A stretch of DNA of 64,000 nucleotides from the IMG/VR virus record IMGVR_UViG_3300042259_000159. The stretch is one strand, 5' to 3'. Within the stretch, counting starts at the first letter, position 1. Every line of letters begins with the position of its first letter. The notes beneath the pieces were generated by a model. The model did no database searches. It was not told the DNA's origin and saw only the letters and a program-made list of their open reading frames with translations. Made by a program: the position numbers and the translations under genes. The stretch is from a virus. Positions 1 through 64,000 of the stretch are shown one piece after another.

Positions 1-407
1 GTATGGGTGTTAAGTATCAACTCGTTCGCGTGAACAACACCGTTGCGCTTTTTCTGGGCCAATCCGCCGTCGTCCATGTACCAAATGGCGATGTGGATTG
101 CAGACAGCCTGTTCAGGAGTTTCCGGTTGTAGATGTTTTTATAGCCATCTTTGTATAATATCCTTCTCAGTGTTTTACCCCATTTAGTTGTGCTTATATA
201 AGTTCGGTAGCTATCAAATCCGTTATTATTTTTGTAGGTGATGTCAGAGCACTTCACCCCTTCGGAACGTAGATACGCGATTTTCCACAGCAAGTAATCT
301 TTTTGAGCTGCGCAGTGCAGTATCGATCCGCTCCCAGTTTTACCTAAGTGTCCGTCGCCCAAGATGACACTTAGTAATGCAGTTCGTGAACTTCTGTTAA
401 ACTTCAT
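1..407 (-). CDS. LAGLIDADG homing endonuclease (N-terminal part; ORF runs off left edge)
   Basis: Minus-strand ATG at 407..405 preceded by GGAGG. My translation is MKFNRSSRTALLSVILGDGHLGKTG...IHIAIWYMDDGGL, which shows two LAGLIDADG-type motifs. Absent from the ORF track because it is truncated. Confidence 0.7.
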   Translation of the reverse strand, partial: MKFNRSSRTALLSVILGDGHLGKTGSGSILHCAAQKDYLLWKIAYLRSEGVKCSDITYKNNNGFDSYRTYISTTKWGKTLRRILYKDGYKNIYNRKLLNRLSAIHIAIWYMDDGGLAQKKRNGVVHANELILNTH

Positions 408-463
408 GTTAAGCCTCCAAGCACTGTTGTGCTGTTTAAGTCGACATTTAGTCGTTGCACCTT

Positions 464-955
464 CTACCATAAGTAGTTACGGGAGATGTCCTTATAAGAT
501 CTCCGACTACGGATGTCGTCGTAGATATGCTTAGGTATCCCCATAAGGTCTCGAATTTCCTTTGCAGAGTGTCTGCCATCGGCAATCATCTGGCAAATTC
601 TATGCACCTTGTCATCAGGGAGTGTGCTATGTGGACGCTTGCACAACTTGTTCTTGAATGCGTGCTTCCGATTTTCAGATGGCGTCACCCACTCAAGATT
701 GTTCTTGTGGTTATCAATCTTAATCCCATTCTTATGATTGACAACTTTGCCTTCTTCGTAGCCTTGCACATATGTGTAAGCCACAAGTTTATGCACAAAG
801 ATACGAAGAGTCTTTCCTTCAGAGGAGAGGGTTACTCGCTTGTAACCTGTTCTATTAAGGTCAGTGCGCAACACTCTTCCTGTTTCTGAATTTAAGACAA
901 CACCCTCTTCATTAACGAGGTACTTTTCAAAACCTTTTATTGCGACTGGTCTCAC
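464..955 (-). CDS. HNH homing endonuclease
   Basis: Motif NHKNGIKIDNHKNNLEWVTPSENRKHA (HNH_3-like) with a NUMOD4-like N-terminus. GTG start preceded by AAGGAG. Lies inside the putative intron. Confidence 0.8.
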   Translation of the reverse strand: MRPVAIKGFEKYLVNEEGVVLNSETGRVLRTDLNRTGYKRVTLSSEGKTLRIFVHKLVAYTYVQGYEEGKVVNHKNGIKIDNHKNNLEWVTPSENRKHAFKNKLCKRPHSTLPDDKVHRICQMIADGRHSAKEIRDLMGIPKHIYDDIRSRRSYKDISRNYLW

Positions 956-1041
956 ACCTAATCTCCTTATAGTAGCTTGGCTCAGGATTGTCTCTGAGAG
1001 AGTTCCCCTGAATTCACACAGTTTTACGCGGGCATCAATTT

Positions 1042-2010
1042 ACCCGCCCCGAAGTAGAAGGTCTCTCCTAGTCTTCGTCCTCTTGTGGCTTTTGTCAGGC
1101 CAAGCCAAGGCCACGGCCTTCCGTATTCGGGCTTAGTTCTTGCTTTTTCTTTTAAGGTAGAACCCTTGACGATACGGGTGTTCTTTGGGACTACAGTCTT
1201 CCACTTGGTGGCTTGCAGACACTCCGCTACCTTCCCTTCGAGGAGACAGTCATTAACATCCTTACACGGAAGCTCAGCAACATGCCCTCCGGGGAAGATA
1301 CGAACAAACTCTTCTGCTGCTTTCTGACCGGGTTCGTCCATGTCAGGGACGTACACTACCTTCTCAAACAGCTGACGAATCTTGTTTGCATGTTGGAGAA
1401 CAGCCTTCTGCACACTTCCTGCTCCTGAAGGAAGGCTCACAACAGCAGGAATGAGATGTTTGTATTGGGTGTTTGCTACGCTATCCCTGAGCATTTGATA
1501 CAAAGACATTGCATCAATCTCACCTTCGGTGATGTACAGAGTCTTTGCTCCAGCTGTGATAGCTTGTTTCCAACCAAAGAACGAAGCCCCTTTCAAAGAG
1601 CCTATAGCCCACATCCTCTTATCTTTCAGGATTCGTGCTTTATAAGCAGTGAGCTGCCCTCCTTCATCCGTGTAAGGAAAGAATACGATGTCAGGAGTAG
1701 AGCCATCCATAGGTGAGACACCTACTTTGACATTGAAATGCTCAAGGGTTTCTTTCCTCAGCTTTCTTGAAGGAAGAGGATGAGAGAGAAGACTAATTAT
1801 GTGTTTAATTTCTTCGTCTATCTCTTCCTTCGTCTTTTTAGCCACTACAGGAGTGTAGCCTTCAGGTTTGTCCTTATAGGGGTCAGGGACATATTTTCCA
1901 CAAGAGAAACAGTAGCCATCATAGCTGCCATCTTCTTGTAAAAACACTTGTAAACCTGAAGCTGTTCCACAAGAGTGAGGCAATTTTTCTACGCATACTC
2001 CTCGTTTCAT
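1042..2010 (-). CDS. T7 gp4-like DNA primase-helicase, exon 1 (Zn-ribbon plus TOPRIM; helicase domain cut off)
   Basis: Cys cluster HSCG...CFSCGKY, TOPRIM motifs YITEGEIDAMSLYQ and VPDMDEPGQKAA, and the start of a helicase domain (GLTKATRGRRLGETFYFGAG). The track ORF is 1024..2010; the exon end is inferred. Confidence 0.7.
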
Positions 2011-2093
2011 ACCTCCTCCATGTTAGAAGTTAAAGGGGGAATTAACTTCCCCCTATTTATATATACGTCACAGACGAGAGAATGTGACAATTT

Positions 2094-2879
2094 TTATTGC
2101 ATATAATTCCGAATTGCTCTAGCGTATGCTTCAAGAGCAGTGCCCATAATGCCCGGAGCAGTGTTCACTTCCAAGACGTAAGCCATATTCGCCCGCTGGT
2201 TGTAGATAACATCCACTGCTCCGAAGTCAAGCCCAAGAGCTTTAACAGCGAGGAGAGCCTGATTCTGAACTTGGAAGGGGCAGGTGTCATTTACGTCAGC
2301 TCCGTCTTTGTCAGTCCGAACAAAGATGAATCCCTTCTCATGGTTGCGGATACGCCAATCCACATTCTTAATATTCATTTCGGGATTGAGGGCTTTCCTC
2401 GTGATGTCGATGATTCTCCCGTTAAAGACATGGACACGATACTCCTGCTTTTTCTTGATGTAAGCAGTGTAGAGAGGAGCCTCAGGAACTTTGCCATGAG
2501 GCTCCACCAATTCAATTCCCTTTCCGCCATACCCAACGAGAGTGTGACGAACGACTACACAACCTCCGTTTTCCGCCCACAACTGAGCTCTGTCTCGGTC
2601 GATAGTGAAGGCGGGAAAATTGACATACTCTTCATCTTCAAACACTTCAAAAGTACGAAGCTTGTTGGAAGCAATTGCCACTGCCTCAAAGTCGTTAAGC
2701 ACACGACAATCCTCAGGGATGTGCTTAGGACGGGTAGAGCAGCCCCAGTTGAGCACCATTTTATCGGGGGTCCATTTCCACTTGCTGCGTTCAGCTCGAA
2801 TGCGGAGAACACCCAATTCAGTAGCAAGGGCTTTAGCGGACGTAGACTCCATTTTGTAAGGCAGAATAAACAGTTTCAT
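2094..2879 (-). CDS. ATP-grasp family ligase
   Basis: VVVRHTLVGYGGKGIELV, EYRVHVFNGRIID, GLDFGAVDVIY...VLEVNTAPG are typical ATP-grasp (RimK-like) motifs. Confidence 0.7.
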   Translation of the reverse strand: MKLFILPYKMESTSAKALATELGVLRIRAERSKWKWTPDKMVLNWGCSTRPKHIPEDCRVLNDFEAVAIASNKLRTFEVFEDEEYVNFPAFTIDRDRAQLWAENGGCVVVRHTLVGYGGKGIELVEPHGKVPEAPLYTAYIKKKQEYRVHVFNGRIIDITRKALNPEMNIKNVDWRIRNHEKGFIFVRTDKDGADVNDTCPFQVQNQALLAVKALGLDFGAVDVIYNQRANMAYVLEVNTAPGIMGTALEAYARAIRNYMQ

Positions 2880-2889
2880 TTTTTGTCTC

Positions 2890-3714
2890 CTAGATGTCTA
2901 TTAAAGGTTCGTCGATAAACACTGCGTTCATAAAGTCAATGCCATTGACAATAGAGTAGCAGCGATAAAGCTGTCTTTTGAACGAAGCGTTAAAGTCTTC
3001 GTAGGCAAGAGCGAAGGGAAACACTTCCCTCGTAAAGGCTATTGCGTCTTTAGACGCTTCTTTCAGGAGGGCATGAGGGTCTTCAAAAGTACAAGCTTTC
3101 TCCCGAAGAGAGAGGAGAAGGCGGAGCCACTGCTCAATCACTGCGATGTCCACAGTCCCACGCATAGCTCTGAACTCAATCGAACCATACTGAGGCGTAG
3201 CCTTGATGTTCATGCTTGCATAACGAATGTCGTTGTCATCCAAGGCATTAAAGTTCATGCTTTTTGCAAGACCCTCCAGTTTGAAGATGAGTCCTTCCGC
3301 ATCAAAGGAAGAGAGGCAGAAGAGATTGCCTTTACGCGTTTCTCCACAAAACTCCAGAAGAGCGTCTTCATAAAGCAAGTAGAGTATAACAAAGTTGAAC
3401 CACTGGCCCACTGTCAATTTTTGAACGTTAATATGAACATGAACAGATGTTCTGTCCGAGAGGACAACATCCGCTCTCCTGAGATGTTCTCTCAGCATAC
3501 GGAGCCGACGACAAGCCCCCGGGAAGCTGATGGGTTGAGGAAGGACGTATTCCTTCGGGTCATGCCCCCCAATAGGACGAAGAGAAGGTTCGATATGTAC
3601 CTGCCACCCATTCACCTGACGGGGGAGGTCACGACCTTCCACCTCTATTTCAATGCCAATGTCCCCATTCTTAGGGACCAACCCCAGCATATCGGCAATA
3701 GTTATTTCAGCCAT
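2890..3714 (-). CDS. Amidoligase (Amidoligase_2 / GCS2-like COOH-NH2 ligase)
   Basis: IGIEIEVEG, TSVHVHINV, YGSIEFRAMRGT match the pattern I recall for the Amidoligase_2 family. Confidence 0.6.
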   Translation of the reverse strand: MAEITIADMLGLVPKNGDIGIEIEVEGRDLPRQVNGWQVHIEPSLRPIGGHDPKEYVLPQPISFPGACRRLRMLREHLRRADVVLSDRTSVHVHINVQKLTVGQWFNFVILYLLYEDALLEFCGETRKGNLFCLSSFDAEGLIFKLEGLAKSMNFNALDDNDIRYASMNIKATPQYGSIEFRAMRGTVDIAVIEQWLRLLLSLREKACTFEDPHALLKEASKDAIAFTREVFPFALAYEDFNASFKRQLYRCYSIVNGIDFMNAVFIDEPLIDI

Positions 3715-4268
3715 TCTTCTCCCACCACCTCTTTGATGTAGTTAGCATAGAAGTTGTCTGCCACAATAAACTTTTCTTCATCAATATCTGCCACAGGCAT
3801 AGTCCGATAGAAAAGACTCCGCTCCCCAATAGCGAATTCCCTATGGAAGGCTATGCTTCTTCTTCGAGAACGGTCTTTCTCAAAGCATTCTTCCACCGTA
3901 GGGTAGTCGGCTATAATGGTCTTTGCCAAGTCTCTTACATTGGGTTGAGCACTTATCCCTACATAGTTGGAACGAAGGTCCAGACGGTCAAGAACCAATC
4001 CTTGCTTCTGCTTCCGATGGGGCCAGCGAGCCACATACATTGAGACCCCAACTAGGGTGTTCACATAGCCCAAAGGAGGAGAGGCAAAGTCCCATCCCTC
4101 ATCCCTAATGTGGATGCGAGCATCTTCTCCTTCTTCATCAAGAATGTCATACCCATTAGCAAATCCATCTTCCACATGCCGGATGTAGAAGGGGCTGCCA
4201 TTATACCTCACTACCGTTCCTGCCAGACGCATATTAGCGTCATGGTCGTTATTAAATTTCAACAGCAT
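3702..4268 (-). CDS. hypothetical protein within the amidoligase cluster
   Basis: 188-aa ORF overlapping both neighbours by a few nt; no motif recognised. Confidence 0.5.
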   Translation of the reverse strand: MLLKFNNDHDANMRLAGTVVRYNGSPFYIRHVEDGFANGYDILDEEGEDARIHIRDEGWDFASPPLGYVNTLVGVSMYVARWPHRKQKQGLVLDRLDLRSNYVGISAQPNVRDLAKTIIADYPTVEECFEKDRSRRRSIAFHREFAIGERSLFYRTMPVADIDEEKFIVADNFYANYIKEVVGEEWLK

Positions 4269-5043
4269 GGGGCACTCCCAGATTGTACTTCTTAATAAGA
4301 GCGACTGCCGAATCTACATCCGAAGTGTTGATGATGTTGGTGATGTCTCCCTCTTCCTCAGCCAAGTCTCTTCCTGCAAGCAAGTCAACAACAGCTTGTC
4401 GGGAAGCGGAGAACACCCAACGCATCAGACGCTCTTCTTTAAGCCAAGCATTGGACAGAGTGCGATATTCCATGCCGTAAGGCTTAACACGAAAAGCCCC
4501 TGCCTTCCCGTAGAGTTCTCTCCTTTTGGTGTCCTTGTCGAACAGAAGAGAAGGCAATCCAAGGTAGAAATCCAGCTGCCGTGCAAGCTGACACGAAGCA
4601 AGGAAAGCTCCGAAGTCGTTCACATCATGCTCCATATAGCCGATATGAACATGCCCAGCAGCAGTGCGGAAGTCTCGATTACCGTCAGGAGAAGGGTTGA
4701 TGTCCTGCGTCCACCCATTGTAGTCGGGGTCACACCCCAATTCAAGAGCGGCAGGAGGCTGAGTAGCCATATACTCCTTGCCAAAATGAGCCACAGGCTC
4801 AATGACAATTTCCTCCTTCACCATACGACGAAGCTGAGCGAATACATGCTCAATGTTGCTGACGAAGGTGTTTTCATCAGCTGCCGGCTCAATGTTAAAC
4901 TCAAGAGCCATACCATCCACCTGTACAGCCCCCTTCTCAACAGGGAAAGGGGCTTCCTTAGTCCCGGGAATGAGGCCGTAGCCGGAGATGAACTTCCCAT
5001 TGTCCTTCACAAACAGTTCGGGGTCGGTGCCAATGTATATCAT
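4252..5043 (-). CDS. phiEco32-like COOH-NH2 ligase type 2
   Basis: N-terminus MIYIGTDPELFV, then DGMALEFNIEP and AAGHVHIGY, resembling the phage COOH-NH2 ligase type 2 family. Confidence 0.55.
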   Translation of the reverse strand: MIYIGTDPELFVKDNGKFISGYGLIPGTKEAPFPVEKGAVQVDGMALEFNIEPAADENTFVSNIEHVFAQLRRMVKEEIVIEPVAHFGKEYMATQPPAALELGCDPDYNGWTQDINPSPDGNRDFRTAAGHVHIGYMEHDVNDFGAFLASCQLARQLDFYLGLPSLLFDKDTKRRELYGKAGAFRVKPYGMEYRTLSNAWLKEERLMRWVFSASRQAVVDLLAGRDLAEEEGDITNIINTSDVDSAVALIKKYNLGVPHAVEI

Positions 5044-5054
5044 GTTATTCCTCC

Positions 5055-6266
5055 TTAAAAGGGTATATTAGAGTCATACAGGGAGACAAAGTCTTTGTCT
5101 TTCAGGCATTCCAAACAAACAGAATCGTATTCCGAGATGATTGCGATTTTCTCATTCCTCTCATAGAACTTCCCGCACCAGTCGCAGGAGTGGTAAGGGT
5201 GATGCGGGTAGCTTATCTTATACTCAATCTTAGGGGCTTCTTCCTCCTTCTGATTGATGGGAATGATGGAACCCACAGTGAAATACGTCTTCTTGTCGAG
5301 CGTTTGCCCGATGAACAATATCTTTGCCCGAAGGGGGACGCCCACAGGAACATCCGAGTTGCCATATGCGAAGTGACGAGCTTCAATATCCTCTCCAATC
5401 ACCTCACCGAAGTAGTCGACATTCTTCCCATATGTGCTTTCCCTTTTGTGGAACTTCACAGTGGCATACTCATCTTCTCGATAGGTGCGAAGATTCCCCA
5501 CTGCTTTTCGTGTTGCCCTCTCCCAATTATTCCACCCTTGGTGGATGTACGTTGTCTTGACAGGAGGCGTGTACGAGCAAGGAGTGAGCTTCTTGGTAGT
5601 GAGTTTAAGGCCGTTGCTCAAGTTCCACGAGTAGAGAACATTTTCTTTCACTTCGCAAGCTTTCATGCAGGGTATTTTGTTTCTCCAACATGCCGCATGA
5701 ATGAAGAAAGGCTCAGAAGCCCAGAACACCACCTTCTTTTCTTTGTCAAGCATATAGTAGAGAGGCCGCTTATCGTTCCGCAGCATGTTGAGCGTGTCTT
5801 CGTTTTCGTCATACCAGACAAGAGCAGCTGCCCCGCAAAGATTCTGCCAAGTGTCTTCCACACCATGTATGGACATATGGTGGTAGATGTTGGAAGAATC
5901 AACATCGAATTTCTTGTAATCCGCCAGAAGATGTTGGGCTGTAAGTGTTCCGTTATGCACTCCTGTAATGTGCCCATGCTGAAACGGATGAGCGTTTTCC
6001 TCGATAATAGTTCCTTTCGTTGCTGCTCTATTATGCCCTATAAGGCATTTCAACACTTGTGAAAAGATAGGCTGTACTTTACCAATGGTGACAAAGTCAT
6101 AGGCTGCCAGAAGAGATTTTTCGATAGTGACTTTCTTCGTATGGCGATTTACTCCAGCGAGACCCACGGAATCAACTCCGCGTATTTCGTCAAAGATGAG
6201 CATATCCTTGACTGCCTTCTCCTCTTTCGTTGTAATCAGTCCAGCTGCTCCAATAATACCACACAT
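5055..6266 (-). CDS. Class II (Ntn) glutamine amidotransferase with C-terminal Zn-ribbon region
   Basis: N-terminal MCGIIG (catalytic Cys2), GHNRAATKG, and C-terminal CDWCG...CLEC. Confidence 0.7.
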   Translation of the reverse strand: MCGIIGAAGLITTKEEKAVKDMLIFDEIRGVDSVGLAGVNRHTKKVTIEKSLLAAYDFVTIGKVQPIFSQVLKCLIGHNRAATKGTIIEENAHPFQHGHITGVHNGTLTAQHLLADYKKFDVDSSNIYHHMSIHGVEDTWQNLCGAAALVWYDENEDTLNMLRNDKRPLYYMLDKEKKVVFWASEPFFIHAACWRNKIPCMKACEVKENVLYSWNLSNGLKLTTKKLTPCSYTPPVKTTYIHQGWNNWERATRKAVGNLRTYREDEYATVKFHKRESTYGKNVDYFGEVIGEDIEARHFAYGNSDVPVGVPLRAKILFIGQTLDKKTYFTVGSIIPINQKEEEAPKIEYKISYPHHPYHSCDWCGKFYERNEKIAIISEYDSVCLECLKDKDFVSLYDSNIPF

Positions 6267-6391
6267 AGAATACTCCTTTTTCGCACAGAAAAGGGGTTTT
6301 AAGCCCCGTTTATTTGTTTTGTGGACAATGAGATGTCATTGCATCTACCATCGCTTAGAACCAATTCTCGAAAGAATTGGCTCCAAGAGGG

Positions 6392-7006
6392 TTAGATGCC
6401 GAATACATCCTTCAGTACAGTGAAGAACAGCGTTCGAGTGTCATCCTTCCCACCATATTCAGGATGGGGTTGGAAGCACAGGCTCTTAGTCTTCGGGTAG
6501 ACGACAATTTCAGCTTGGTCGTCACGAAGAACAGAGCGCACCCTTCTTTCAGCCGAGAGAAGAGTGTTGTCGATGCAGTCTTCCACTTCTCCGAATCCTT
6601 CAAGACGACCATGACGGGCAGGAATCATCATCTGGTGGTGAGTGGAGGTGACTTTGTACTTTTCTCCCCTCCAATCGAGAGTGTGTGTGCCTCTGATGGC
6701 ATGACCCGTGACATCCTGCCGCATACTTCCACCATTCATCACATTGAGGAATTGCCCCCCACGGCATATTCCCACCAATGCTGCGTTGTGTTGTGTGGCA
6801 AAGAGGTAGTTGGTTATGTCAGCAATGTCTCGCTGAATACAATTATGGGAAGCCCTGTTGAGTTCACCATACAGAGAAGGGGTGACATCATATCCGCCAG
6901 AGAACACAAAGAGGTCAGCTTCCTCCATCTGTGTTGTCATCTGGTAGCCTGCATTGAGGAACATGGTGGACACAGCAATGTCTTGCGTAGACATAAAGAA
7001 TTTCAT
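6392..7006 (-). CDS. Class I glutamine amidotransferase-like / peptidase C26 (gamma-glutamyl hydrolase type)
   Basis: Nucleophile elbow GICRGGQFLNV and THHQMM motif. Confidence 0.65.
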   Translation of the reverse strand: MKFFMSTQDIAVSTMFLNAGYQMTTQMEEADLFVFSGGYDVTPSLYGELNRASHNCIQRDIADITNYLFATQHNAALVGICRGGQFLNVMNGGSMRQDVTGHAIRGTHTLDWRGEKYKVTSTHHQMMIPARHGRLEGFGEVEDCIDNTLLSAERRVRSVLRDDQAEIVVYPKTKSLCFQPHPEYGGKDDTRTLFFTVLKDVFGI

Positions 7007-7815
7007 CGAAATCTCCTCAGGTTGTCTATTGTGTTGACGACAATTTCATCAGTGCCGGGAATATCTTTGTCGTATTCCAGCATGAGAGTATTGCCATTCC
7101 GTGTCACTCTTTTCCCGCTCTCTTTGAGAGCAGATTCAATAAGGTCTATGACAAGAGGCCGATTGGTGTAACGGTTCAGAGTTTTTTCTACTCCTCTGCC
7201 CCAGTCACCCCCATTAAACGGGTCATCCAAGTGCCTTTTTTCCAACTGCTCCCCGTATATGAAGGCGGACGCAGACCTCACCGTAAGACCAGTATCGAAG
7301 AGGGAATGAGGTCCTCTTCTCGACGCAATATATTTCTCCCCACGATAGAAGTAGGCACTAAGCAACGCCACGGGTGGAGACACTTCAAACTTCTTCATAT
7401 ACTCCACCATCTTTTCTATACGGAAATCCTCATGGACGTCCCACGGAAGACGAGCAAGAGTAGCTGCCGTCAGCAAGATGTTTCTGGGAGCGTCCAGAGA
7501 AATGTACACCCCTCCTTTCTTCTTGTTTGTGTTGTTCTCATAATAGCCCTTGAAGCCGCTTTTCTTGAACAGCCAAGGCCAGTAGTGTTCTTTCAAGAAC
7601 TCACCTTCAGACCTAATACCTCCTGCCGGCCCGGGGACACAGCAGAGGTGAGTATATCCATTTTTGAGGGTGTGCGAATTCTTGAGCCATGCAAGGCACA
7701 CTTCGTTCGGAAAAGATTCACACTCTCTCGTTTTTTCGTTCACGAGAAGGTAGGGTTGAGACCTTACGTTATCATCCTCCTGACATTTCTTCACTTCCTT
7801 AAAGAAACTCCTCAT
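7003..7815 (-). CDS. hypothetical protein (first gene of the amidoligase cluster)
   Basis: 270-aa ORF, ATGA-type overlap with 6392..7006, RBS AAAGGAG upstream. Confidence 0.5.
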   Translation of the reverse strand: MRSFFKEVKKCQEDDNVRSQPYLLVNEKTRECESFPNEVCLAWLKNSHTLKNGYTHLCCVPGPAGGIRSEGEFLKEHYWPWLFKKSGFKGYYENNTNKKKGGVYISLDAPRNILLTAATLARLPWDVHEDFRIEKMVEYMKKFEVSPPVALLSAYFYRGEKYIASRRGPHSLFDTGLTVRSASAFIYGEQLEKRHLDDPFNGGDWGRGVEKTLNRYTNRPLVIDLIESALKESGKRVTRNGNTLMLEYDKDIPGTDEIVVNTIDNLRRFR

Positions 7816-7835
7816 GTTTCTCTCCTTTCTTCTCT

Positions 7836-7882
7836 CTGTATAATATATATATATATATTATATAATAATATATATTATACAG
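7836..7882. repeat. AT-only palindrome (14-bp perfect arms CTGTATAATATATA / TATATATTATACAG)
   Basis: Read directly; sits immediately upstream of the RBS of 7003..7815. Confidence 0.8.
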
Positions 7883-8077
7883 AAGTTAATAGTTTAGTTA
7901 AGAGCAGGAAATCCTGCCCTCTCTAAAGTATTAACAGTAAGGGTCTTCGTCCTCTATCGACCAGTCAATCGGCTCCTCAGGCATAATCGTCACCATTTAT
8001 TTGCGAGTAATCTATTCCTTGTTATTGAAAGTTTCTTGTCACATTTTCCATTTTCCAACGTATAATATATTAAGAGA

Positions 8078-8479
8078 CTAGTTCTTGCGACACCAGATTC
8101 CGTCACAAGACGGAGGCTTATTCATCTGGTCAACGTGGAGAGACACACTCTCAATAGGGTATACAATCATGTTATCGTCCCCTTCTTCTTCCACATTGAG
8201 GTAGTAGGACGACTGTTTTTCAAAGTCAAAGTACCTCACTGATGTAACTTTCAGACAAACATGAGCGTTCTCTTTGTAGAAGAAGTCCCCAACATCAAGG
8301 TCGGTGAAAGCCCTCTTCAGGCTAGTATGTCGGCTAACAACTGCAACTCTGGTCATACTCTCTTCTCCTTCGTTTTCTTCCTTACCTTTCAGATAGGGAA
8401 TTTTCAATATTGCAAACACGCTGATACCCATAGCCGCTACCAGAAAGAAAGCTTCACTCCATAACATAGGAGGCTCCAT
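8078..8479 (-). CDS. hypothetical protein (N-terminal TM segment)
   Basis: ORF track. Hydrophobic FFLVAAMGISVFAIL. The start may be the second ATG at 8467 (GGAG upstream). Confidence 0.4.
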   Translation of the reverse strand: MEPPMLWSEAFFLVAAMGISVFAILKIPYLKGKEENEGEESMTRVAVVSRHTSLKRAFTDLDVGDFFYKENAHVCLKVTSVRYFDFEKQSSYYLNVEEEGDDNMIVYPIESVSLHVDQMNKPPSCDGIWCRKN

Positions 8480-8481
8480 GA

Positions 8482-8691
8482 TTAGCGTTCAAGCCAAGAA
8501 TACTCTTCAGTAATACGGAAAAGTGAACAAAGTGGGTATTTATATACGACACGCTTCTTATCTTCCTCAACCAAAATACAGAAAAGACCGCCTTTTGTAT
8601 ATGTGTTGACGACATTCTCAAGCGTAATTGGTTGGCTGGATTCATTTCTATGTATTGAAATTTTCATACCTTTCTCAATAGCGTCAGTCAT
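8482..8691 (-). CDS. hypothetical protein
   Basis: ATG at 8691 preceded by AAAGGAG (MTDAIEKGMK...). Confidence 0.4.
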   Translation of the reverse strand: MTDAIEKGMKISIHRNESSQPITLENVVNTYTKGGLFCILVEEDKKRVVYKYPLCSLFRITEEYSWLER

Positions 8692-8963
8692 TGTACTACT
8701 CCTTTTAAGTATGCGCACCCTACGTATATAGAGCCGATGTGGAATTTCGTACCCTTAAGTTCAGGCTGTTTCCTTCCAACTTTCTTCAGAAATCTTCTGA
8801 AAGCACGGAGGGTACGACAGGGAGGCCCATGACTGGAGAAGCCTTTCTCTGTCGTACACTCTTCAAGCGGAAGCCAGATGCCATCACAATACCAGAGACC
8901 ATCGGACGCAGGTCTCCAGAAGTAACGTCGCAAACGGGCACCTCGCGAGCTAAAAAGTTTCAT
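8688..8963 (-). CDS. hypothetical protein
   Basis: ORF track; overlaps the start of the downstream gene by 4 nt. Confidence 0.4.
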   Translation of the reverse strand: MKLFSSRGARLRRYFWRPASDGLWYCDGIWLPLEECTTEKGFSSHGPPCRTLRAFRRFLKKVGRKQPELKGTKFHIGSIYVGCAYLKGVVQ

Positions 8964-9028
8964 CAGTCTCCCCTACCTTGTAAATGGCACTATTTTTCAA
9001 AACCCTGTCTAGGCTTTTTGCAGACATC

Positions 9029-9274
9029 TTACTTCCTCCTCTCCATCCATATCTGACGTATCTCTTGGAAGAGACTAAGACCTTCATGAAGAATAAGTGC
9101 AAGCACCCCTACCCAAGACAACACCGCAACAATAGCACAAACGATGAGTGCCTCACCAAATGTGTTGACATAACATCCATACGTCCTTTGTAGGCCAATA
9201 AGGACTAGGCAGCCTATATATGCAACAACTACCCCGCTCAGGTAAGTGGAAACGACAAGCTCTATTCCCGTCAT
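9029..9274 (-). CDS. small membrane protein
   Basis: 81 aa, with two or three hydrophobic segments. Confidence 0.4.
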   Translation of the reverse strand: MTGIELVVSTYLSGVVVAYIGCLVLIGLQRTYGCYVNTFGEALIVCAIVAVLSWVGVLALILHEGLSLFQEIRQIWMERRK

Positions 9275-9427
9275 TTTACTTCCTCCGTGCTTTGTCCAGC
9301 ATCATCCTCTGGTTTTCAGACAGTTGTCCCCAATACACTTGGGGATTGTACAAGGCTTTCCACGAGGGCAGACGCAGTTCCTTAGCCAGTGACTTTTCTA
9401 TTGCGTTAGGCATAACCTTCATCCTTG

Positions 9428-9766
9428 TTAATATTCATAGTATTCGCGTAAAGCGTCGTTGTTCCATGCCGGCTCATACACAGGCTTGTCATGTGCTTCT
9501 GCGAGCTTGTGAAGCACGTCGACAATGAAGGAAACGCCATTCTTTGCTTTCTTCGGATTGTTCTTCAGCTGGGCTTCAGCCGCAAGTCTCCCTACCCACT
9601 TCACATATCGGTCAGAGTTGGAACACTTCGCCACACCATACTCCACCTCTCCACTAGGGAGAGAACGGTATGCCACCGTAGCTCCACCGAAAGGATGATA
9701 AGGGTAGAAGTCACCGTTACGGTTGATGTAGCTGCGGCGGTAGTGAAAGAACGACACTTTATCCAT
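9428..9766 (-). CDS. hypothetical protein, PFGGATV paralog family member 1
   Basis: Motif HPFGGATVAYR...YGVAKCSNSDRYVKWVGRLAA, shared with 9784..10050 and 28094..28573. Confidence 0.55.
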   Translation of the reverse strand: MDKVSFFHYRRSYINRNGDFYPYHPFGGATVAYRSLPSGEVEYGVAKCSNSDRYVKWVGRLAAEAQLKNNPKKAKNGVSFIVDVLHKLAEAHDKPVYEPAWNNDALREYYEY

Positions 9767-9783
9767 TTCTATTCTCCTTTGTC

Positions 9784-10050
9784 CTATTCCCAGCGACCAC
9801 GGTAGTCAGGTGTATTGTATGCTGCTCTTATGTACGCTACTATTCCATCGAACACGTCTTTTTTCATTGTTAAAGGGGCAGACAGAGCGTCTATGTATGC
9901 GAGGTTACGCCCGATGCGTTTCACATACTGTTCAGAGTTACAGCATCGGGCAAGGCCAAATGCTACAGCATCCCCTACCTTGCGGTAGAAAACAGTAGCG
10001 CCACCAAACGGATGAAGACGCAATTCACCTTTACGGCTTATGTAGGGCAT
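9784..10050 (-). CDS. hypothetical protein, PFGGATV paralog family member 2
   Basis: HPFGGATVFYR...FGLARCCNSEQYVKRIGRNLA. Confidence 0.55.
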   Translation of the reverse strand: MPYISRKGELRLHPFGGATVFYRKVGDAVAFGLARCCNSEQYVKRIGRNLAYIDALSAPLTMKKDVFDGIVAYIRAAYNTPDYRGRWE

Positions 10051-10069
10051 TGCTCCCTTCTCTTAATTG

Positions 10070-10312
10070 CTACAACACATCACACACACGAGTCCCATTG
10101 TTATAGTAGTATCGGTATTCCCGCACCTTAACAAGTTGTCCTTCCTTGTTAGGTGACATTACACCAATGGAAATGGAAGGAAATATTCCTAGCTCCAATT
10201 CATGCAATGCTACCTTATAAGCGGCGTCGAATGTTGAAAACAATTGGTATCGGTAGGTGTATACGGACATTACACTGTCTTCCAGAATAATTTCATTCCG
10301 CAGACTTTTCAT
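10070..10312 (-). CDS. hypothetical protein
   Basis: ORF track; GAGGAA RBS upstream of the ATG. Confidence 0.4.
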   Translation of the reverse strand: MKSLRNEIILEDSVMSVYTYRYQLFSTFDAAYKVALHELELGIFPSISIGVMSPNKEGQLVKVREYRYYYNNGTRVCDVL

Positions 10313-10428
10313 ATTATTTCCTCACTTTCTTTCATCAATCGATTTGCAATCCCACCGAATGATGATAGTAGCTTATGCTACCAACAAGGGAAGGGGCGAC
10401 GCATAGACGCATCACCCCTTCCCTTGCT

Positions 10429-10797
10429 TTAGAACACCATATCGAGAACCGCCGACACGGCTTTGTTTAGTGTATGGAATCTTGCTTCTTCTTCCATCCT
10501 ATCGCCCGTGATATTCACGAGCACAATGCTATCGAGGTGCGGAAGGAGGGTATAGTCCTCCTCGTTGATAGAAAAGAAAAGCCCTTCCTCGCTTTCATAT
10601 GCGGCGATAAGGCGCTTGGCTACGTCCTGTTTATCCTTCTCCAGCCGGAGACGCTTTACGGCCTCGCTGTTTTCAACGTAGTCATGGCAATCCGTTCCAC
10701 CTTTACGGGCAACGAACGCACCACCGCCACAAGTCAGGGGCTTTCCTTCACCCCACCGGCAAGTCTGGCAATATTGTGTGTTTTGCATAGCAGTCAC
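10429..10797 (-). CDS. hypothetical protein
   Basis: ORF track; Cys pair YCQTCRW near the N-terminus. Confidence 0.4.
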   Translation of the reverse strand: MTAMQNTQYCQTCRWGEGKPLTCGGGAFVARKGGTDCHDYVENSEAVKRLRLEKDKQDVAKRLIAAYESEEGLFFSINEEDYTLLPHLDSIVLVNITGDRMEEEARFHTLNKAVSAVLDMVF

Positions 10798-10866
10798 TAC
10801 TCCATTGGTTATGGTTCATCACATAATTGCAAGCCCTATTGCTAGGGCCTGCTATATGGGACGAAG

Positions 10867-11532
10867 CTAATCAAGGGAAATGCCGCAATCAAATGCGAGG
10901 CTTTTCACACGGTCGAGAAATTCTTTCATATTGTCCTCGGGAATGTATTGTCCCTCGGCCAGTTTTTTCAAGTCAGACTTGATTGCATTGACTGCTTTTC
11001 CCTTGTACGGTTTTTCAGGCTTGGCAGGATTAAAATCATACCATGACTGAGCCGCGAGGCGGGCTTTCACGCTCATGACATTAAAAGACTTGGCGATAAG
11101 CTTCCCTTTTTTGTACGGTTCGCCGTTCGGATCGAGAAGCGTTTCACCGTCCGCTTTCTCCTTCGCCGTTTCGAATTTCCCCTTTTTCATATTCCAGCGT
11201 ATAGCGGACGCGCTTGCGTCCAGAACCGGCTTGTTGTCCTTATCGTATTGTATGGGACCGTCGCAGAATACCCATAACATATAGTTTTGTACTGCCGTGA
11301 TGTTAATTGCCCGTGTGCCGCCGATACGTGTCATGAATTCGCTCATAAGGCGGCAACCTACTTCGCCGTCAGTATCTTCCGCCTTCGCCATTACAGCGTC
11401 GACGATAACCGCCTGGACGGCTTCGCGGAAGGACAATGCCATTGCCTCGATATCCGGCATGGCGGCTGCGAACCTTTCAGCATGCTGGCGGACAACAGGA
11501 TTACTAATCTTGCTTGCGTCGAAGTTGCTCAT
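10867..11532 (-). CDS. hypothetical protein
   Basis: ATG at 11532 preceded by GAGGT (MSNFDASK...); the track ORF extends to 11592. Confidence 0.5.
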   Translation of the reverse strand: MSNFDASKISNPVVRQHAERFAAAMPDIEAMALSFREAVQAVIVDAVMAKAEDTDGEVGCRLMSEFMTRIGGTRAINITAVQNYMLWVFCDGPIQYDKDNKPVLDASASAIRWNMKKGKFETAKEKADGETLLDPNGEPYKKGKLIAKSFNVMSVKARLAAQSWYDFNPAKPEKPYKGKAVNAIKSDLKKLAEGQYIPEDNMKEFLDRVKSLAFDCGISLD

Positions 11533-11868
11533 GGTCTTTACCTCACTTACGTTATTTGTTTGTGGTATGAATGAACAAGCCACCTTGCGCATTCAAGCCC
11601 ACAAACAAACAAAACCTTGCTAGGGCTTGTTTGTCTATGGCGCACAAAGCGTCTATCCTACTTTTCGCCATAGTCCATGATGCGCGTTCCCCGATAGCCT
11701 AGGAATAATTTGTCCTTTCTAAGCGAAGAAATACGCGGAACCATGCTACTTTTCGAATATCCGCTTTGCTTTTCGGAGCGGTGGCCCGCTGCAACCACTT
11801 AAGGAGTCTAGACCACGTCACGCCGCTGAATTCTATCAACGGTCTGCGATGTAAGACGGTACGGAACC

Positions 11869-11897
11869 TATATAGGACGGTTACCTATCGGTGTCAA
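11869..11897 (-). promoter_or_regulatory. sigma70-type promoter (TTGACA-N17-TATATA)
   Basis: Minus strand reads ccggTTGACAccgataggtaaccgtccTATATAgg, about 330 nt upstream of 10867..11532. Confidence 0.5.
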
Positions 11898-12502
11898 CCG
11901 GTTTTTTCGTCCGCTTGCCGTACCGTGCCGGTATGCCGCTGATATAGCATACGCCGTGCCAACGTGTGCAACATGTTGAAATATCAGCACTATTTTTTGT
12001 GCCCTGAAACGCTATGCCCTAACCGCTTTATGTAAACCGTTGAAATGACTAGCTTTTCATATAATGCCGGTTAAAAATTTTGTACCGCTTTTCTGCTAGT
12101 GAATGAAAACTATGGCAATGCCGTAATGTAAGCGCCTGATATAATTGGCGGTTTAAAAAATTATACCATTTCAGGCAAAAGTATAAAAAATTGAACCGAC
12201 CATTTTCTTGTATAATGAGACGCGATTGCAATTATTATGCCAAACTGAATGGAACGCCTTGTGCTTATGCAATTGCCATGCCAATTGATATGGCACAATA
12301 AGTGCATAAGCAAGCATTGTGCCAACAAAGTTATCAGCCAGTTTAGCATGAAGCGTGCCATAATGTCATAAGTGAATGATAGCAGCATGATAGCATGGTT
12401 CAGCAATCTGAATATAGAATGTTATGTCTCGTTTATTGATCATTGCATATAAGCAAAATGATCAATAAGAGAGACAATATTATATAATAAGTATATACTT
12501 GT

Positions 12503-12527
12503 GTCGAGCGTAAGCGAGACGATATAA
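12503..12527 (+). repeat. direct repeat GTCGAGCGTA(A)GCGAGACGATATAA, copy 1
   Basis: Second copy at 12821..12844 differs by a 1-nt indel. Confidence 0.8.
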
Positions 12528-12618
12528 TACTATATAGAATACACGTAAGTGCCCATAATGATTGGACTATAGGTGAATGAGTAGTTGAAACATGATAGCA
12601 GTAGGGTAATGACCTATA

Positions 12619-12668
12619 TATGCCGTAGGCGATATAGGATACCAGATAAATATGCCGTAGGCGATATA
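12619..12668 (+). repeat. tandem pair of TATGCCGTAGGCGATATA (18 bp, 14-bp spacer)
   Basis: Identical 18-mers at 12619..12636 and 12651..12668. Confidence 0.85.
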
Positions 12669-12820
12669 ATATTCCCTAACCGATATAGATTTACAGGGGG
12701 GTAGTAGGGGGTGAGGGGGTGTCCTTTTGGATGCACTACCCCTTAAAAATTTCTCATAGAAATTATCGCCCCAGCCAAAAATATTTTCTCCAATTCCCCC
12801 GCACATTTACACACAAATAT

Positions 12821-12844
12821 GTCGAGCGTAGCGAGACGATATAA
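12821..12844 (+). repeat. direct repeat GTCGAGCGTAGCGAGACGATATAA, copy 2
   Basis: See 12503..12527. Confidence 0.8.
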
Positions 12845-13057
12845 AAATATTTTGTCACACTTTTGATTTTCTTACGTATATACATATAGGGGGATAAGGG
12901 GGGAAGAGGAATAAGTATTATAACGAAAGAAGAAGAAGAAGAAATAAGATGGTAGATATATAAAGGGGAGGGCTCTGCTAAGAAAGCAGCCCTCCCCTTA
13001 TAAGAAATAGATGAGGAAGAGAGAGGCTAACATAACAAAGGAAAAGTAGGAGAGAAG

Positions 13058-14956
13058 ATGGCTAAGATAAACATTCCTAATATTTCTTCTCCTTATGCGT
13101 CTCAGAATGCTTTGAATGAAAGATTCAAGATGATTGAGGACGTATTGAATGACAAGGTGTTGTGGAGAGACAACCCTATCGGAGAAGTGAACACGTTAAA
13201 GAATGACATAGACCTAGGCAACAACGACCTGCTTAATGTAGGCTTAGTTAGTGCTTCGTCTATTATGGTGCAGGGGCAGGGGCTAGAAGAAGGCATTACA
13301 GAAGCCTTGTCTCGTTGTACTGAAAAGGCTGACGAGGCTGAGGCTTCTGCTAATGCAGCTGCTGCTAATGCAGCCAGTGCTGAGGCTTCTGCTATTAGGG
13401 CGGAGGCTGCTGCGTCTCAAGTTGACCTGCCTGCCGTCTCCCCCGGAGATGAGGGGAAAGTTCTTACAGTTTCTCCTTCGTTAGAGAAGGAGTGGGCAGA
13501 GGTGCCTGAGGAGCTCCCTCCTTACAGCGTTGCAGACGAAGGGAAGGTTCTTAAGGTTTCTTCGTTGGGGGAGACAGAGTGGGGGATGGAAGAGAAAGAG
13601 CTTCCTTCCTACACACCGTTGGATGCTGGAAAGACCCTGTCTGTTAACGAAACAGGAAACGCAGTAGAGTGGACAGAGCCTCCTAAAGGGAGTGTTAATA
13701 TTGCTCCACAAACGATAGTGAGGGCTCAAGTGGGTCCTCGTCCCGACGGCTGGACGGCTGCTGACTGTGACGCCCCCGTGCAGAGTATGTCTGCGGAAAG
13801 CGCAGTCATCGTGAATAACGATGTACTCCCGGTGTTCTCTAGCTCTAACAGCAGCGGTGGGATGACGGTGTCAGCGCAGTCCATTTACAGTAGCACCTAC
13901 CCTGTATGGAAAGCGTTCAACAAGCAGGCCGTGAATTATACGGATAGTTGGCAATCAGGAAATGACTTCGCAAGTGACACCGGAGTTGGTAGCAGTTGGA
14001 TTCAAGTTGACATGGGCAGTCAGTTCAATGTGGCGCGTATCGTCCTGTATCCTCGAAATGAAGACGGGACGTTCAACACAAATTTCCCGTATGACTTCGA
14101 TATTGTCATAGACGGCGTGAAGGTGAAAGAGGTCAGAAATGCTATCCCGCCAAGCAGCACTGCGCGAATGGAGTTCGACCTAGATTCTCCGGTAACTGGG
14201 CAGATAGTCCGGTTGGACATTACGAGGACAGGCGGGGCCAGTGTGACTTCACTAGGCCAGTTTTATGTCTATGATGCGGAGGTAGTAAGTGGGAGCGCTC
14301 TTGTACAGATAGCCGCAGGGCTTCAAGTCGCTTACGCAGATGAGGGCAGGGTACAGTTGTCTGATGTTTTAGATTCAGCACATGCAGTTGACCTGTCGGC
14401 AGCGGCGGACGGGACGAGCTACATTTACGCGGATCTCTCGGAGGATGGGGCTTTCTCCGGTTTCGGTGCGACTGCCGTTGCGCCTGAGGTCGGGGCGGAA
14501 AAGGCCGACACATTGGCCGACCACTTCAACCCCGCAGAGGTTGTAATGTACAACGTCGCGGGTTCACCAGTCCGCCGCGTCTACATCGGCACGGCTGAAA
14601 AAGCGTCCGGAGCGATTACGAGTGTTCACTGCTATAGCCTTGGAACAGTAGTCACTATGCCCATAAACAGCGGCAACCCTGTGGCTACGCAGTCCCTTGT
14701 TCTTGATGAACTTCCTTATGCCTACAGCAGGATGATGCAGGTTGAACCGCAGTTGTACGGTGAAGGCATATGGGGCAAAGCTGGATGGATTTATACGTCT
14801 GCTGGCCTCGGTGTGTCGGCCACCGTGCGAAAAGAGGCAATCCGTGTTGTGACAGGCACTGGTCTTACTGCACAGTATGCGTCTATTGGTGGTGACTTTA
14901 ATGCAAACATACCGAGTCCGGCAAAAATCCGCGTCACGGTGCACAGGGGGTACTAA
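13058..14956 (+). CDS. tail fibre / receptor-binding protein with discoidin (F5/8 type C)-like domain
   Basis: The N-terminus (NERFKMIEDVLNDKVLWRD...DIDLGNNDLLNVG) is typical of tail fibre or spike adaptors. Three tandem (D/A)EGKVL.VS...EW repeats. SWIQVDMGSQFNVARIVLYPR resembles a carbohydrate-binding discoidin fold. Confidence 0.6.
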   Translation: MAKINIPNISSPYASQNALNERFKMIEDVLNDKVLWRDNPIGEVNTLKNDIDLGNNDLLNVGLVSASSIMVQGQGLEEGITEALSRCTEKADEAEASANAAAANAASAEASAIRAEAAASQVDLPAVSPGDEGKVLTVSPSLEKEWAEVPEELPPYSVADEGKVLKVSSLGETEWGMEEKELPSYTPLDAGKTLSVNETGNAVEWTEPPKGSVNIAPQTIVRAQVGPRPDGWTAADCDAPVQSMSAESAVIVNNDVLPVFSSSNSSGGMTVSAQSIYSSTYPVWKAFNKQAVNYTDSWQSGNDFASDTGVGSSWIQVDMGSQFNVARIVLYPRNEDGTFNTNFPYDFDIVIDGVKVKEVRNAIPPSSTARMEFDLDSPVTGQIVRLDITRTGGASVTSLGQFYVYDAEVVSGSALVQIAAGLQVAYADEGRVQLSDVLDSAHAVDLSAAADGTSYIYADLSEDGAFSGFGATAVAPEVGAEKADTLADHFNPAEVVMYNVAGSPVRRVYIGTAEKASGAITSVHCYSLGTVVTMPINSGNPVATQSLVLDELPYAYSRMMQVEPQLYGEGIWGKAGWIYTSAGLGVSATVRKEAIRVVTGTGLTAQYASIGGDFNANIPSPAKIRVTVHRGY

Positions 14957-15306
14957 TGGCAATTTACGCAAAAGTAGGCGAGAGCGTGCAATATGTAATG
15001 ACAGAGGCTCAGGCACGGAAAATGCCTGACTTGGTTTTGATGTCAGGGGAGAGACCCTCCCTAGGACATATTGCTCAAGCAGATGGAACATGGTTGGGTC
15101 CAGACAGCATACAAAAACAAATAGAAGCCATCGAAAAAAAGTATAAGACAAAAGAAGATGCTATAAAAGAACGCCTCCTGAATATACGATTATCTGATGG
15201 AACTTCAGAAGAGGCAAGAACCCTTGAAATACAAACGGCGTGGGCAGGAATACAGGCTGCAAAAACACAGGAAATAGAAACAATTTTACTAGGAGGTTTA
15301 GAGTAG
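14956..15306 (+). CDS. hypothetical protein (possible tail-fibre chaperone)
   Basis: Start overlaps the tail-fibre stop (TAATG). The function is inferred from position only. Confidence 0.4.
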   Translation: MAIYAKVGESVQYVMTEAQARKMPDLVLMSGERPSLGHIAQADGTWLGPDSIQKQIEAIEKKYKTKEDAIKERLLNIRLSDGTSEEARTLEIQTAWAGIQAAKTQEIETILLGGLE

Positions 15307-15461
15307 TGCCTACACTTCATTGTTCGGCTTGTGATAGTAAGAATCTTACACAGGAAGGCTTACCAGCTTCAGCCATCAAGTATGGCTATTATAGGTGTTT
15401 AGATTGCGGAAACCTCGTAAGACCTATTGTTATGCCAGACCTTGTAAACGAACCACTATAG
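15306..15461 (+). CDS. small Zn-ribbon protein
   Basis: GTG start overlapping the upstream stop; CSAC...CLDC pairs. Confidence 0.35.
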   Translation: MPTLHCSACDSKNLTQEGLPASAIKYGYYRCLDCGNLVRPIVMPDLVNEPL

Positions 15462-15470
15462 GGGGTAATT

Positions 15471-15752
15471 ATGTCTCTTGGTTACGTTCCACTACGTGCA
15501 GGAGACAGCAGTGATTGGTTGGGGAGAGATATTGTTATTAATATCTCTTCCTCATTAGACCTCACTGGCTGGTCTGCAAAGTTCAAATTGCAAGAAGTCA
15601 CTAAAGACTTCCCTGATATTTCTTCTAAACAAATATCTATTGCACTAACAAAGGAGGATACCTCCGGCCTTACTAAGGGCTTCCATTACGGGTATCTTAA
15701 AATATATGACAATGATGGTGGAAGCATAAAATCAGTTGGAGGGTTTATCTAG
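15471..15752 (+). CDS. hypothetical protein
   Basis: ORF track. Confidence 0.45.
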   Translation: MSLGYVPLRAGDSSDWLGRDIVINISSSLDLTGWSAKFKLQEVTKDFPDISSKQISIALTKEDTSGLTKGFHYGYLKIYDNDGGSIKSVGGFI

Positions 15753-15964
15753 TGTTAGATTCTATTTTGAGGCTCTTGCTGCTTCTTGTCGATTTAATTA
15801 AAACATCTGTGAGGAAGCAGGAGGTAGAGAATGTTAAAAAAGAATATAAGGATATTAGTTCTGATAGTAGTGATGAGTGGTCTTCTTGTTTCGGGGTGTC
15901 TATCGACAGGAAGCCAACAAAGCATGATAAAGAGCCTGCCTCCAAAACCAGTTCTGGAAAATAG
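15752..15964 (+). CDS. putative i-spanin (Rz-like)
   Basis: GTG start, N-terminal hydrophobic ILRLLLLLVDLI, charged remainder. Overlaps the lipoprotein ORF in another frame. Confidence 0.4.
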   Translation: MLDSILRLLLLLVDLIKTSVRKQEVENVKKEYKDISSDSSDEWSSCFGVSIDRKPTKHDKEPASKTSSGK

Positions 15965-16064
15965 TTGGATAGATGAAGAGGGAACGCTTCATATCCCAAA
16001 AGGAGATAAAGAAGAACTAATGCTCTATATAAAACAACTTGAAAATATATGTTCAGGATATTGA
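15831..16064 (+). CDS. putative o-spanin (Rz1-like lipoprotein)
   Basis: Signal peptide plus lipobox LLVSGC. Starts inside 15752..15964 in the +1 frame and extends beyond it (overlapped spanin architecture). Confidence 0.55.
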   Translation: MLKKNIRILVLIVVMSGLLVSGCLSTGSQQSMIKSLPPKPVLENSWIDEEGTLHIPKGDKEELMLYIKQLENICSGY

Positions 16065-16069
16065 CTTTC

Positions 16070-16240
16070 GGTGGTAAAATGATTATCTTATAGGTAACAC
16101 ACCATAAGCCGGTCTATTTAACATAGAAACAAAAACTCTTGGAACAAGAGGGTTAGCTCGGTCCGTTTTCGTTGGCTAGTAAAAGCAACGATAAGCCGAG
16201 AAGCCCCCCACTTCAATTAGACCGCAAGGTCAATAAGTGG
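16070..16240 (+). ncRNA. candidate structured RNA (unclassified)
   Basis: Nested hairpins: CTCTTggaacAAGAG; GCTCGG...[CGTTGgctagtaaaaGCAACG]...CCGAG; CCACTTcaattaGACCgcaaGGTCaataAGTGG with a GNRA loop. No convincing ORF. Confidence 0.3.
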
Positions 16241-16489
16241 TGGGCAGTTCACAAAATTCCTATACAACACGTCACAACCCTACAACACACCATACAAGAG
16301 AATGCTTGCAAGACATGGCAAACTTCTGTCATGTAAACATGTATACATATGACAGGAATTTGAACCAGTGGCGAAGCATGGGTTTTCAGGAAATGCAGCA
16401 AATAATGATGGGGAATGGTATACCACAAAGTATGATACAATCCCTTATGTACGGAACAAGAATTTAAAACCCCCTAGGAGGACAACACA

Positions 16490-16711
16490 ATGGAAGCAAT
16501 TATTACATATCTGGTAGCTAATGGAGGAACAATCCTCGCTGCCCTATCCGCCATTATTGGTGGATTTTCTATTATAGCAACGCTAACACCGAACCAAACA
16601 GATAACAAGGTTATTAATGCTTTATTGAAGGTTATTAACTTTCTTGCTGCTAACTTCGGTAATGCTAAAAATGACCCGAATGTTGGAGTTATAAAAAAGA
16701 GCGAAAAATGA
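16490..16711 (+). CDS. small membrane protein (holin candidate)
   Basis: 73 aa; hydrophobic AIITYLVANGGTILAALSAIIGGFSIIATL with a charged C-terminus; followed by a hairpin terminator. Confidence 0.4.
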   Translation: MEAIITYLVANGGTILAALSAIIGGFSIIATLTPNQTDNKVINALLKVINFLAANFGNAKNDPNVGVIKKSEK

Positions 16712-16737
16712 CGCTCATATTTAGGCTGTGAGCGTTT
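16712..16737 (+). terminator. rho-independent terminator
   Basis: CGCTCAtatttaggctgTGAGCG followed by TTT. Confidence 0.5.
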
Positions 16738-16953
16738 CTAATATCAACACAACCCTTACATCATAATACTGGAAAAAGTGTCTGATAAGGCATGTTCTGT
16801 TAAAAAGAGCCTGCATACGGCCCATAGTGTGTGGGCATACACATAGTGTATATGCACACATTTGTGTGCACATCTTTCCGGTTGTGTTGTATGGGTGTTG
16901 CTATTTCTTGGTAGAAACGGCGAGAGGCGGTAAGGTTTCCCTACCGCCTCTTT

Positions 16954-17502
16954 TCATATCATGCTTGTATCTTTTATAAACCGCCAAGTATATCCAGCAC
17001 TTTTACCCTTTTTGTTTTTGCAGCACTTGGTTATACCCGACCCACTCTTAAGCCCTACCGCTTTTGCAGCCTCCTTATCATCACTAAATATTTTTCCTGT
17101 CTCTAGACATACAATAAACTCCCCCCTTCTCCTCCTTCCATGTATGGTTCTCTGTCTGCGTTGTTCAGCGGTAACAGATTTATGACACGCTTTGCAAAGA
17201 ACCCTTAATTTGCTCTCATCACAAAACATCCTCTCCATTACCTCAGACCAATCCATTTCATAAATAGTCTTCTCAAGAGGTATTACAGGGACAATATGGT
17301 CTACCTCAACACCGGATGCTCCATAGGGCTTTCCACATATACTGCAAATAAAGACCCTCCCCCCTCTCGGTCCACGAAGTGTTGGATGTGTGGCCTTATT
17401 CAGCACATTGCGTACAATGGGCGAGCGCGAAAAAGTTCTCCGCATACAAGACATGATGGCATTGTGTGGTTTCCATGTTTTTTTATCCTTCTTCGTTTTC
17501 AT
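16954..17502 (-). CDS. HNH homing endonuclease with C-terminal NUMOD-like DNA-binding module
   Basis: CSICG...VEVDHIVPV...LRVLCKACH (HNH), and C-terminal GKIFSDDKEAAKAVGLKSGSGITKCCKNKKGKSAGYTWRF. Confidence 0.8.
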   Translation of the reverse strand: MKTKKDKKTWKPHNAIMSCMRRTFSRSPIVRNVLNKATHPTLRGPRGGRVFICSICGKPYGASGVEVDHIVPVIPLEKTIYEMDWSEVMERMFCDESKLRVLCKACHKSVTAEQRRQRTIHGRRRRGEFIVCLETGKIFSDDKEAAKAVGLKSGSGITKCCKNKKGKSAGYTWRFIKDTSMI

Positions 17503-18064
17503 ATATCTCCATAAAACTCTTTACCACCTCCAAACTGTCATAAGGGTAGAAGTTTCTACCAAACATTTTTACAGAGATGTTATACGGTTTTCTAGGCATC
17601 ATTATTCTTATCCTAGAATCATCAAACATCTGAACTGTGTGTGGATGGTCATCAACAAAGACAAGGACATTATTCTCTTCACAAAAAGGGTGTTTCTCAT
17701 CCCAGTCACGGTTGAATATTCTAAAAACAATATCATCGCCGTATATCTGGTGTAACATACCCTGTGTGTCTGCGTTTGTTTCTCTTTTACGTGCAGTGAG
17801 AATATCAACACTACCAAAAAGTTTCATGCTTTTACCAACCACATTAACAGAATAATCAACAGGTTTGCTGTGTTCCGCATACTTAAAAACATAGTCACAA
17901 AGAAGAGAATGTGTCTCCTTCTCACTCATATTTCCAACAGTTTTAATATACTCATTTCCTGTAGTATGAATACCATGCTCCATCTTTAGTCCATAAACAA
18001 TACATGGAAAGGTTTCAACAAGGGTATTATCAAGATCAAAAACAAAAGGGTTTAGTGCCTTCAT
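17483..18064 (-). CDS. HAD-family 5'(3')-deoxyribonucleotidase-like phosphatase
   Basis: Motif I FVFDLDNTLVET; later VLVFVDDHPH. Confidence 0.55.
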   Translation of the reverse strand: MKALNPFVFDLDNTLVETFPCIVYGLKMEHGIHTTGNEYIKTVGNMSEKETHSLLCDYVFKYAEHSKPVDYSVNVVGKSMKLFGSVDILTARKRETNADTQGMLHQIYGDDIVFRIFNRDWDEKHPFCEENNVLVFVDDHPHTVQMFDDSRIRIMMPRKPYNISVKMFGRNFYPYDSLEVVKSFMEIYENEEG

Positions 18065-19104
18065 TAGAACCGCTCCTCATACTCATAAAGGGTTGTTATA
18101 TGGCCTCTCTTCTCAAGCATTCGCAGAAGAATGAAATTTTCATTCATCATCTCTTTCCAGTTACGGGTTATCTCATCACCTCTCCAACCGGTGTATGTGT
18201 AATTATCTCCATAATAATCTTTGTAAGCTTCTGACACGGCTACATACATATCCCTTTCAGTGTTACATCCTTCGAGGTACTTCTCTGCGCCTTTGGGACC
18301 AACGCCTTTGGATTTTCTAATTCCAAACTCTTTCCTTATTTCATCTGTGAAATTATGCAGGCCAAGGATGTTGTCGGTAGCATCTCCTGTCAACATCTGT
18401 GTCCAAAACCGTCTTGCAGCAATATCAATACCAACCCACTCTGGAATAATCTCTTTGTCTAGATAATTAAGGTGATAGCCTGCAACCTGATAAAGATCCT
18501 TATCACAGGCACATATAGTGATGGGTGATGCATCCATATTTCCAGCCTTAACGGCCTTATGATATCCCCACCAACCAAGGACGGAAACAACATCATCAGC
18601 TTCAAATCCGTCTTCCCACACAACCTTGTCTTTGTATGCATCTTTAACAAAATCTTTAACAGCATCAAATCTAAGCGGTTTATCTATCCTGTTCCCTTTG
18701 TATTTCTGTATTGTAGCAATGTCATCACGAAAATTACCACAGCCGCCTATAACTATTTTATAATCTTTGCATAAGGGGTGCTTAATAATCCTCTCAAGGC
18801 TTGCTTCAAATCTGCCGAAGGCGACAAAATCTTCATTTGTTATTTCCACAAGAGGTTCTATCTCAAAGCACTCCGGTGTGAAGGGTGGTTTTCCGTTAGC
18901 CTCCCGTTCTGCATTTAAGTCCGCTAGCCACCCCCCGTCTTTTTTTGAGAAGTTACCTCCCCAGAAGGCTGTTCTGTTTTTAAATATTTTTTTCTTATCA
19001 CTACCTTTGTGCTTCACAACAACACGTTCTTCTTGGCAAGCCAGTGCAGATCTAACAAGGAGTGTATCGGCATCAATAGCAAAAAGCTTTTTATTTTTCT
19101 TCAC
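18064..19104 (-). CDS. 5'-3' exonuclease / flap endonuclease (FEN, T7 gp6 / T5 D15 class)
   Basis: FAIDADTLLVR, YKGNR, GFEADD, LTGDATDNILGL. Confidence 0.75.
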   Translation of the reverse strand: MKKNKKLFAIDADTLLVRSALACQEERVVVKHKGSDKKKIFKNRTAFWGGNFSKKDGGWLADLNAEREANGKPPFTPECFEIEPLVEITNEDFVAFGRFEASLERIIKHPLCKDYKIVIGGCGNFRDDIATIQKYKGNRIDKPLRFDAVKDFVKDAYKDKVVWEDGFEADDVVSVLGWWGYHKAVKAGNMDASPITICACDKDLYQVAGYHLNYLDKEIIPEWVGIDIAARRFWTQMLTGDATDNILGLHNFTDEIRKEFGIRKSKGVGPKGAEKYLEGCNTERDMYVAVSEAYKDYYGDNYTYTGWRGDEITRNWKEMMNENFILLRMLEKRGHITTLYEYEERF

Positions 19105-19158
19105 TATCCCTCCACAAGTGAAAGGGGTTACATTGTAACCCCTTGGAATATAACAGAA

Positions 19159-19986
19159 CTAGAACGGAATATCATCCATTTCGAAGTCTTCTTCACCGCC
19201 ACCAACACTGTCGTCATTAACATATTCATCAGGTTCAAAAGGAGGTTCATCAGGGAGTACAGGTGTTTCAGGTTCTTTTGTCTTCTCCTCCGCTACAGGG
19301 ATTTTACCCTCTTTGACATATTCTGTAACCGGCTTAACCAGTTGAAGAACCCAGATAGCTTTTTCCTGAATCTCATCCTCTTTCTTAGCAATATCACAAG
19401 CATTAAGAATGGCGTGACCCACGGCAGCACCAACATCATAGTCACTCATATCGGGGTGCTTCTTTGCATAAGCGGCCTTAAGCTTGGTTGTCAGGTCATG
19501 AATGAAGCAAGCCGTCTTAATGACAACGCTGTCATCTGCAACCTTTCCACCCTTAAGGAAACGGAATGCTCCGTTGAGTGCGTGACCGACACTAACCCCT
19601 GTCATATCTTTTTTGAAAGACTGCTTTTGCTGCCCACCGCCGGTCTGCTTGCTTTTTGCAGCAGCCTGCTTAAGCTTTATGCTTTTGCCGTTGTAGTAGG
19701 TAACACCGTTGGCACCTGTGTTTGTGGTTAGCGTGAAAGTAATTTCATCTCCTTCTTTCAGATCATGAAATCCTGCACCAAGCTTGATGGCAAACCTCTT
19801 ATCTTTTCTTCCTCCAATATTTACTTTAATACCATCAAAGGATACAGTCTCCATTTTATCCATATCCATACCCTTGACTTCACCATCAAACTGTGCCACC
19901 ACTCTTACCGTGTTTCCATAGTTATCAGGTTGCTTAAGCTCATTAAACCAAAGCTTGCTAATAACACCATTTACAACCATACTCAT
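19159..19986 (-). CDS. single-stranded DNA-binding protein (T7 gp2.5-like)
   Basis: Acidic C-terminal tail EEDFEMDDIPF. ATG at 19986 preceded by AAAGGAGG. Lies in the replication module. Confidence 0.55.
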   Translation of the reverse strand: MSMVVNGVISKLWFNELKQPDNYGNTVRVVAQFDGEVKGMDMDKMETVSFDGIKVNIGGRKDKRFAIKLGAGFHDLKEGDEITFTLTTNTGANGVTYYNGKSIKLKQAAAKSKQTGGGQQKQSFKKDMTGVSVGHALNGAFRFLKGGKVADDSVVIKTACFIHDLTTKLKAAYAKKHPDMSDYDVGAAVGHAILNACDIAKKEDEIQEKAIWVLQLVKPVTEYVKEGKIPVAEEKTKEPETPVLPDEPPFEPDEYVNDDSVGGGEEDFEMDDIPF

Positions 19987-20607
19987 ATCTTTCCTCCTTT
20001 TATCTAAAGCTTTAATATTTAAACTAACCAACTTAAAAATAGACTATACATATTTTCTAAGTATAAGTCAAGAGTTTATTTATTTTATTATTATTTATCT
20101 TAATATTTCATATCTCTACACCTGAAAGGGATTCGATGGGTTTGAAGAGGTTTGGATAGACCACCCCCTATATACCAAGTATTAATACTTAGCTAGAGGG
20201 TCTTTCTATCCATTGATTCGATTGGGAATCAGATGGTCATATCCACAGACTTGATTGCAATCCTTGATTATAATCAGTCGTACCTTTCTCAGTACGGGAT
20301 ATGGGGAGTATATACACGTTGTGCTAGACATATATACCCTACTGGAATCATAACGAAGGATAGCTCCTCCGGCAGCACCCACACCAGTATTAGACCTAGG
20401 CTCTTGCTTCGCTGCGTCCCTCAAGTAACAAGTTCACCACATTTTGCGGCTTATACCCTGCTGGCCCTTGTTGGGGGTCGTCACAACCAACAGGCAGGAG
20501 TCTTGACAAAAGACCTCCTGTCACATACAGTATATGAAAGTGGGCGAACCAAAATCTTTTTGCATGTGAAAAATAAATATACAACAGAGTTTTCAAAAAG
20601 TCAAGAC

Positions 20608-20635
20608 TTGACTTAAACAAAAAATAGTGTATAGT
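20608..20635 (+). promoter_or_regulatory. sigma70-type promoter (TTGACT-N16-TATAGT) embedded in inverted repeat AGTCAAGaCTTGACT
   Basis: Read directly; 30 nt upstream of the RBS of 20668..21051. Confidence 0.5.
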
Positions 20636-20667
20636 CTTAAGATAATCAAAAGGGAGGTAAAATATAC

Positions 20668-21051
20668 ATGAGAACACTGGATAAACAAATAGGCGGGAGT
20701 CATTATACAAAACAAAAAATACAACCAATACAGGGGTATGCGCTCATTGGAATTGAAAAGCAAGCCTTTATGTCAAACATTATCAAGTACATTACGAGGT
20801 TTAAAGACAAGAACGGTCTTCAGGATATCCAAAAAGCAGACGACTATCTTGACCTTATGAAGCTGGGATTTGAAGGTGGTCTTGAGACAGATATGCTAAG
20901 CCTTAGAGAGTATTGTGAAGCAAATAAATTTACAGAAGATCAAACCTCTGTGGTATGCCTCTCTTGGCTCTACATGTTGACAGGAAGAGATGAATACTAC
21001 ACCTATGCAAAGCAGAAGATAGCGAATATACTCAAGGGGTTGGAAGATTAA
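20668..21051 (+). CDS. DUF3310-like protein
   Basis: QIGGSHYTKQKIQPI...NIIKYITRFKDKNGLQDIQKADDYL resembles the DUF3310 signature. Confidence 0.5.
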   Translation: MRTLDKQIGGSHYTKQKIQPIQGYALIGIEKQAFMSNIIKYITRFKDKNGLQDIQKADDYLDLMKLGFEGGLETDMLSLREYCEANKFTEDQTSVVCLSWLYMLTGRDEYYTYAKQKIANILKGLED

Positions 21052-22685
21052 TGGCAATAGGAGGTTATACAAATATGCGGAAAAGGTCTTTTGAGTATAC
21101 CCCGACAGAGACGGTTGAAGAGGTTAATAAGTACCCTTTTGCCATATGGGATGAGAGAGGAATTAGACCAGAAACATTCAAACGTTTTGGTGTAAGAATG
21201 GCCCGTTCCAGCGACGGTCTTTCTGTTTCAGCTATATATTACCCCTTTTATTCTCAGGACAAGAAGGTTTGTGGATATAAGAAGCGCGACCTGACAAAAG
21301 ACAAGCATGAGAGAGGCCACTTCACTGTGATAGGGCATGTCGGGGTAGATTGCATGCTGTTCGGGCAGAACCTTGCAAAAAAATCAAAGAAGGTTTTTAT
21401 TGTTGAGGGAGAAAACGATGTACTGGCTTCATATCAGGCCATGAAGGACTTCATCCTTAAAGGCAAGCCAGAATACAGAAACATGGAACCACCTGTGGTA
21501 GGCTTGTCATGTGGAACAGCAAATGCAGCAGCTGCTGTTGCAACAAACATAAGTTTTATAAACAGTTTTGATGAGGTCGTTCTTGGTCTTGACAATGATG
21601 AAGCAAACCTTGTCGAAAAAAGAAAAGGGGTGAAGAAGGGGAAAGAGGCTACGGAGGATGTTGCAGGCATCCTTATGCGCGACAATATCTTTGTGGCGCA
21701 CTACGAGGATGGATTTAAAGATCCAAACGATTATCTCATGCAAGGTAAGAGCACTCTTCTTGCAAACACGCTCATGTTTACAAAAAACAGGTATGTTGCA
21801 GAGAAGGTGGTGGGTGCCTCAAGCTTTTCTTTTGAGGAGATTATTGCTGAAAAAGAAAAAGGTGTTTATGTAGAGTCTTTCCCGAAAGTTATGGACATGA
21901 TATATGGGATAAGAAAAAGGGAGATGATTGTTATTACCTCAATGTCCGGTGTTGGTAAAAGCTATTTTACATCAGAAATAGGTTACAGTCTTCTGGAGAA
22001 AGGTGCCACAGTGGGAGCAATTTTCCTTGAAGAAGAGGGTAAAGAGACAGTGCAGAGGATTGTGGCAAGAAAGGCCAAGATAAACTTCAACAAGTTCAGA
22101 TTTGCTTGCAAGAGCCTTGCCTCTATTGAGCAGTTGAGGCAGGCATACGATTGGACAACGGGGAAAGATATAGGGAAAGAAAGGCTTTATACCCTTAACC
22201 ATTTTGGTTCCTTGCGTATTAATGACTTGATGAATAAGATAAAGTATTTGACATATGTTTGTAAATGTGACTATATCCTTCTTGACCATTTAAGTGCTGT
22301 TTTGTCTGGACAAGATAGTAAAGATGAACGCAAGGAATTTGATATCCTTATGACCGAGCTTGCTGCTTTTGTATCCTCAAACGATGTTGGCATCATTGCC
22401 GTGTCACATCTTAATAGAAATGCAGCAGAGGAGATTAGAGGTCTTTCAAACCTTAAAGAACCTAAATGGATATGCACCAAGAAGGAAGACCTCAGGGGTT
22501 CAGCGAGCCTTGAGCAGTTCTCATGGATAATTCTTGGGATTGACTTTGAGGTTAGACCTGATAGAACCAGAGGAAGAGCACGGATTACCGTTCTTAAAAA
22601 TAGACCTCTGGGAACAATCGGTGTTGGTGATGTTTTTATATTGGACAATGATACTGGCCTCTTTATTAACGCAGATATTGTATAG
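21051..22685 (+). CDS. DNA primase-helicase (TOPRIM plus DnaB/gp4-type helicase), no Zn-ribbon
   Basis: VFIVEGENDVLASYQ and LGLDNDEAN (TOPRIM), Walker A SMSGVGKSY, Walker B YILLDHLS, then SHLNR. Confidence 0.8.
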   Translation: MAIGGYTNMRKRSFEYTPTETVEEVNKYPFAIWDERGIRPETFKRFGVRMARSSDGLSVSAIYYPFYSQDKKVCGYKKRDLTKDKHERGHFTVIGHVGVDCMLFGQNLAKKSKKVFIVEGENDVLASYQAMKDFILKGKPEYRNMEPPVVGLSCGTANAAAAVATNISFINSFDEVVLGLDNDEANLVEKRKGVKKGKEATEDVAGILMRDNIFVAHYEDGFKDPNDYLMQGKSTLLANTLMFTKNRYVAEKVVGASSFSFEEIIAEKEKGVYVESFPKVMDMIYGIRKREMIVITSMSGVGKSYFTSEIGYSLLEKGATVGAIFLEEEGKETVQRIVARKAKINFNKFRFACKSLASIEQLRQAYDWTTGKDIGKERLYTLNHFGSLRINDLMNKIKYLTYVCKCDYILLDHLSAVLSGQDSKDERKEFDILMTELAAFVSSNDVGIIAVSHLNRNAAEEIRGLSNLKEPKWICTKKEDLRGSASLEQFSWIILGIDFEVRPDRTRGRARITVLKNRPLGTIGVGDVFILDNDTGLFINADIV

Positions 22686-22698
22686 AAGGAGTAGTGAA

Positions 22699-25119
22699 AT
22701 GAGATTCTTTACAATGGACTCTGAAGGAGATGGACTTGTAGATGAAATAACTAAGTTCCACTGTATTGTCTTCAAGGAGTATAAAAAGGAAAACATTTTT
22801 GTGTTTGTCGACAAAGAAAGAATGACAAAAGACATCTCAAAAGGTATAGAAAATGTATTCTCTAAATACCGTTTTACTTGGGGGTATATAGAGGATTTTC
22901 CCAGATTCCTTAAGAGTGATATTGTTGACGGATTTCATTGTCATAACTTCTTCGGATTTGATCAGAAGGCCATTGAGAAACTGATACCGGAAATAAAGTT
23001 TAACCCCTTCATCAGACGTGAGGGGGTTCCGAGTACTGTTAATGTTGGTGGTTTTGAAAGAGACATACACATTTATGACACCCTTCCAATGAGCAGAACG
23101 CTGCACCCAGACAGACCCCTACCTTCTGGGTGTCCTGCTAGGATTAAGAACCCTATAACAGGGAAGATGCAAAATGTTGGCCCCCACGGTTTTCAGGCTT
23201 GGGGATACCGTGTTGCAAGAGCAAAGCCGCAGATCGATGATTGGATAAATGACACACTTTTTAACTATATACAACGGTGTGTTGCAGATACTGAAATCGG
23301 TGAAAAGGTTTGGGATGCCCTAAGGGTGGAGGCTCAAGACATAGCCACGGGTGGGGATTGGAAAAAACCGCTTAAGACATCAATGATAGATTTTTTTCTG
23401 TTTTGTGGTCAAGAGCAGGAAGGTGCCTTGTTGGATAAAGAGAAAGCGAAGACCCTTTGGGAAAGTATAAATAAAATGATGAAGGAGATAGCAGATGATG
23501 TAAATGCCTATCTTCTTGAGAAGAATGTTAGAAGGCCCCTTCCAAAAACAAAACAACCTAAATATCCTGCACAAACGTTTAAAAAAGACGGCACTCTAAC
23601 AAATAATGCACTCAAGTGGTGTGATAGGGTTGGTATACCAGAAAAAGACGCTGAGAAGGCCATTCTGTGCATAAATAAGGCACTTAAAGAAGGGGATGAG
23701 AGTGTCCTTGAAAGGTATGTTTTGACGGAACAAGTCACTATTGCACACGATGCAGCCATTAAGGAGTATCTTGTGGAAGAGGGTTGGGTTCCTACTCTTT
23801 GGAATATAAAAAACGCTTTTGTGAATCAGAAGAAAAAGGACTACACTCCTGAAGAGGTAGATGCAAACATTGCAAAGTATATCAGTGAACTGAAGACAAG
23901 CCCTTATAAAAGATTTATTCTTAAAGAGTTGGATTGGGAAGGCATGGACACTGATAGAGCTTTAAGTACCGAATCCTTCAGGAAGCATGTAAAAAGTAAA
24001 GGTAGGCAGCTTCCCACAACACCTAAAATAAAGGATGCCGCCACGGGTCGTATATGTCACAACCTTGAAGAGATGGATGGTGATTTTGCAAAGAAGGTTG
24101 TGAAATATGGTAGTTTGGAAAACAGACGTAATGTAATTCTTAGTGATAATGGAACTGGTTGGCTAACACACCCTAGACTTGAAAGGGACGGAAGAATACC
24201 TGCCAGCCATACAGGAACCACAAATACACACAGAGTTAAGCATTCAAACATCGTTAATATACCCAAGCCCGATCCTAAGGTTCTTTTGGGGTATGAGATG
24301 CGTGATCTTTTTGTTGCTCCTGAAGGGTGGATGTGTGTTGGGTGGGATAGTGCCGCTCTTGAAAACAGGGTTGCGGGGAGTGCTGCATACCCCTATGATG
24401 GGGGCAGATATGCAGATATTCTTCTCTTAGCGGACAGCCATACCCTTAATGCCCAAGCTTATTCTAAAGCAGCGGGGAAGGAAATCACAAGAAATAATGG
24501 CAAGTCTGTGACGTATGGAATTTTATACGGAGCACAGGCAAAAAAGGTTGCAAAAATGCTTGACATTTCCGTGGAAAAAGCACAAGATGTTATCAATGCT
24601 TTTTGGGATTCCAACGATGGTTTGAAGAAGTTTAAAGAGCATCTTGAGGCTTATTGGGAGAGCACAGGGAAAAAATACATCCTCGGACTAGATGGTAGGA
24701 AGGTTTATACAAGAAGTAAGCACAGCCTTGTAAATGCAGCCTTCCAATCCTGCGGTGCCATTCTTATGTCGCACACTATGGTGGAGATTGAGTATAGAAG
24801 GAGAGAGCAGGGTCTTATTGCTCCTCGTTGGGGATTTTATCATGATGAGGGGCAGTATTATATTCCTTTTACAAAAGATAAAAGTCTTTTTGATTTTGTG
24901 ATTCAGGATGAAAAGGATACCCCAAAACCAGATGACAGGATGTGGACAAAAGCAAGAGAGATAAAAGAAGGCAAGGCGGCAGGCAAGTTTGTGAGGTATT
25001 ACAGCCGTTTTGGAGAGTTGTGTGTTGAAACCCATAGGGATGTAGGTGTAATGCTTGGTATGAATATTCCTCTTGACGGGGAATACATGGTTGGTAAGAG
25101 TTGGGCACAAACACATTAA
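22699..25119 (+). CDS. Family A DNA polymerase with 3'-5' exonuclease domain
   Basis: ATG at 22699 after AAGGAG. Exo I FTMDSEGDGL, motif A GWDSAALENRV, motif B KSVTYGILYGAQ, motif C YHDEGQY. Confidence 0.85.
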   Translation: MRFFTMDSEGDGLVDEITKFHCIVFKEYKKENIFVFVDKERMTKDISKGIENVFSKYRFTWGYIEDFPRFLKSDIVDGFHCHNFFGFDQKAIEKLIPEIKFNPFIRREGVPSTVNVGGFERDIHIYDTLPMSRTLHPDRPLPSGCPARIKNPITGKMQNVGPHGFQAWGYRVARAKPQIDDWINDTLFNYIQRCVADTEIGEKVWDALRVEAQDIATGGDWKKPLKTSMIDFFLFCGQEQEGALLDKEKAKTLWESINKMMKEIADDVNAYLLEKNVRRPLPKTKQPKYPAQTFKKDGTLTNNALKWCDRVGIPEKDAEKAILCINKALKEGDESVLERYVLTEQVTIAHDAAIKEYLVEEGWVPTLWNIKNAFVNQKKKDYTPEEVDANIAKYISELKTSPYKRFILKELDWEGMDTDRALSTESFRKHVKSKGRQLPTTPKIKDAATGRICHNLEEMDGDFAKKVVKYGSLENRRNVILSDNGTGWLTHPRLERDGRIPASHTGTTNTHRVKHSNIVNIPKPDPKVLLGYEMRDLFVAPEGWMCVGWDSAALENRVAGSAAYPYDGGRYADILLLADSHTLNAQAYSKAAGKEITRNNGKSVTYGILYGAQAKKVAKMLDISVEKAQDVINAFWDSNDGLKKFKEHLEAYWESTGKKYILGLDGRKVYTRSKHSLVNAAFQSCGAILMSHTMVEIEYRRREQGLIAPRWGFYHDEGQYYIPFTKDKSLFDFVIQDEKDTPKPDDRMWTKAREIKEGKAAGKFVRYYSRFGELCVETHRDVGVMLGMNIPLDGEYMVGKSWAQTH

Positions 25120-25145
25120 AAACTTTTAGTAAAGAAGGAGAATGT

Positions 25146-25394
25146 ATGAATCTTTATGTAGTAGAAACACCTGTTATGCCTAAGAATGATTGGGATACCT
25201 ATCACAGAGCCTTTACGAGGGTAGAGGCTGTTGATCCCCTCCATGCGGTTAAGATAATTCTGTCTCAGCTTGACGATAAGGAAAAATACCGTGATTACAT
25301 TGTGAGCTGTGATGGTATGTGTGATGACAAGGGTGTTTCTTGTCAAACCCTTATTAGGGTTGATACAGCAGGAATTTCAACATATTATATTTAG
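25146..25394 (+). CDS. hypothetical protein
   Basis: ATG after AAGGAG. Confidence 0.45.
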   Translation: MNLYVVETPVMPKNDWDTYHRAFTRVEAVDPLHAVKIILSQLDDKEKYRDYIVSCDGMCDDKGVSCQTLIRVDTAGISTYYI

Positions 25395-25402
25395 GAAACA
25401 AT

Positions 25403-25753
25403 ATGAACATCTTTAACAAAACAGATAAAGAAACGGCAGACGACCCAGAAAACGAAGGCATGTTCTTTACCCTAGCCAAAAACTTTGATGATGACTTTGA
25501 TTCACAAGAACAAAAAGAAAAACATAGTGGGTGGGTAAAAATTGCGGTAGGGGAATTGGGGTGTAATGCCGTTCTTGATTATGAAAAAGGCATTTCAGAC
25601 TTTGCACTTGAAATGCTCAAAGAAGATATAAAGGATCAGAATGTTGATCTTGGAGAGGTTGGTGTGTACACGTTTAACATAAATGTGGACTGTGAATCAG
25701 ATTACTATGGTGACTATGATTGTTACCTTGAATATGAGAAAATTGAAGACTAA
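25403..25753 (+). CDS. hypothetical acidic protein
   Basis: ORF track; D/E-rich by eye. Confidence 0.45.
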   Translation: MNIFNKTDKETADDPENEGMFFTLAKNFDDDFDSQEQKEKHSGWVKIAVGELGCNAVLDYEKGISDFALEMLKEDIKDQNVDLGEVGVYTFNINVDCESDYYGDYDCYLEYEKIED

Positions 25754-25793
25754 ACACTACTGACCGAATTAAACAAAAAGGAGAGTTGATCAT

Positions 25794-26186
25794 ATGAATT
25801 ATAAAGAACACCTTATTGCAAACATGAAAGTTGCTGCCAACTCATTTAAAATGATGGTATTTCATGCCTTGCACGGTATCATTCCTTGCAAATACACAAG
25901 TCATGATTATTGGGCTGTCAACGACAATTCAAAGGATATCAAAACATCGGAGTTTATTCCCTGCAAAGAGCGATTGCCGGAAAACAAAGGATATTATTGG
26001 GCTACTGTTAAAGAATCGGGTAGCCCGTATAGTGAAACCGGCACTAGTTACTATATAGAAACAGTTTGGTACAGCCCTGAAAATGGAAATGGCTGGTACA
26101 TTGCGAATTGCCGCAAAGATAATCCTGATTGGACATTTGAAGTTACTGCGTGGATGGAACGCGCCAAGCCTTATAAAGGAGATTGA
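25794..26186 (+). CDS. DUF551-like protein
   Basis: The C-terminus WYIANCRKDNPDWTFEVTAWMERAKPYK resembles DUF551. The N-terminal HALHGIIPCKYTSH is shared with 58444..58596. Confidence 0.4.
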   Translation: MNYKEHLIANMKVAANSFKMMVFHALHGIIPCKYTSHDYWAVNDNSKDIKTSEFIPCKERLPENKGYYWATVKESGSPYSETGTSYYIETVWYSPENGNGWYIANCRKDNPDWTFEVTAWMERAKPYKGD

Positions 26187-26288
26187 TAGTGCCCAAGAAC
26201 TACATACCTGTTTGGACGGGTTGGGGAGGGCAAGCCCTACTTGTAGATAAAGCGTGAAACGCTTTGTTTCTAAAACCTATATTTTCTA

Positions 26289-26317
26289 TTGACAAAAGTG
26301 TTCGGTCTTGATAGGTT
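26289..26317 (+). promoter_or_regulatory. sigma70-type promoter (TTGACA-N17-TAGGTT, then GTATTTAAC)
   Basis: Same architecture at 32237 (+) and 56322 (-). Confidence 0.5.
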
Positions 26318-26357
26318 GTATTTAACGAAACAACATAAACAAACAAAAGGTTCAGAC

Positions 26358-26768
26358 ATGCGTAAAACTCTTTTTATTATTCGGGGTGCTTCCGGTTCCG
26401 GTAAAAGCACTCTTGCTGATGAGATTGATAACATTTTGCAGGTTTGGGAAGCAGATATGTATTTTACAGATGCCATTACTCAGGAATATAACTTCATCCC
26501 TAAACTCCTCCCGCTGGCTCATAAGTGGTGTCAAAATCAGATCCGTAAGTGTATGGAGCGCGGTGACAAGAGAATTGCTGTGGCAAATACCTTTACAAAA
26601 AACTGGGAAATGAAACCATATCTTGACATGTGTGAAGATTTTGGTTACACTCCTTTCGTAATTCGCTGTGAGAATGCTTTTGACAATATCCACGATGTAC
26701 CTGAAGATGTTGTCAAGAAACAACGCGAACGTTTTGAAGATTATGGAGTAACTAAAGATGTCTCGTAG
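26358..26768 (+). CDS. P-loop kinase-like protein (AAA_33-like)
   Basis: Walker A GASGSGKST at the N-terminus. Confidence 0.5.
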   Translation: MRKTLFIIRGASGSGKSTLADEIDNILQVWEADMYFTDAITQEYNFIPKLLPLAHKWCQNQIRKCMERGDKRIAVANTFTKNWEMKPYLDMCEDFGYTPFVIRCENAFDNIHDVPEDVVKKQRERFEDYGVTKDVS

Positions 26769-26988
26769 GGTATACACAAAAACTATCAAGACAGAAAAGG
26801 AAGTCGCATTTACCGAATTAACATGTGACGAGTGTGGCAGAAAAGAAGAAACAAGCGCAGACGAATTGTTCGGATGGGATGCTATGACGTATGGTGGTAA
26901 GGTATACGATATATGCCCCTCGTGTGCTGAGGCTTTGGCTACTATTGTACAATCTATGAAAATAGAAAAGCAAGAAAATCTATACTAA
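26758..26988 (+). CDS. Zn-ribbon protein
   Basis: CDECG...CPSC. Confidence 0.45.
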   Translation: MSRRVYTKTIKTEKEVAFTELTCDECGRKEETSADELFGWDAMTYGGKVYDICPSCAEALATIVQSMKIEKQENLY

Positions 26989-27011
26989 CCTGTTATAAGA
27001 AAAGGCTAACT

Positions 27012-27545
27012 TTGGACATCTTCTTTATAACTTTTATTCTGTGGTTTGGAGGGGAGACTATTCCCGATGATCTCCTGCACGATACAATCAGTGAGGTTGT
27101 CGATATTGTATGTTCTCAGCACCACATACCGGACAAGGAAAGTTTTAAAAGGCTTTTATATGAGACTGCTCAATATGAAAGTGAGGGTGGAATATATATA
27201 GAACAGCTTTCCGGAGGAGGAGCAAAAGGTATCTATCAGATAGAGCCTTTCACAGCGGAGTGCATAAAAAGCAATTGGATGAAATATAACGCTTCCAGCG
27301 GTGTTGAGACACTTTATAAAAATGCCTATGAAAGCGGCATGGGCTTGGAGTGGAATCTAGAGGTTAATCTGGGGTTTCAAACACTTATAGCCTCTTTGAT
27401 TTACATTTCAAGAATGAATAAAAAAGACCATGCCCTAATAAAAACCTTGACAGGAAGGGCAAAAGTGTATAAGAAGTATTTTAATACACCACTTGGAAAA
27501 GGAACAGTTCAAGGGTATATAACCAAAAACAAAAAGGAGAAATGA
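27012..27545 (+). CDS. lytic transglycosylase (SLT-like) with N-terminal hydrophobic segment
   Basis: YETAQYESEGG ... GAKGIYQIEP. TTG start as in the ORF track. Confidence 0.45.
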   Translation: MDIFFITFILWFGGETIPDDLLHDTISEVVDIVCSQHHIPDKESFKRLLYETAQYESEGGIYIEQLSGGGAKGIYQIEPFTAECIKSNWMKYNASSGVETLYKNAYESGMGLEWNLEVNLGFQTLIASLIYISRMNKKDHALIKTLTGRAKVYKKYFNTPLGKGTVQGYITKNKKEK

Positions 27546-27802
27546 TGAGTATTTACACACCGAAAGAGGTAGCAAATGTAGCAATGGATATCGTTCTGAA
27601 GGAGGGCATTGCACGTCTTGAGTATGATAAAGATTTTATCCGAAAGATTGAAAACACCCTTCAAGAAGCAGGGTACTTTAAGGTAAACATTACCGATGCA
27701 CAGAAGCGTCACATTGCAAAAGCAATGCTTAAGGATGTGACACGATGGCATGAAAGTCGCCGTAAATATATGGCAGAAAGCCGTGGACATAAGAACTGGT
27801 AA
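27542..27802 (+). CDS. hypothetical protein
   Basis: ORF track; ATGA overlap with the upstream gene. Confidence 0.45.
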   Translation: MMSIYTPKEVANVAMDIVLKEGIARLEYDKDFIRKIENTLQEAGYFKVNITDAQKRHIAKAMLKDVTRWHESRRKYMAESRGHKNW

Positions 27803-27852
27803 GTCTTAATTCCTCGACTGGCCAGTCCCATTCAGACGTTTAAGGAGTACAA

Positions 27853-28041
27853 ATGCTTGCTTTTTGTTCGCAAGACGAGTTTGATTTTTCAGAGGAAAAA
27901 CAGGAAAGACGTGTAAACCGTATGAAGAAGGGAAGTAAACGGCTTACTAAAGAAGATCGTAAGAAGATAGTTAAACAAAGGCGTATACTTAAGAACAAAG
28001 AGGGCTTCAGGGATGAAGAGCATGATGGTGAGTATATCTAG
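27853..28041 (+). CDS. hypothetical basic protein
   Basis: ORF track. Confidence 0.35.
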   Translation: MLAFCSQDEFDFSEEKQERRVNRMKKGSKRLTKEDRKKIVKQRRILKNKEGFRDEEHDGEYI

Positions 28042-28093
28042 CGCACCACACTCAAAATGCCTGAGAAAAAATAAGGAGAACACTGTGGAAAAG

Positions 28094-28573
28094 ATGAGTG
28101 AAAATATGAGCCTCTATGATTTTATTCTTGAGGATCTTGCAAAACTTAAAGGTACTACGAAATACGGGCACTACCGTCACAAAATGTTAAAGCTGCTTCC
28201 ACGTATAGGCTTTTTGGGTGATGCCGGTTACTACCCCTTTGGAGGATGTACTGTAGCACTTGAGTTCACTAATGTAGGTGTTGCTATAAAATACGGAGTA
28301 TGCAACGAGGTCGATCGCTTTGTTAAAAGCCTCGGAAGGGCTTGTGCAAGATCAAAAAAGCCCTCACAATTTTATCCGTATGAGAAACTTCTAGAAGACA
28401 TCCTTCAGGATGAAGAATGCCTTACGGATGACAGCCTTGCATGTAAGCTTGATATCGCACTGACAACCCTAGATACCTTTAGACGCATGATCATACAAAG
28501 AGCCTACCAGAAAGCCGAGGAAGGTCTTAAGAAGGCAGGATTTAAAGAGAAAACATTCTACATTCTGAAATAG
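28094..28573 (+). CDS. hypothetical protein, PFGGATV paralog family member 3
   Basis: YYPFGGCTVALEF...YGVCNEVDRFVKSLGRACA; start uncertain (28013-28106). Confidence 0.5.
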   Translation: MSENMSLYDFILEDLAKLKGTTKYGHYRHKMLKLLPRIGFLGDAGYYPFGGCTVALEFTNVGVAIKYGVCNEVDRFVKSLGRACARSKKPSQFYPYEKLLEDILQDEECLTDDSLACKLDIALTTLDTFRRMIIQRAYQKAEEGLKKAGFKEKTFYILK

Positions 28574-28647
28574 GCATTTATCACCTTGACAAGCATCTTA
28601 TCTTAGGATAGGGTGCTTTTATTATTTTCAATTACAAGGAGGATGCT

Positions 28648-30024
28648 ATGGAGATGTTTTTTAGCAACAAAGAGGTTATCAGGGCTTGGGAAAATGTTGT
28701 GAAAAAACTTAACGCCAGCGGTTTTAAAGGTGCCATTGTTGGCGGTGCAGTTAGGGATGTTTTTATGGGAAAGACTCCCACAGATATAGACATTGCTACA
28801 AATGCAACACCAGAGGAGGTTTGTAGCATCTTTAAAGGTGCTAAACTTGTTGGTGAAAGCTTTGGTGTTTGCCGTTGGAATGGCTATGAAATTGCTACTT
28901 ATCGAAACGATGTCCACAACGGTATTGGTGATACTTGTTGCACCGTGAGGTATACAGACGATCTCATTGAAGACCTTAGGCGTAGAGACTTCACAATGAA
29001 TGCTTGTGCATATGAGAGGCATCCTGACGGGACAACGCATTTTGTTATGGCACAGGCAGGTTGTCTGGATGACATCGAGAATAAGCGTCTTGATTTTGTA
29101 GGCAATGCTGAAGATAGAATCAGGGAAGATCCCAACCGCAGCTTCAGAGCATACCGCATGATTTGCAAAACAGGCTTTCTGCCGTCATATGCTACAGCAA
29201 AGATAATATACAACAGAGGTATTGTTGAAAAATATCTTCCGTACATTGCACCTGAGAGGATAGGTAAAGAGCTTATAAAATCTATGGAGGAGCCTTTCTC
29301 TTGGAATTTTTTTAGGTGTCTTTACAGGTCTGGTATTATGTACACTCTCATCCCTGAGATGGCACAGGCTTGGAATATTTGGGGAGGAAAATACCATGCA
29401 GAGTACGTTGGTGAACACCTTATGGCTGTTGGTATGGGTATCTCTGCAAAATTCCCCTTGCTGAGGCTTGCAGGGTATCTGCATGATGTTGGTAAGGGGG
29501 TAACACACGAGGATGGCAGCTTCATCCGGCATGAAAAAGAGGGCGTGCATATTGCGCGGAGGTTTCTTAAAAGCCTTAAGTTCTCTACAAAAGATACAGA
29601 GAAGGTTTGCAATATAATTCGTTGCCATATGCGTAGATTTGGTGAGAATGAAACGCCTGCTACAAACAGGCGAACCCTTGCATATCTTGCAAAACACAAT
29701 GTCTGCACATACGATTTCATCCGTTTGCGGATTGCGGATCACAACGGCAACTTTGCATGCAAGAAGATGAAATTCAGAGATATTAAGTCCCTTGTCAGAT
29801 GTTGGGACACCTATCAGTTTGAAAAACAAGCTGCCCATAGTAGGAAAATGCTTGCCATTAATGGCAGGGATATTATGAAAGAGTTTAATATCCCTCCGTC
29901 AAGACTTGTTGGGGAGATGATTGAATTTGCCCATAATATTGTTCTTGACAATGTTGATAAAAACGAATATAGTATCCTTATCAATGAAATTAAAAAGCGG
30001 TTCGGAGGTAGCAATGGCGAATGA
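28648..30024 (+). CDS. cca: tRNA nucleotidyltransferase (CCA-adding enzyme) with HD domain
   Basis: GAIVGGAVRDVFMGKTPTDIDIAT and GYLHDVGK; AAGGAGG RBS. Confidence 0.8.
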   Translation: MEMFFSNKEVIRAWENVVKKLNASGFKGAIVGGAVRDVFMGKTPTDIDIATNATPEEVCSIFKGAKLVGESFGVCRWNGYEIATYRNDVHNGIGDTCCTVRYTDDLIEDLRRRDFTMNACAYERHPDGTTHFVMAQAGCLDDIENKRLDFVGNAEDRIREDPNRSFRAYRMICKTGFLPSYATAKIIYNRGIVEKYLPYIAPERIGKELIKSMEEPFSWNFFRCLYRSGIMYTLIPEMAQAWNIWGGKYHAEYVGEHLMAVGMGISAKFPLLRLAGYLHDVGKGVTHEDGSFIRHEKEGVHIARRFLKSLKFSTKDTEKVCNIIRCHMRRFGENETPATNRRTLAYLAKHNVCTYDFIRLRIADHNGNFACKKMKFRDIKSLVRCWDTYQFEKQAAHSRKMLAINGRDIMKEFNIPPSRLVGEMIEFAHNIVLDNVDKNEYSILINEIKKRFGGSNGE

Positions 30025-30202
30025 ACTTAATCTAAGGCTTAAGCTTAACGATGTGGAGAGGGAGGCAGCCACCTACAGGGCGGTATGCAAGATGTTGTTT
30101 AATAGAATGTCTTCAGCAGGAGACCTTGCATTCATCCACAAAAAGGATCTTCAAAAAGCACTTGACAAATATAAGGAGGTATCACAAGATGCAAATATAT
30201 AA
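30014..30202 (+). CDS. hypothetical protein
   Basis: ATG at 30014 overlapping the cca 3' end. Confidence 0.4.
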   Translation: MANELNLRLKLNDVEREAATYRAVCKMLFNRMSSAGDLAFIHKKDLQKALDKYKEVSQDANI

Positions 30203-30608
30203 ACCGAGCCACTTCAGGATTGAAGAACTTGTTGACAAAAAAACTTTCAACGACAGAGGCGAGAAGGCTTGGCAACTTTTGGATGACAGGGCTTTGTTTG
30301 TTCTTCAGCTTCTCAGAAAGCGTTATGGACCCATTACAGTTAACAACTGGCTGTGGGGAGGGGACAGACAGTGGAGCGGCCTTAGAACAAAAGAGTGCAG
30401 TATTGGTGCAACATATTCTCAGCACAGGTTCGGAAGAGCCTTTGACTGTCTTATTAAAAACGCCACTGCCGAAGAAGTTAGAAAAGATATGCTTGACTTC
30501 TGGCCAAAACAGATGTATAACTTCCCTATCACGATGGAAGACGATGTAAGCTGGTTCCATTTTGATACGCGGCAACAGGAAAATCCAGTAACCATTTTTA
30601 AACCGTAA
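30189..30608 (+). CDS. peptidase M15 family cell-wall hydrolase (endolysin candidate)
   Basis: SQHRFGRAFD and WFHFD (H..D...H zinc ligand pattern); AAGGAGG RBS. Confidence 0.7.
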   Translation: MQIYKPSHFRIEELVDKKTFNDRGEKAWQLLDDRALFVLQLLRKRYGPITVNNWLWGGDRQWSGLRTKECSIGATYSQHRFGRAFDCLIKNATAEEVRKDMLDFWPKQMYNFPITMEDDVSWFHFDTRQQENPVTIFKP

Positions 30609-30874
30609 AGGCGAATATCTGCCTAGCGTAACTCATAGGATACATGGACTTCGCAAGTACAAGAATCAAATTAAAAAGGAACTTTAACTATGGATATAGC
30701 GGTATCACACAAGATACGACTGCCGTGGTTCCCCTCCAAATCCTTCTGTGCTAAATCTTAACGCCTGTGGACAGAATGACCTCTGTATCTACCAACCAAT
30801 GGAAGATATAAGTCAGCTGGTTGAAGCAGGAATTAAGTCCGGATTAATAGAAATTAATAGGAATTAAGGAGCAG

Positions 30875-31042
30875 ATGAATATGTTGATTACGAACAATAA
30901 AGAACACCTTCGCTCATACCATGATATCATGCGTCTTTGGAAGATTGGTATCTTCACAGACAAGGCAAAGGATAAGTATTTGAATAAGCTTTATATTCGT
31001 GCTATGCACGACGGTAGGGTTCTTACAGAAAAAGAACATTGA
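30875..31042 (+). CDS. hypothetical protein (55 aa)
   Basis: ATG after AAGGAG; below the ORF-track size cut-off. Confidence 0.35.
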   Translation: MNMLITNNKEHLRSYHDIMRLWKIGIFTDKAKDKYLNKLYIRAMHDGRVLTEKEH

Positions 31043-31051
31043 GGGATAGCA

Positions 31052-31393
31052 GTGGACAATGTACCTTTTCTTGACCTTAATAGGGTCTCTGTAAATATGC
31101 TTATCAAAGCACCTGAATTACTTGTTAAAACAGATGCACAGATACATTCCGTAAAACACATTATAGAGGATCTGAATCTAGATGCTGTTAAACTTGTAAA
31201 GATGGCCGTCCTTCTACGTACTCTTTTGAGGCAGAGGAGGTATTATAAAGAGATCACGGCCTTGCATAATTCAATGTGTGTTGATAGTGAAAGGGTACTG
31301 AACTGGAAAAAGAAAAGCGATAGGCGGTTGATGGGGTATAAAGATCAATCCGAGCAACAGCTTGAATACTATGAGAAGAAATACAATCTCTGA
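31052..31393 (+). CDS. hypothetical protein
   Basis: ORF track (GTG start). Confidence 0.4.
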   Translation: MDNVPFLDLNRVSVNMLIKAPELLVKTDAQIHSVKHIIEDLNLDAVKLVKMAVLLRTLLRQRRYYKEITALHNSMCVDSERVLNWKKKSDRRLMGYKDQSEQQLEYYEKKYNL

Positions 31394-31408
31394 TACAGGA
31401 GGAGAAAG

Positions 31409-31600
31409 ATGAAGATGGGTTTTATGACTATTCTGGGTCTTATCTTTATTACGCTGAAACTTACAGGGCATATCCTGTGGTCTTGGTGGTGGGTATTGGC
31501 ACCTTTCTGGGGTCCAGCAGTAATTGCACTGATTTGCTTGATTTGTTTTGTAGCAAGCAACCTGCTGTTTAATACGAACAAAGGCAAAAATAGACTTTAA
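31409..31600 (+). CDS. small membrane protein
   Basis: Two hydrophobic segments; W-rich WSWWWVLAPFW. Confidence 0.45.
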   Translation: MKMGFMTILGLIFITLKLTGHILWSWWWVLAPFWGPAVIALICLICFVASNLLFNTNKGKNRL

Positions 31601-31609
31601 GATTAATTT

Positions 31610-31647
31610 AAAAACCGCTTGACAAAATCAGGCGGTTTTTCTATTGT
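31610..31647 (+). promoter_or_regulatory. composite terminator hairpin / sigma70 promoter (AAAAACCGCttgacaaaatcagGCGGTTTTT; TTGACA-N17-TATTGT)
   Basis: The -35 hexamer lies in the loop of a U-tailed hairpin. Near-identical copy at 38080..38116. Confidence 0.55.
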
Positions 31648-31706
31648 GTTCCTACGGCAACGAGGAAAAGAACACAAATACGCAACAAACAAAAGGGGAA
31701 ATAAAG

Positions 31707-32058
31707 ATGAAATGGTTGGAACAGTTTGAACCTATCAGTAACACCACAAATGTAAAAGCAATTTATGAAGTTGCAGGTATCGTAGATGGTCTTGGGGGAT
31801 CTTTCTGACGAAACATTCAGTAGCTGGCAGGATGTTTTCAAGAAGTGCACGCCTCTTTATGCAGACTGCGTAGGAAGGAGTACATATCAGGTTGTCACCT
31901 ATCTTAGAGAAATTAATGAAATGACCTACCAAGAAGCTGTTTCCTACATGTTACAGGAGATGCTCCCTTTATTTGGAAAGCCCATCTTCTGGCACAGTAA
32001 ACATATACAGCTTTGGGATTATCTCTCAAAGCACGGTGTTAGTAAGAAGAAGGCGTAA
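31707..32058 (+). pseudogene. hypothetical gene split by a frameshift at a G5 run (31707..31805 plus 31786..32058)
   Basis: MKWLEQFEPISNTTNVKAIYEVAGIVDGLGGSF* and MVLGDLSDETF... become one ORF if the GGGGG at approx 31793-31797 changes length by 1 nt. Confidence 0.4.
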
Positions 32059-32236
32059 GGCTCCTATAGACTTTTCAAAGAACTAGTTGGGGCATCAACT
32101 AGTGGAGTAGGGCATGTCAGACTGGAGAAATCTAGCAATGCCTGTTGATACCAGAATCCCAAGAACTTTAGCCTTGGGAGTATGTCAAGGACAAGTTGTG
32201 AATCGATTTGTTTTTTACAAAAAACACAAATTTCTA

Positions 32237-32265
32237 TTGACAAAACTTCTTAGCTTGGATATGTT
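32237..32265 (+). promoter_or_regulatory. sigma70-type promoter (TTGACA-N17-TATGTT, then GTATTTAAC)
   Basis: Read directly. Confidence 0.5.
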
Positions 32266-32310
32266 GTATTTAACAAAAACATTTTTTACATCAGAAAAAG
32301 AGAGAAGATC

Positions 32311-32466
32311 ATGATGTATAAAGAAATGACAATCATGCAGTTTTTGGCAAAACTGGCAAATGCCTCTGGAGATGAGGCACTTGACCTTGTTGGGGAATGG
32401 CAATGTGGAGGTCTTGTTGTTGGTGGAATCAGTCTTGATGATGCTGAAGAATTTGAAGCTAAATAA
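32311..32466 (+). CDS. hypothetical protein (51 aa)
   Basis: ATG after AGAGAAG; below the ORF-track cut-off. Confidence 0.35.
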   Translation: MMYKEMTIMQFLAKLANASGDEALDLVGEWQCGGLVVGGISLDDAEEFEAK

Positions 32467-32493
32467 AACACATTTAATAAAAAAGGATTGACA

Positions 32494-32928
32494 ATGACCG
32501 AAAACAATTGTACAAAGTTTCTTGCACGTGAGAAGTACGAGGAAGCATGGATTTGCATGATAACAGCACTGGAACATATTGAGAGTGCAAAATACCTTAT
32601 CGGGCTTTGTAACAGTGTGCATGTCGGCGATGCAACCTATAACCTGAATCGTGCCACCGATGATATGCAAACGGCACACAGTTTCTACAAAGAATTCTTC
32701 GATACTCTGACGATTGGTTGTGATGACGAGGATGAACAAAATGTTTATCAAAGTGAGGAAGAAATTAACGAGGCACTGTGTGACCTAGACATAATGGGGA
32801 TAGACAGTAAAACTGTATGCATTTCTTGTTTTTATTGTGGGGGTATTTGCCCCAAAGACCCCGTTAGTTGCAATCAAGCAACACATTTTTATAAGTTCCT
32901 TCACAAGGATACAGGAGAGCGAGCATGA
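32494..32928 (+). CDS. hypothetical protein
   Basis: ATG at 32494 (the track begins at a TTG at 32488). Confidence 0.45.
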   Translation: MTENNCTKFLAREKYEEAWICMITALEHIESAKYLIGLCNSVHVGDATYNLNRATDDMQTAHSFYKEFFDTLTIGCDDEDEQNVYQSEEEINEALCDLDIMGIDSKTVCISCFYCGGICPKDPVSCNQATHFYKFLHKDTGERA

Positions 32929-33263
32929 ACAAGTGTCAAGAAGAAATCCTTACTTTTGTTGTTGGGGTGGTTGCGGAGATGGAGCGTGAAACAGGAGCGG
33001 ATATTTTTGTAAGTTACTCTCCCCACGTGTCTTGCATCAATGTTAATTTCCACGCTAATAAGTGGATAAGTGGACATGGATCAGATTTTGATGTGGTGTT
33101 TTATCTTGATTCTGAAGAGTATGATGATATAGCTGAAAGTTTCCTGTCTCTGGAGAATGCTAGGGATTTGATTGAAAAGCATCAACAAGATACCCTGCTT
33201 AGAAAGCAAAAAGCCATTAAGGAACTTGAAGAGCAGCTTAAACGCCTGAAAGAAGAGCAGTAA
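32925..33263 (+). CDS. hypothetical protein
   Basis: ATGA overlap with the upstream gene; followed by a strong terminator. Confidence 0.45.
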   Translation: MNKCQEEILTFVVGVVAEMERETGADIFVSYSPHVSCINVNFHANKWISGHGSDFDVVFYLDSEEYDDIAESFLSLENARDLIEKHQQDTLLRKQKAIKELEEQLKRLKEEQ

Positions 33264-33270
33264 GTATTGA

Positions 33271-33295
33271 GGCCGGAAATAATCCGGCCTTTTTT
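33271..33295 (+). terminator. rho-independent terminator
   Basis: GGCCGGAaataaTCCGGCC followed by TTTTTT. Confidence 0.75.
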
Positions 33296-33377
33296 ACGTC
33301 TAAATCCAGAGGACTTTTTCATTTTAAAAGGTCTAGAGAGGTTTTTCATTTTGGGAGGTCTAAAGAACATTTTCAAT
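33288..33377 (+). repeat. 90-bp direct repeat, copy 1 (identical copy at 37862..37951)
   Basis: CCTTTTTTACGTCTAAATCCAGAGGACTTTTTCATTTTAAAAGGTCTAGAGAGGTTTTTCATTTTGGGAGGTCTAAAGAACATTTTCAAT is present at both sites. Confidence 0.9.
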
Positions 33378-33443
33378 TTACAACCAAAAGTAAAAAGTCT
33401 AGAGAACATTTTTAATTTGAGGTCTAAAGAGGATTTTCATTTT
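33297..33443 (+). repeat. array of five approx 23-bp iterons (G)GTCTA(A/G)AGA-N4-6-TTTT(C/A)ATTT
   Basis: Units start at approx 33297, 33330, 33357, 33397 and 33421. Confidence 0.7.
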
Positions 33444-33456
33444 CAGATTTTTGTAT

Positions 33457-33558
33457 GAAAATGATACTCATTATCACCGATAATGGTCGTTGAAAACGAC
33501 ATTCATTATCAACGATATTGATAATCATTTTCAATGATATTGAGTTTCATTATCAATC
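33457..33558. promoter_or_regulatory. cluster of Fur-box-like sites
   Basis: GAAAATGATACTCATTATC (33457-33475) matches GATAATGATAATCATTATC at 17/19. TGATAATCATTTTCA (33519-33533) matches the 7-1-7 TGATAATNATTATCA at 14/15. Additional CATTATCAA half-sites are present. Confidence 0.4.
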
Positions 33559-33828
33559 TAAATAGTAACTATTACTAATAATAAAAATTGTGCAGGGGCG
33601 GTTTATAATGGATCTTAACCATGTGCCGGAATGCCTTTGATTTTTTCCTCGCTGGCAAAGACAGAATATTAAAAATGCAAACGGCGGTCAAGCGGAAAAT
33701 GAAAAAATATTAAAAATATTTTTTCGGCTTGCCATATCATTATATAGACGCTATATCCATCCCATACCACAGACAATGAATGGAACGCGGAGGAATGGAG
33801 TTTTTATTAAAAATCGTCTGAAAAACAC

Positions 33829-33857
33829 TTGACAGTGATTCCGCTTTGTGTTTAGTT
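33829..33857 (+). promoter_or_regulatory. sigma70-type promoter (TTGACA-N17-TTAGTT)
   Basis: Read directly; precedes 33894..34043. Confidence 0.4.
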
Positions 33858-33893
33858 TTTCACCTACAAGAACACAAAAAAGAGGTAAAGAAA

Positions 33894-34043
33894 ATGCCAA
33901 CCATGTATCAATTTGCTAGTGCAACGCCCTACATCATTATTATTGTATCCATGCTGATCTGTGTCGGGATCGGATCAACCCTTTCCAGTAAAAAAGATAG
34001 TAAGCACGCTTGGAACACAACATACAACGGTAAAAATATCTAG
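33894..34043 (+). CDS. small membrane protein (49 aa)
   Basis: ATG after AGAGGT; hydrophobic YIIIIVSMLICVGIG. Confidence 0.4.
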   Translation: MPTMYQFASATPYIIIIVSMLICVGIGSTLSSKKDSKHAWNTTYNGKNI

Positions 34044-34053
34044 GAGGCTAAAA

Positions 34054-34236
34054 ATGTCTGATTTTCTTACTCTTTTCAAGAGCATTGCGGCGGAGGTACT
34101 GGCCGAAGAGGAAACATCCCGCGCAGCTGCTACTACACTTGACGCTTGGCAATGGGCAACGGATGAAACGGACGGATTGCCCGAACAGGTATGCAAACAT
34201 ATAGGTCTGTGGGAGGAACAGGAAAATGAAAGATAA
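34054..34236 (+). CDS. hypothetical acidic protein
   Basis: ATG after TAGGAGG. Confidence 0.45.
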   Translation: MSDFLTLFKSIAAEVLAEEETSRAAATTLDAWQWATDETDGLPEQVCKHIGLWEEQENER

Positions 34237-34327
34237 GCAGGTTTTGATTGATCTTGTCACGGCTTGCGGATACATTTGCATTCTTTTTGCTATCCTTTAT
34301 ATATGCCTTTTTATACATGCAGCCTAG
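34226..34327 (+). CDS. small membrane peptide (33 aa)
   Basis: ATG after GGAGGAACAGG; CGYICILFAILYICLFI. Confidence 0.3.
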   Translation: MKDKQVLIDLVTACGYICILFAILYICLFIHAA

Positions 34328-34341
34328 TCGGGAGGTGTGAA

Positions 34342-34572
34342 ATGCTTTTTTCAGATTTTTGTAGGGCGCTCCAGTGCACGCCGCTTGCCGGTATCCGGAT
34401 TATTGAGGAGTGGGCAGAAAAGCACAGTACAGTCACCTGTAAAAATATTGTACCGTTCCGGCCTTGGCGGGCTGGACAAATATATGTTAATGAATTGTGC
34501 CCTGAAATATTTGACACCGTATATAAATGGTTTATCGGCAGGGGGGTAGTAAATAATGAAGACAAAGAGTGA
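34342..34572 (+). CDS. hypothetical protein
   Basis: ATG after GGGAGG. Confidence 0.45.
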   Translation: MLFSDFCRALQCTPLAGIRIIEEWAEKHSTVTCKNIVPFRPWRAGQIYVNELCPEIFDTVYKWFIGRGVVNNEDKE

Positions 34573-34843
34573 AAAAGATTTTTTCATGAAAAACTTTTGT
34601 TCCTATGGTTTTACACGCAAAAGCGTTTTGGCACTATATGACGCTGTACAGGAGTGGGAAGGCAAAGAACAGGATACATACAATTTAGACGGTATACACG
34701 GCTACATACAGGAATGGCTTGCAATTAATCCGCCGGAGGTATTAGCATGCAAAATAACGTTACGCCGTGCCCGTGCCGATGATATTAACGCCGATCCAGA
34801 ACAAATAACACTGTGGAGGAGGAATGCCGGTAAAAATACTTAA
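34556..34843 (+). CDS. hypothetical protein
   Basis: ORF track. Confidence 0.45.
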   Translation: MKTKSEKDFFMKNFCSYGFTRKSVLALYDAVQEWEGKEQDTYNLDGIHGYIQEWLAINPPEVLACKITLRRARADDINADPEQITLWRRNAGKNT

Positions 34844-35174
34844 AAATTGCATGGATGGATATAAAGATGCTATATTTTTTACCGAGGAGGATAAAAACGG
34901 CTGGACAGGAAACGAAACATTTAGTATGGAAGCGGAGGAGGTGATTTTCAAAGACTGCTCGCACTTTGTGGATACCATTATAGGCTATTTACCTATTGAT
35001 TTTTGTGAATATGATCAACTAGGCTTTGATTTTTGGCTTACACGCAACGGGCAAAACGCTTTTGCAAAGCGTATAATGCTTTACAATGGTGCAGCAAAAA
35101 TACTAACACAGGTATCTGAAGTTTTTGGCACTGTTTATGCCTACGCTGAAAATGATGAAATATTTTTGAAATAA
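34824..35174 (+). CDS. hypothetical protein
   Basis: ORF track. Confidence 0.45.
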   Translation: MPVKILKNCMDGYKDAIFFTEEDKNGWTGNETFSMEAEEVIFKDCSHFVDTIIGYLPIDFCEYDQLGFDFWLTRNGQNAFAKRIMLYNGAAKILTQVSEVFGTVYAYAENDEIFLK

Positions 35175-35177
35175 CGC

Positions 35178-35206
35178 TTGACAATGCTAAAAGTACAGAT
35201 TAGAAC
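35178..35206 (+). promoter_or_regulatory. sigma70-type promoter (TTGACA-N17-TAGAAC)
   Basis: Read directly. Confidence 0.4.
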
Positions 35207-35232
35207 AAGACAAACAACAGCAAAAAAGGAGC

Positions 35233-35829
35233 ATGGAAATGAAAATTATCGAAGCTTTTGAAATGTGGGAAAATGAAGTGCAGCCCTTCATCGTTGAAAA
35301 ATACGGTGAAAATGACTTTCCGGCACTTGCGGAAAGCTGGAATGACTTCACAGACATTCTTTGCAAGGACGGAGAATTGACGTCCTTGCAGTATCACTAT
35401 GCACCGGCATATGATGAAGGTATGCCCGACGATGATCTGGAGTACATCCTTGACCAGCTTGGCATTGAGTTCCATTGCGAGACCATACCTGCACGTACAG
35501 ACGGGCTTATGTCTGATATGCCTGCCGGTACGCGGCACTTTGAGTGCACATTCTATCAGGGCAACACTCCGGCTCTTGTTGTGCAGTACTCGCAAGGTCC
35601 TGCACACATGGGCATGCCCACTCGCGAGGAGGTTTTGCAAAGCATCATGCAAGATATCGCCTATGCCGATTACGATTTTGAGGAGTTTTGCAACGAAATG
35701 GGCTACGATACTGACAGCAGGACGGCAGAAAGTATCTATAATGCAGTAGTGGAACAAAACGAAATTGTCCAAGCCATGTTTACGGCGGATGAAATTGCCG
35801 ATCTTCAGCAGCTTTTTTACGATTTTTAA
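35233..35829 (+). CDS. hypothetical strongly acidic protein
   Basis: 198 aa, D/E-rich by eye; own promoter. Confidence 0.5.
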   Translation: MEMKIIEAFEMWENEVQPFIVEKYGENDFPALAESWNDFTDILCKDGELTSLQYHYAPAYDEGMPDDDLEYILDQLGIEFHCETIPARTDGLMSDMPAGTRHFECTFYQGNTPALVVQYSQGPAHMGMPTREEVLQSIMQDIAYADYDFEEFCNEMGYDTDSRTAESIYNAVVEQNEIVQAMFTADEIADLQQLFYDF

Positions 35830-35839
35830 CGAATAGTGC

Positions 35840-35868
35840 TTGACAGGTGCTGTATTAACCTATAATAC
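35840..35868 (+). promoter_or_regulatory. sigma70-type promoter (TTGACA ... TATAAT) overlapping inverted repeat CTGTATTAacctaTAATACAG
   Basis: Read directly. Confidence 0.55.
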
Positions 35869-35907
35869 AGTACCTACTCAACCACTATTAAAAACGGAGT
35901 AAAAGCC

Positions 35908-36492
35908 ATGCGTGAAATTATTACGAAAATTTACCGCTTTGAGGAATTGTCTGAAAAATCCCAAGCCCGTGCACTTGAAAAATATCGTGACATTTTTGTG
36001 TCTGATAGCCTTTGGTATGAGGATTTGCTTGAGGAATACAAGGCATGCCTCGAAAAATGTGGGTTCTATGATGCAGAAATACTTTTTTCTGGCTTTTTCT
36101 CGCAAGGGGATGGAGCCTGTTTTGACGCACAACACATTGACGTTGCGGAAGTGCTCAATGCAATAATTATGACTGATCAGGCATGCATTGACCGCGAATT
36201 TATCCGCTTTTACACACTGGCGAATCATGATGCAATCGAGTGCGACATTCTTCAGCGGTCATCCCTTTATGTTCATGAGCATACCAGATACATAGGCGCG
36301 GATAGCCCGTTTTTGACTGAAATGGAAACAAAACGCCTTGAGGAAATTATTGAAAATTTTCGCCTTGATCTGTGCTATACCATATACAACCGCCTTGAGG
36401 CGGAGTATCAATATCAGACCAGTGATGAAGTTTTGCGTGAGTTTTTCATTGATATGGAATGCGAGTTCTATGAAAGCGGGAAGATGGTATAA
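35908..36492 (+). CDS. hypothetical acidic protein
   Basis: ORF track; FSGFFSQGDGACFD motif, family not identified. Confidence 0.5.
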   Translation: MREIITKIYRFEELSEKSQARALEKYRDIFVSDSLWYEDLLEEYKACLEKCGFYDAEILFSGFFSQGDGACFDAQHIDVAEVLNAIIMTDQACIDREFIRFYTLANHDAIECDILQRSSLYVHEHTRYIGADSPFLTEMETKRLEEIIENFRLDLCYTIYNRLEAEYQYQTSDEVLREFFIDMECEFYESGKMV

Positions 36493-36552
36493 CTATCAAA
36501 AATAGTTAGCAATGTTTGAGAGGAAAGAAAAATAATTTTTTATAAAAACCGC

Positions 36553-36581
36553 TTGACAGGTGTAGGGCATATTTGTATGGT
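36553..36581 (+). promoter_or_regulatory. sigma70-type promoter (TTGACA-N17-TATGGT) overlapping inverted repeat GTAGGGCA...TGCCCTAC
   Basis: Read directly. Confidence 0.5.
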
Positions 36582-36614
36582 TGCCCTACAGACAACAAAA
36601 AAGGACGGTTAAAA

Positions 36615-36890
36615 ATGACAAAGCTTGAAAAACAGAACGCTAAAAAATGGGATGAAATTTGCAACCTCCTCCGCGCCCACGGCTATGAAATGGACCGTTA
36701 TGGCAATATGGTCAAGGGCGAAAAGGGTAGTGCCGTGAGATATAAGAAGATGGCTCGCAATGTGCGCAAAGAGCGTGATTTTTATACGGAAGGGTATGAC
36801 GGGAAAATGGAAAGGCTTTGGCGTAAAGTGTGGTCCATACCGCTTAAGCAGCTTGCCATTGTGGATGGAAAAATAACAAAAAATAAGTGA
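36615..36890 (+). CDS. hypothetical basic protein
   Basis: ATG after AAGGACGG. Confidence 0.45.
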   Translation: MTKLEKQNAKKWDEICNLLRAHGYEMDRYGNMVKGEKGSAVRYKKMARNVRKERDFYTEGYDGKMERLWRKVWSIPLKQLAIVDGKITKNK

Positions 36891-36978
36891 TTTGGTGCAT
36901 TGCGGGGAATCCTGAAAATAATCCTGACAGGATTCCCTGCCCCAGCGTGTCAAAAAACAAAACAGATTGGAGGATACA

Positions 36979-37206
36979 ATGATAGATGAAAATATCCGCT
37001 TCATTAGCATAGAACACGATTATCAGAATAGTGCGGTTCGAAGCTGGTTTAATGTTGACGGTCAGGATTGGTGTATTCACCTTTCCACTATGACAGGGGA
37101 GCGAACTATGCTTGACAGTGAGGGCTATCCAGTTTATCCGCGCAATAGACGTGAAGATGCTATCTGGCGTAGGCTTTTGCAACACGTATATAGGGAGCAG
37201 GTATGA
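36979..37206 (+). CDS. hypothetical protein
   Basis: ATG after GGAGGA. Confidence 0.45.
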   Translation: MIDENIRFISIEHDYQNSAVRSWFNVDGQDWCIHLSTMTGERTMLDSEGYPVYPRNRREDAIWRRLLQHVYREQV

Positions 37207-37460
37207 AAAATATAAAAGCAGTGGATAGAAAAAAGGACCTTTCCACAGGAACCATTGAGTTGATTCATTGGTTTCAGGATCAAGCGCACTGGCAAAAGGA
37301 TCCGTGTTTCAATAGGATGTGCATTCATGTCGCTGATTGCCTTGAGTGTGGGACAATTACACCGATGGAGGGTTATGATATACAGGCATATGTACATCTA
37401 TACGGATTATTCCCGGAGTGGCCGAAGGCGCGGGCGTCAAACTACTCACATACCATCTAG
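37203..37460 (+). CDS. hypothetical protein
   Basis: ATGA overlap with the upstream gene. Confidence 0.45.
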   Translation: MKNIKAVDRKKDLSTGTIELIHWFQDQAHWQKDPCFNRMCIHVADCLECGTITPMEGYDIQAYVHLYGLFPEWPKARASNYSHTI

Positions 37461-37478
37461 TACACCAAGGAGCATATT

Positions 37479-37808
37479 ATGACCACAGTGAAAAGATTAC
37501 AGAAGCTGGTTGAAGACATTGCAAGAGACATTGAAAACGGCGTAATTGATTGCGAACCCGTGGACGGTGAAGAGCCTACGGCATTTGATTACCTACAAAA
37601 CGCACTTGCTATTGAGTACATTGTCAGCAGCAGGAAAGAATATCTTGGCGCACGCATCATGGTTGCATGTGGCGGACCTGATATCTGGATTAATACACGC
37701 ACAAACACTGTGGAAGGCTACTGGGGCTCTAATGCAGCCGTGGCCATGGCCTCGGCATTGTTCCGCCGTCACGGAAAAGCGCTGGAGGAATTATACTTGT
37801 GTAGTTAG
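37479..37808 (+). CDS. hypothetical protein
   Basis: ATG after AAGGAG. Confidence 0.45.
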   Translation: MTTVKRLQKLVEDIARDIENGVIDCEPVDGEEPTAFDYLQNALAIEYIVSSRKEYLGARIMVACGGPDIWINTRTNTVEGYWGSNAAVAMASALFRRHGKALEELYLCS

Positions 37809-37861
37809 GGGCTACGTTAAAATTAGCAAAAACTTCAAAAAAGGCGTTGACAAGGTTGACG

Positions 37862-37951
37862 CCTTTTTTACGTCTAAATCCAGAGGACTTTTTCATTTTA
37901 AAAGGTCTAGAGAGGTTTTTCATTTTGGGAGGTCTAAAGAACATTTTCAAT
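37862..37951 (+). repeat. 90-bp direct repeat, copy 2
   Basis: See 33288..33377; it also follows a terminator hairpin. Confidence 0.9.
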
Positions 37952-38087
37952 CCGATGCAGCCTTTGCCGCGTATAGCCGTGACCGCATTGGTTTGGATGG
38001 AGAACTGGAGGGATTGTATGCGTGTAAGCCTCCGCTAACACACATAAGGCTGCTTACAGTAAAAATAGAAAAACTATTCAAAACCGC

Positions 38088-38116
38088 TTGACAAAACCGG
38101 GCGGTTCTTCTATTGT
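38088..38116 (+). promoter_or_regulatory. composite hairpin / sigma70 promoter, second copy (AAACCGCttgacaaaaccgGGCGGTT; TTGACA-N17-TATTGT)
   Basis: About 45 nt near-identical to 31610..31655. Confidence 0.55.
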
Positions 38117-38157
38117 GTTCCTAACGAACACAAACACTCAACAAAGAGAGGTAAAGA

Positions 38158-38502
38158 ATGTTTCCTATCAAGATGAATGTCAAGCATTTTTATGCCGCCA
38201 GAAAAGCGTTCCTGCATGCATTTATGCGCCACAACAACCCCGACAGTATATTCGACGAGACAGATTGCGCGATCAATGCCGTAAATCGTGAAAGAATCTA
38301 TAAAAAAAGAGAAAAGGACGCGTTTGTTGTTGGATTTCTTGCGTTTTTGTCTGATATTGACAATATCAAAGAGCTGTACAGACAGCACGGGGAAGATGCT
38401 GTTATGAAGACTTGGCTAGTAGACAAAAAACTGGTGCTTACCGGTGACGAAGATATGATAGACGATGTTCTGTATAGGGTAGGGCTCAAGGTAGCTAAAT
38501 AA
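38158..38502 (+). CDS. hypothetical protein
   Basis: ATG after AGAGAGG. Confidence 0.45.
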   Translation: MFPIKMNVKHFYAARKAFLHAFMRHNNPDSIFDETDCAINAVNRERIYKKREKDAFVVGFLAFLSDIDNIKELYRQHGEDAVMKTWLVDKKLVLTGDEDMIDDVLYRVGLKVAK

Positions 38503-38742
38503 TCAAAAAACCTCAAAACAACATAAATAACAGGAGCACACTATAACTGACCGCACATTCTTTATCCACCTTATATCCGGCCACGTTGCTACGCTCGAAG
38601 AGTGGAGGGCAGACTATAAGTCAATGGATGCAGAACTATGGCACGGCAAGCCCGCTGAAGAGTGCAACCCTGATGAATGGCTTAAAGACGGCCTCCTTGA
38701 GGAATATGAAGCGGATCCCAACGAATAAAGCAGTTACACCAC

Positions 38743-38768
38743 AGAGGCACCTATGAGGTGCCTCTTCT
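38743..38768 (+). terminator. rho-independent terminator
   Basis: AGAGGCACCtatgAGGTGCCTCT followed by a T-rich tail. Confidence 0.6.
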
Positions 38769-39136
38769 TATGCCTACTAGCGCCGTTATCAGGGTAACGG
38801 CAGGAATCAGCGGGAAACATGTATATAAGGAAAGAAAAACTAAAAGATAACCTAGGACATACGTAAGAGGTAAAAAGCATTAGAAGGCGCATAAGGGGCA
38901 CTAAATATGCCCCTTATTTGTTTGTGTGTCTAATAGGCTTTGTGTGTGCAAAAAGGCTTGTATAGCGGCTTTATCATGGAAGCCGCGCATACAGGCAAGG
39001 CTTTTAGCACTATATATGCACAGATACGGTGTATCCGTGAATATGGTTAATAATCTCTAAATACCTGCCCGAAAGATATGAAATATCTTGAGGGGGGAAA
39101 CACACAATAATCCTCCTGTCAAGTGTTACTGATTTT

Positions 39137-39273
39137 GAATATCATTATCAATGGAGATATTGTCATTGAACAGCATAACGCTGTTATACACACGGATCAA
39201 TTAATTCCCATCGATCAGCATTTCGCTGGTGCTGCTGGAATCAACACTTGTTGAGATAATGACATCCATTATC
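39137..39273. promoter_or_regulatory. Fur-box-like sites in the non-coding region
   Basis: GATAATGACATCCATTATC (39255-39273) matches the 19-mer at 16/19. GAATATCATTATCAAT lies at 39137-39152. Confidence 0.35.
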
Positions 39274-39302
39274 AATGCTGTTCAATGGCCGTTTTCAACG
39301 GC

Positions 39303-39322
39303 AATGTTTCACGTGAAACATT
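39303..39322. repeat. perfect 20-bp palindrome AATGTTTCACGTGAAACATT
   Basis: Self-complementary by inspection; flanked by hairpin GCCGTTttcAACGGC (39288-39302). Confidence 0.9.
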
Positions 39323-39526
39323 CCTGATCAGAATACTGGCAAGAAACATTGATAACGACAATCTTTATCAACGTATCTGGCGATCCTTTCAGGTTAACAC
39401 AAATCTGGAAGAAAGTAAAGTAATATAAATTTTAATAAGGGGTTGACATCTTCCTGATATTTTGATATTATAGAAAGAGAGGCGTATGGGGAGGGGGGAG
39501 GCCTTAAGCACCGGTATACTTATATA

Positions 39527-39576
39527 CCAAGTACCCCTATAGGTTCATGCCGGATATTTGCCCAAGTACCCCTATA
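39527..39576 (+). repeat. direct repeat CCAAGTACCCCTATA x2
   Basis: Copies at 39527-39541 and 39562-39576. A related TATACCAAGTA occurs at approx 20171. Confidence 0.8.
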
Positions 39577-39967
39577 ATGGTATACCGATATACTTATACA
39601 CACCATATCTGCACACAGAAGGTATAGGGGGATATTTCCTGCTAGGATATTTCCACACAAAAAGGGGGAGTATATGGGAGGGATATTCCTGAAGGGAATA
39701 GATATTTTAGACAGGTATATATATATTATCTCTATGCTATATATACTCTATATATGTATATTCCATATATACATATTTCTTCTTATTCTATTCTTCTATT
39801 TCTACTAATGAGATATATACATATTAGGACAGCATATGCATGTGTCTACATCACATGTAGACACATATATACACATTCCCTTTCCTAACGGACAGCCGTA
39901 TTATAACATATTTTTTGGATTTTGTCAAGAACTTTTTTGTATTTCACATGGAAAATATTTCATACCG

Positions 39968-40085
39968 GCTATTCCTTTTGGGAATAGCCTATTCCATTTT
40001 GGAATAACCATTCCTAGGGGAATAGCCTGTTCCCAGAGGGAACAGACATACCCGAAGGGAATAGATATGCCCATTGGAAATAGCA
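39968..40085. repeat. array of inverted repeats built on GGAATAGC / GCTATTCC
   Basis: GCTATTCCttttgGGAATAGC, CTATTCCattttGGAATAA, CATTCCtaggGGAATAG, CCTGTTCCCagagGGAACAG, GGGAATAGA, GGAAATAGC. Confidence 0.8.
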
Positions 40086-40187
40086 AAAGCCCACACACCT
40101 GTAAAGATATGTGGGCTGATAACATTAACAGTGTTAATAACATTAGCGAAGCTAATAATATTTTATCCTATCAATCAATACCTGTAG

Positions 40188-40418
40188 CTACGTGATCGAG
40201 GCAGAGCACCTGTGGTCGAGGTAGAACACCTTGCCAATGCAGAAGGTATGCCCTTCCTTCATAATGCGGAATGTTGCTTGCATGGGCACATTTACCTCCA
40301 CTACCCACTGGATGCCTTGTTCAGGCCAGAAACTCAAGCTGCCGTTAAACTCAAAAGGCTTTGCTTCACAACCCTTCACAGCGGTATTTATCTCTTCCAT
40401 ACCATCTTCACCAGTCAT
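40188..40418 (-). CDS. hypothetical protein
   Basis: ATGA overlap with the methyltransferase stop. Confidence 0.4.
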   Translation of the reverse strand: MTGEDGMEEINTAVKGCEAKPFEFNGSLSFWPEQGIQWVVEVNVPMQATFRIMKEGHTFCIGKVFYLDHRCSASIT

Positions 40419-41269
40419 GACTCCACGGAATCAAGCAAACTTGGCTGCTTATTTCTACGGCTAATAGCCTCGGCGTCTAGCCGCTTAGCGATTATCTCGC
40501 AGTACTTTTCTTCGCGCTCTATCAGGATCCAGCGGCGGCTAGCACGCTCGGCTGCAACTGCTGTTGTGCCGCTGCCCGCGCAGAAATCAAGCACTGTTTC
40601 ACCTTCGTTGGTGTAGGTTTTGATGAGGTATTCCATTAGGGCAACAGGTTTTTGGGTTGGATGGAGTGCTTCAGAGTCTTGGCTAAATTTAATAACACCG
40701 CGAGGGTAGTTTGTAAATTCTTGTTTATAGCTTTCAGATTTGGTCAGATCATTATGTACACTTGTCCTATCCCCATTCTCTTTTAGAGAATCCTTCCGTG
40801 TCTTTGTCCCCGTGTTTTTTACCACCTTGTCCACCTTTACAAGCCCCTGCGCGTTATAAGTTGGCTGCTTGCGGTAGAATACAAGCACGTCCTCAAATCC
40901 TTTTAGCGGCATCCTTTTGGCATTGGGGAAATTTGTTGGACGACCTTTCTCCCAGACCCATGTGTATTTAAGCATTTTGAGATTACTAGCCCCCAAAAGA
41001 CTTGTAAACGGCTGGCTAGCAGTCATAACAACAGCCCCACTAGGCTTGATAGCCCGCTTCAACTGCTCCCACATTGGCTCTAGCGGAATAATGCTATCCC
41101 ACTTACACGCCGTCATTCCAATTCAGCCGTAGGGTGGATCGCATAACACCAGGTCTATAGAGCCGTCTGGGATATATTTCATAACCTCAAGACAATCTCC
41201 ATGAACCAACGTGTTAGGCAATACGCACCCTACGTGCTGTATCTCCTTTTCGTTAGTTATAGTAAACAT
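40415..41269 (-). pseudogene. N6/N4 DNA methyltransferase (beta class) with an in-frame TGA after DPPYG
   Basis: ATG 41269 ... VLCDPPYG-TGA(41125..41123)-IGMTACKWD ... HPTQKP ... FCAGSGTT, all in one frame. The track ORF 40415..41116 is the downstream part. Confidence 0.7.
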
Positions 41270-41811
41270 TAAATAAAATACTCCTGTATGTTTAGTTTCA
41301 AATTATTCCAATCTGTTTGTGTCATATCATTTTTGCACCTATTTTCAAACCACGACAAAAACTGCAAGTTTTCTATGTCATTAGTTCCTCCTTTTGCTTT
41401 TGGTGTTATGTGGTCTATTGATGGCTTTTTGTATTTTTCTTTACCGCCGCTAACCCATCTTTCATAAATCCTATTAAATTGATCGTCATAGTAAAACCTA
41501 CTTATATAACTTTTGTACCATTCAGTTGATATGTCCCATCTGCCTGAACGATTCGTAATTACATCATTTAACAGCTTTAATTTATCAAAATCCTTAAACT
41601 GCATTAACCAATCAGTCGTTACGTCAAACCTCAAGTGTGTTGCCATGTTGTTATAATTGCGCTCAATATCACAATTAAATTTTTTAACACCTCTTAGATT
41701 CTTGGGCTTTCTGGTCTGTACCCCATTTCTCTTCAGGATTCTTGATATTAGTTTGTGATTAGTACCTAGCTTATCCGCTATAGAGCGCATTGAATCGCCA
41801 CTTTTGTACAA
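41269..41811 (-). CDS. HNH endonuclease with N-terminal HTH
   Basis: SIDHITPKAKGGTNDIENLQFLSWFENRCKND. Its stop overlaps the methyltransferase ATG (TAATG). Confidence 0.75.
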   Translation of the reverse strand: MYKSGDSMRSIADKLGTNHKLISRILKRNGVQTRKPKNLRGVKKFNCDIERNYNNMATHLRFDVTTDWLMQFKDFDKLKLLNDVITNRSGRWDISTEWYKSYISRFYYDDQFNRIYERWVSGGKEKYKKPSIDHITPKAKGGTNDIENLQFLSWFENRCKNDMTQTDWNNLKLNIQEYFI

Positions 41812-41816
41812 TTCAA

Positions 41817-42218
41817 CTAATGGATAAATAGGTAATCCCCAATCTCCTCGGGGCGTTTAGCATTTTTTACCTGCTCATTATAAGGAAGAACCAAGAGTTC
41901 ACCAACAGCATCCCTTTTGGATACAGGCAGTTTTTCTTCCAGCCGTTTTTGCATAGACTCGGAGTCCATTCCCATCAACAGCTCAAAAATCTCCAAATCT
42001 TTTAGACGATTATCGGTGGCAGGTAGAAGCGATCCAAGTATACAGGCTTTATTGAGTATCAGGGGTTTGCGCCCTTTCCAGTAACTGCCAAGAGCGGTCA
42101 ATGTTTTGCTCTGAACAGCGCTCTGTTCTTTAAAACTTTCAGCGGATATTTTTTGCACTGGAAAGAGATGTTCAATCAGTGCCGGTTTATCTTTCCATTC
42201 GAACGGTTTCAGTGCCAT
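41817..42218 (-). CDS. DUF1156-like N-terminal fragment (domain normally at the N-terminus of large DNA methylases)
   Basis: From MALKPFEWKDK: LIEHLFPVQKISAESFKEQ...YWKGRKPLILNKACILGSLLP resembles DUF1156. Only about 133 aa; it ends 5 nt before the HNH gene. Confidence 0.4.
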   Translation of the reverse strand: MALKPFEWKDKPALIEHLFPVQKISAESFKEQSAVQSKTLTALGSYWKGRKPLILNKACILGSLLPATDNRLKDLEIFELLMGMDSESMQKRLEEKLPVSKRDAVGELLVLPYNEQVKNAKRPEEIGDYLFIH

Positions 42219-42448
42219 CAGATATCTCCCTTTTCTATAAATCCAACAAGAGGAAGGACTTCTTGTTTTGCTTGTATATTGTACATCTGGCAAAGATCAG
42301 TAAGATTGTCAGAAGATGTAACCCACTTACCAACCTGATTTTTGACATCGAAAAAGGTAACACCCTTATTGTGATTGCATGGTAAGAGGTTTTCAAAAAG
42401 ATTATGGCACCCCCTTAAGGAGGGCTTTTGTATCATAACACCTTCCAC
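42218..42448 (-). CDS. hypothetical protein
   Basis: ORF track. Confidence 0.3.
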   Translation of the reverse strand: MEGVMIQKPSLRGCHNLFENLLPCNHNKGVTFFDVKNQVGKWVTSSDNLTDLCQMYNIQAKQEVLPLVGFIEKGDI

Positions 42449-42592
42449 AGGTGGGACAAAATATTAAACTGGTTAGTTCTGTTTGGTGTATAGTCATCAA
42501 CACACCCTCCCATCACTTGTCATTTGCTTGCTCCTCTGTGTTTTTTGTATGGTTTTATAGCCTCGGCATCGCCCCTGCTTTCTGCCCATTGC

Positions 42593-43417
42593 TTAGATGA
42601 TTGCTTTATTCTCATGTGCACTCTCAATGCGCCGCTTGGCAATGTTGAAATAGCCTTGGTCTAGCTCAATACCGATAAAGCAGCGGTTCAGCAGCTTGGC
42701 CATCTTGCCAGTCGTACCGCTGCCCATGAAGGGGTCGAAAATCGTATCGCCTTCGTTTGACCAGCTTGATATATGTCTTTGCGCTAATTTTTCAGGAAAA
42801 ATTGCAGGGTGCTTAAACGCCTCACTATCCATTGTTGAGTGACCTTTACCTGTCGTTATGTACCATATATTTCCATCTATCTTATCTAATCCAACTGGTT
42901 TCCTTTTCTTGCCACTTCTGGCACTGCGCATTTTTTCAGTTGTAGATGAAAAATAACTGTTCTGACGTGAAGTTTCTTTTTCCGGATATTTTGTCGGAAC
43001 TCGAATGGCGTTAAAGGTTTTAGGTCTACCCTTACTAAAAACAAACATATACTCAAAATCTTGTTCGTATCTGTTGTGGTTTTTCGGTAGTGCGTTTTTA
43101 TGGTATATCATCGTATCATGCAGCCGGAAGCCGCACTCCATAGCCCACAATGCTTGCTTAAAGCTAGTACCTGTCTCACTACCCTTAATCGTGGCGTCAC
43201 CAACAACCCAAACAACAACCCCACCATCTTTAGTAACACGGTATAGGTCTTTAATAACCGCCTTCCAAACATGCTCTCCCCACAACGCATTATTGCCGTT
43301 ATAAGTGCGCAGATTATCGTATGGTGGGCTTGTTACCGTTAAATCAACAATACCATCAGGTATTTCTTTCATCCGCTCAAGGCAATCGCCTAGCATCAGC
43401 TTAATCATCATCACCAC
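42593..43417 (-). CDS. N6/N4 DNA methyltransferase (SPPY type)
   Basis: LTVTSPPYDN, HPAIFPEKL, FDPFMGSGTTG. Confidence 0.8.
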   Translation of the reverse strand: MVMMIKLMLGDCLERMKEIPDGIVDLTVTSPPYDNLRTYNGNNALWGEHVWKAVIKDLYRVTKDGGVVVWVVGDATIKGSETGTSFKQALWAMECGFRLHDTMIYHKNALPKNHNRYEQDFEYMFVFSKGRPKTFNAIRVPTKYPEKETSRQNSYFSSTTEKMRSARSGKKRKPVGLDKIDGNIWYITTGKGHSTMDSEAFKHPAIFPEKLAQRHISSWSNEGDTIFDPFMGSGTTGKMAKLLNRCFIGIELDQGYFNIAKRRIESAHENKAII

Positions 43418-43613
43418 CCATCAGCCCGTCAAACAAATCATCGGTATATCCTTCAATTTTCCCTTCAATATGCCCATCAATCCATGCCCCACCGTATGTT
43501 TTAGGGTAGGGGCTAGTAACACCTTCTAGCTTGTTACGGCTATCCTGTTCACAACACAAGGGGATGTACTTGTTCTGTTCATTTTCACAATCCACCTCAA
43601 TCACATATCTCAT
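43401..43613 (-). CDS. hypothetical protein
   Basis: ORF track. Confidence 0.4.
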   Translation of the reverse strand: MRYVIEVDCENEQNKYIPLCCEQDSRNKLEGVTSPYPKTYGGAWIDGHIEGKIEGYTDDLFDGLMGGDDD

Positions 43614-43634
43614 GATTTCTCCTTTTATTCGCTC

Positions 43635-44351
43635 TTATATTTCCGAAAGACGCTTGTTTCCCCTGAACCTTTTACCTTCCGAGTAATTTATTCTCTCCTC
43701 AAGATCAAGCATCCTCGCCCACAATTCCGGCTTATTATTTTTAACAGCCAAAAGGCTGTCCAAGGGTTGAAGGGGGCAGCAATAGCAGGATACCCTATTC
43801 ATGTGTTTGTAGAGGCCCCCCCAATCAAAGCCCCTATCATAGCAGTATTCAAGGGCTGATTTTTCGTCCATATCCCACTCTATCAAAGGAAAACGAAGAA
43901 TCCATCCATGTTTTTCAGCATTAGCATTCATTGTTCTAGAGAGCGCCCTCTCTGATTCATCTTTTGCAAAGCCAATACACTTAACAATGTTACCATCTAT
44001 TTTTTTATAGCTCATCCCCCTCAAATAGTAATCAAAAGCTTTTATCTTTTCTCTTGTACACCACCTTCTAGACGGTGATGGCCATCCAACACCACGGCAC
44101 CTTACTTCTTTAGTCCCCCTAGAGACCACTTCGTGCTCCGTAAGCCAATAATCAAAGGGTTTGTTTGGTTTGAGTATGGTGATTTTGCGAGAAATATAGT
44201 CTTCAACCTTTTTGATATGATCATACATCTCGGGAAATTCCCAACCTGTGTCAAACATAACAATGTCTTCAATCTTTTCTCCACATTCAATGGCCTTCAA
44301 AAGCATTGCTGTAGAATCCTTTCCCCCGCTAAAACTAAAAAATTGTCGCAT
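43635..44351 (-). CDS. PAPS reductase-like PP-loop ATPase
   Basis: N-terminal FSFSGGKDSTAMLL (SGGKDS PP-loop). Confidence 0.65.
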   Translation of the reverse strand: MRQFFSFSGGKDSTAMLLKAIECGEKIEDIVMFDTGWEFPEMYDHIKKVEDYISRKITILKPNKPFDYWLTEHEVVSRGTKEVRCRGVGWPSPSRRWCTREKIKAFDYYLRGMSYKKIDGNIVKCIGFAKDESERALSRTMNANAEKHGWILRFPLIEWDMDEKSALEYCYDRGFDWGGLYKHMNRVSCYCCPLQPLDSLLAVKNNKPELWARMLDLEERINYSEGKRFRGNKRLSEI

Positions 44352-44371
44352 ATACTACTCCTTTTTGCAAT

Positions 44372-44599
44372 CTAACGTTTATTAACATATTTTCCTCTGA
44401 CAGGTACTCCCCTGTAAAGCACAGGTGTATCAAAATAGTACTCTTCTGTCAACCTGTTTAGAGGAGTATAATGCCAAGTTTGGTTTTTATTTGATGTCCA
44501 TGAAAAATGAGGAAAGGGGAATATCTTTTCACAATTAACCCTCCCTCCACATGTAATTTGTTTCCAGATTGCCCAGATAAGACAGTTACCGTACCGCAT
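44372..44599 (-). CDS. hypothetical protein
   Basis: ORF track. Confidence 0.4.
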   Translation of the reverse strand: MRYGNCLIWAIWKQITCGGRVNCEKIFPFPHFSWTSNKNQTWHYTPLNRLTEEYYFDTPVLYRGVPVRGKYVNKR

Positions 44600-44631
44600 A
44601 AACTTACCACGTATAAAAGAGGATATAAAAG

Positions 44632-44943
44632 TTAAAGTTTGTCATCCAACCCCTTTATCCACCGACTATACTCTGTATCTGAGAGGCCAAAATATTCTTG
44701 AAGGGTAACACCTTCACATTCATCGCCACCATACCGCTTATCGATCATGTTGTCAACAATTTTCCTGTTTATCTTTTGAGGCTTATTTAATGTTGATGCC
44801 ACATACTTAACATCTAGAACGTGGTATACATACAGGAGAACAATCCAAATAAACGGAGTCATCCCACTAAAGGTGGCATAAAGGGTCGCTACAAACAAGG
44901 TAGCAATAGTGGCAAAGTAAGAAACAATAAAAACAGGGTACAC
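44632..44943 (-). CDS. membrane protein
   Basis: Two N-terminal TM segments. Confidence 0.4.
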   Translation of the reverse strand: MYPVFIVSYFATIATLFVATLYATFSGMTPFIWIVLLYVYHVLDVKYVASTLNKPQKINRKIVDNMIDKRYGGDECEGVTLQEYFGLSDTEYSRWIKGLDDKL

Positions 44944-44954
44944 GGCAACACCTC

Positions 44955-45152
44955 CTAAATATGTTCTTCTATAAGATTCTTTGTACTTATAACACAGAAC
45001 CTGATGGAGCTATACAGCCCAAGGAGCAAACCTGTGGTAATGAAGCCGCTAACAACTATGCTTCCTGACAAAGCCATAACCAGAAGATAGGCAAAGAAGA
45101 GACAACCACACAACGATCCTGCAAAATCAAGCAGTGTTTTAAAGCCTTTCAT
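44955..45152 (-). CDS. small membrane protein
   Basis: ATG at 45152 after GGAG (MKGFKTLLDF...). Confidence 0.4.
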   Translation of the reverse strand: MKGFKTLLDFAGSLCGCLFFAYLLVMALSGSIVVSGFITTGLLLGLYSSIRFCVISTKNLIEEHI

Positions 45153-45693
45153 GTTGTTCTTTCTCCATAATATATTGACAAATAACTTTTGCTGCTTTTT
45201 CGTCACTTACTAGGTTTATAAAAGGTATATTATACTCTATAAGAAAGTTTTTTATCTTAATATCTACCTCTTCAGCCTCTTTTACATCCTTTTGGGTGCG
45301 TCCCTTTGAATCATAGGGGAACTTTTTATTTCTTTCCAAGAGGATGTTAACGTTGTCATATGCATTGAAAGTTTCAACAACAAGGTGTTGAAATGCGTTT
45401 TTAGGAACAAAACCATCAACCTTGCAATAGATGGCTGATAGGAGTATAGGGCTGTCTGTAACCACGAAGTCTGCCTGCCCATAGATACTTTTCTGTTGCA
45501 GTAGCTGTTTTGCGAAAATGTAGAGTTGCTCTTCTTGGAGAATCTTCTCTCTGCCCTGATATACCAAGCTTTTAGCATACTCTGTTACCAGTTCAGTGCT
45601 CAGATGTCTCCTTTTCATTACTGAGAAAAGATCCGCAGCGACAGTGCTTTTACCGGCACAAGGCCCACCAAAGATGTTGATTATTTTAGTCAT
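45139..45693 (-). CDS. P-loop NTPase (AAA_28-like)
   Basis: Walker A GGPCAGKST; later VVTDSP. Confidence 0.5.
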   Translation of the reverse strand: MTKIINIFGGPCAGKSTVAADLFSVMKRRHLSTELVTEYAKSLVYQGREKILQEEQLYIFAKQLLQQKSIYGQADFVVTDSPILLSAIYCKVDGFVPKNAFQHLVVETFNAYDNVNILLERNKKFPYDSKGRTQKDVKEAEEVDIKIKNFLIEYNIPFINLVSDEKAAKVICQYIMEKEQHERL

Positions 45694-46076
45694 TATCCCT
45701 CCAAACCTTCTTCAACAATCCACCAATTCTTTACAAGGAGTGTGTGGTATACACTCCCGTCCTCCAAAGACACCACACACGCAAGAGGGATTCCATCATA
45801 TATACCAATAACCTCTTGAATAATAAAAACACACCCCTCCTCTACCTGACACGGCTCATACTCCTCAACAAAATAATCATAGAGATTACCATCCTTGAGA
45901 ACAATAACGGCAAGCATCCCCACCAAAACCTCTTTAGTTTGTGTAACAACGGCTGTACCGTTTGAGGTGGCCTTGCTACCAATCAGAGAAGCTGCGCTAC
46001 TATCTCTTACAAGGCTCAGGAGAAATACCATCCCCACAAGCAGATAAATTATTAGTAAAGTCTTCTTCTTCAACAA
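45693..46076 (-). CDS. membrane-anchored hypothetical protein
   Basis: TTG start after AAGGAG inferred; TM LLIIYLLVGMVFLLSL. Confidence 0.3.
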   Translation of the reverse strand: MLKKKTLLIIYLLVGMVFLLSLVRDSSAASLIGSKATSNGTAVVTQTKEVLVGMLAVIVLKDGNLYDYFVEEYEPCQVEEGCVFIIQEVIGIYDGIPLACVVSLEDGSVYHTLLVKNWWIVEEGLEG

Positions 46077-46215
46077 AATACTCCTTTTTTTGTATTCTTG
46101 CTTTATATTCTTCCCCACAATCCAAACAAACAACGGATCCCGCTGTGTAGACACCGTCCGGTTGTTCTTCAAACTGAAAAACACATCTCCCTGAGCACTT
46201 CGGGCAAACCATCAT
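46000..46215 (-). CDS. Zn-ribbon protein
   Basis: CPKCSG...CLDCG. Confidence 0.35.
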   Translation of the reverse strand: MMVCPKCSGRCVFQFEEQPDGVYTAGSVVCLDCGEEYKARIQKKEYFVEEEDFTNNLSACGDGISPEPCKR

Positions 46216-46388
46216 ACCGAATCCTCCTTTTCATTCATCTCTTTTAGGCATTGTAAACAGATATGCTCCCAATCTTCATCAAACTTAACCTTCTTTGATT
46301 CCACGATGGAAGCGATGGGGTATATGACCTCGTAATCATCTGTTACCCCGCAGCAGTCACAAAGGAAAGCCTCTTTCAAATACTTCAT
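46212..46388 (-). CDS. Zn-ribbon protein
   Basis: ATG at 46388 after GGAGG; CDCC...CLQC. Confidence 0.4.
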   Translation of the reverse strand: MKYLKEAFLCDCCGVTDDYEVIYPIASIVESKKVKFDEDWEHICLQCLKEMNEKEDSV

Positions 46389-46471
46389 AACAACCTCCAT
46401 GAAAAGAATATACACATAACAAAGAAGAAAGTCAAGCAAAAAAAAAAGGAGAGCCGAAGCTCTCCGTAAAT

Positions 46472-46870
46472 CTACCCTTTCTGACTTCTCTCAATGTAGT
46501 CATCAATGAGGGCATCTTTCTTTTTAATCCTTCCATCCAGATCGACACCTTCTTTGAAGGCTTTTGACTTAATCTCCTCAATGGAGAGATTCTCAAGCTC
46601 CTCCCGCAAGGTGTTTTCCGCTCCTGTGGCAACCTCCTGCATCTTCTCTTCCTCTTTTACCGTTGTCTCAACCACAACACTCTCTGGGTCATTGATAGCC
46701 TCTCCCGCACTTTTAGGTACGGTTACAGAATATTGACTGCCAAAACGGTTCATTTTTACACCCGCAAGAGACACACCAGCAACGCCAAGACAGTAGGCAA
46801 TACGTGCATAATCACGATGGTTGAACGCACTGTAAACATAAAAATCAATAAGCTCTTTTGTATAAAACAC
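46472..46870 (-). CDS. hypothetical protein
   Basis: ORF track (GTG start adjacent to the ligase stop). Confidence 0.4.
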   Translation of the reverse strand: MFYTKELIDFYVYSAFNHRDYARIAYCLGVAGVSLAGVKMNRFGSQYSVTVPKSAGEAINDPESVVVETTVKEEEKMQEVATGAENTLREELENLSIEEIKSKAFKEGVDLDGRIKKKDALIDDYIERSQKG

Positions 46871-46871
46871 C

Positions 46872-47999
46872 TTAATCCTCCCTGATATATTGTCCTACAG
46901 TATTCCCTTGCGGAATACCATCTTTCGAAAACTCCTGAAACTTAACATTAAGCCACTTGCCAATATAGCTGTCTTTGTACTTTATAATTTGCTCTCTATA
47001 GGCATCCTCCCCCATAGGTCTAACTTCAAAAATCTTTTTATTCTGGGTTTCACAGACAAACATACCTTGGCGGTATGCAACACACCCGTCTGTATTATAG
47101 ATTGGTTTTGTTTCCACCACATCTACAATTTTAAACTCATTATCCATAAAGCTTTTATATTTCCACAGGTGAGGAGACCTAGTACATTCATAGGGGGCAT
47201 CTATTCTTATTATTATGCCCTCAAATCCTTGCTGAACACGTTCGTTACATATCTTCTCCAAGGAATCACAGGAAGGCAGTCTCATATCCTTCTGCTGGAG
47301 GAGGGTGTTTGGGGTAAGAAAGGCAGTTCTTTCCCTATAAGTAAGATGCTCCATCCCCTTAATATAAACATCAAATACTACAAAGTCAATATCATATATT
47401 TCAGCATTACCTGTCTTTACAAATGAGTTGATATCTTGTAAGGGCATCCCGTGCTTATAAAACTCCCCATCAAGTATTACATTCTCCTCCTTGGCCTTCA
47501 TCCCTCTTGCAATCCTTGATATAAGAGCCTCTGACTGGTAATACGCACGGCATTGTAAAGGCACCTTGGAATATTCTACATTTTTACGTGAGAAAAACAG
47601 CCTTCTCCTGTCAACTTCTTGGAAGGTGGCTCGTAACCCGTTTAACTTATTTTGAAGCACCACAGACCCGCCCACGGCCATTTTTTCCATACGTCTATAG
47701 TTTTTCCTTCCGTCCTGCGCCTTCATAGGGTAGAAGGTGGAACCCCACTGTTCAATATCTTCGACATACCCTTTACGCTCTATCTGCTTCCTGTGCAGGG
47801 CGGCAGCTTCAAGACGTGCCTGTTCCTCTGCTGTTGTCTCATTTGCTTTCCCTATATTCTTACCGTTGCAAACCGTTTTTCTTTTTGTTTGTTTACCGCC
47901 CTGTGTTCCGTGGATAACAGTGAAGGAATCTCCCTCAACAAAGATCCTCCACTCCCTGATTTTGCCTTTTCTATCTTTAGCATATAGTGTGGAAAACAC
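46872..47999 (-). CDS. ATP-dependent DNA ligase
   Basis: Motif I QNKLNGLR (adenylation Lys), ILDGEFY, FEGIIIR, LWKYK. Confidence 0.7.
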   Translation of the reverse strand: MFSTLYAKDRKGKIREWRIFVEGDSFTVIHGTQGGKQTKRKTVCNGKNIGKANETTAEEQARLEAAALHRKQIERKGYVEDIEQWGSTFYPMKAQDGRKNYRRMEKMAVGGSVVLQNKLNGLRATFQEVDRRRLFFSRKNVEYSKVPLQCRAYYQSEALISRIARGMKAKEENVILDGEFYKHGMPLQDINSFVKTGNAEIYDIDFVVFDVYIKGMEHLTYRERTAFLTPNTLLQQKDMRLPSCDSLEKICNERVQQGFEGIIIRIDAPYECTRSPHLWKYKSFMDNEFKIVDVVETKPIYNTDGCVAYRQGMFVCETQNKKIFEVRPMGEDAYREQIIKYKDSYIGKWLNVKFQEFSKDGIPQGNTVGQYIRED

Positions 48000-48053
48000 A
48001 AAGAACCCCTGTACATAAAAAGTTTTCTGGAATAAAACAAAGGAAATACATAA

Positions 48054-48287
48054 TTAACCTTTATTCAGAAGAGATGTTAGCATTTCTGTAAAAGCCGCTA
48101 CCTCGTCCATCTCGTCTGAGAAGTTTTGTTTGTGAACAACCTTAACCACCCTATTGAACAAAGCAGGCTTGATATCAAACTCCTCTTTGGCAGTTTTTGC
48201 CAACTCTTTGCGCTGCTCTTTTATTTGATTTTCTTCTTCCATAAGTACTGCTGCCGATTCAATCATGTTCTTAAGCTTCTGTTCCAT
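48054..48287 (-). CDS. hypothetical protein
   Basis: ORF track. Confidence 0.4.
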   Translation of the reverse strand: MEQKLKNMIESAAVLMEEENQIKEQRKELAKTAKEEFDIKPALFNRVVKVVHKQNFSDEMDEVAAFTEMLTSLLNKG

Positions 48288-48296
48288 AATTCCTCC

Positions 48297-48848
48297 TTAT
48301 TTAACTCCTGTGCTTCCGTGACCACCACGATTTTTACCACTGAGGCTATCAACCTGTTTCAAAACAAAACCCTCACTGCGCATCGTGGATGTTACCCTGA
48401 ATTGGCAAACCCTATCATTTTTTGCTACTCTCCCATCACGCATAGCTATGACAGGGAAAAGCCACTCATCCCCCTCACCGCAGTAGGTGTTATCAATAAT
48501 GCCCATACTATTAGTGAGAAGAAATCCATAGTTTTTAAAGGTGGAAGATCGGGGAACAACATGTGCCTCGCTTCCCTCTGGTAGCTGCACTGCTATGCCA
48601 AGGCGGATTCTTAAATAATCGTTAGGATAATAATACCAATATTGTCCAGTATTTACCAAGGGCTTAAAAATAATCTCCCCTGTGCTTTTACACATATACC
48701 CTTTCTCAATGCTAGAAACACGAAGGTCAATCCAATCCCCGATATCAATTACCTCCGGCGGGATAAGGTCTTTATCCAAAACCTTAAAACAAATCTCCTT
48801 TCTCAAAACTACCTCCTTTTTAGGGGGTCGTAACCCCCTTTTTTTCAA
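48297..48848 (-). CDS. dut: dUTPase
   Basis: GIIDNTYCGEGDEW (motif 3) and NRGGHGSTG (motif 5). Confidence 0.8.
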   Translation of the reverse strand: MKKRGLRPPKKEVVLRKEICFKVLDKDLIPPEVIDIGDWIDLRVSSIEKGYMCKSTGEIIFKPLVNTGQYWYYYPNDYLRIRLGIAVQLPEGSEAHVVPRSSTFKNYGFLLTNSMGIIDNTYCGEGDEWLFPVIAMRDGRVAKNDRVCQFRVTSTMRSEGFVLKQVDSLSGKNRGGHGSTGVK

Positions 48849-51800
48849 CTAAATGCTTTTATCTACAAACTTTCTCTGTGGAAAATCAAATTCCCGCCTT
48901 GTTTTATTCCAAGCTTTTACGGGTGTAAAAAACCCAACAACCCTTGTCAGCTGTGTACTTATATCTTCCGAACATATGGGGCATGTACTGAAGGAACCCA
49001 TAGAGACATGGGAGTTGATACACTCAGAGTATACGGTATTAATGGCAAAATGTTCACATCCACAACCCAAAGCAAAACAGATAATTTTCTTGGCCTGCTC
49101 TCTTGTCAGCCTCTGCCCGACAGTGGCATGAACAATCCCCCCGCCTGTTAGGTTTTTAGTATATTCTCCGTCAATTCTGAGCCTGTCCCACAGAGATGCC
49201 TCTTCCCACAAAGGAACAAACTGGTTTGCATAGAGAGGGTATTCTATAAAAGTATCGCCGTGAATGATCTTATCTGCGCTGCAAACTTTTACAGCCATAC
49301 TCTCTGCTGGGATTTGCTCAATGTTGAAGACATATCCTGCGTTCTTCTTGGTATACAATCTAGCTTTTCTGTTAAGAAATGTCAAGATCTTTTTCTTCAA
49401 ATCCCCCTCAACACCGAACCTTTGTTTAAGAACCTTTTCACACTCGTAAAGACCAAGAATACCAAACGTTGAAAAGAGCCTGTTGAGGTCTATCCACCCA
49501 CGCGTTATAAAAGGCTGAAGACCTATTTGTTCAAGGACATGAATCAAGACCTTATGAGCAATCAGAATATCTTTAGCAGCCTCTACACGGTACGTGTATA
49601 TTTTCCAAAAATCATCAATACTCTCGGCCTCAATTGCCATCTTGTTGAAATTAAGAGTAACAACTCTATGGCTCCCGATGCTGGAAAGAACACCGGCACC
49701 GAAAGAATTGGAGGTGGATGCCACATCTAACATCTCTTCATCATTGATCAATCGGCAACAGCTAGCGATCTTTGTGCTCTCAGATGTGAAAATATTGTAG
49801 CGCGAAATGTCTCTATTAAGAAATATTTCCAAACTCTCTTCGTCTGCAAGGATGTAATCATCGCCGTCCTTAGTTTTTGAAATGTTCATCGTGCAAACAG
49901 GGAACCTGTAAGGCATCCCGTTATTTGAGGGATCTCCTTTATCAAAGATGTCTAGGAATATTTCCTGCAATTCAAAAACATAGTCAACACACTCTTCTAT
50001 ATCTACAACACCACCATCTGAAAACATCCACAAAAGATGTTCCTTTATGATGTACCTGAGTTTGTGTTTATCAAACACCGATACATTGGTAAAGGGACTC
50101 TCAACTCCGTCACGACTCAAATGGTTTACGCTGTGAATAAGCTGTTGAAACTCGTTTTCTATCTCTTTCCTCACAGCCTTATCGTTTTTAAGCACATCAA
50201 GGGGAACCTTATTCTTTATCATGAGAAGGTGAGCAACATCTATAAATACAGTACCTATGGCTAGAGCACCAGCAACATGCGATGACATTTGGTGGATTGT
50301 CTCACACAGGGCGGCAATATAACTATTAACTCTTTTTGCCGGTTTAGAGGGCAATACTCCAAAAGTTCTTCCTTCTGTAATGAGATTTGTTGCGTTTAAA
50401 GAATAACAATTATGTTGCACCATTCCGTTTGCATAAAAACGGCCCGTTGCTGTTGTCAAATCATATACGTCTTGAAGCTCCTCTCTAAGCTTTCTTGTAC
50501 TAGGAATGTCTTCAAGATTAAACCTGATGATTTTTACAACCCTGTTGCTTTCGCCCTTGGTGTTTGCTTTTTCATTATACTTATCATAGTCTTCTTTATG
50601 CATCTTCATCTTATCAGAAAGATCAACCATCTTATTCGTACTTGACGGGACAAAGGAAAGGGCATAAATCGAATTAGAAATATCACTCCCTTTTATCCTT
50701 TTTCTAAGGCATCGAATACCTTCAATGCCTCTAAGGACGTCATAAAGTGTGTTTATTACTGCCATAGACTGCAAACAAATCTCCACCCTGCCATTCTTTT
50801 TGTAGGTATATCCGTCCGCGTCTACAAGCCCCGCAACAAGTGCCTCTACAGAATCATTTGTCCAAGAGAGGATGTTCTTAGGAAGAACCTTTGTGAAGCT
50901 ATTTTCTTTGTTCCCGAAACCAAAAAAGGCACTTACAAGAAAATTCATATCATAAGAAGACCAATTAATCTGTCTCTCGACTTTATCACTGGGCTTAAAA
51001 AGATTCGCATCAGGAAACAAGTCTTTTATGATACTATAAATTCTTGAGTTATCAATATCGTTTTGATAAACACTGCAAAGCGTTCCCCCTCTTGTAAATC
51101 TGAAAGAGCCTTTTATGTCCTTACCGTTCATTACGCCATCATCAACACAATACCCTTCAAAGTTCCCATCACCAAGCATAAAGCCAAGAAGGTAGGCCAG
51201 CTTTTCTGGAACAATTATTGTTTTTTCCACGGAGGGCAAACAAGTCTCTGTCAAAACAGCATCCCCAACAGAAAGTTCTGAGGCTATTTTTTCAGTTCCA
51301 TCTTCCATATAGATTGGGTGGTTGTCTGTTACCAAAGCAAAGTGCCCTGCCTCTGTCTGATACAAAGAGAATCCTGTATCCGTTTTATGCTTGATAATAC
51401 GTTGTACAGCAACCCATCCATTGTTTGTATCCCAAACCTCTATATTAACTTTTTCACTCACATTGCAGGCCAACTTACCGGAACGACCTTTTGCGGTGTT
51501 CTTGTTAGTGATGTTCGCACTCACATTATTACGCAGCATTGCTGTTGTAATCTCTAGATCTCTTGTAAGGCCTTTTGTGTTAATTTCCTCATGCGTACCC
51601 CTATTTTCGGAGTGTATTGCAAACATATTGAAAAGCTTTTTAAGAGGAATACAAATAATCTCTCCGTTAATTCTGACAAAAACAGGCGTGTTTCCATAAT
51701 ACGAATATGGAAGGTTTAGCTTCGTGCTGTCGGAGATGGGAAGACTGAAATCCAACATTTCTCCTATAAGCCTTTTAGCCCTCTTCTTGCCGTAGAGTTC

Positions 51801-52184
51801 CTTCATAACACGGTAGAGGAAATCGTACCCTGCAATTTTTTTCTGGGGGGCACTTGCCTCACTCTGTATTCCGGCAATTGTCTTCTCATTCTTATTAGCA
51901 TTGTCATCAATAGAGACATCATTAATGTTTGCATTTAATTGTTTTTGAAACATCTTGAGAAAGTCTGTATTGTCCTGCGAAAGACCATGCAGACGCATAA
52001 GTTTTTCAGCTTTTGTATCAATCTCTTCTTGAGAAAGGGTTGTTTTACGAGAAAGATTCCTTTTCAAAGCCTTAAGCATCTGTTTCCGTGTGTATTCAAT
52101 CTCAGCATCATTTGTAAAAGATGAAGAAAAACCTTTAGCTATGCTATTCAAAGCAGTAAACTCCTTCTTTTGTAAGTTTAACAT
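48849..52184 (-). CDS. nrdD: anaerobic ribonucleoside-triphosphate reductase (class III), intein-containing
   Basis: C-terminal CPICS Zn site and glycyl-radical region TRVVGFFTPVKAWN. Likely start MLNLQKKEF at 52184, overlapping the nrdG 3' end. A 432-aa insert carries intein blocks. Confidence 0.8.
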   Translation of the reverse strand: MLNLQKKEFTALNSIAKGFSSSFTNDAEIEYTRKQMLKALKRNLSRKTTLSQEEIDTKAEKLMRLHGLSQDNTDFLKMFQKQLNANINDVSIDDNANKNEKTIAGIQSEASAPQKKIAGYDFLYRVMKELYGKKRAKRLIGEMLDFSLPISDSTKLNLPYSYYGNTPVFVRINGEIICIPLKKLFNMFAIHSENRGTHEEINTKGLTRDLEITTAMLRNNVSANITNKNTAKGRSGKLACNVSEKVNIEVWDTNNGWVAVQRIIKHKTDTGFSLYQTEAGHFALVTDNHPIYMEDGTEKIASELSVGDAVLTETCLPSVEKTIIVPEKLAYLLGFMLGDGNFEGYCVDDGVMNGKDIKGSFRFTRGGTLCSVYQNDIDNSRIYSIIKDLFPDANLFKPSDKVERQINWSSYDMNFLVSAFFGFGNKENSFTKVLPKNILSWTNDSVEALVAGLVDADGYTYKKNGRVEICLQSMAVINTLYDVLRGIEGIRCLRKRIKGSDISNSIYALSFVPSSTNKMVDLSDKMKMHKEDYDKYNEKANTKGESNRVVKIIRFNLEDIPSTRKLREELQDVYDLTTATGRFYANGMVQHNCYSLNATNLITEGRTFGVLPSKPAKRVNSYIAALCETIHQMSSHVAGALAIGTVFIDVAHLLMIKNKVPLDVLKNDKAVRKEIENEFQQLIHSVNHLSRDGVESPFTNVSVFDKHKLRYIIKEHLLWMFSDGGVVDIEECVDYVFELQEIFLDIFDKGDPSNNGMPYRFPVCTMNISKTKDGDDYILADEESLEIFLNRDISRYNIFTSESTKIASCCRLINDEEMLDVASTSNSFGAGVLSSIGSHRVVTLNFNKMAIEAESIDDFWKIYTYRVEAAKDILIAHKVLIHVLEQIGLQPFITRGWIDLNRLFSTFGILGLYECEKVLKQRFGVEGDLKKKILTFLNRKARLYTKKNAGYVFNIEQIPAESMAVKVCSADKIIHGDTFIEYPLYANQFVPLWEEASLWDRLRIDGEYTKNLTGGGIVHATVGQRLTREQAKKIICFALGCGCEHFAINTVYSECINSHVSMGSFSTCPICSEDISTQLTRVVGFFTPVKAWNKTRREFDFPQRKFVDKSI
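50409..51704 (-). mobile_element. intein with LAGLIDADG homing endonuclease domain inside NrdD
   Basis: Block A SYYGNTPVFV (Ser1), block B LVTDNHPIY, LAGLIDADG motifs LAYLLGFMLGDGNF and LVAGLVDADGYTY, C-terminal FYANGMVQHN followed by extein Cys (CYSLN). Confidence 0.8.
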
Positions 52185-52659
52185 AATTATTATTATAAAG
52201 TTCTTGGTTAGACGAACCAAGTACGAGTTTTGTCCTTTGCCCTTTTGTTGTATCTGACTGGTGCAGTTCTTTTATATACTCTCCTGTTTTTATAAATTTG
52301 AAACCGTTAAGATTAAGGTATTTAACAGTGTCAATATCGTATCCAGTATAAATACATATGTTAAAACACCCACCGTATTGTTCTAAGAACTGTGCTGTAA
52401 ACCCTCTGTTGCAGGAGGCTAGCGGATCTCCACCAAGAAGTACAATATTATTTGTGCGGTATTTTAAGGTCTCCTGTTTACAATGGTTGTAGAAGTCTTC
52501 AATGGAAAATTCCACACCACCCTGATATTCAGGGTTTTGCAGGGAGGGGTTATGACACCCCTTACAGGAAAAATCACACCCACACATAAAAAGACTTACT
52601 GCCCACCCATCCTTTGAGGGGTAGTCTGTAAATGTCATCTCAGAACCTGCAAATCTCAT
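52144..52659 (-). CDS. nrdG: anaerobic RNR activating enzyme (radical SAM)
   Basis: CGCDFSCKGCHNP (CxxxCxxC cluster). Confidence 0.8.
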   Translation of the reverse strand: MRFAGSEMTFTDYPSKDGWAVSLFMCGCDFSCKGCHNPSLQNPEYQGGVEFSIEDFYNHCKQETLKYRTNNIVLLGGDPLASCNRGFTAQFLEQYGGCFNICIYTGYDIDTVKYLNLNGFKFIKTGEYIKELHQSDTTKGQRTKLVLGSSNQELYNNNYVKLTKEGVYCFE

Positions 52660-52661
52660 TT

Positions 52662-53258
52662 TTATCCTTCTCTTTCCAGAGCAACATCTATAAGGGATTG
52701 GAACTCCGGCGGGAGGCTGTTATACATTTTTTGTGCCATTTCCCTTATTTCCCACTGTGCGTCTTTTGCCATACGGAGTTTTAGAAAATTGATTAATGCT
52801 CTTAGATTCATTGTTACCATAATTTTTGTGGTAGTTGCGTTCGGGAACACAAAACGTGCATCCTCTTTTTTAACCCCAGCATCAAGCAGGCGATTGTATG
52901 TGTCCCATATAACCTCCATTGTATCTTCATAAAGATCACGAATATAGCCATCCTCGTGCTCTGATATGCTTGGTGGAGTGACATAAGAAGGCTCTTCTGT
53001 CTTTACATACCTTTGACTTGCCTGTGTATATGATGCAATACGGTGTCTTACCTGTTGATGTGTTAGTGCGCGGGATACCCCTGTAATTTCAAAACAAAAA
53101 GCAGAATGCTCCACAACACTTTCGTGTCCTTTCTTAATACACTTTTTAACAAGCGCTGTATCACTCGCACCCCCATTGTCAGAAACACTTTCATAGGGTA
53201 TTCTGGCAGCACGACAAATAGTTGTGTATTTCAAACAATCAACAAGTTCTACTTTCAT
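52662..53258 (-). CDS. thyX: flavin-dependent thymidylate synthase
   Basis: ThyX motif QVRHRIASYTQASQRY. ATG at 53258 after AAAGGAGG. Confidence 0.8.
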   Translation of the reverse strand: MKVELVDCLKYTTICRAARIPYESVSDNGGASDTALVKKCIKKGHESVVEHSAFCFEITGVSRALTHQQVRHRIASYTQASQRYVKTEEPSYVTPPSISEHEDGYIRDLYEDTMEVIWDTYNRLLDAGVKKEDARFVFPNATTTKIMVTMNLRALINFLKLRMAKDAQWEIREMAQKMYNSLPPEFQSLIDVALEREG

Positions 53259-53422
53259 TACGCCTCCTTTTTTACCCAAGATGTGGGCTTATAATCATTG
53301 CCTATTCGGCAGTTTTTACACTCTACCTTCCTGTGGTGTCTATAGGGGCCACTTGCACAGCTTATGCATGTAAGATTTGTCTCAACATGCCCACGGTTTT
53401 TCCTCTCTACAAAGACATTCAT
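53258..53422 (-). CDS. Zn-ribbon protein (54 aa)
   Basis: ATG after AAGGAG; CISC...CKNC. Its stop overlaps the thyX ATG (TAATG). Below the track cut-off. Confidence 0.4.
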   Translation of the reverse strand: MNVFVERKNRGHVETNLTCISCASGPYRHHRKVECKNCRIGNDYKPTSWVKKEA

Positions 53423-53604
53423 CGTTTCTCCTTTTTGCGTTGATAGGTGAATTTAATATTCCCAACCCTTGCAGGTATAACACTCTTTTCAATAACACGC
53501 CCACATGCCTTTTCAGGAATGGAGAAGGTATCTATAATTTCCCCATTACTATTAAACACCACTATAGTATCCACAAAACCCCCTAAAGGCTGAAAAAGCC
53601 GCTT

Positions 53605-54579
53605 TTAGCGGCAAAAATAAATGTCTGGTGAGAAGGTTAGAAGATCTTTTGTATGCACTGAGTATGAGATATCGTTCAAATCCTGTGCTTCGTGTAAAAT
53701 ATCAAACACAAGGAACCCGAAATCTACTGTTCCAGAACATTTCCTCTCTCCGAAAATTGTCTTTGGACCTTGAAGAGATGGACAAGACATCGCCATATAT
53801 TTTGTTGTACTGTTTGCAATGTGGTAGTGAACATGCCCACGGAGAATTACATCGCTTTTAGGCTGCATCTTTTTCTCTTCCCATAGGCGATTCCAGACAT
53901 ATTCTTTCGAAAGCTGTGTTGCCCTCCCGTGAGGGATTCCACTACTTCCAATGGCATGTCTGAGGTCAAAAAGAATCCCATTAATATCTACCCACAACCT
54001 ACCATCAAAAATAGCACCTATCTCTTTAGCTAGAACCTCTTCAAAATCCTCACCACCGGCATATGTATGGTAACCTGTCCCACCAACTAGAAAAATATTC
54101 TTACACGGGATTGAATCGAAGACTTGAACAGCTATATCTACTTGCTCGTTGAGGGATGAGGTTATCAGTCCATTTCCACCATCCTTAGATGCCTTGCCAT
54201 CAATTGCATCGCCTATGTGAAAAAGTGCATCGATATGGCCTAAGGATGAAACCCCTGTAGAGAAAAAGTCCCACATCTCTTCTTGCATAGAGGCAATCTT
54301 CTTTCTTTCCTCTTTGCTTCCTCCTTGAACGTTAAACATCCAGTCTGGAGGTGTCAAACCAACCTTACTTCCGCAGTGGGTATCCGAGATAACCAAAACC
54401 CTTGAGAAATCCCTTTTACACCTTTCCTCCTCTTTTTCCCACTTTGTGAGACCCTTATACTTATCCTTAAGAAAGTCGTGAACAGAAGATTTTGGAACCC
54501 CTGTTGCGGCAGAAATCTGCCTTATAGACTTCCCAGCCTTTTGCATTATAAGAGCAACCTCTTTCTGATATTCCTCCAT
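53605..54579 (-). CDS. calcineurin-like metallophosphoesterase with N-terminal HTH
   Basis: VISDTHCG, IGDAIDG, RGHVHYH. N-terminal GKSIRQISAATGVPKSSVHDFL. Confidence 0.6.
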   Translation of the reverse strand: MEEYQKEVALIMQKAGKSIRQISAATGVPKSSVHDFLKDKYKGLTKWEKEEERCKRDFSRVLVISDTHCGSKVGLTPPDWMFNVQGGSKEERKKIASMQEEMWDFFSTGVSSLGHIDALFHIGDAIDGKASKDGGNGLITSSLNEQVDIAVQVFDSIPCKNIFLVGGTGYHTYAGGEDFEEVLAKEIGAIFDGRLWVDINGILFDLRHAIGSSGIPHGRATQLSKEYVWNRLWEEKKMQPKSDVILRGHVHYHIANSTTKYMAMSCPSLQGPKTIFGERKCSGTVDFGFLVFDILHEAQDLNDISYSVHTKDLLTFSPDIYFCR

Positions 54580-54616
54580 CTAACCTCCTTTACTCCTGTT
54601 TTTGGGAATAGAAATA

Positions 54617-54646
54617 TGGTACTGGCAGCGGGATTCGAACCCACAC
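54617..54646 (-). tRNA. orphan tRNA 3' fragment (T-arm, acceptor 3' strand, CCA)
   Basis: Minus strand reads GTGGGTTCGAATCCCGCTGCCAGTACCA with no upstream D or anticodon arms. Its acceptor strand complements the 5' acceptor ACTGGTA at 55323..55317. Confidence 0.6.
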
Positions 54647-54658
54647 TGAAGGGGGGAT

Positions 54659-55108
54659 TTACTTATCTCTCTGGTAGTAGTGCTTTGATATTGCACTTCT
54701 TTCCATTTTTTGAATTTTTTTATTCTGAACGTCGGACCCATAACGTCCAGAACACGTTCTGGAACAAAAGGGCCCAGCTTTATTTTTAATGTTTCTCTGT
54801 GTCACCGTTGGCGTAAAAAGAGAATCGCAATATGGACACTTTACTTCTTCCACTCTCACCCTTACCACATCAAGCGAAGCATGGGAGGATCTACACAAAA
54901 CTTGTAAATTTTCAATTTTGTTGTTCAGTGGATTTCTATCAATGTGGTCAACTGTCTCAGATGGATCTAAAACTCTGCCCAGATGCACTTCCATTATAAT
55001 TCTGGAAGCCTGTTTAGCAGTTCTTTTAATTCCATCATATAAAACAATGACCAGTCTACCGTCTTTCCTTAAATATGGCCCATAAATTTTTTTACACTCT
55101 GGGTACAA
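54659..55108 (-). CDS. HNH homing endonuclease
   Basis: VDHIDRNPLNNKIENLQVLCRSSHA plus C-terminal CPYC...CSRTC. The track ORF extends to 55192 but overlaps tRNA-Leu; a TTG at 55108 is proposed as the start. Confidence 0.65.
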   Translation of the reverse strand: MYPECKKIYGPYLRKDGRLVIVLYDGIKRTAKQASRIIMEVHLGRVLDPSETVDHIDRNPLNNKIENLQVLCRSSHASLDVVRVRVEEVKCPYCDSLFTPTVTQRNIKNKAGPFCSRTCSGRYGSDVQNKKIQKMERSAISKHYYQRDK

Positions 55109-55122
55109 TTTTTGAATGTGTT

Positions 55123-55206
55123 TGGTAGGAGAAGAGAGATTCGAACTCTCAAGGAATAATCCGTCGAGGCTTAAACTCGATGTGTTTACCATTTCACCAT
55201 TCTCCC
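55123..55206 (-). tRNA. tRNA-Leu (anticodon UAA), type II with long variable arm, CCA encoded
   Basis: GGGAGAA/TTCTCCT acceptor, anticodon arm TCGAG-TTTAAGC-CTCGA, T-arm GAGAG-TTCGAAT-CTCTC. Confidence 0.75.
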
Positions 55207-55245
55207 GTATTTTTTATCTACCATTCCGCCATTCCCGCATTTATT

Positions 55246-55323
55246 TGGTACCCACTGTGAGATTCGAACCCACACTAATCAGTTTCTAAGACTGATGCCT
55301 CTGCCAAGTTGGGCTATACCAGT
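55246..55323 (-). tRNA. chimeric / possibly defective tRNA (anticodon UAG, short variable loop)
   Basis: Good D, anticodon (TCAGT-CTTAGAA-ACTGA) and T arms. However, 5' acceptor ACTGGTA pairs poorly with the local 3' strand AGTGGGT and well with TGCCAGT at 54617..54646. Confidence 0.45.
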
Positions 55324-55581
55324 ATTATGCTTATTATTTTATTTTGAAAGGCCATATGTATACACATATATATATATACATATATATATGTATAGAGCAA
55401 CCAAAATGGTTAAATAAAAAGGTGTTTTGTGGAGACACCAAACTCCTCCAGTTTTAGTGATCTGGAAACAATAAGCGGCGCAGGTGCTCTTTAAAACACG
55501 TGCTACCAAGCGTATAAATTGTCTAGGGGATTTCACCAAACACATTATGTTATTGGAGGGATCTTTCCCTAGACTCAGTAA

Positions 55582-55654
55582 AGCTCCTGACAGGACTTGA
55601 ACCCGCAACCGGCTGATTACAAATCAGCTGCTCTGCCAGTTGAGCTACAGGAGC
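55582..55654 (-). tRNA. tRNA-Thr (anticodon UGU), no encoded CCA
   Basis: GCTCCTG/CAGGAGC acceptor, GCTGA-TTTGTAA-TCAGC. Confidence 0.8.
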
Positions 55655-55658
55655 AGAA

Positions 55659-55730
55659 CAGAGGGAGAAGGATTCGAACCTTCGAATGACGGGACCAAAA
55701 CCCGTTGCCTTACCGCTTGGCTACCCCTCT
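55659..55730 (-). tRNA. tRNA-Gln (anticodon UUG), no encoded CCA
   Basis: ACGGG-TTTTGGT-CCCGT anticodon arm, T-arm GAAGG-TTCGAAT-CCTTC. Confidence 0.75.
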
Positions 55731-55738
55731 AAATTTTT

Positions 55739-55815
55739 TGGCTCCGGCGGCAGGATTTGAACCTACATTCGCAATGGTTAACAGCCATTTGCCTTACCAA
55801 TTCGGCGACACCGGA
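55739..55815 (-). tRNA. tRNA-Asn (anticodon GUU), CCA encoded
   Basis: AATGG-CTGTTAA-CCATT, TTCAAAT T-loop, acceptor TCCGGTG/CGCCGGA. Confidence 0.75.
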
Positions 55816-55860
55816 ATGAACTTTTTATTTGTTATCAGCATTGTTTTGCTTTATTTTAAA

Positions 55861-55939
55861 TGGTCTCGGTGATTAGATTTGAACTAATGATTATTCCTGC
55901 TCCCAAAGCAGGTGCCATACCAAGCTAGGCGACACCGAG
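55861..55939 (-). tRNA. tRNA-Pro (anticodon UGG), CCA encoded
   Basis: CCTGC-TTTGGGA-GCAGG, T-arm ATTAG-TTCAAAT-CTAAT, acceptor CTCGGTG/CACCGAG. The variable region is slightly long. Confidence 0.65.
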
Positions 55940-56293
55940 ATCAGGTGTGGTACCAAACTCCACTATGGGCAGAGGTTATAAGAAGGTCCGTACATGATAT
56001 AGACAGATATTCTTCCATAACAGCGGTACGGACGCTGTCTCATTTTTATATCTTTCAGTGTGCTATTACGCCAAAGGGAAATTAAGCCTTACCAGTTACG
56101 GGGTGCCCTTTTACTATCCACAAAGAATTTCAAATCGCGTGCATTCTAAGTATCGGAAAATTCTACAACCACTTAAAGTACACCTCGTTTAAGAGATAGC
56201 GACCTGTGCTTCGTCCCACTCTTTAAAGGATGGCTGCCTCAAAGCCCACCTCCTGAAAAATGCATGAAGGATTATCCCTCCTTCGCTAAATAC

Positions 56294-56322
56294 AACCTAT
56301 CAATTTTAAGGGTTCTTGTCAA
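56294..56322 (-). promoter_or_regulatory. sigma70-type promoter (TTGACA-N17-TAGGTT, then GTATTTAGC) facing the tRNA cluster
   Basis: The minus strand has the same architecture as the promoters at 26289 and 32237. Confidence 0.5.
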
Positions 56323-56423
56323 GAACATTTTAAGGTTTTTGAAATTTTTGTTGAACGCTGATTTGCTACGCGGGTACAGCGTTCGAAACCTCGATAGCAT
56401 CCTTGCCGTTGGCAAAGCTGTCA

Positions 56424-56505
56424 GGAGCCGCAGGAGGAGAATTGAACTCCTCTGGCATCAACACGCAGTCACCACAACTACATCTACCGTTACGGGTATG
56501 GCTCC
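56424..56505 (-). ncRNA. degenerate tRNA-like element
   Basis: GGAGCC/GGCTCC acceptor-like helix, hairpin GTAGT-TGTGGTG-ACTGC, perfect T-arm AGGAG-TTCAATT-CTCCT. It has extra nucleotides and a non-canonical anticodon loop. Confidence 0.3.
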
Positions 56506-56519
56506 CCATCCTAGTCACC

Positions 56520-56790
56520 TGTTGATACCTTATAGGTTCAGCCCTACCAAGGGCACTGCGGCTTAAGTGGGTTGGTTGGTGCAGATTGTGAACGTACCCC
56601 CGCCTATAGAGGCGGAAGCTTCCTGCTTCAGCGAGAACAGCACCAGTAACTCCGAAGAGTTGTGGCGAATTACACTCTCTCCACAGGCGTAAATTCCCGT
56701 GCGACCCACGGTACTTTATGAGTTACGCTAGGCAGATATTCGCCCAGCTTCTTCTCTAATATTTATTGCAGCGTTCTTGTCACGGTTATG
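56520..56790 (-). ncRNA. expected TnpB omega-RNA (reRNA) region
   Basis: Located by position at the 3' end of tnpB plus downstream sequence. Hairpins CCGTGGGTCGCACGG, ACTCttcgGAGT and CCGCCtctataGGCGGGGG are present; the exact ends are unknown. Confidence 0.3.
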
Positions 56791-57976
56791 ATGACTGCCA
56801 CACTTAAGGCAATCCCATTCCCGCACAGACAAGTCTTTGGTATCCTTGTTCTGGTAGCCACAGACATGGCATAGCTGACTGCTTGGATACCATTTGTCTA
56901 TCTTGATAAGTTGCTTACCCTGCCATGCAAGTTTGTATTTCAGCATACTTGTGAACATGCTCCAGCCGTTGTCGGATATGGATTTACCAAAGTTGAACTT
57001 GCCACCCTTCTTTCGCTTCGCCATGTCCTTTACGCTAATGTCCTCTATGCCAATCACATCATAGCGGTCTGCAAGATAACGAGCTTTCTTATGCAGGAAG
57101 TCGCGGCGTTGATTAGCAATTTTCTCATGGAGTACAGCCAAACGTAGTCTTTGTTTATTCCTATTACGGCTCCCTTTTTGTCTCTTGGAGAGTTTTCTTT
57201 GTGCCTTGATCAATCTCTTTTCGGCTTCCCGTAAGAAATTTGGATAATCGGCGTTGTCCTCATCGGAAGCAACATACATCCCGTGCATAGCAAAATCCAA
57301 TCCAAGAAAATTCTTCGGTATGATGGGAAGTATTTGGTTTTCATACTCCACCAAAATACTAATATAGTATTTTCCTGACGGTGTTTTACTTATGGTTACA
57401 GTCTTTATGGTGCTATTCTCCATCAATGGACGATGCAGACACAGCTTTACCCAACCTATTTTCGGCAGCTTGACTTTGTTTCCCTCGATTCTTACAGAGC
57501 CATGTTGGTTGTTCGTAGAATATGAAGCATGACCCGCTTTCTTCGACTTGAAGCGTGGCTTGCAAAAATGCTTCCTATTGCTCCAAAAGTTGTTATACGC
57601 CTTGTTCAGGTTTATTTGGGCATTGGCGAGAGCAAGGCTGTCAACCTCTTTCAGCCAAGGAAACTCTTTCTTGTACTGTGCAGGTGTGTTGTTCAGCCTC
57701 TCTCCTGTTTCCTTATAGTGATCAAGACGATCTCCAAGCATCTTGTTATAGATGAATCTGGCACTGCCGAAAGTCTTGGCAAACATAATCTTCTGTTCAA
57801 TTGTCGGGTAGAGTCTATATCGGTATGCCTTATTCACTATAATCACCTGCCTTGATTTTCTATGTATTTACGAATTGTCTCAAACGGAGCAATTATCTGG
57901 CTCAACTACTTACGTAAATTCGCTAGACACACCTTCATCCCCCACCTTAGAGGTGGAGGGCTTCTGGCGGGTTAGG
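56560..57976 (-). mobile_element. IS200/IS605-family TnpB-only element (boundaries approximate)
   Basis: tnpB is flanked by similar subterminal hairpins: LE CCCTCCACCtctaaGGTGGGGG (57939-57960) and RE CCGCCtctataGGCGGGGG (56597-56614). No tnpA is present. Confidence 0.55.
56728..57846 (-). CDS. tnpB: TnpB (OrfB_IS605) RNA-guided nuclease
   Basis: N-terminus AYRYRLYPTIEQKIMFAKTFGSARFIYN. RuvC-like GLDFAM / IGIEDISVKDM / RDKNAAINI. Zn-ribbon CHVCGY...CLKCGSHHNRD. Confidence 0.9.
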   Translation of the reverse strand: MIIVNKAYRYRLYPTIEQKIMFAKTFGSARFIYNKMLGDRLDHYKETGERLNNTPAQYKKEFPWLKEVDSLALANAQINLNKAYNNFWSNRKHFCKPRFKSKKAGHASYSTNNQHGSVRIEGNKVKLPKIGWVKLCLHRPLMENSTIKTVTISKTPSGKYYISILVEYENQILPIIPKNFLGLDFAMHGMYVASDEDNADYPNFLREAEKRLIKAQRKLSKRQKGSRNRNKQRLRLAVLHEKIANQRRDFLHKKARYLADRYDVIGIEDISVKDMAKRKKGGKFNFGKSISDNGWSMFTSMLKYKLAWQGKQLIKIDKWYPSSQLCHVCGYQNKDTKDLSVREWDCLKCGSHHNRDKNAAINIREEAGRISA

Positions 57977-58013
57977 TTAAATCCCTTGTGTCTACTAATT
58001 CCACCAATCGGGC
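57977..58013 (-). pseudogene. truncated tRNA-Leu(UAA) 5' half ending at the anticodon (..AAGGGATTTAA)
   Basis: GCCCGATTGGTGGAATTAGTAGACACAAGGGATTTAA, then unrelated sequence (the IS left end). It duplicates the 5' half and upstream spacer of the tRNA at 58023..58109. Confidence 0.7.
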
Positions 58014-58022
58014 TAAAATCTT

Positions 58023-58109
58023 TGGTGCCCAATGCAGGACTCGAACCTGCACGCCATTTCAGGCAGGAGGGCTTAAACCTCGTGTGTCTACCAATTCCAC
58101 CAATCGGGC
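58023..58109 (-). tRNA. tRNA-Leu (anticodon UAA), type II, CCA encoded
   Basis: Close to E. coli leuZ-type layout: GCCCGAT..GTGGAATTGGTAGACAC..TTTAAGC..TGCAGGTTCGAGTCCTGCATTGGGCACCA. Confidence 0.8.
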
Positions 58110-58118
58110 TAAAATCTT

Positions 58119-58202
58119 TGGTGCCTCAGACAGGATTCGAACCTGCACGGATCTCTCCACTTGGTCCTAAGCCAAGCGTGTCTGCCATTCCACCACTGAG
58201 GC
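58119..58202 (-). tRNA. tRNA-Leu (anticodon UAG), type II, CCA encoded
   Basis: GCCTCAG acceptor, CTTGG-CTTAGGA-CCAAG, long variable arm, GCAGGTTCGAATCCTGT. Confidence 0.8.
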
Positions 58203-58260
58203 TGAAATTTTAATTAAAGTTTGACATACTCCCCACGGATAAATCCGGGGGATTCTGGAT

Positions 58261-58413
58261 TCAAACAGCAACGGCGGGTGCAAGCACCCTTCTGTCTGTC
58301 ATTGAGGCAGTCGCCTTAGAACCAGCCGCTGCACCGAACTCGCTACCGCTGGGCGCTCTGCAAGAACACACTCCCAGATATGTATGCCAATAGCAATTTT
58401 TGTCATGTTTCAT
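58261..58413 (-). CDS. small Cys-rich protein (50 aa)
   Basis: ATG after GGAGGTAAAC; below the track cut-off. Confidence 0.35.
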   Translation of the reverse strand: MKHDKNCYWHTYLGVCSCRAPSGSEFGAAAGSKATASMTDRRVLAPAVAV

Positions 58414-58443
58414 GTTTACCTCCGCTCGCAGGTGAGCTATTCG

Positions 58444-58596
58444 TTATATGTCGTAAAATTCATGGCTCGTGTATTTGCACGGGATTACCCCATGCAAAAC
58501 GTGCAGGAAGGCAAGCACAGCCTGACGCACGGCCTCCCTTAATGCCTTTTTTGCTACGGCAAAATTCGCCATCATGTGCTTAAAATAGATCATCAT
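58444..58596 (-). CDS. small protein homologous to the N-terminus of 25794..26186
   Basis: HVLHGVIPCKYTSHEFY compared with HALHGIIPCKYTSHDYW; weak RBS. Confidence 0.3.
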   Translation of the reverse strand: MMIYFKHMMANFAVAKKALREAVRQAVLAFLHVLHGVIPCKYTSHEFYDI

Positions 58597-58646
58597 ATAA
58601 CCAGTCAATCAACCGGATTTGCTATGCTCTCCGGTTATTTCGGTCG

Positions 58647-59057
58647 TTAGCCTTCCATCGCCAGCTTGATTGCCCGGCGAACTTTCCCAAAATCGTGAAT
58701 CGAAAACAGGCATCCGCCGAAATTATACCGGCAGACCATCTCCGCATCCAGCCAGCGCAACACCTCCAGCATTTCAGGGGCGGCTGCAATAAGTTTGGCG
58801 TTGGCCTCCATGATTGGCACGCGTCCTTGCACGCCACGGGCAGAGGTTGCACATACCGGGTTGCCGTTGCAATCCTCTACTATCAACCGGCCTTTTCGGT
58901 CCGGCACAACTCCGGCAGTAACCGACCACGGGCCGGGACTATGCACAGGATAATCTTCCCTGTTGTAGGCTGTTTTCCCATCCGTTATAATTGTCGGCGT
59001 TTCGCTATCTTTGCAAACCTTTCCCCGATATGTATTTCCGTCACCGTAGCTATTCAT
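58647..59057 (-). CDS. hypothetical protein
   Basis: Contains EANAKLIAAAPEMLEVL, a motif I recall from many phage and prophage hypothetical proteins. Confidence 0.5.
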   Translation of the reverse strand: MNSYGDGNTYRGKVCKDSETPTIITDGKTAYNREDYPVHSPGPWSVTAGVVPDRKGRLIVEDCNGNPVCATSARGVQGRVPIMEANAKLIAAAPEMLEVLRWLDAEMVCRYNFGGCLFSIHDFGKVRRAIKLAMEG

Positions 59058-59107
59058 TGGTGTTATCTCCTTCTTCGGCCATTATTCTTAAAAATTCTTC
59101 AAAGTTG

Positions 59108-59281
59108 TATGCGGCCTTATTCGTCATCTCTATACACCTCCACTTGCTCATGTGATTGTCGGAAACTTTCGGCAACTTTTTCGGCGACATCTTTTGTCAT
59201 TAGGCCAGTCCTATACCACTCTCCGGCTTGTTCGTTAATCCATCTCCAGTATTTCACTCGATAATTAACATTTTTTGGCAT
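59108..59281 (-). CDS. hypothetical protein (57 aa)
   Basis: ATG after GGAGGAG; below the track cut-off. Confidence 0.35.
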
Positions 59282-59284
59282 TGT

Positions 59285-59551
59285 CTATCTCCTCCGCAAG
59301 TTGCGCTCTCTGGTCAAGCCACCATTTTTTTCTGACACGTCTTTGTCTCTTTCAATCGTGTAGAGAAGGTTTTCGGATTTGTCTATCAATTCCTGTAATT
59401 GATGATATATTTTCCGGTATTCGTCGTGCGAAATATCCAAAAGTTCCCGCATTCCGTCTCTGGTATTCTTAAACAACAAGCAATCTGCATCACCACGAGA
59501 AAGGCCAAGGTTTGCTTCCATATAATTAAACGGGCAAACAGGCTTTTTCAT
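59285..59551 (-). CDS. hypothetical protein
   Basis: ORF track; ATGA overlap with the upstream gene. Confidence 0.45.
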   Translation of the reverse strand: MKKPVCPFNYMEANLGLSRGDADCLLFKNTRDGMRELLDISHDEYRKIYHQLQELIDKSENLLYTIERDKDVSEKNGGLTRERNLRRR

Positions 59552-59808
59552 GTTGTCTCCTTTATTTCTTCAATAAGTGTTTCCAGGTCTGAACACTCCT
59601 GCTCAAGTGCCTTGTGCAGTGCTTTATTCTCATGAGCACCTTGCATTTCCGAGTACAGCCGCCCGAGCAACGATGCTTCCAAGTATGGCAAAACCCTTTT
59701 CAACAGTTCACCTCGCAACAAATTTTCAGTAACCTGCTTTTCTTGGTGGTTCTTCATCAGGCAAGAACCGCAAATAATATTCTCGCTGTGGTTACAGGAC
59801 GTTATCAT
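59548..59808 (-). CDS. hypothetical protein
   Basis: ORF track; overlap-coupled. Confidence 0.45.
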   Translation of the reverse strand: MITSCNHSENIICGSCLMKNHQEKQVTENLLRGELLKRVLPYLEASLLGRLYSEMQGAHENKALHKALEQECSDLETLIEEIKETT

Positions 59809-60047
59809 ACAAACCCCTCAAAATAGCATAACGGCAGCCAACCCCGAATAAGGTGCGTGTCGTGACCATCTATCAAGAACCTATCTTCACAACATATCCA
59901 ATCATACTCGCCGTCGTCTTTCGCGTCGTTCTCCGGAGCAACATTAGAAAACCACGCACTACAAACTGTTCCGTCATGCAAAAACAACAATATCTGCTGA
60001 CCGTTTGTCGGTAGTGTTTCCGGGCCATTCAATCGTATTTGATTCAT
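59805..60047 (-). CDS. hypothetical protein
   Basis: ORF track; overlap-coupled. Confidence 0.45.
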   Translation of the reverse strand: MNQIRLNGPETLPTNGQQILLFLHDGTVCSAWFSNVAPENDAKDDGEYDWICCEDRFLIDGHDTHLIRGWLPLCYFEGFV

Positions 60048-60257
60048 TTACAGTCCTCCAAATGTATTTTCCATTGCCGTAAACCCGCAGCCTTTTCCAT
60101 CTGCAAGCGTTTCAACTGCGGCATTAAAACCACGGACGAACGCCGGTGGCGGGTCCGGTATGTCGTCATCGTCAGTACCCCAATACTTACGCCAGCTATC
60201 CATCATCGTTTTGTTAATCATTTCACTCATCTTCAAAGCCCTCCACGTGCAAATCAT
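60048..60257 (-). CDS. hypothetical protein
   Basis: ORF track. Confidence 0.4.
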   Translation of the reverse strand: MICTWRALKMSEMINKTMMDSWRKYWGTDDDDIPDPPPAFVRGFNAAVETLADGKGCGFTAMENTFGGL

Positions 60258-60432
60258 TGCTCAGATCCAAGTCAACAAACACCTGCGCCGGTTCCTCTTC
60301 CTCGCCGTAATTACCCGATTGCCTGACGGGGCCGGTGAGTATTCTGATGTCTCTTATCATGCATAACAACTGTGATCCGTCGAAAGAGAGATTAAACAGC
60401 TGAGACAGTTATGCAGGCGTTAACGTTCTTAT

Positions 60433-60461
60433 TATATAGCACAGGAGAAACACTTTGTCAA
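60433..60461 (-). promoter_or_regulatory. sigma70-type promoter (TTGACA-N17-TATATAAT)
   Basis: Minus strand reads gcTTGACAaagtgtttctcctgtgcTATATAATaag. Confidence 0.55.
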
Positions 60462-60611
60462 GCTTTTTATAAAACTATTTTAAAAAAGAACTGTTTCGCT
60501 GTACATAATTCTGACTTAAGGCCTAGAACAAATAGTAAAACCGGAGGAGGAGCTTCTTTTCATCTAGGATGTGACTTCCATGTCTGATAGGCTTTCCGGC
60601 GTGTTAAGAAG

Positions 60612-60640
60612 AATATAACAAACAACACAGGCCTTGTCAA
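60612..60640 (-). promoter_or_regulatory. sigma70-type promoter (TTGACA-N17-TATATT)
   Basis: Minus strand reads cTTGACAaggcctgtgttgtttgtTATATTc. Confidence 0.5.
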
Positions 60641-60713
60641 GTGTTTTCTTACATCCCTTATGAGACTCCTTATTGTTTATATCACAACACCCTGCTGTCA
60701 TTGCTTCTTCCTC

Positions 60714-61423
60714 TTAGATAGTAAACAGTTTTTCAACACCTTTCTTGCTTCCCGTGTTCTTTGTCAGGCTGCTTACAATTTCTTTTTTCCAAATGCAAGT
60801 AAAATCTTCTGGAGCATTATATTCTGAAACAAACACCTTATGTCCCTCATTAGCCTTATCTCTGCACCACTGCCAAAACAACTCATGGTCAAAATCATTA
60901 GAGTACTTTGTTGTCCCTGAATAGGGCGGATCACAGTAGATTAAGCTGTTACTGGGGATATGTAGCTCATCATAAGGACAACACAAAAATTCTACATTTT
61001 GAATTAGCGAGGACTGTTTTATTGCTGATTGCTTACTACGTTTTGTTTGTATTATCATGTTTTCAATATCACCTTTTGTTCCTGCTTTGTCCCGCCTATA
61101 CCCCCCAAAAAATTTACCACCAAAAGACATTGAAAATGCTGTAAATCCAGTTAAACCATCAATATTTTTGTGTTTTTTCATTGAATTGTACATATCTTCT
61201 GTAATAATTTCAGGAATACTTTTTGGTGCATCGCGTATAAGTTTTAATGCTTCTATTACATACGGGCTGCAATGGCGGCCCCAATACGATTCCCATCAAC
61301 CTTATCAATCATGTTTCCACCTCCAACAAACGGTTCAACCCACCACTGGTCAGGTTTTCTTTCTGCAAGCATAATTGGGAGGATATACTTTGCTATTCTG
61401 TTTTTACTTCCCATGTATTTCAT
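60714..61423 (-). pseudogene. Dam-like (D12 class) N6-adenine methyltransferase split by a frameshift
   Basis: N-part MKYMGSKNRIAKYILP...WVEPFVGGGN (61256..61423). C-part ...SPYVIEALKLIRD...LIYCDPPYSGTTKY (60714..approx 61250) lies in another frame. The switch is near 61250-61265. Confidence 0.65.
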
Positions 61424-61772
61424 ACTTACCTCCTGTTTTTGTTTTAGTTGTAAGGTGCTTTTACCTGTCAATATCAAACTACCCCTATTCCCCCTGTTTG
61501 TCAATACCTTATTCTTATCTAAACATAAGATATATATATTATATATATATTCTTTATATAATATAAATATATATACTTTATATATAGTATATTTATATAA
61601 TATATATATGTATATAATATATATACTCCTACTCACTACGAGACACATACATAATATATACATTAACCCTTCCTGCAAAGGAAGCCGTAGGATACCATAA
61701 AAAAGAGATTTTGTCAAGCATTATTTTAAGAAATGTTAAAAATAATTTCCTAACCTAATCTCTATTTTTTAC

Positions 61773-61801
61773 TTGACAAAAAGACTTTATTGTGTTATAA
61801 C
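61773..61801 (+). promoter_or_regulatory. sigma70-type promoter (TTGACA-N17-TATAAC)
   Basis: Read directly. Confidence 0.5.
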
Positions 61802-61833
61802 ATAATAGAGGCTAATTTTATATGGAGGAAAAT

Positions 61834-62016
61834 ATGATATACACATACAGGTGTTCAATCTGCAACAAGCTTTTTACCTCGCACGAGGATGTATACGATG
61901 TATACTTAGAAAGCTTTGTTTGTCCTGAATGTCTGCGTGAGGGAAATATCTCCGCTGTCTATGGCGAGGATTTCTTAGATTCGCTGGACATGTTCGACAA
62001 CCCAGAAGATCTTTAA
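61834..62016 (+). CDS. Zn-ribbon protein
   Basis: ATG after GGAGGA; CSIC...CPEC. Confidence 0.45.
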   Translation: MIYTYRCSICNKLFTSHEDVYDVYLESFVCPECLREGNISAVYGEDFLDSLDMFDNPEDL

Positions 62017-62051
62017 TAAAGTATTTTATCAAAAAATAATTAAATAAAGAC

Positions 62052-62080
62052 TTGACAAATGGTTAAAAGTGTGTTATAAT
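62052..62080 (+). promoter_or_regulatory. consensus sigma70 promoter (TTGACA-N17-TATAAT)
   Basis: Read directly; followed at 62103-62125 by the AT-rich Fur-like site AAATGATAATGAATTTCATTGTC. Confidence 0.6.
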
Positions 62081-62219
62081 AGGTTTTGAATTAATAATTA
62101 AAAATGATAATGAATTTCATTGTCTTTTGTAATCTTCTAAGATGTCTTAGATAGGCATCCGAAAAGTATAGGGGAGTTTCCCTCCTTTTCTCCCCTATAA
62201 AATATTAACAGGAGGTAAT

Positions 62220-62540
62220 ATGGCTAGGCCGAAAGGTACAACAAAAGAGGTTCTTATGAACAGGAAGCTTCTTGCACAACTAGACATTATCAAAGAGAAG
62301 GTGTCTGATGATGTTGTAGAGGCTTATGAAACACTGGCCTTCTTGATGAGGGATAAGGCATCCTCTTCAAGTGTAAGAAAGGGTTCAGCGGAACAAATCA
62401 TTGGTCTCCACAAATCTTTTTGCAAGGAAGCAAGCGGTGATGTTGAGGATGTAGAGGAGGTAATGGAAGACGGTAGGACTTCTGGCGGGGGTATGGGTAA
62501 AATACTCAGCCTGAAAATGGTAGGAGGAGGCAATGACTAA
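62220..62540 (+). CDS. putative terminase small subunit
   Basis: Inferred only from its position directly upstream of terL and overlapping it (ATGACTAA). Confidence 0.35.
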   Translation: MARPKGTTKEVLMNRKLLAQLDIIKEKVSDDVVEAYETLAFLMRDKASSSSVRKGSAEQIIGLHKSFCKEASGDVEDVEEVMEDGRTSGGGMGKILSLKMVGGGND

Positions 62541-62604
62541 ACTCGCACCTGCATCAAGAAAGCAAGAAATGATGCTGGGTGCTGATGCCCAAATGACGGT
62601 AATT
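62533..62604 (+). CDS. terL: terminase large subunit, exon 1
   Basis: MTKLAPASRKQEMMLGADAQMTVI. A stop follows 2 codons later unless the transcript is spliced. Confidence 0.55.
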
Positions 62605-63082
62605 GGTAGATAACTGCCCTGTACACAGGAAACTGTGTATGTGTATCTCATTAAAACGGGGAACCCTAAGTGTACACGCATAAGGGAATCCCGTGACTAC
62701 GCAAGCCGAAAAAGGAGTAGGCATGAAAAATTTAGGATTTATGGGTTTTGATAAGTGTGCGGATATGTTCTGACCTAGAGAAGGGTTTTTCATGCTCTTC
62801 TACTGTAAGGAGGAATAAGGTTGGAACAAGCACGGTACATAGGATCTATAGAAGAAAAACGCATACTTCCATATCTAAGAATTTTTCTTGGGAGTAGTTG
62901 TAACGACTAGTTCATAAGAACGTAAGACACAAGTAGTCCTTAAGTGCAAGGACAAGGTGTTTGAAACATGAGACACTCTAACAAGTAATGTTGAGGGTGA
63001 AGAGATAGTCTGAACTGTATAGAAATATACAGCAGGAGAACATTTTAATGTTTTTCCGGCAGATGCCTTACGAACATCTGTG
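62605..63082 (+). ncRNA. group I intron 1 in terL (ORF-less, approx 478 nt)
   Basis: Core GTAACGACTAGTTC...GAAGAGATAGTCTGA, hairpin CTGTATAgaaaTATACAG, terminal CAGATG..CATCTG hairpin, ends in G. Confidence 0.6.
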
Positions 63083-63368
63083 AACATTTTGGGTGCCGCA
63101 GGTTCGGGAAAGTCATACATAATGAATATGATACCTTTGAGGTATGTCGATTGCCCCAACTTTAGGGGGATTGTCTTCCGAAGGGAAACGACACAGCTTA
63201 CAGGTGAAGGGGGGATGTGGGATACAGCAACGGAGATATACTCTGAGCTGCCTAAAAATATCAGGCCCAAAATATTGAAACATAACCTGAGAATGATTTT
63301 TCCGAATGGGGCAAAAATTAAGTTTTCACACATGGAAAATGATAATGATTTCAGGAAACATCAAGGGT
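63083..63368 (+). CDS. terL: terminase large subunit, exon 2 (Walker A)
   Basis: NILGAAGSGKSYIMN...GIVFRRETTQL...KFSHMENDNDFRKHQG. Confidence 0.7.
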
Positions 63369-63622
63369 TAATTAGTAGCCCCTTGTGTTGGTGACAGCGC
63401 AAGCAAACTAACCTAATTCGGTGGAAGCCCAAACATGTAGGATGTGGGTGATACCGAGCAAGCCACGGCGTGTGTAACGACTAGTTCTTAGGAACGTAGG
63501 CCCAAGCGGGTCGAAACGGTTAGCATCTTATTAAGATGAAGATATAGTCTACTCTGCATGGAAACATGCAGCGGACACTTTATGTGTCGGGCAGATGTTA
63601 GCGCCATCTGTTGAATATTATG
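63369..63622 (+). ncRNA. group I intron 2 in terL (ORF-less, approx 254 nt)
   Basis: GTAACGACTAGTTC...GAAGATATAGTCTAC (compare canonical AGATATAGTC), CTGCATGgaaaCATGCAG, CAGATG..CATCTG. U before the 5' junction and G before the 3' junction. Confidence 0.65.
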
Positions 63623-63739
63623 TACAATATACCCTGATATGCTTTGATGAGGCAACACATTTCACTTTCCAACAAGTTGAATACTTAATGTCACGTATGA
63701 GAAGTAAAAGTAAGTATGCTTCTCGTATGGTTCTGTCGT
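63623..63739 (+). CDS. terL: terminase large subunit, exon 3 (Walker B)
   Basis: (L)QYTLICFDEATHFTFQQVEYLMSRMRSKSKYASRMVLS; the 3' end is approximate. Confidence 0.65.
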
Positions 63740-64000
63740 GGATTACGCGACATGTATGGCGAAAGCTGTACTGGCAACTGTGTGAACTCAGGGAAACCTT
63801 AGCTGCTGCAATTGGGCAGAGGAAGAAGGCAATCCTGAGCGAAGCCTTCCCACCGGGAAGGAACGTGCAACGACCATCGAAAGCGTAACACCTGTTACAG
63901 TGAGTAGAGTACACCACACATGTGTGGTGGAAGCGCACAGCCCCTAACATGTAACGATGAGGGTGAAGATATGGTCTGAACCTACAGAAATGTAGAAAAA
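63740..64000 (+). ncRNA. group I intron 3 in terL (runs off right edge)
   Basis: CAACGACCATCG...GAAGATATGGTCTGA, with GACCA/TGGTC replacing the GACTA/TAGTC of introns 1 and 2. Hairpin CCTACAgaaaTGTAG(G). Confidence 0.55.

Follow-up and report, generated by a model that had tools for sequence, protein, structure and literature searches.

A predicted group I intron with two putative homing endonuclease genes interrupts a phage primase-helicase gene

Results and discussion

A primase gene that stops inside a helicase motif

At the left end of the 64,000-nucleotide stretch of viral DNA analysed here (IMG/VR record IMGVR_UViG_3300042259_000159, hereafter the window), a primase ORF appears to break off where a helicase should begin, and two ORFs resembling homing endonuclease genes follow. 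The locus therefore raises the question of what separates the primase from its helicase, and how two endonuclease families came to share one interruption. The primase ORF (1024..2010, minus strand) encodes 328 amino acids ending in ...GETFYFGAGKLMPA before its stop codon. As a preliminary description of this DNA had recognized, it carries a Zn-ribbon-like sequence (PHSCG...CFSCG) and a TOPRIM domain (Toprim_2, 36.8 bits, Pfam cutoff 22.1). That description proposed that the gene is interrupted just before Walker A, and that the helicase exon lies to the left of the window.

We searched the window for the helicase exon in case of circular permutation, and did not find it there. Extension to the left located it on a metagenomic contig, L001, that is 100% identical to window positions 1..12010 and continues beyond the edge. 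Exon 2 (L001 12337-13032) starts 326 nucleotides past the edge and opens with VKMGKSEVV, so the spliced product would read ...YFGAG/VKMGKSEVV, with the slash marking the exon junction. Exon 1 (1042..2010, minus strand) thus comprises the Zn ribbon, TOPRIM domain, linker and first strand of the helicase domain. The predicted ligated exons (L001 10969 joined to 12337) are GGGCGGGT followed by GTCAAAATGGG, and an intron-less primase-helicase allele would read ...TACTTCGGGGCGGGTGTCAAAATGGGAAAATCT... at the site. Insertion is between the codons of GAG and VKM, within Walker A and immediately before the P-loop GK[ST], and the junction is in frame after in-silico splicing.

The spliced protein would have 554 amino acids. 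Structures of T7 gp4 (5IKN, 6N7I) align with it over residues 78-518 (E about 1e-32), and one unbroken alignment (residues 81-518, E = 2e-32) crosses the junction without a gap. It is 48-57% identical to uninterrupted Zobellviridae proteins, and its junction is colinear with the consensus of uninterrupted homologues, YIGAGVKMGKSEIV, with no insertions or deletions. Only after in-silico splicing do a Zn ribbon, a TOPRIM domain and an SF4 helicase with Walker A reside in one polypeptide. Exon 2 alone matches no Pfam family and the spliced protein matches only Toprim models among Pfam families, with no helicase model, so the helicase assignment rests on the T7 gp4 structures and the homologues. 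At the level of sequence, these comparisons confirm the proposed interruption, which lies inside Walker A of a predicted T7 gp4-type bifunctional primase-helicase gene. The replication module of this phage is CW02/Zobellviridae-like. A megablast comparison of window positions 1-4000 with GenBank phages gave no matches.

A single group I ribozyme spans the interruption

The intervening sequence is 1367 nucleotides long. Its first 1041 nucleotides occupy window positions 1..1041 (minus strand), and the remaining 326 are at L001 12011-12336. Removal of the two ORF-bearing insertions leaves a core of 223 nucleotides with predicted helices P1 and P3 to P9.2, including P7.1 and P7.2. P7.1 and P7.2 located between P7 and the 3' strand of P3 are a hallmark of subgroup IA. 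These helices are also named among the elements used for classing introns (PMC3984707).

Both ends of the intron can be placed by pairing. In P1 (1028..1047, minus strand), the exon sequence GCGGGU (1047-1042) pairs with an internal guide, GCCCGC (1033-1028), and the last exon base, U1042, makes the U-G pair at the splice site. The P1 pairs form in all three aligned sequences; those of the related phage L105 are identical, whereas L009 has AUGGGU and GCCCAU, a compensatory change. For P10, UUGAU (1038-1034, minus strand) can pair with GUCAA, the first five nucleotides of exon 2. The expected terminal G is present at the 3' splice site (...ACACAUG/GUCAAA). The reading frame of exon 1 ends at a UAA (1026-1024, minus strand), five codons into the intron. 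An intein is ruled out by this stop, and by the fact that the internal ORFs have their own ribosome-binding sites (RBSs) and start codons.

Further core elements follow on the same strand. The 5' strand of P3, CUGUGUG (1015..1021), has its partner CGCACAG outside the window (L001 12239-12245); 92.9% of the aligned cells in P3 are paired and 5 of its 7 pairs have changed on both sides. P4 (UCAGGG), the P5 hairpin, P4' (UCCUGA) and the 5' strands of P6 and P6a (CC...CUACUA) are at 970..1011, as placed by a partial Rfam alignment and by covariation. Positions 449..469 hold the 3' strands of P6a (UGGUAG) and P6 (AAGG), J6/7 (UGCAAC) and the 5' strand of P7 (GACUA). This last region contains a family-wide motif, AAGGTGCAACGACTA (463-449), found as an exact 15-mer in >120 viral contigs; it is one of two core motifs that are each this frequent.

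The preliminary description had likened a sequence here, ACGACTAAATGTCGAC, to the Tetrahymena intron core. Its ACGACTA portion is indeed core sequence (J6/7 and the 5' strand of P7). The portion that follows, AATGTCGAC, is not P3' but the first nine nucleotides of the inserted LAGLIDADG cassette described below, and the true P3', CGCACAG, is about 680 nucleotides downstream and beyond the window. Candidates for a Tetrahymena-like P3' directly after P7, namely UGUCGAC or CACAACAGU in the LAGLIDADG leader, were dropped because the family alignment places P7.1 and P7.2 first and identifies CGCACAG as P3', with compensatory changes.

Covariation supports this structure. Counted over 14 sequences, pairing holds in 90.7% of cells, versus 31-39% in slid controls; 42 of the 65 pairs show double-sided changes, and none of 500 shuffles matches the observed values. 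The pairs of P7 are invariant or compensated (100% paired), P8 is 96.4% paired, and P7.1 (UUCC-GGAA-GGAA) and P7.2 (GGGGC-AAGU-GCUCC) reach 94% and 92% pairing in the family. An unconstrained minimum free energy fold of the ORF-deleted core recovers P3-P6, P7.1, P7.2, P8, P9 and P9.2 (z = -3.39). The native sequence has only a partial match to the Rfam model Intron_gpI (RF00028) at 903..1066 (minus strand; 20.6 bits, E = 0.022). Its scores of 20.6 and 20.4 bits are below the gathering score of 50, because the model breaks at insertions of 500 and 644 nucleotides. Relatives that share these core motifs but lack ORFs reach 66-98 bits. The search with this model suggested in the preliminary description gives a match below the threshold. 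The other evidence supports the single group I intron that was proposed, which we assign to a subgroup IA-like class that lacks P2.

Two other interpretations bear on this conclusion. Gene callers predict a 328-amino acid primase and a 232-amino acid ORF whose ATG is just before exon 2, and stand-alone primases and helicases are known in other phages. The gene might accordingly be naturally split, with no splicing and with free-standing endonuclease genes between a separate primase and helicase. We give this interpretation almost no credence, as the break would leave the strand preceding the P-loop and the GKS residues on different ORFs, close homologues are uninterrupted, and the gap is filled by a complete ribozyme whose P1 and P10 match the exact exon ends.

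Alternatively, two introns, adjacent or nested as a twintron, could each have brought one endonuclease gene. The presence of two endonuclease families in one intervening sequence invites this idea, and closely spaced introns within one gene do occur in this intron family (L125, L042 and the terminase gene of the same window). It is nonetheless very improbable. Each core element (P1, P3, P4-P6, the P7 pairing partner UAGUC, P8 and P9) occurs just once in the 1367 nucleotides; the 275 noncoding nucleotides form three segments (86, 56 and 133 nucleotides) that all serve this one core. There is a single partial Rfam match, and a second complete core with its own guide sequence was not found in the 1367 nucleotides. 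The LAGLIDADG insertion itself consists of a 41-nucleotide leader, an ORF and three nucleotides, with nothing else.

An HNH gene in P6 and a LAGLIDADG cassette beside P7

Both endonuclease ORFs reported in the preliminary description are present, each with its own RBS. The HNH ORF (464..955, minus strand; 163 amino acids) sits in the loop of P6a, within P6. It has a GTG start codon, an RBS (AAGGAG, 968-963) and a UAG stop codon within the 3' strand of P6a. The protein matches HNH_3 (PF13392; 34.9 bits, Pfam cutoff 24.8), falls slightly under the cutoff for NUMOD4 (21.2 bits, cutoff 23.4), and resembles the I-HmuI structure 1U3E (E = 8e-16) and phrog_59 (E = 7e-35). Orthologues occur in the introns of L105 (82% identity, 133/163) and L009 (41%). 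This gene is therefore classed as a putative I-HmuI-like homing endonuclease gene. Its location within the P6 loop, together with the orthologues in L105 and L009, suggests that the product would cleave an intron-less allele.

The LAGLIDADG cassette is 644 nucleotides long (L001 11563-12206), of which 448 are in the window (1..448, minus strand). Its leader (448-408) includes a hairpin, AGCAC-AACA-GUGCU (433-420), and an RBS, GGAGG (418-414). The 600-nucleotide ORF starts at an ATG at position 407 and runs off the window; 135 of its 199 amino acids are encoded in the window and the remainder on L001. The predicted protein matches LAGLIDADG_2 (PF03161; 69 bits) over profile positions 5-168 of 168, and corresponds to phrog_11023. 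Its two motifs, VILGDGHL and WYMDDGGL, both retain an acidic residue, as in a double-motif monomer, and it is weakly similar to I-SceI (E = 0.02) and 6X1J (E = 0.002).

The preliminary description correctly placed the LAGLIDADG gene inside the intron. It does not occupy a classical terminal loop, but interrupts the catalytic core at the exact boundary of the P7 5' strand and P7.1. Two copies of GACUA flank the cassette, and each is a candidate P7 strand. An insertion beside the 5' strand of P7 might impair folding. A closing stem between the cassette ends (GUCGACUUAA with UUAAGUC-UU-GAC), proposed to loop out the ORF, is not claimed, since RNAduplex comparisons with shuffled sequences gave only a weak trend (10.7% of shuffles equal the stem here; mean z of -0.8 over 10 loci). 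The cassette-bearing, two-ORF arrangement is present on about 10 contigs from several samples.

Relatives suggest that the LAGLIDADG cassette arrived second

In L105, this site is occupied by the same intron with the HNH gene, but the cassette is absent. Its core is 90.1% identical to the core studied here, and 10 of the 24 differences are in the 29 nucleotides directly 3' of the cassette, with none in the 45 nucleotides 5' of it. A synthetic cassette-less junction would read GGTGCAACGACTATTCCGGAAGGAAGTAGG, and the flanks that adjoin here once the cassette is removed are ...CAACGACTA and then TTCCGGAAGG. The reconstituted empty site occurs uninterrupted in the intron of L398. Four independently assembled contigs (from samples 3300042268, 3300042269, SRR35183622 and SRR35183618) all stop at ...GCAACGACTA, precisely the left cassette boundary. 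A search for a cassette-less allele of this exact phage, by looking up identical HNH proteins, returned only cassette-bearing contigs.

Relatives of the cassette recur at the same position elsewhere. The junction is occupied by such relatives in L237, L238, L318 and others. Relatives with 84%, 77%, 85% and lower protein identity come directly after AACGACTA in different introns, which interrupt different genes. A metagenome scan gave few close relatives among the matches listed. Among 81 viral loci encoding LAGLIDADG relatives, 56 have AACGACTA located 16-46 nucleotides upstream of the ATG. Between introns that share only about 54-66% identity in their 3' cores, the cassettes are 72-75% identical in DNA sequence. 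This incongruence favours independent mobility of the cassette, but is just suggestive, because protein-coding DNA is compared with structural RNA.

The HNH-only intron of L105, together with cassettes at the same ribozyme junction in divergent introns, supports the successive invasions that the preliminary description had envisaged, and the LAGLIDADG gene looks like a later insertion into the catalytic core of the intron. The reverse history is that the two-endonuclease intron is ancestral and that L105 arose by precise loss of the cassette in a cycle of gain, degeneration and loss, in which case the cassette would travel only within whole transposing introns. Many introns of the family have a LAGLIDADG gene after the 5' strand of P7, which could reflect descent, and the two flanking copies of GACTA could favour precise deletion. 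We consider this history unlikely. The P6 of nearly every intron with a LAGLIDADG gene is short and ORF-free, the nearest cassette relatives reside in cores only about 54-66% identical versus 90% for cassette-less L105, and the differences from L105 cluster beside the cassette, as co-conversion upon its acquisition would predict.

The interpretation that we consider probable is a single self-splicing group I intron with two endonuclease genes, whose LAGLIDADG cassette was most likely acquired second and appears to be mobile between introns. In this model, pairing of the end of exon 1 with the guide in P1 and of the start of exon 2 with UUGAU in P10 would direct self-excision, yielding mRNA for the 554-amino acid gp4-type enzyme; ribosomes on unspliced RNA would halt at the stop codon within the intron. 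Both endonuclease genes would be translated independently, looped out of the 223-nucleotide core. The HNH enzyme would cut intron-less primase-helicase alleles near the P-loop codons, leading to homing of the whole intron. The cassette would form a separate mobile element able to pass among introns of the family, probably through cutting of conserved intron-core DNA (...GCAACGACTA/TCCC..., with the slash marking the insertion point). The occurrence of splicing, the sites that the two enzymes cut and the sequence of events are all inferred.

A stronger version of this idea, which we offer tentatively and with rather less than even confidence, is that the cassette acts as an autonomous hyperparasite and targets not a host gene but conserved catalytic-core DNA, at the P7/P7.1 junction, within a widespread family of phage group I introns. 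Recurrent placement after AACGACTA points to such a target. A target in the intron core would permit spread from intron to intron, whatever gene hosts the intron, and landing in an HNH-bearing intron would create a two-endonuclease intron. The LAGLIDADG protein might also be a maturase that offsets the disruption that its own gene causes next to P7.

Comparison with previously described introns

Phage group I introns that encode a homing endonuclease are textbook examples of selfish elements; this kind of element is well known, and the present arrangement is rare. The natural comparison set is the phage IA introns with an HNH gene in a loop, which include those of the SPO1 and SP82 DNA polymerase genes (I-HmuI), Twort, and Pf-WMP3 (I-PfoP3I; PMC3428280). 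Like them, the intron described here has a predicted self-splicing-type core with P7.1 and P7.2, a site in highly conserved codons of an essential replication gene, and a looped I-HmuI-type HNH gene with its own RBS. Unlike them, it is hosted by a gp4-type primase-helicase gene split in Walker A, lacks P2, and has a second endonuclease gene from another family.

The DNA polymerase gene of Bacillus phage phiNIT1 contains a two-ORF intervening sequence (AP013029, 100.46-102.23 kb) that is reported to self-splice in vitro and to be spliced during infection, and that was read by its authors as two distinct introns (PMC11878797). By our inspection, it too appears to have a single set of core helices. 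It combines the same two PHROG families (phrog_59 HNH and phrog_11023 LAGLIDADG), with one ORF after the 5' strand of P7, GACTA, as here. The arrangement is reversed: there the LAGLIDADG gene belongs to the P5 region, and the ORF after P7 is the HNH gene. The phiNIT1 LAGLIDADG protein has no tblastn match to the present one at E < 1e-5.

Two ORFs in one group I intron are also described for Podospora anserina mitochondria. According to a summary of this work (PMC4964425), nad1-i4 and cox1-i7 are biorfic, and an optional second ORF is considered a mobile unit that entered a one-ORF intron. The likeness lies in the two-ORF arrangement, as those introns are organellar and this one is from a phage; the second ORF here differs in its location at the junction of the P7 5' strand and P7.1.

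In GenBank, the LAGLIDADG protein is closest to proteins of crAss-like phages (41-45% identity), in which group I introns have been reported in MCP, PolB and primase genes (PMC7886860). Those introns carry one ORF, in contrast to two here, and the report gives no ribozyme position for it. The host phage also differs from crAss-like phages in its replication module. Many viral loci with an ORF just after AACGACTA are on contigs of about 100 kb, mostly from one metagenome sample. Given the precedents in Podospora and phiNIT1 for introns with two ORFs, the novelty of the arrangement is moderate.

Implications

The combination of two endonuclease families in one ribozyme is unusual, as is the presence of the same LAGLIDADG cassette at the same core junction of divergent introns in different genes. 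L105 and the phage analysed here form a natural before-and-after pair, without and with the cassette. Automatic annotation fragments such genes (for example, into three "primase/helicase" coding sequences in PQ867851), and ORF-bearing introns are missed by Rfam and therefore under-counted. Were the cassette indeed to home into the DNA of intron cores, one selfish element would clearly be parasitizing another. Such homing would account for the association of endonuclease genes with ribozymes, and would define a spot beside P7 at which a group I ribozyme tolerates about 650 nucleotides of foreign sequence.

A group I intron inside the Walker A motif of a primase-helicase gene

The primase ORF (1024..2010, minus strand; 328 aa) carries a Zn-ribbon-like N-terminus and a TOPRIM domain, ends in ...GETFYFGAGKLMPA*, and encodes a protein that a protein look-up finds on eight public contigs. 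The preliminary description held that a primase-helicase gene is interrupted before Walker A and that its helicase exon lies left of the window. A search of the window itself did not find this exon, and leftward extension located it on L001 (JGI 3300042258, contig Ga0451648_000465), a contig that is 100% identical to window positions 1..12010 over 12,010 nt and continues further left. On L001, 133 nt of non-coding sequence separate the complete LAGLIDADG ORF from an ORF beginning ...VKMGKSEVV, with the GKS of Walker A. Joining the exons in silico yields a 554-aa protein containing YFGAG|VKMGKSEVV. Uninterrupted homologues have YI[GA]AG[VE]KMGKSEIV at the same place in a gap-free alignment (Salinivibrio phage CW02 and two oyster-associated Zobellviridae), and the spliced protein aligns with T7 gp4 structures in a single stretch spanning the junction (E about 1e-32). 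This colinearity and alignment identify the predicted product as a gp4-type primase-helicase whose gene is split inside Walker A.

The intron is predicted to splice at 1042|1041 (minus strand), where GCGGGU at the end of exon 1 and GCCCGC, 8 nt inside the intron, form P1; the U-G wobble of this helix lies at the splice site. The 3' end of the intron, ...ACACAUG, is at L001 12336. A candidate P10 would pair UUGAU, just 5' of the guide sequence, with GUCAA, the first five bases of exon 2.

Ribozyme core

With the native sequence, Rfam gives a sub-threshold Intron_gpI match at 903..1066 (minus strand; 20.6 bits versus a gathering score of 50, E = 0.022) that spans P1-P6 before running off into the HNH ORF. 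The elements AAGGTGCAACGACTA and GATGATATAGTCTG each have exact matches in more than 120 IMG/VR contigs (motif scans; a lower bound), usually 62-117 nt apart among the matches listed, and ORF-less introns containing both score 66-98 bits on RF00028. In the family consensus, the P7 5' strand (GACUA) is followed by a GNRA-capped hairpin (P7.1), GUA, a second hairpin (P7.2) and GAAG, and then by P3', P8 and AUGAUAUAGUC (J8/7 and P7').

Deleting the P6 loop (L001 11042-11541, 500 nt) and the LAGLIDADG cassette (L001 11563-12206, 644 nt) leaves a core of 223 nt, which we aligned with two related, ORF-deleted introns (L105 and L009) and 11 ORF-less introns. The structure comprises P1, P3, P4, P5, P6/P6a, P7, P7.1, P7.2, P8, P9, P9.1 and P9.2. 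Paired cells amount to 90.7% in this alignment versus 31-39% with partners slid; this sequence also served for drawing the structure, which is thereby favoured over the slid controls, but the margin is nevertheless large. Both sides change in 42 of 65 pairs, as in P3 (CUGUGUG/CGCACAG here versus UUUCGUG/CGCGAAA in L009), and none of 500 shuffles reached the observed values. An unconstrained minimum-free-energy fold recovered all non-pseudoknotted helices (z = -3.39). The core helices are present in one set only, which makes this one intron and not two, in line with the group I intron proposed as the interruption.

Two endonuclease genes in one intron

The HNH ORF (464..955, minus strand; 163 aa) has a GTG start, AAGGAG upstream and a match to HNH_3. 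It fills the P6a loop, whose stem is CUACUA/UGGUAG with the stop codon within the 3' strand, and its product is I-HmuI-like (structure 1U3E, E = 8e-16; phrog_59). The LAGLIDADG ORF starts at 407 (minus strand), runs off the left edge, is preceded by GGAGG and matches LAGLIDADG_2; the complete protein on L001 has 199 aa and a Pfam match along its entire length (69 bits; phrog_11023). The intron carries genes of both families, as first described. The cleavage targets of the HNH and LAGLIDADG enzymes are putative.

The cassette begins directly after the P7 5' strand (...CAACGACUA|AAUGUC...) and ends with the stop codon plus CUA (...AAGUCUUGACUA|UUCC-GGAA-GGAA), where an intact P7.1 adjoins. Because of this left boundary, the Tetrahymena-like motif previously assigned to the core is half core and half cassette: ACGACUA belongs to the core, but AAUGUCGAC to the cassette. 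Two GACUA copies bracket the cassette in this subclade; the upstream copy is the favoured candidate for the P7 5' strand because such bracketing is missing from more distant relatives. Pairing between the two cassette ends, which would loop the cassette out, showed just a weak trend against shuffled sequences.

A conserved hairpin lies in the cassette leader just 5' of the RBS (420-433, minus strand; ...AAAC-AGCAC-AACA-GUGCU-U-GGAGG). Equivalents occur in the cassette-bearing relatives L237, L238 and L318-L324, with compensatory stem changes (for example, ACAC...GUGU), and the hairpin may act in translational control or RNA processing.

Other features of the phage genome

The terminase large-subunit gene (Terminase_6N; 62875-64000, plus strand), with Walker A GAAGSGKS in ORF 63080..63394, is interrupted by no fewer than three ORF-less group I introns belonging to this family: 62875-63032 (39.2 bits, sub-threshold), 63359-63571 (76.1 bits) and 63728-63997 (77.5 bits, touching the window end), all on the plus strand. 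Eight tRNA genes cluster at 55126-58202 (minus strand). A perfect 91-nt direct repeat occupies 33287-33377 and 37861-37951, 4.5 kb apart, and a 47-nt repeat (91% identical) occupies 31608-31654 and 38077-38123. Upstream of the primase gene (2094-7000, minus strand) are ATP-grasp-like, Amidoligase_2, COOH-NH2_lig, class-II glutamine amidotransferase and Peptidase_C26 genes; part of this set, ATP-grasp and amidoligase, is likewise annotated upstream of primase in CW02-like phages. The window and L001 imply a phage genome well over 64 kb, larger than in typical CW02-like Zobellviridae (45-50 kb), although the replication module is CW02-like. An identical LAGLIDADG protein is encoded on a 117-kb contig and on a 91.6 kb IMG/VR contig.

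Relation to known introns

HNH-bearing IA-type phage introns are classical. A review names GIY-YIG, HNH, PD-(D/E)xK and EDxHD as the commonest families in phage introns, LAGLIDADG not being among them (PMC3984707). LAGLIDADG genes, and introns in MCP, PolB and primase genes, have been recorded for crAss-like phages (PMC7886860), and the nearest GenBank relatives of this LAGLIDADG protein are in such phages. Podospora mitochondria are described as having introns with two ORFs ("biorfic"), the second of them mobile, as related in PMC4964425. The intervening sequence within Bacillus phage phiNIT1's DNA polymerase gene (L399 40460-42232, equivalent to AP013029 100460-102232) carries the same two PHROG families; it is reported to splice and was interpreted in that study as two distinct introns (PMC11878797). 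By inspection, it appears to have only one P4/P4', one P7 5' strand (GACTA) and one P7' (TAGTC), a sequence pattern that suggests a single core. Its LAGLIDADG gene, however, is in the P5 region and its HNH gene after P7, whereas here HNH is in P6a and LAGLIDADG after P7. Here, one phage group I intron at the primase-helicase P-loop carries two endonuclease genes, the second in a P7/P7.1 cassette.

Probable successive invasion and apparent cassette mobility

L105 (IMGVR_UViG_3300028601_000002) has this intron too, inserted at the identical site, with the HNH gene and without the cassette, reading ...CAACGACTA|GGCGAAAGCC...; core identity is 90.1% and HNH identity 82% (133/163). The two cores show 24 differences; the 29 nt directly 3' of the insertion point hold ten of these and the 45 nt 5' of it hold none. 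This is the pattern expected from co-conversion during cassette acquisition, and relaxed hairpin evolution could also produce such clustering.

Cassette relatives (protein identity 84%, 77%, 85% and 68-41%) follow AACGACTA in other introns among the matches listed, and those introns differ in P4, P7.2 and host genes. Together with L105, these relatives support the successive invasions originally proposed, and overall the observation is real and its initial interpretation holds. AACGACTA lies 16-46 nt before the start codon in 56 of 81 viral loci encoding relatives, and P6 is short in nearly all such loci. Between introns with 3' core identity of 54-66%, the cassettes are 72-75% identical in DNA. 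Four contigs assembled independently from different samples (L003, L004, L005 and L006) end exactly at ...GCAACGACTA, the left cassette boundary, which suggests an assembly-graph branch there, from presence/absence polymorphism of the cassette or a repeat, because such a branch would produce these ends. The reconstituted empty site GCAACGACTATTCCGGAAGGAAGTAGG is found uninterrupted in another intron. Another, independent case of a two-gene intron is L238, with a 194-aa HNH in P6 and a LAGLIDADG cassette, upstream of what looks like a capsid gene.

Two relatives have further features at a P-loop. L009 4976-5528 (GenBank PQ867851.1, phage KZY1-k141_1938105) is a homologous intron with an HNH gene alone (109 aa, 41% identical to the HNH here), inserted at the same P-loop but 9 nt further downstream (...QKMG|KSEVV) with a guide adapted to the shifted site (AUGGGU/GCCCAU); its exon 1, HNH ORF and exon 2 are annotated as three 'DNA primase/helicase' CDS. 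About 180-250 nt 3' of the LAGLIDADG ORF of L237, the exon reads ...VVGGAAG|CLPGDTEFLSENGW..., which looks like an intein beginning right after a P-loop and would place an intron together with an intein in the same gene.

The cassette at the P7/P7.1 junction looks independently mobile. About 10 contigs, drawn from several samples, carry the two-gene arrangement, and its occurrence there in an essential gene argues that it is functional.

Follow-up and report, generated by a model that had tools for sequence, protein, structure and literature searches.

The 64-kb stretch of DNA analysed here (the window) came from a large uncultured tailed phage with a genome of at least about 117 kb, the TerL of which was about 48% identical to that of rV5-like Vequintavirinae. 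Four group I introns touched the window, one in the primase-helicase gene and three in terL, and an intein, free-standing HNH genes and a TnpB element lay elsewhere in it. Only two of the four introns passed the Rfam threshold; all four are validated, because taking them out of the sequence yields proteins colinear with uninterrupted homologues, which bore out the count of about four (one in primase-helicase and at least three in terL) given in a preliminary description of the sequence. At the left edge of the window, the interrupted primase-helicase gene comprised the following features:

1042..2010, minus strand: exon 1 of the T7 gp4-like primase-helicase gene (Pfam Toprim_2), ending ...GETFYFGAG within Walker A
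1..1041 and a further 326 nt past the left edge, minus strand: primase-helicase group I intron (1367 nt), from splice sites and colinearity
464..955, minus strand: predicted intron HNH endonuclease (163 aa), in the P6/P6a loop (Pfam HNH_3 and NUMOD4)
1..407, minus strand: predicted intron LAGLIDADG endonuclease (199 aa, first 135 codons in the window; LAGLIDADG_2, phrog_11023 at E 1.4e-17)

The 5' splice site follows GGGCGGGU and forms a U.G pair with the guide sequence GCCCGC. Rfam gave partial matches (20.6 bits for the 5' half, with E 0.26 in a 26-kb search and 0.014 on locus L002, and 18.2 bits for a 3' piece), and the covariance model would not have sufficed to identify this intron; it is established because the splice sites were found and Walker A was restored (FGAG|VKMGKS), the product gave a single alignment, and a natural intron-less allele exists. 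Residues 4-554 of the spliced 554-aa protein aligned in one tblastn piece with uninterrupted homologues of 50-57% identity. A second primase-helicase gene (21051-22685) was intact and had no intron; the gene carrying the intron is the one at 1042-2010. The core motifs J6/7-P7 (AACGACTA) and J8/7-P7' (GATATAGTC) were single-copy, and RNAalifold run with five sister introns recovered P3, P4/P5, P7.1, P7.2, P8, P9 and P9.2, with compensatory changes in 31 of 49 pairs and with P3 pairing across both ORF insertion sites. The intron has one ribozyme core, and both endonuclease ORFs, the HNH and LAGLIDADG genes previously assigned to an intron, lay in this single intron, intact and each with its own ribosome-binding site (AAGGAG for the HNH gene). 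The HNH protein matched phrog_59 (E 7e-35) and the I-HmuI structure 1U3E (E 8e-16, residues 6-98 aligned). The insertion point of the LAGLIDADG gene, in a 639-nt cassette with GACTA repeats on both flanks, was immediately 3' of the 5' strand of P7, and its product shared 52% identity with the LAGLIDADG protein encoded in a portal intron.

Contigs of other metagenomes carried different alleles of this locus. A precise intron-less primase-helicase allele was present in L129 (96-97% identical), with five substitutions clustered at the intron insertion site, and the close relative L130 carried the intron with the HNH gene only, lacking the LAGLIDADG cassette, and a second HNH intron elsewhere in the helicase gene. 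In the more distant L131 (53-69% amino-acid identity) an 82%-identical HNH intron occupied the same site. The natural alleles thus form a series (no intron, intron with HNH, intron with both HNH and LAGLIDADG), which indicates a probable order of events in which a mobile intron already bearing HNH underwent a second invasion, by a LAGLIDADG cassette.

At the opposite end of the window, terL was interrupted three times:

62533..62607, plus strand: terL exon 1 (MTKLAPASRKQEMMLGADAQMTVIG), aligning with the Hena1 TerL N-terminus
about 62605/62608-63091, plus strand: terL group I intron 1 (~484 nt; Rfam 39.2 bits)
63092..63368, plus strand: terL exon 2 (Walker A GAAGSGKS ... HQG; Pfam Terminase_6N positions 1-94)
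63369..63622, plus strand: terL group I intron 2 (254 nt, no ORF; Rfam 76.1 bits)
63623..63739, plus strand: terL exon 3 (Walker B ICFDEATHF ... SRMVLS), from exon alignment
63740..64000, ending at 64023, plus strand: terL group I intron 3 (284 nt; Rfam 77.5 bits)

Intron 3 ended 23 nt past the window edge, and a fourth terL intron was located in the same genome just past the window. Spliced TerL (499 aa) aligned as one tblastn piece (query 4-495) with 48% identity to Erwinia phage Hena1, the per-exon alignments to which abutted at the junctions, and covered 99% of a 497-aa TerL at 65% identity. The introns were inserted in Walker A (VIG|GAAGSGKS), just ahead of Walker B, where excision of intron 2 restored HQG-L-QYTLICFDE, and in SRMVLS-C-NPDPD, where the junction left by intron 3 (with a U.G pair at its 5' splice site) restored the conserved Cys codon; all introns of terL and primase-helicase lay at codons for conserved ATPase motifs. 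Intron 1 scored below the Rfam gathering score of 50 (E 1.6e-7 to 2e-8, only the 3' half aligning), with a 5' splice site after 62604 or 62607 and a 3' splice site, ...CAUUUUG|GGUGCC, placed from exon colinearity; about 100 nt of it were missing from two 97% variants (L012 and L013). Introns 1-3 carried no endonuclease gene and were present in all near-identical (97-100%) contigs that were sampled, and the relatives searched included no terL of more than 65% identity that lacked introns; for these three reasons, the terL introns are at most putatively mobile at present. An uninterrupted TerL was the rule among relatives.

The third interrupted gene of the window encoded a ribonucleotide reductase:

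48849..52184, minus strand: nrdD, encoding anaerobic ribonucleotide reductase (1111 aa with the intein; Pfam NRDD E 2e-67)
50409..51704, minus strand: NrdD intein (432 aa; Ser1, TDNH block B, two LAGLIDADG motifs, ...VQHN then Cys+1)

The proposal of one intein in nrdD was confirmed, as extein-only NrdD aligned in one piece to intein-less phage NrdDs, and T. maritima NrdD (4COI) aligned to query residues 73-167 and 604-1121. The intein was inserted at ..LPY|CYS.., scored 30.3 against Pfam Intein_splicing (below the cut-off of 35.8) and resembled the Neq split intein at its C-terminus. Judging from its motifs, it would excise by protein splicing, with the LAGLIDADG domain mediating homing. A homologous intein (42% identity) was found at the same NrdD site in P0042 (52%-identical exteins), and P0001/L209 (98%-identical exteins) were without this intein and had an unrelated 338-aa intein at an ASC|C site. 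The comparison of presence and absence among relatives, suggested as a check in the preliminary description, showed turnover at both the primase-helicase intron, with intron-less and HNH-only alleles in 96-98% identical contigs, and the NrdD intein. Past the window, two portal introns were found in the same genome; among 97-99% identical contigs the one carrying the LAGLIDADG gene was absent and the other had gained an HNH ORF.

Three free-standing HNH genes had been placed at 16954, 41269 and 54659, and all were supported by PHROG and Pfam matches:

16954..17502, minus strand: HNH gene 1 (HNH1; 182 aa; PHROG HNH families at E 1.3e-12; Pfam HNH 21.5, cut-off 21.4)
41269..41811, minus strand: HNH gene 2 (HNH2; 173-180 aa; helix-turn-helix and HNH; Pfam HNH 27 bits, and HTH_38)
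41820..42218, minus strand: 5' fragment of a DUF1156 DNA methylase gene (133 aa; Pfam DUF1156)
54659..55108, minus strand: HNH gene 3 (HNH3; 149 aa; Pfam HNH_3 38.5 bits, PHROG E 3.2e-20)

HNH1 was the last gene of a leftward operon, showed by eye a CxxC...DH...CxxCH motif and an IENR1/NUMOD1-like C-terminal tail, and was kept in the single 97% variant at hand (L031). For HNH2, called as a separate gene in other assemblies, the best PHROG match was phrog_1035 ('endonuclease VII', E 1.8e-12) and the best HNH-named one phrog_6050 (E 5.3e-07). It abutted the exact truncation point of the DUF1156 methylase gene: the corresponding methylase of L209 has 781 aa, residues 1-133 of which matched the window fragment at 77%, up to ...LFIH. 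HNH2 lies at a gene-replacement boundary and not within an essential gene. HNH3, the gene call of which was taken from other assemblies, was separated by 15 nt from the last tRNA gene, on its downstream side. The three HNH genes most likely act as intron-less homing endonucleases, by analogy with the mob and seg genes of T4.

The tRNA array next to HNH3 also contained an IS605-type element, and a further trace of such elements was located at 16.1 kb:

55123..55939, minus strand: tRNA genes Pro, Asn, Gln, Thr, Leu(tag, atypical, 69 nt) and Leu(taa) (ARAGORN and Rfam)
56590..56745, minus strand: ωRNA-like structured tail overlapping the tnpB 3' end, ending ...GTTCAC (aligned with the BSP12 right end)
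56728..57846, minus strand: tnpB (372 aa; Pfam HTH_OrfB_IS605, OrfB_IS605 and Cas12f1-like_TNB)
57846..57944, minus strand: relic of the tnpA C-terminus (~33 aa; tblastn with BSP12 TnpA residues 105-131, E 7e-4)
57974..58013, minus strand: third tRNA-Leu(taa)-like gene, cut short to its 5' half (sequence reading and tRNA alignment)
58023..58202, minus strand: tRNA-Leu(tag) and tRNA-Leu(taa) (ARAGORN and Rfam)
16100..16252, plus strand: solo IS605-family right end (ωRNA-scaffold-like), 94% identical to the BSP12 sequence just 3' of tnpB

The E-values of TnpB for its three Pfam domains ranged from 5e-19 to 8e-26, and the protein was 50% identical to the TnpB of Bacillus phage BSP12. The tail gave a weak RAGATH-18 match (27 bits; gathering score 44.9) and a folding z-score of -2.6. 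The partial tRNA-Leu(taa)-like gene lay about 30 nt upstream of the tnpA relic, and no left end was recognised for the window's element. Having lost TnpA, the element is not an autonomous transposon, and the remaining TnpB and guide RNA could constitute at most an RNA-guided nuclease acting against genomes without the insertion. The single TnpB element described earlier was found, with its three Pfam domains, as a decayed IS605-type element in which TnpA is only a 33-aa relic. It was not the sole IS trace, given the solo right end, which terminates in GTTCAC like the window's own element (folding z-score -4.3); no TnpB remnant was found near it. Empty-site alleles for HNH1, HNH3 and TnpB were not found among relatives. 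The placement of elements in essential genes and the tRNA array held for the introns, the intein, HNH3 and TnpB, the latter two both lying within the array, but not for HNH2.

Together, the elements made up about 6.4 kb, or about 10% of the window. The density had been called exceptional, but in T4, 15 homing endonuclease genes take up 11% of the coding potential (PMC2988022), and multi-intron terL genes and six-intron genomes are already known in Bastillevirinae (PMC11878797); the density is comparable to that of T4 and exceptional only in a relative sense. The element calls survived re-annotation, all items lying at or near the positions first given for them. The elements are of known kinds and offer a good natural system without pointing to a new mechanism, and they appear still to come and go among close relatives. 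We put at about 85% the probability that core genes of this phage have been colonised by classical self-splicing and homing elements acting in known ways. Group I (IA2-like) introns in terL and primase-helicase would leave the mRNA by self-splicing, and one primase-helicase ribozyme carries I-HmuI-like HNH and LAGLIDADG genes with their own ribosome-binding sites; intron splicing and endonuclease activity are predictions from the sequence.

It is possible, if rather unlikely, that most of the elements are fossils, real but immobile passengers that record past invasions instead of ongoing homing and competition, and that are kept only since imprecise loss would destroy essential genes. The terL introns 1-3, without an endonuclease ORF and fixed in all 97-100% identical contigs, would fit this, as would the loss of TnpA and probably of the left end from the IS element, the solo right end at 16.1 kb and the broken methylase genes nearby. 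However, 96-99% identical contigs differed in the presence or cargo of elements at three loci, namely those of the primase-helicase intron, of the NrdD intein and of the portal introns, both intron endonuclease ORFs were intact with ribosome-binding sites, and substitutions were clustered at empty sites. Improbable is a functional rather than selfish role, in which introns would be GTP-sensing 'on-switches' timing replication and packaging enzymes, and the HNH proteins ordinary phage nucleases for packaging, host DNA degradation or anti-defence. Such a switch has already been proposed for Bastillevirinae introns (PMC11878797), and close strains have kept the terL introns, yet primase-helicase and NrdD work without their elements in 96-98% identical relatives, and relatives as a rule have an uninterrupted TerL; terminase-adjacent HNH proteins are known packaging factors (PMC3592412), but none of the three HNH genes adjoins terS or terL. 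That the window is an assembly chimera, with several phages fused at intron sequences that recur and the density inflated as a result, is very improbable even though identical 52-nt segments are common to intron copies and the coordinates of one 70-kb JGI assembly are irreconcilable with a simple circle holding the whole window, since independent JGI, IMG/VR and Logan contigs match it at 100% where they overlap (both window ends and 8067-29104, 38635-49351 and 42665-59584) and every element is internally consistent with its host gene.

The colonisation by classical elements favoured here has close parallels in T4 and the Bastillevirinae. T4, a separate phage lineage, has 3 group I introns and 12 free-standing seg/mob genes, and the two phages share a similar element load, insertions in nucleotide-metabolism genes (nrdD among them) and an endonuclease gene in the tRNA array (segB in T4, HNH3 here). 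The introns of T4 are in td, nrdB and nrdD, whereas here they are in terL, portal and primase-helicase; nrdD has an intron in T4 and an intein here, and the window phage has a TnpB element, while no GIY-YIG genes were found in it, unlike T4. I-HmuI (1U3E), a nicking HNH enzyme from the DNA polymerase intron of SPO1, is likewise intron-encoded in a replication gene, but differs from the predicted window endonuclease in its C-terminal DNA-binding part and target gene. The IS200/IS605 element of BSP12 has the same TnpB domain set and a structured 3' tail ending in GTTCAC, and differs in that the TnpA of the window is a 33-aa relic. The position of HNH2, at the exact breakpoint where another methylase cassette takes the place of the DUF1156 methylase gene, recalls the nuclease genes at phage genetic-exchange boundaries described in a published study (PMC10448857), of which the window would offer a single case with a putative causal role for HNH2.

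In Bastillevirinae/Herelleviridae (SIOphi, phiNIT1 and phiAGATE; PMC11878797), IA2-like introns are similarly found in terL, DNA polymerase and RNR genes, with as many as three introns in one terL gene and six in one genome. The window phage, not a herellevirus by its TerL, has four terL and two portal introns, which are unmentioned in that survey. The intron cargo, phrog_59 (HNH and NUMOD4) and phrog_11023 (LAGLIDADG), is also paired in the phiNIT1 polymerase intervening sequence, where a motif check found P7 and P7' to be single too; in the window, the two-endonuclease intron is instead hosted by primase-helicase, with the order of the endonuclease genes reversed relative to phiNIT1.

The gene split by the primase-helicase intron is the T7-gp4-like gene at the left edge of the window and not its paralogue, the Toprim/DnaB gene at 21051-22685 (+), which was found to be intact; the two are only 22% identical, and the intron is present in the 1042-2010 (-) gene only. 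The Toprim-containing ORF at 1042-2010 (-) ends in ...GETFYFGAG and is followed by a weak Rfam match (20.6 bits), the intron as a whole being matched only in two pieces (20.6 and 18.2 bits; gathering score 50). The 326 nt of the intron beyond the left window edge were taken from locus L002, which belongs to the same genome. As read from the sequence, GGGCGGGU immediately precedes the 5' splice site, whose GCGGGU/GCCCGC pairing includes U.G, and the 3' splice site is ...ACACAUG|GUCAAAAUGGGAAAAUCU, with a terminal G. Removal of the intron restored a colinear ORF relative to loci L049 and L050 and to the intron-less allele of a close relative (L129), and the splice product FGAG|VKMGKSEVV is a complete Walker A motif. 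Residues 4-554 of the spliced protein (554 aa) aligned in one piece to uninterrupted homologues, at 50-57% identity.

An HNH gene and a LAGLIDADG gene had been described as lying inside an intron, and both were located in this one. The HNH ORF takes the place of the P6/P6a loop and is followed on its 3' side by the J6/7-P7 element GUGCAACGACUA and then by the LAGLIDADG ORF, after which come P7.1, P7.2, the 3' strand of P3 (CGCACAG), P8, GAUGAUAUAGUC, P9 and P9.2, in that order. Core motifs are present in one copy each. RNAalifold, run on six introns of this genome (this one stripped of its two ORFs, and five sister introns), recovered P3, P4/P5, P7.1, P7.2, P8 and P9, with compensatory changes in 31 of 49 pairs, and paired the P3 strand that precedes the HNH gene with a strand downstream of the LAGLIDADG gene. 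Given the single core motifs and the P3 pairing across both ORFs, the locus was therefore read as one ribozyme with two endonuclease genes rather than as two introns. P3 was mispaired in the minimum-free-energy fold of the ORF-less intron because the core contains a pseudoknot. A location of the LAGLIDADG ORF in the P7.2 loop, closed by UUGGAG/CUCCGA, was ruled out by RNAalifold and by an allele carrying the HNH gene only, which place the LAGLIDADG cassette between P7 and P7.1. The HNH protein is homologous to I-HmuI (E 8e-16; phrog_59), and the LAGLIDADG protein (phrog_11023) is 52% identical to that of a portal intron. The same PHROG pair (phrog_59 and phrog_11023) is reported from an intervening sequence of the phiNIT1 DNA polymerase gene (PMC11878797), a locus that resembles the primase-helicase intron in having single P7 and P7' motifs.

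The comparison with relatives proposed in the preliminary description yielded occupied, empty and differently loaded alleles at the primase-helicase, nrdD and portal genes. At the primase-helicase site, relatives were found by a metagenome scan with exon 2, and three were informative:

L129 (96-97% nucleotide identity to the window): intron precisely absent, ..GGGGCCGGC|ACTAAGATGGGA..
L130 (96-98% nucleotide identity to the window): intron with the HNH gene only, the 639-nt GACTA-flanked LAGLIDADG cassette missing
L130, 1433-2222 (Ga0194137_10006897): second group I intron, interrupting the helicase at ..AGSRAMMR|SCNYMIG..
L131 (53-69% amino-acid identity to the window): same insertion site occupied by an intron whose HNH gene is 82% identical

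Five substitutions are found within the 12 nt surrounding the empty site of L129. The second intron of L130 has an HNH gene of its own, 39% identical to that of the first, and the corresponding site is empty in the window. The cassette that separates the L130 allele from that of the window has its own leader hairpin and ribosome-binding site. Read jointly, and tentatively (a probability of about 0.3), these observations could mean that the LAGLIDADG gene is an independently mobile cassette, and that endonuclease genes compete for introns and not for host genes. The cassette would target one structural position, immediately 3' of the P7 strand, that recurs in different group I introns of the lineage, and one such target intron would already have been held by an HNH nickase gene. 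The population would then represent a living series of stacking and replacement, from empty site to HNH intron to HNH plus LAGLIDADG intron, in which free-standing HNH genes might mobilise the ORF-less terL introns in trans.

The terL introns, which lie at the right-hand end of the window (+ strand), gave three Rfam group I matches of 39.2, 76.1 and 77.5 bits; introns 2 and 3 (76.1 and 77.5 bits, respectively) exceeded the gathering score of 50, and intron 1 (39.2 bits) was matched at E 2e-8. Rfam boundaries are only approximate, and the exons were therefore fixed from an alignment of the DNA with an uninterrupted TerL, that of Erwinia phage Hena1, after which the coordinates were checked:

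62533-62604/7 (+): terL exon 1
from after 62604/7 to 63091 (+): terL intron 1
63092-63368 (+): terL exon 2
63369-63622 (+): terL intron 2
63623-63739 (+): terL exon 3
63740-64023 (+): terL intron 3, its last 23 nt past the window end

An end of intron 1 at 63032, as drawn by Rfam and with 'GEHFNVFPADALRTSVNIL' as exon, was ruled out by this alignment, which puts the 3' splice site at 63091. The first junction is AQMTVIG|GAAGSGKS (Walker A), the second, HQG-L-QYTLICFDE, lies just ahead of Walker B, and the third, SRMVLS-C-NPDPD, has its conserved Cys codon rebuilt across a U.G 5' splice site. The sequence of intron 3 reads U.G at the 5' splice site and ...AAUCG| at the 3' end, and introns 2 and 4 have a terminal G and a preceding exon ending in U. 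The fourth intron (95.9 bits; junction LLRG|NWYARP) lies in L003, a locus of the same genome at 100% identity. The spliced TerL (499 aa) was matched by tblastn as a single piece to Hena1 and covered 99% of a 497-aa, 65%-identical homologue (P0121); relative to both, removal of the introns restored an uninterrupted, colinear ORF. The proposed group I introns in terL and the primase-helicase gene were thus borne out, with two above the Rfam gathering score and colinear ORFs upon removal. In more distant relatives (44-57%) terL is uninterrupted, and a search for a near-identical intron-less terL gave none above 65% identity.

Two further group I introns interrupt the portal gene of the same genome, 3-4 kb past the right window edge:

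L003 6918-7858: first portal intron, carrying a LAGLIDADG gene
L003 8075-8440: second portal intron, with no ORF in this genome and a HNH ORF of approximately 720 nt in relatives L012 and L013

The first portal intron is precisely absent in L012 and L013 (97-99% identical), where four synonymous changes are clustered at the empty site. Whole introns of this genome share only 48-66% identity with each other, and a 52-nt P5-P6-J6/7 segment is 100% identical between terL introns 3 (63827-63878) and 4 (L003 5280-5331), and 96% identical in portal intron 5 (L003 6994-7040). Such a near-identical segment in otherwise divergent introns suggests patchy recombination between intron copies.

The intein attributed to nrdD was upheld by comparison with intein-less homologues. 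In the 1111-aa NrdD, T. maritima NrdD aligns on either side of a 432-aa insert, which lies in frame at a conserved site and has the splicing residues expected of an intein (Ser1 (SYYGNT), block B TDNH and ...VQHN|C), in addition to two LAGLIDADG motifs (LLGFMLGDGNF and VAGLVDADGYT). Curated profiles scored below their cut-offs (Pfam Intein_splicing 30.3 vs 35.8; LAGLIDADG_3 17.5 vs 22.5), and the Neq intein C-fragment was matched at E 0.012. The extein-only protein aligned in one piece with intein-less phage NrdDs. None of the ThyX-based loci held an nrdD usable for intein comparison. In a large protein database, a 98%-identical NrdD (P0001) was found without the window's intein, reading ..LNLPYCYSLNAT.. 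uninterrupted, and with an unrelated 338-aa intein at an ASC|C site, and in P0042, a 52%-identical NrdD, the site used in the window is occupied by a homologous intein of 42% identity. Both differences between P0001 and the window were confirmed at the DNA level in its contig, L209.

Three free-standing HNH genes had been called, and these were confirmed as separate ORFs with HNH family matches (Pfam, PHROG); ORF boundaries and independent gene calls show that they are not parts of larger proteins:

16954-17502 (-): HNH1, last gene of a leftward operon
41269-41811 (-): HNH2, following a 133-aa DUF1156 fragment
54659-55108 (-): HNH3, beginning 15 nt past the last tRNA gene

HNH1 is kept in the sole 97% variant at hand, and the position of HNH3 beside tRNA genes is like that of T4 segB (PMC2988022); no relative informative on HNH3 turned up. 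The frame of HNH2 differs from that of the upstream DUF1156 fragment. The DUF1156 methylase of L209 has 781 aa, and similarity stops exactly at the start of HNH2, beyond which a different methylase gene follows; HNH2 was for this reason regarded as the marker of a gene-replacement breakpoint. That HNH2 might lie in an intron splitting a methylase gene was ruled out, the comparison with this relative showing a truncated DUF1156 gene; neither a covariance-model match nor an intron core motif was found at the HNH2 locus. HNH1-3 would most likely act in homing.

The methylase gene at 40415-41268 (-), of the beta-class N6/N4 type, has an in-frame TGA at approximately 41121-41123, right after the DPPYG motif, and the same TGA is present in an independent Logan contig. 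An alternative genetic code was discarded, as 4 of 34 confident genes end in TGA, and since TGA is a normal stop elsewhere in the genome, the gene is probably a pseudogene or contains a read-through site. The D12 (Dam-like) methylase gene at 60714-61420 (-) is split into two ORFs, with profile positions 39-124 missing, and an (AT)n-rich tract (61510-61625) lies just upstream of it. L209 (ENA ERZ15185563) has an extra MT-A70 methylase gene at 4312-4857, between dUTPase-like and DsbA-like genes, and a different gene set where the window has a PAPS-reductase and methylase block. The comparison shows DNA-modification genes to be exchanged in mosaic fashion.

The TnpB element stood in part. The 372-aa protein gave three Pfam matches (E 5e-19 to 8e-26), for the HTH, the zinc-ribbon and the RuvC-like OrfB domain, and shares 50% identity with TnpB of Bacillus phage BSP12, but only a 33-aa relic of TnpA is left; a right-end-like tail is present, and no left end was recognised for the element, which is a decayed IS200/IS605 element and not an autonomous IS. 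The 3' tail of tnpB is structured (folding z-score -2.6), ends with the GTTCAC terminus common to the BSP12 right end, and is overlapped by a weak RAGATH-18 match (27 bits vs 44.9). At 16100-16252, a solo right end shares 94% identity with the BSP12 element, a likeness indicative of exchange with phages of Bacillus-like hosts. Elsewhere, 30610-30637, just after the ORF at 30051-30608, is a 28-nt exact inverted copy of 56717-56744, the region of the tnpB stop codon and putative ωRNA start. Directly after tRNA-Leu(taa) comes a third tRNA-Leu(taa)-like gene, truncated to its 5' half (57974-58013 (-)). It stops near the anticodon loop, approximately 30 nt before the TnpA relic, with the IS remnant downstream, and seems to be a tRNA gene that was destroyed when the IS inserted or decayed. 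The interval from the TnpB tail to tRNA-Pro contains, downstream of a promoter-like TTGACA, a 48-nt match (56205-56252 (-); 26.7 bits, E 5e-5 when 10 kb were searched) to positions 1097-1144 of the bacterial 23S rRNA model; by eye it resembles the GTPase-associated-centre hairpin (GCAGCCAUC.UUUAAAGA).

Altogether, the elements make up approximately 6.4 kb (10%) of the window, with six endonuclease reading frames per 64 kb (one being the LAGLIDADG domain of the intein), and at least seven introns are present in the genome, among them four in terL and two in portal that lie within 5 kb. Similar element densities are known from T4, which has 15 homing endonuclease genes in 169 kb (11% of coding potential) and is called an oddity (PMC2988022), and from Bastillevirinae, where terL has up to three introns and one genome has six (PMC11878797). 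The density had been called exceptional in the preliminary description; the intron load of this genome is at or slightly above published extremes; the kinds of elements and their target preferences are well known. Their mechanisms are textbook ones, and RNA splicing, protein splicing and cleavage are predicted here from sequence. Both phage and host are uncultured, which limits use as a system. What is added comes from close relatives, in which alleles occur naturally in occupied, empty and differently loaded form. For one uncultured lineage, public metagenomes supply occupied alleles and their empty counterparts at three essential genes (primase-helicase, nrdD and portal), and also a graded set of states in which an intron with an HNH gene would have taken up a second endonuclease gene of unrelated type. 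Questions on the life cycle of homing endonucleases, on competition between them and on co-conversion tracts can therefore be tested directly with natural substrates.

The gene content of the window (G+C 42%) is of the large virulent tailed phage type: two primase-helicases, DNA polymerase A, a FEN-like exonuclease, ligase, ThyX, NrdD/NrdG, a CCA-adding enzyme, several DNA methylases, an amidoligase/GATase cluster, eight tRNA genes and the start of the packaging module. Megablast against 50,697 phage records gave no close relative, and the spliced TerL is approximately 48% identical to that of rV5-like Vequintavirinae. Contigs of independent assemblies are 100% identical to the window over their overlaps and reach past both its ends. 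In one sample, contigs of 91.6 and 25.7 kb adjoin at about position 59.5 kb, which puts the genome at approximately 117 kb or more; contig coordinates gave inconsistent relations as to size and circularity. A perfect direct repeat of 91 nt (33287-33377 and 37861-37951) lies 4.5 kb apart among small ORFs of unknown function. The AT-rich stretch of approximately 940 nt at 38900-39840 has no ORFs; it contains a consensus-like promoter (TTGACA...TATTAT at approximately 39444) and short repeats, both tandem and inverted, is placed between gene blocks of opposite orientation and may be an origin or control region.

Follow-up and report, generated by a model that had tools for sequence, protein, structure and literature searches.

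Comparative genomics had predicted an amidoligase module, carried by many lytic phages next to their replication genes (Iyer, Abhiman, Burroughs & Aravind 2009, PMID 20023723, as quoted in PMC10580990 and PMC11945000). The initial annotation of the locus described here mentions this prediction, and the phiEco32/LUZ24-type module later bears the name "putative peptidoglycan modification module". The full-text literature that we searched holds no experimentally demonstrated product for this module, in agreement with that annotation. In phiEco32 and LUZ24, the module comprises five families (a PF14395 ligase, a PF12224 ligase, an Ntn amidotransferase, an ATP-grasp protein and a γ-glutamyl-cleaving enzyme) and a protein of ~190 aa encoded between the two GS-like ligases, and it lies directly upstream of the primase/helicase gene. 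The modules of Zobellviridae, i.e. those of Citrobacter phage CVT22 (gp50–gp67), Pseudomonas phages PA11 and O4 and Salinivibrio phage CW02, have one and the same gene order: U protein, peptidase C26, Ntn amidotransferase, PF14395 ligase, the protein found between the ligases, PF12224 ligase, ATP-grasp and primase/helicase.

Functional analogues of such a module, in which a ligase of the GS-like or ATP-grasp type is accompanied by a remover, are found in well-known pathways. In the Puu (PuuA/PuuD), ergothioneine (EgtA/EgtC) and butirosin (BtrJ/BtrG) pathways, a ligase adds a γ-glutamyl group that a C26, Ntn or GGCT enzyme later removes, and glutathione is made by GshA and GshB, which represent the same two ligase types. 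The likeness does not extend to orthology, the matches being far below cut-offs, and the intervening tailoring enzymes are absent from the locus studied here. In MurT/GatD (class I) and LtsA/AsnB1 (class II), a glutamine amidotransferase and a ligase amidate a stem-peptide carboxylate; the ligases are a Mur ligase and an Asn-synthetase there, whereas they are GS-like and ATP-grasp enzymes here, and neither Mur-ligase nor Asn-synthetase domains were detected in the module proteins.

The window that we analysed is a stretch of 64,000 nucleotides, IMG/VR virus record IMGVR_UViG_3300042259_000159. It contains seven co-directional genes (P1 to P7) on the minus strand between positions 2094 and 7815, whose ORFs were all confirmed. 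Five of them have named domains with intact catalytic motifs, as initially described, and the motifs GICRG, HHQ, MCGI, IGTDPELFV, IEIEVEG, HVHINV and EFR are all present. Four of the seven proteins match a Pfam family above cut-off; the ATP-grasp protein falls below it and is backed by phrog_2599, and P1 has no match. The initial picture of a tightly overlapping operon holds in part: there are three overlaps (P1/P2, 4 nt; P4/P5, 17 nt; P5/P6, 13 nt) and two short gaps (P3/P4, 11 nt; P6/P7, 10 nt), and at the P2–P3 junction a structured spacer of 125 nt (6267–6391, minus strand) comprises a 15-bp hairpin, a second hairpin, a terminator-like element (6293–6307, GGGGCUUAAAACCCC followed by a U tract) and an AGGAG ribosome-binding site. 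The RNA fold of the spacer has an energy of −37.6 kcal/mol (z = −3.5), its sequence is 99% conserved among strains, and a comparison with Rfam gave no match. Expression appears to occur in two units, P1–P2 and P3–P7. Upstream of P1, a consensus scan tentatively picked out a sigma-70-like promoter candidate (TTAACT-16-TATAAT, 7874–7901, minus strand, 10/12 matches), in a region where 14 such sites occur against 9.5 expected by chance.

The cluster adjoins the primase gene, in line with the reported proximity to replication genes: the module is directly upstream of primase/helicase, the same position as in phiEco32 and LUZ24. A putative GC-rich hairpin, found by consensus scan and terminator-like on both strands (2034–2054), lies between the module and the primase (Toprim) part of the primase/helicase gene (1024–2010, minus strand), which an HNH endonuclease gene (464–955) interrupts here and which is intact in sister strains (554 aa). 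The dN/dS values, at most 0.25 across the module genes having enough substitutions, and the occurrence of a PF14395 ligase relative on more than 500 viral contigs together indicate that the module genes are real.

The cluster is not unusual: it belongs to a widespread and already annotated phage module, which we found in 319 GenBank phage records and at more than 509 IMG/VR loci, the latter figure being a lower bound that counts viral contigs with a relative of the PF14395 ligase. The block running from the Ntn amidotransferase through the PF14395 ligase and P5 to the PF12224 ligase is in identical order in 80 of 85 loci, and near ligase relatives sharing only 25–40% identity these families still occur together, in other orders. 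The genes overlap or lie within 20 nt of each other at the U–C26 junction in 52 of 64 loci, at the PF14395 ligase–P5 junction in 70 of 82 and at the P5–PF12224 ligase junction in 74 of 82. A search of 185,579 species genomes yielded only 47 matches, nearly all in MAGs, many of them on contigs of ~45–50 kb, and those in isolate genomes were limited to two scaffolds of ~1 kb each; the module is essentially confined to phages.

A nucleotide-level search against GenBank phages gave no match. Among the closest known systems are the Zobellviridae modules, which share their gene order with this copy and whose PF14395 ligase is 50–58% identical to P4. Compared to these, the copy studied here is compact, with no interspersed small ORFs, and its U protein is too diverged for single-sequence searches. 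Compared to phiEco32/LUZ24, the Ntn gene is located before the gene of the PF14395 ligase and not after that of the PF12224 ligase, the γ-glutamyl cyclotransferase gives way to a peptidase C26, all the proteins are shorter, and the U protein replaces two unrelated upstream proteins of 300–400 aa, to which no significant similarity was found.

Three of the proteins are predicted ligases. P4 (263 aa, 4252–5043, minus strand) is a phiEco32-type COOH-NH2 ligase (PF14395, 46 bits for a cut-off of 25, 5e-12; phrog_3815, 4e-88 over the full length), and an alignment of its family spanning three phage lineages has 44 invariant columns; sequence and profile searches returned no solved relative. P6 (274 aa, 2890–3714, minus strand) is an Amidoligase_2 carboxylate-amine ligase (PF12224, 38.4 bits for a cut-off of 22, 1.6e-9; phrog_7469, 3e-56), with the motifs GiEiE.EG, svHvH.N and yGs.EFR conserved in 86 homologues and no solved relative by sequence search. 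P7 (261 aa, 2094–2879, minus strand) is an ATP-grasp ligase (phrog_2599, 4e-80) that stays below the Pfam cut-off (Dala_Dala_lig_C, 18.4 versus 24); it is closest to RimK/MptN-type α-L-glutamate ligases (NCBIfam MptN, 1e-9; RimK family, 3e-8; both far below family cut-offs), and its PDB matches are Ddl and RimK (E 0.02–0.07). The matches to characterised enzymes are far below family cut-offs, and we infer the chemistry from fold-level homology: P4, P6 and P7 would each form one amide bond via an acyl-phosphate intermediate, with glutamate as the most likely building block.

The module was initially described as a dual glutamine amidotransferase system. Both folds are indeed there with intact active sites, but this description is overstated, the C26 enzyme being apparently replaceable by a cyclotransferase and P3 having no recognisable acceptor domain. 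P2 (204 aa, 6392–7006, minus strand) has the peptidase C26/class I glutamine-amidotransferase fold (PF07722, 63.5 bits for a cut-off of 20.5, 3e-17; phrog_7218, 7e-42), with an intact triad formed by C81 (in GICRG) and by H181 and E183 (HPE), a THHQ motif, and motifs at least 90% conserved in 73 homologues. Its weak NCBIfam matches are γ-glutamyl hydrolases, including γ-glutamyl-GABA hydrolase. A C26 enzyme or a γ-glutamyl cyclotransferase is encoded in all 60 informative loci; six loci carry both, and the three without C26 all carry the cyclotransferase, as do LUZ24, phiEco32 and Rembedalsseter, which have no C26. Based on these three Zobell-type loci and two other lineages, the two enzymes appear interchangeable, and P2 is therefore more likely a γ-glutamyl hydrolase than an ammonia donor; it would remove the γ-glutamyl group, a job taken by the cyclotransferase in other phages.

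P3 (403 aa, 5055–6266, minus strand) carries an Ntn class II glutamine-amidotransferase domain in residues 1–250, with Cys2 as the nucleophile (GATase_6, 58.9 bits for a cut-off of 27, 7e-16; phrog_4736, 1e-78 over residues 1–248), followed by a C-terminal region that matches no family, and its motifs are conserved in 86 homologues. No acceptor or synthase domain is recognisable on P3-type proteins in any phage lineage. The C-terminus has a four-cysteine zinc-ribbon motif (C361, C364, C384 and C387; 5106–5186, minus strand), probably metal-binding, each cysteine of which is at least 90% conserved in the 86 homologues, and the LUZ24, Rembedalsseter, PA11, CW02 and phiEco32 proteins have a matching pair of Cys motifs. 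P3 may supply glutamine-derived ammonia to one of the ligases for carboxylate amidation, or cleave a γ-glutamyl amide like EgtC, to which it shows a weak match. Since P2 and P3 both have intact glutaminase-type active sites, they may also carry out a true double amidation.

The 270-aa and 188-aa proteins, initially listed as unknown, are not orphans, both being conserved module components. P5 (188 aa, phrog_11055, 3702–4268, minus strand) belongs to a family found in all three phage lineages, always between the two GS-like ligases, with D10, T18, G67, Y68, R85, G90 and R143 invariant. Its model shows only SH3-like barrels (SH3-like, Tudor or KOW), and P5 could be a non-catalytic adaptor or specificity subunit for both GS-like ligases. 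P1 (270 aa, 7003–7815, minus strand) matches no Pfam or PHROG family, and single-sequence searches of 5.8 billion and 1.84 billion proteins returned only its own cluster of >80% identity. Run against 8645 ORFs, a profile of ~50 U proteins gives it 36 bits (E = 2e-9), for a noise of at most 11 bits. P1 is thus a divergent member of the U family, which had no name before. Cys, Arg, Glu/Asp and His residues are nearly invariant in this family, and most Zobell-type loci show translational coupling between its gene and that of the peptidase C26; like the U genes of these modules, the P1 gene lies immediately upstream of the C26 gene. P1 retains C40, S86, R122, D126 (a Glu in the majority of the family) and H170, and its dN/dS is 0.25; its AF2 model is unusable (pLDDT 42.8). 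P1 may be a further enzyme, possibly thiol-dependent, acting with P2.

We give an even chance to an ATP-dependent pathway that makes, then trims, γ-glutamyl or short-peptide amide bonds on a soluble, non-DNA substrate. A cytoplasmic peptidoglycan precursor peptide and another small amine or carboxylate metabolite, e.g. a glutathione-like or polyamine conjugate, are each tentative candidates for this substrate; a protein is an unlikely one, and DNA or a nucleotide a very unlikely one.

The 2009 proposal, relayed in PMC10580990 and PMC11945000, is that the module alters or amidates the stem peptide on a cytoplasmic peptidoglycan precursor, thereby blocking superinfection or preparing the wall for lysis. 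We regard this as possible rather than probable. The enzyme logic resembles that of stem peptides (Ddl-type ATP-grasp, γ-D-Glu links, MurT/GatD, LtsA/AsnB1), and the seven proteins all appear soluble from their sequences, which fits action on cytoplasmic precursors; however, they lack a Mur-ligase fold as well as any domain recognisable as binding UDP-sugars or lipids, the module is expressed together with the replication genes and not with those for lysis, and the contigs that carry its relatives were binned with widely differing lineages, although this binning is unreliable.

If the target were a protein, whether from the host or the phage, the ligases would couple glutamate or a short non-ribosomal peptide to it, a reading that we find doubtful. 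RimK modifies ribosomal protein S6, PafA and Dop, which are GS-like carboxylate-amine ligases, act in pupylation, and GGACT cleaves ε-(γ-glutamyl)lysine. The resemblance of P7 to RimK/MptN-type glutamate ligases, the barrels modelled in P5, which are typical protein- or nucleic-acid-binding modules, and the zinc ribbon ending P3, often an interaction element, are consistent with such tagging. It is equally doubtful that P5 would serve as adaptor or target and the C26 enzyme or cyclotransferase as an eraser comparable to GGACT: P5 alignments show neither an invariant Lys or Glu nor a conserved acceptor at the C-terminus, which is variable. Moreover, three ligases and an Ntn amidotransferase exceed the needs of known protein-glutamylation systems, and we came across no proteomics study that reports this modification.

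DNA, a protein and a metabolite had all been listed as possible targets, and the first of these is weakened by data on the cultured phage Rembedalsseter. In hypermodification, the ligases would add amino acids or amines onto a carboxylated or aminated base, or onto a nucleotide precursor, and this would account for a module that always lies next to primase/helicase, as observed in all three lineages; CmoY ligates glycine onto 5-carboxymethylcytosine in DNA in an ATP-dependent manner (PMC12783734), and some viral contigs combine amidoligase and amidotransferase domains with thymidine-hypermodification genes (PMC8989533). Yet CmoY has a different, asparagine-synthetase-like fold, the annotated loci examined encode no base-activating hydroxymethylase, 5-HMUDK, aGPT-Pplase, CmoA or CmoX within the module or next to it, and a comparison of native and amplified Rembedalsseter DNA by nanopore sequencing revealed no modification motif, with the proviso that this is another phage, with a LUZ24-type module, and that rare or terminal modifications would escape. 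We consider DNA modification improbable. A catabolic or neutralising role, i.e. capture and destruction of a host amine by Puu/Pau-like polyamine γ-glutamylation or removal of a small-molecule signal, is improbable too. The GS-like ligase and C26 hydrolase reproduce the PuuA/PuuD pairing exactly and P2 weakly matches γ-glutamyl-GABA hydrolase, but three ligases and an Ntn enzyme are more than such a pathway needs and the annotated loci examined have no oxidase or dehydrogenase genes for the Puu steps between ligation and hydrolysis.

Altogether, the cluster is the Zobellviridae-type version of a known phage amidoligase module, to which it adds detail without being a new kind of system; in the preferred reading, the making and trimming of amide bonds on a soluble substrate, the module would act as a self-contained pathway in the infected cell.

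The seven genes of the cluster (P1 to P7, like their products) all lie on the minus strand, exactly where the initial annotation had placed them: P1 (7003–7815, 270 aa), P2 (6392–7006), P3 (5055–6266), P4 (4252–5043), P5 (3702–4268, 188 aa), P6 (2890–3714) and P7 (2094–2879). Every catalytic motif that it had cited was located in these ORFs, and four products scored above the curated Pfam cut-offs in the families that it had named: P2 in Peptidase_C26 (3e-17; 63.5 bits for a cut-off of 20.5), P3, an Ntn amidotransferase, in GATase_6 (residues 73–185; 58.9 bits for a cut-off of 27), P4 in COOH-NH2_lig (PF14395, 46 bits) and P6 in Amidoligase_2 (PF12224, 38.4 bits). P7 is identified as an ATP-grasp enzyme by phrog_2599 (4e-80). 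Conservation of the motifs was assessed in 73–93 homologues per family: those kept are GICRG, THHQ and HPE in P2, MCG, GHNR, AHPF and HNGT in P3, GiEiE.EG, HvH and EFR in P6, and the Gly-rich loop and E.N in P7. Since, in addition, dN/dS relative to sister strains is ≤0.25 wherever substitutions suffice, these genes are real and under selection. Altogether, the cluster encodes three carboxylate–amine ligases belonging to two folds, two thiol enzymes that have an amidotransferase fold and an intact active site, and a pair of accessory proteins, in a tightly coupled arrangement.

[quoted passage not shown] P4 is encoded identically on a 91,584-bp JGI/IMG/VR contig and on several contigs of 43–50 kb, two of which, compared over all seven genes, are sister strains with 81–99% nucleotide identity. 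No nucleotide-level relative was found among GenBank phages by megablast with the cluster and 24 kb of the window. At the protein level, relatives of P4 turn up in 319 GenBank phage records, and P4 is 50–58% identical to its counterparts in Zobellviridae, namely Citrobacter phage CVT22, Salinivibrio phage CW02, Pseudomonas phages PA11 and O4, and phages from an oyster metagenome. CVT22, the oyster phage, PA11, O4 and CW02 have a common gene order: a large hypothetical protein, the C26 peptidase, the Ntn amidotransferase, the PF14395 ligase, a hypothetical protein of ~185 aa, the PF12224 ligase, the ATP-grasp enzyme and the primase/helicase. The module in the window likewise lies directly upstream of a primase/helicase gene, the primase part of which (1024–2010) begins 83 nt downstream of P7, so that the cluster does sit beside replication genes, as had been noted. 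The modules of LUZ24 and phiEco32 contain the same families in a slightly altered order, with a gamma-glutamyl cyclotransferase (GGCT, AIG2 family) and no C26 peptidase, and also end at the primase/helicase.

Using family HMMs, we found the order Ntn amidotransferase–PF14395–P5–PF12224 in 80 of 85 loci, and overlapping or abutting junctions are common (CNL–P5, where CNL is the PF14395 ligase, 70/82; P5–AL2, where AL2 is the PF12224 ligase, 74/82; U–C26, where U denotes the family of P1-type proteins, 52/64). Among the 60 loci with flanks long enough to be informative, U is present in 57 and two ATP-grasp genes in seven. In Zobellviridae-type modules with two ATP-grasp genes (L020, L022, L029, L032, L034, L049, L050 and L094), one lies between the C26 and Ntn genes and the other after the PF12224 ligase gene; such phages may carry out one ligation more. 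Around ligase relatives that are only 25–40% identical, the same families are still linked, in shuffled orders. Note that the genes for three distant PF14395 relatives (~35% identity; loci L125, L126 and L128) have two C26 genes and one GGCT gene as linked partners, while PF12224, Ntn and ATP-grasp genes were not detected there by the family profiles; in these loci the module may be reduced, or may have diverged very far.

Outside phages, a search of 185,579 species genomes returned 47 loci only, nearly all in metagenome-assembled genomes and many on contigs of ~45–50 kb, the sole matches in isolate genomes being two scaffolds of ~1 kb. The contigs of ~45–50 kb look like mis-binned phages, and the ligase family is in effect confined to phages. 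Sequence or profile searches of the PDB found no solved relative of PF14395 or PF12224, and the alignment of the two families by hhalign was not significant, only a common R-T-x-x-H-V-H motif being aligned. Iyer et al. (2009) is the source given for the gene set in papers that deal with LUZ24-like and other phages, where it goes under the name of putative cell-wall/peptidoglycan modification module, and the searchable full-text literature since the 2009 description reports no experimentally shown product or substrate. The cluster is thus a compact member of the known phage amidoligase module (phiEco32/LUZ24/Zobellviridae type). In this respect the initial annotation holds, both for the gene content and for the link to the earlier prediction on phages; its assignment of P2 as a second glutamine amidotransferase probably goes too far, to judge from the distribution of C26.

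P2 has a catalytic triad made of C81 (GICRG), on the nucleophile elbow, H181 and E183 (HPE). All 60 informative loci encode a C26 peptidase or a GGCT: C26 is found in 57, the three loci devoid of it all carry GGCT, and three loci carry both. Because GGCT, the only one of the two present in LUZ24 and phiEco32, takes the place of C26 in other phages, the comparison suggests that this ‘class I amidotransferase’ is more likely to be a gamma-glutamyl hydrolase than a supplier of ammonia to a synthase. As for P3, its nucleophile is the N-terminal Cys2, and the Ntn motifs MCGIIG, GHNR.aT.G, nAHPF and HNGT are present. Residues 250–403 gave no Pfam match in any lineage, and no fused acceptor or synthase domain in the style of GlmS, PurF or AsnB was found; the C-terminal part contains only a conserved four-Cys ribbon, and the ‘GlmS’ labels in phage records are based solely on the N-terminal domain. 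The nearest characterized relatives of P7 are the MptN/RimK glutamate ligases, with scores below the curated cut-offs for RimK (33.6 bits, cut-off 143.4) and MptN (37.9 bits, cut-off 350), as well as for the Pfam family Dala_Dala_lig_C (18.4 bits, cut-off 24). Judged by these scores P7, though an ATP-grasp enzyme, is not a demonstrable RimK orthologue.

Two proteins had been left without assignment in the initial annotation. P5 matches PHROG 11055, whose function is not annotated, and its homologues adjoin a ligase in Zobellviridae. An alignment including LUZ24 gp17 and phiEco32 gp85 displays common motifs (an N-terminal RL.G, and GY, R...G(L/V), R.(W/F)A and YK..VG), and a profile search based on it retrieved the Kuravirus and Bruynoghevirus groups (E = 1e-9 to 1e-31); seven columns (D10, T18, G67, Y68, R85, G90 and R143) are invariant in the 26-sequence alignment built from the profile matches. 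A P5-type protein of ~190 aa is inserted between the two glutamine synthetase (GS)-like ligases, in the order CNL–P5–AL2, in 80 of 85 loci. The AlphaFold2 model of P5, of moderate confidence (pLDDT 70.5), is largely made of β strands, and a Foldseek search of viral models with it retrieved only its own uncharacterized family (TM 0.6–0.76). P5 is thus a phage-specific core component devoid of an enzyme-like fold, which could act as an adaptor or specificity subunit. The name ‘virion structural protein’ carried by one homologue is isolated among 19 named members and was given no weight.

P1 proved more elusive. It gave no match to phages by tblastn, only three sequences (84–96% identity) in a word-indexed search of 5.8 billion proteins and only repeat-protein artefacts when phmmer was run on 1.84 billion representatives; comparisons with CVT22 gp67 and O4 gp59, by pairwise BLASTP and by shallow hhalign, were suggestive, short of significance. 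P1, whose gene overlaps the start of the C26 gene by 4 nt, occupies the same position as O4 gp59, CVT22 gp67 and oyster-phage ORF54, which are homologous to one another. We built a U profile from ~50 proteins encoded upstream of C26, out of 80 related viral loci; P1 matched it with 36 bits (E = 2e-9 in a set of 8645 ORFs), the top unrelated ORF reaching 11 bits, which identifies P1 as a divergent member of the family. Across 57–70 members, C40 and R122 (each ~100%), E/D126, H170 and S86 are nearly invariant, and P1 retains C40, R122, D126 and H170. Profile, position and conserved residues therefore all agree in assigning P1 to the U family, the deep profile being decisive, and the pattern of near-invariant residues suggests that U is an enzyme. 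No relative of U was detected in the PDB with the U profile, nor in Pfam with P1 or ten long U members, and no relationship to U was detectable for LUZ24 gp14/gp15 and phiEco32 gp87/gp88. The AlphaFold2 model of P1, obtained from a four-sequence alignment, has a pLDDT of 42.8, too low to be of use.

The module seems to be composed of two units, a U–C26 unit and a five-gene ligase unit, a division that would presumably be reflected in transcription. This view relies on the structured spacer between P2 and P3 and on the uneven identity between sister strains, which amounts to 81% for P1, 92% for P2 and 98–99% for P3–P7 at the nucleotide level. The spacer (6267–6391, 125 nt), 99% conserved among strains, has a strong predicted fold (z = -3.5) with a 15-bp hairpin followed by a terminator-like GC hairpin and U tract ahead of the P3 ribosome-binding site; it might serve for attenuation or as a processing site, and an Rfam search of the cluster, spacer included, gave no match. 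In strain L006 (6167–6991), only the PF12224 ligase gene is reduced to 87% identity. Such strain mosaicism suggests that recombination swaps single genes of the module.

What might the module make? Each ligase would form one amide bond via an acyl-phosphate, and the links made would probably involve glutamate or be gamma-glutamyl ones, because the nearest relatives of P7 are MptN/RimK glutamate ligases and the cleaving partner is C26 or GGCT; C26 would act as a gamma-glutamyl hydrolase, and P3 would either feed ammonia to a ligase or act in an EgtC-like manner. Such a scheme would follow the same logic as the pathways that add and remove a gamma-glutamyl group (Puu, ergothioneine and butirosin), and its two-ligase logic would resemble that of glutathione synthesis. 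The modification of DNA, one of the roles proposed in the initial annotation, has become less likely, since no DNA modification motif was found in Pseudomonas phage Rembedalsseter, which carries a LUZ24-type module, when native and whole-genome-amplified DNA were compared by nanopore sequencing (only nick-associated coverage drops were seen; PMC11780129), and since none of the loci with annotation that was examined has a base-activating gene next to the module. A bolder and, in our opinion, rather improbable scheme is a phage-encoded conjugation system, in which a short non-ribosomal gamma-glutamyl peptide would be built and reversibly attached to one particular macromolecule of host or phage (protein or DNA ends), with the SH3-like barrels of P5 and the zinc ribbon of P3 providing targeting and U–C26 (or the cyclotransferase) erasing the mark, a viral counterpart of pupylation or polyglutamylation.

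Several features of the rest of the window deserve mention. The primase/helicase gene next to the module is interrupted, a 328-aa Toprim part (1024–2010) being followed by an HNH endonuclease gene (464–955), while it is whole (554 aa) in sister strains; a LAGLIDADG gene lies on the source contig just past the window start, and the interruption looks like a homing-endonuclease insertion. The 16000–64000 part has its own primase/helicase (21051–22685) and DNA polymerase (22534–25119) genes and a GC content of ~40%, versus ~46% in 1–16000. In an independent assembly (SRR35174882), the amidoligase cluster does not share a contig with the DNA ligase gene (46872–47999), and the 91.6-kb source contig may be a join of two ~45 kb phages. 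The second replicon-like part encodes two DNA methyltransferase-like proteins (40415–41116 and 42593–43417) and a PAPS-reductase-like protein (43635–44351), with thymidylate kinase, thymidylate synthase and dUTPase genes nearby. An anaerobic ribonucleotide reductase-like ORF (48849–52220, 1123 aa) aligns to phage NrdD over residues ~550–1122 only, and a public record of this region has a weak match to an intein-splicing domain. Of the eight tRNA genes in the window, tRNA-Leu(taa) and tRNA-Leu(tag) form a pair that is present twice (55123–55314 and 58023–58202), on either side of a transposase-like gene (56728–57846; phrog_506, 2.5e-119). Finally, 30600–35200 and 38100–40200 hold very few ORFs of ≥120 aa on both strands; no single stop reassignment gives long ORFs, which disposes of stop-codon recoding, and these stretches probably hold many small genes.

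This copy of the module is ordinary, and the interest lies in what the module makes. What is gained here is a seven-part Zobellviridae-type module organized in two sub-units, with U and P5 added to the parts list; related modules are found in the cultured phages CVT22, PA11, O4, LUZ24 and phiEco32. Few multi-enzyme gene sets of lytic podophages are as widespread as this module (Zobellviridae, Bruynoghevirus and Kuravirus), and its Bruynoghevirus carriers include Pseudomonas phages isolated and characterized as therapy candidates. Since the module apparently occurs in phages only, and always beside replication genes, what it makes is probably a metabolite or modification specific to the virus and important during infection.
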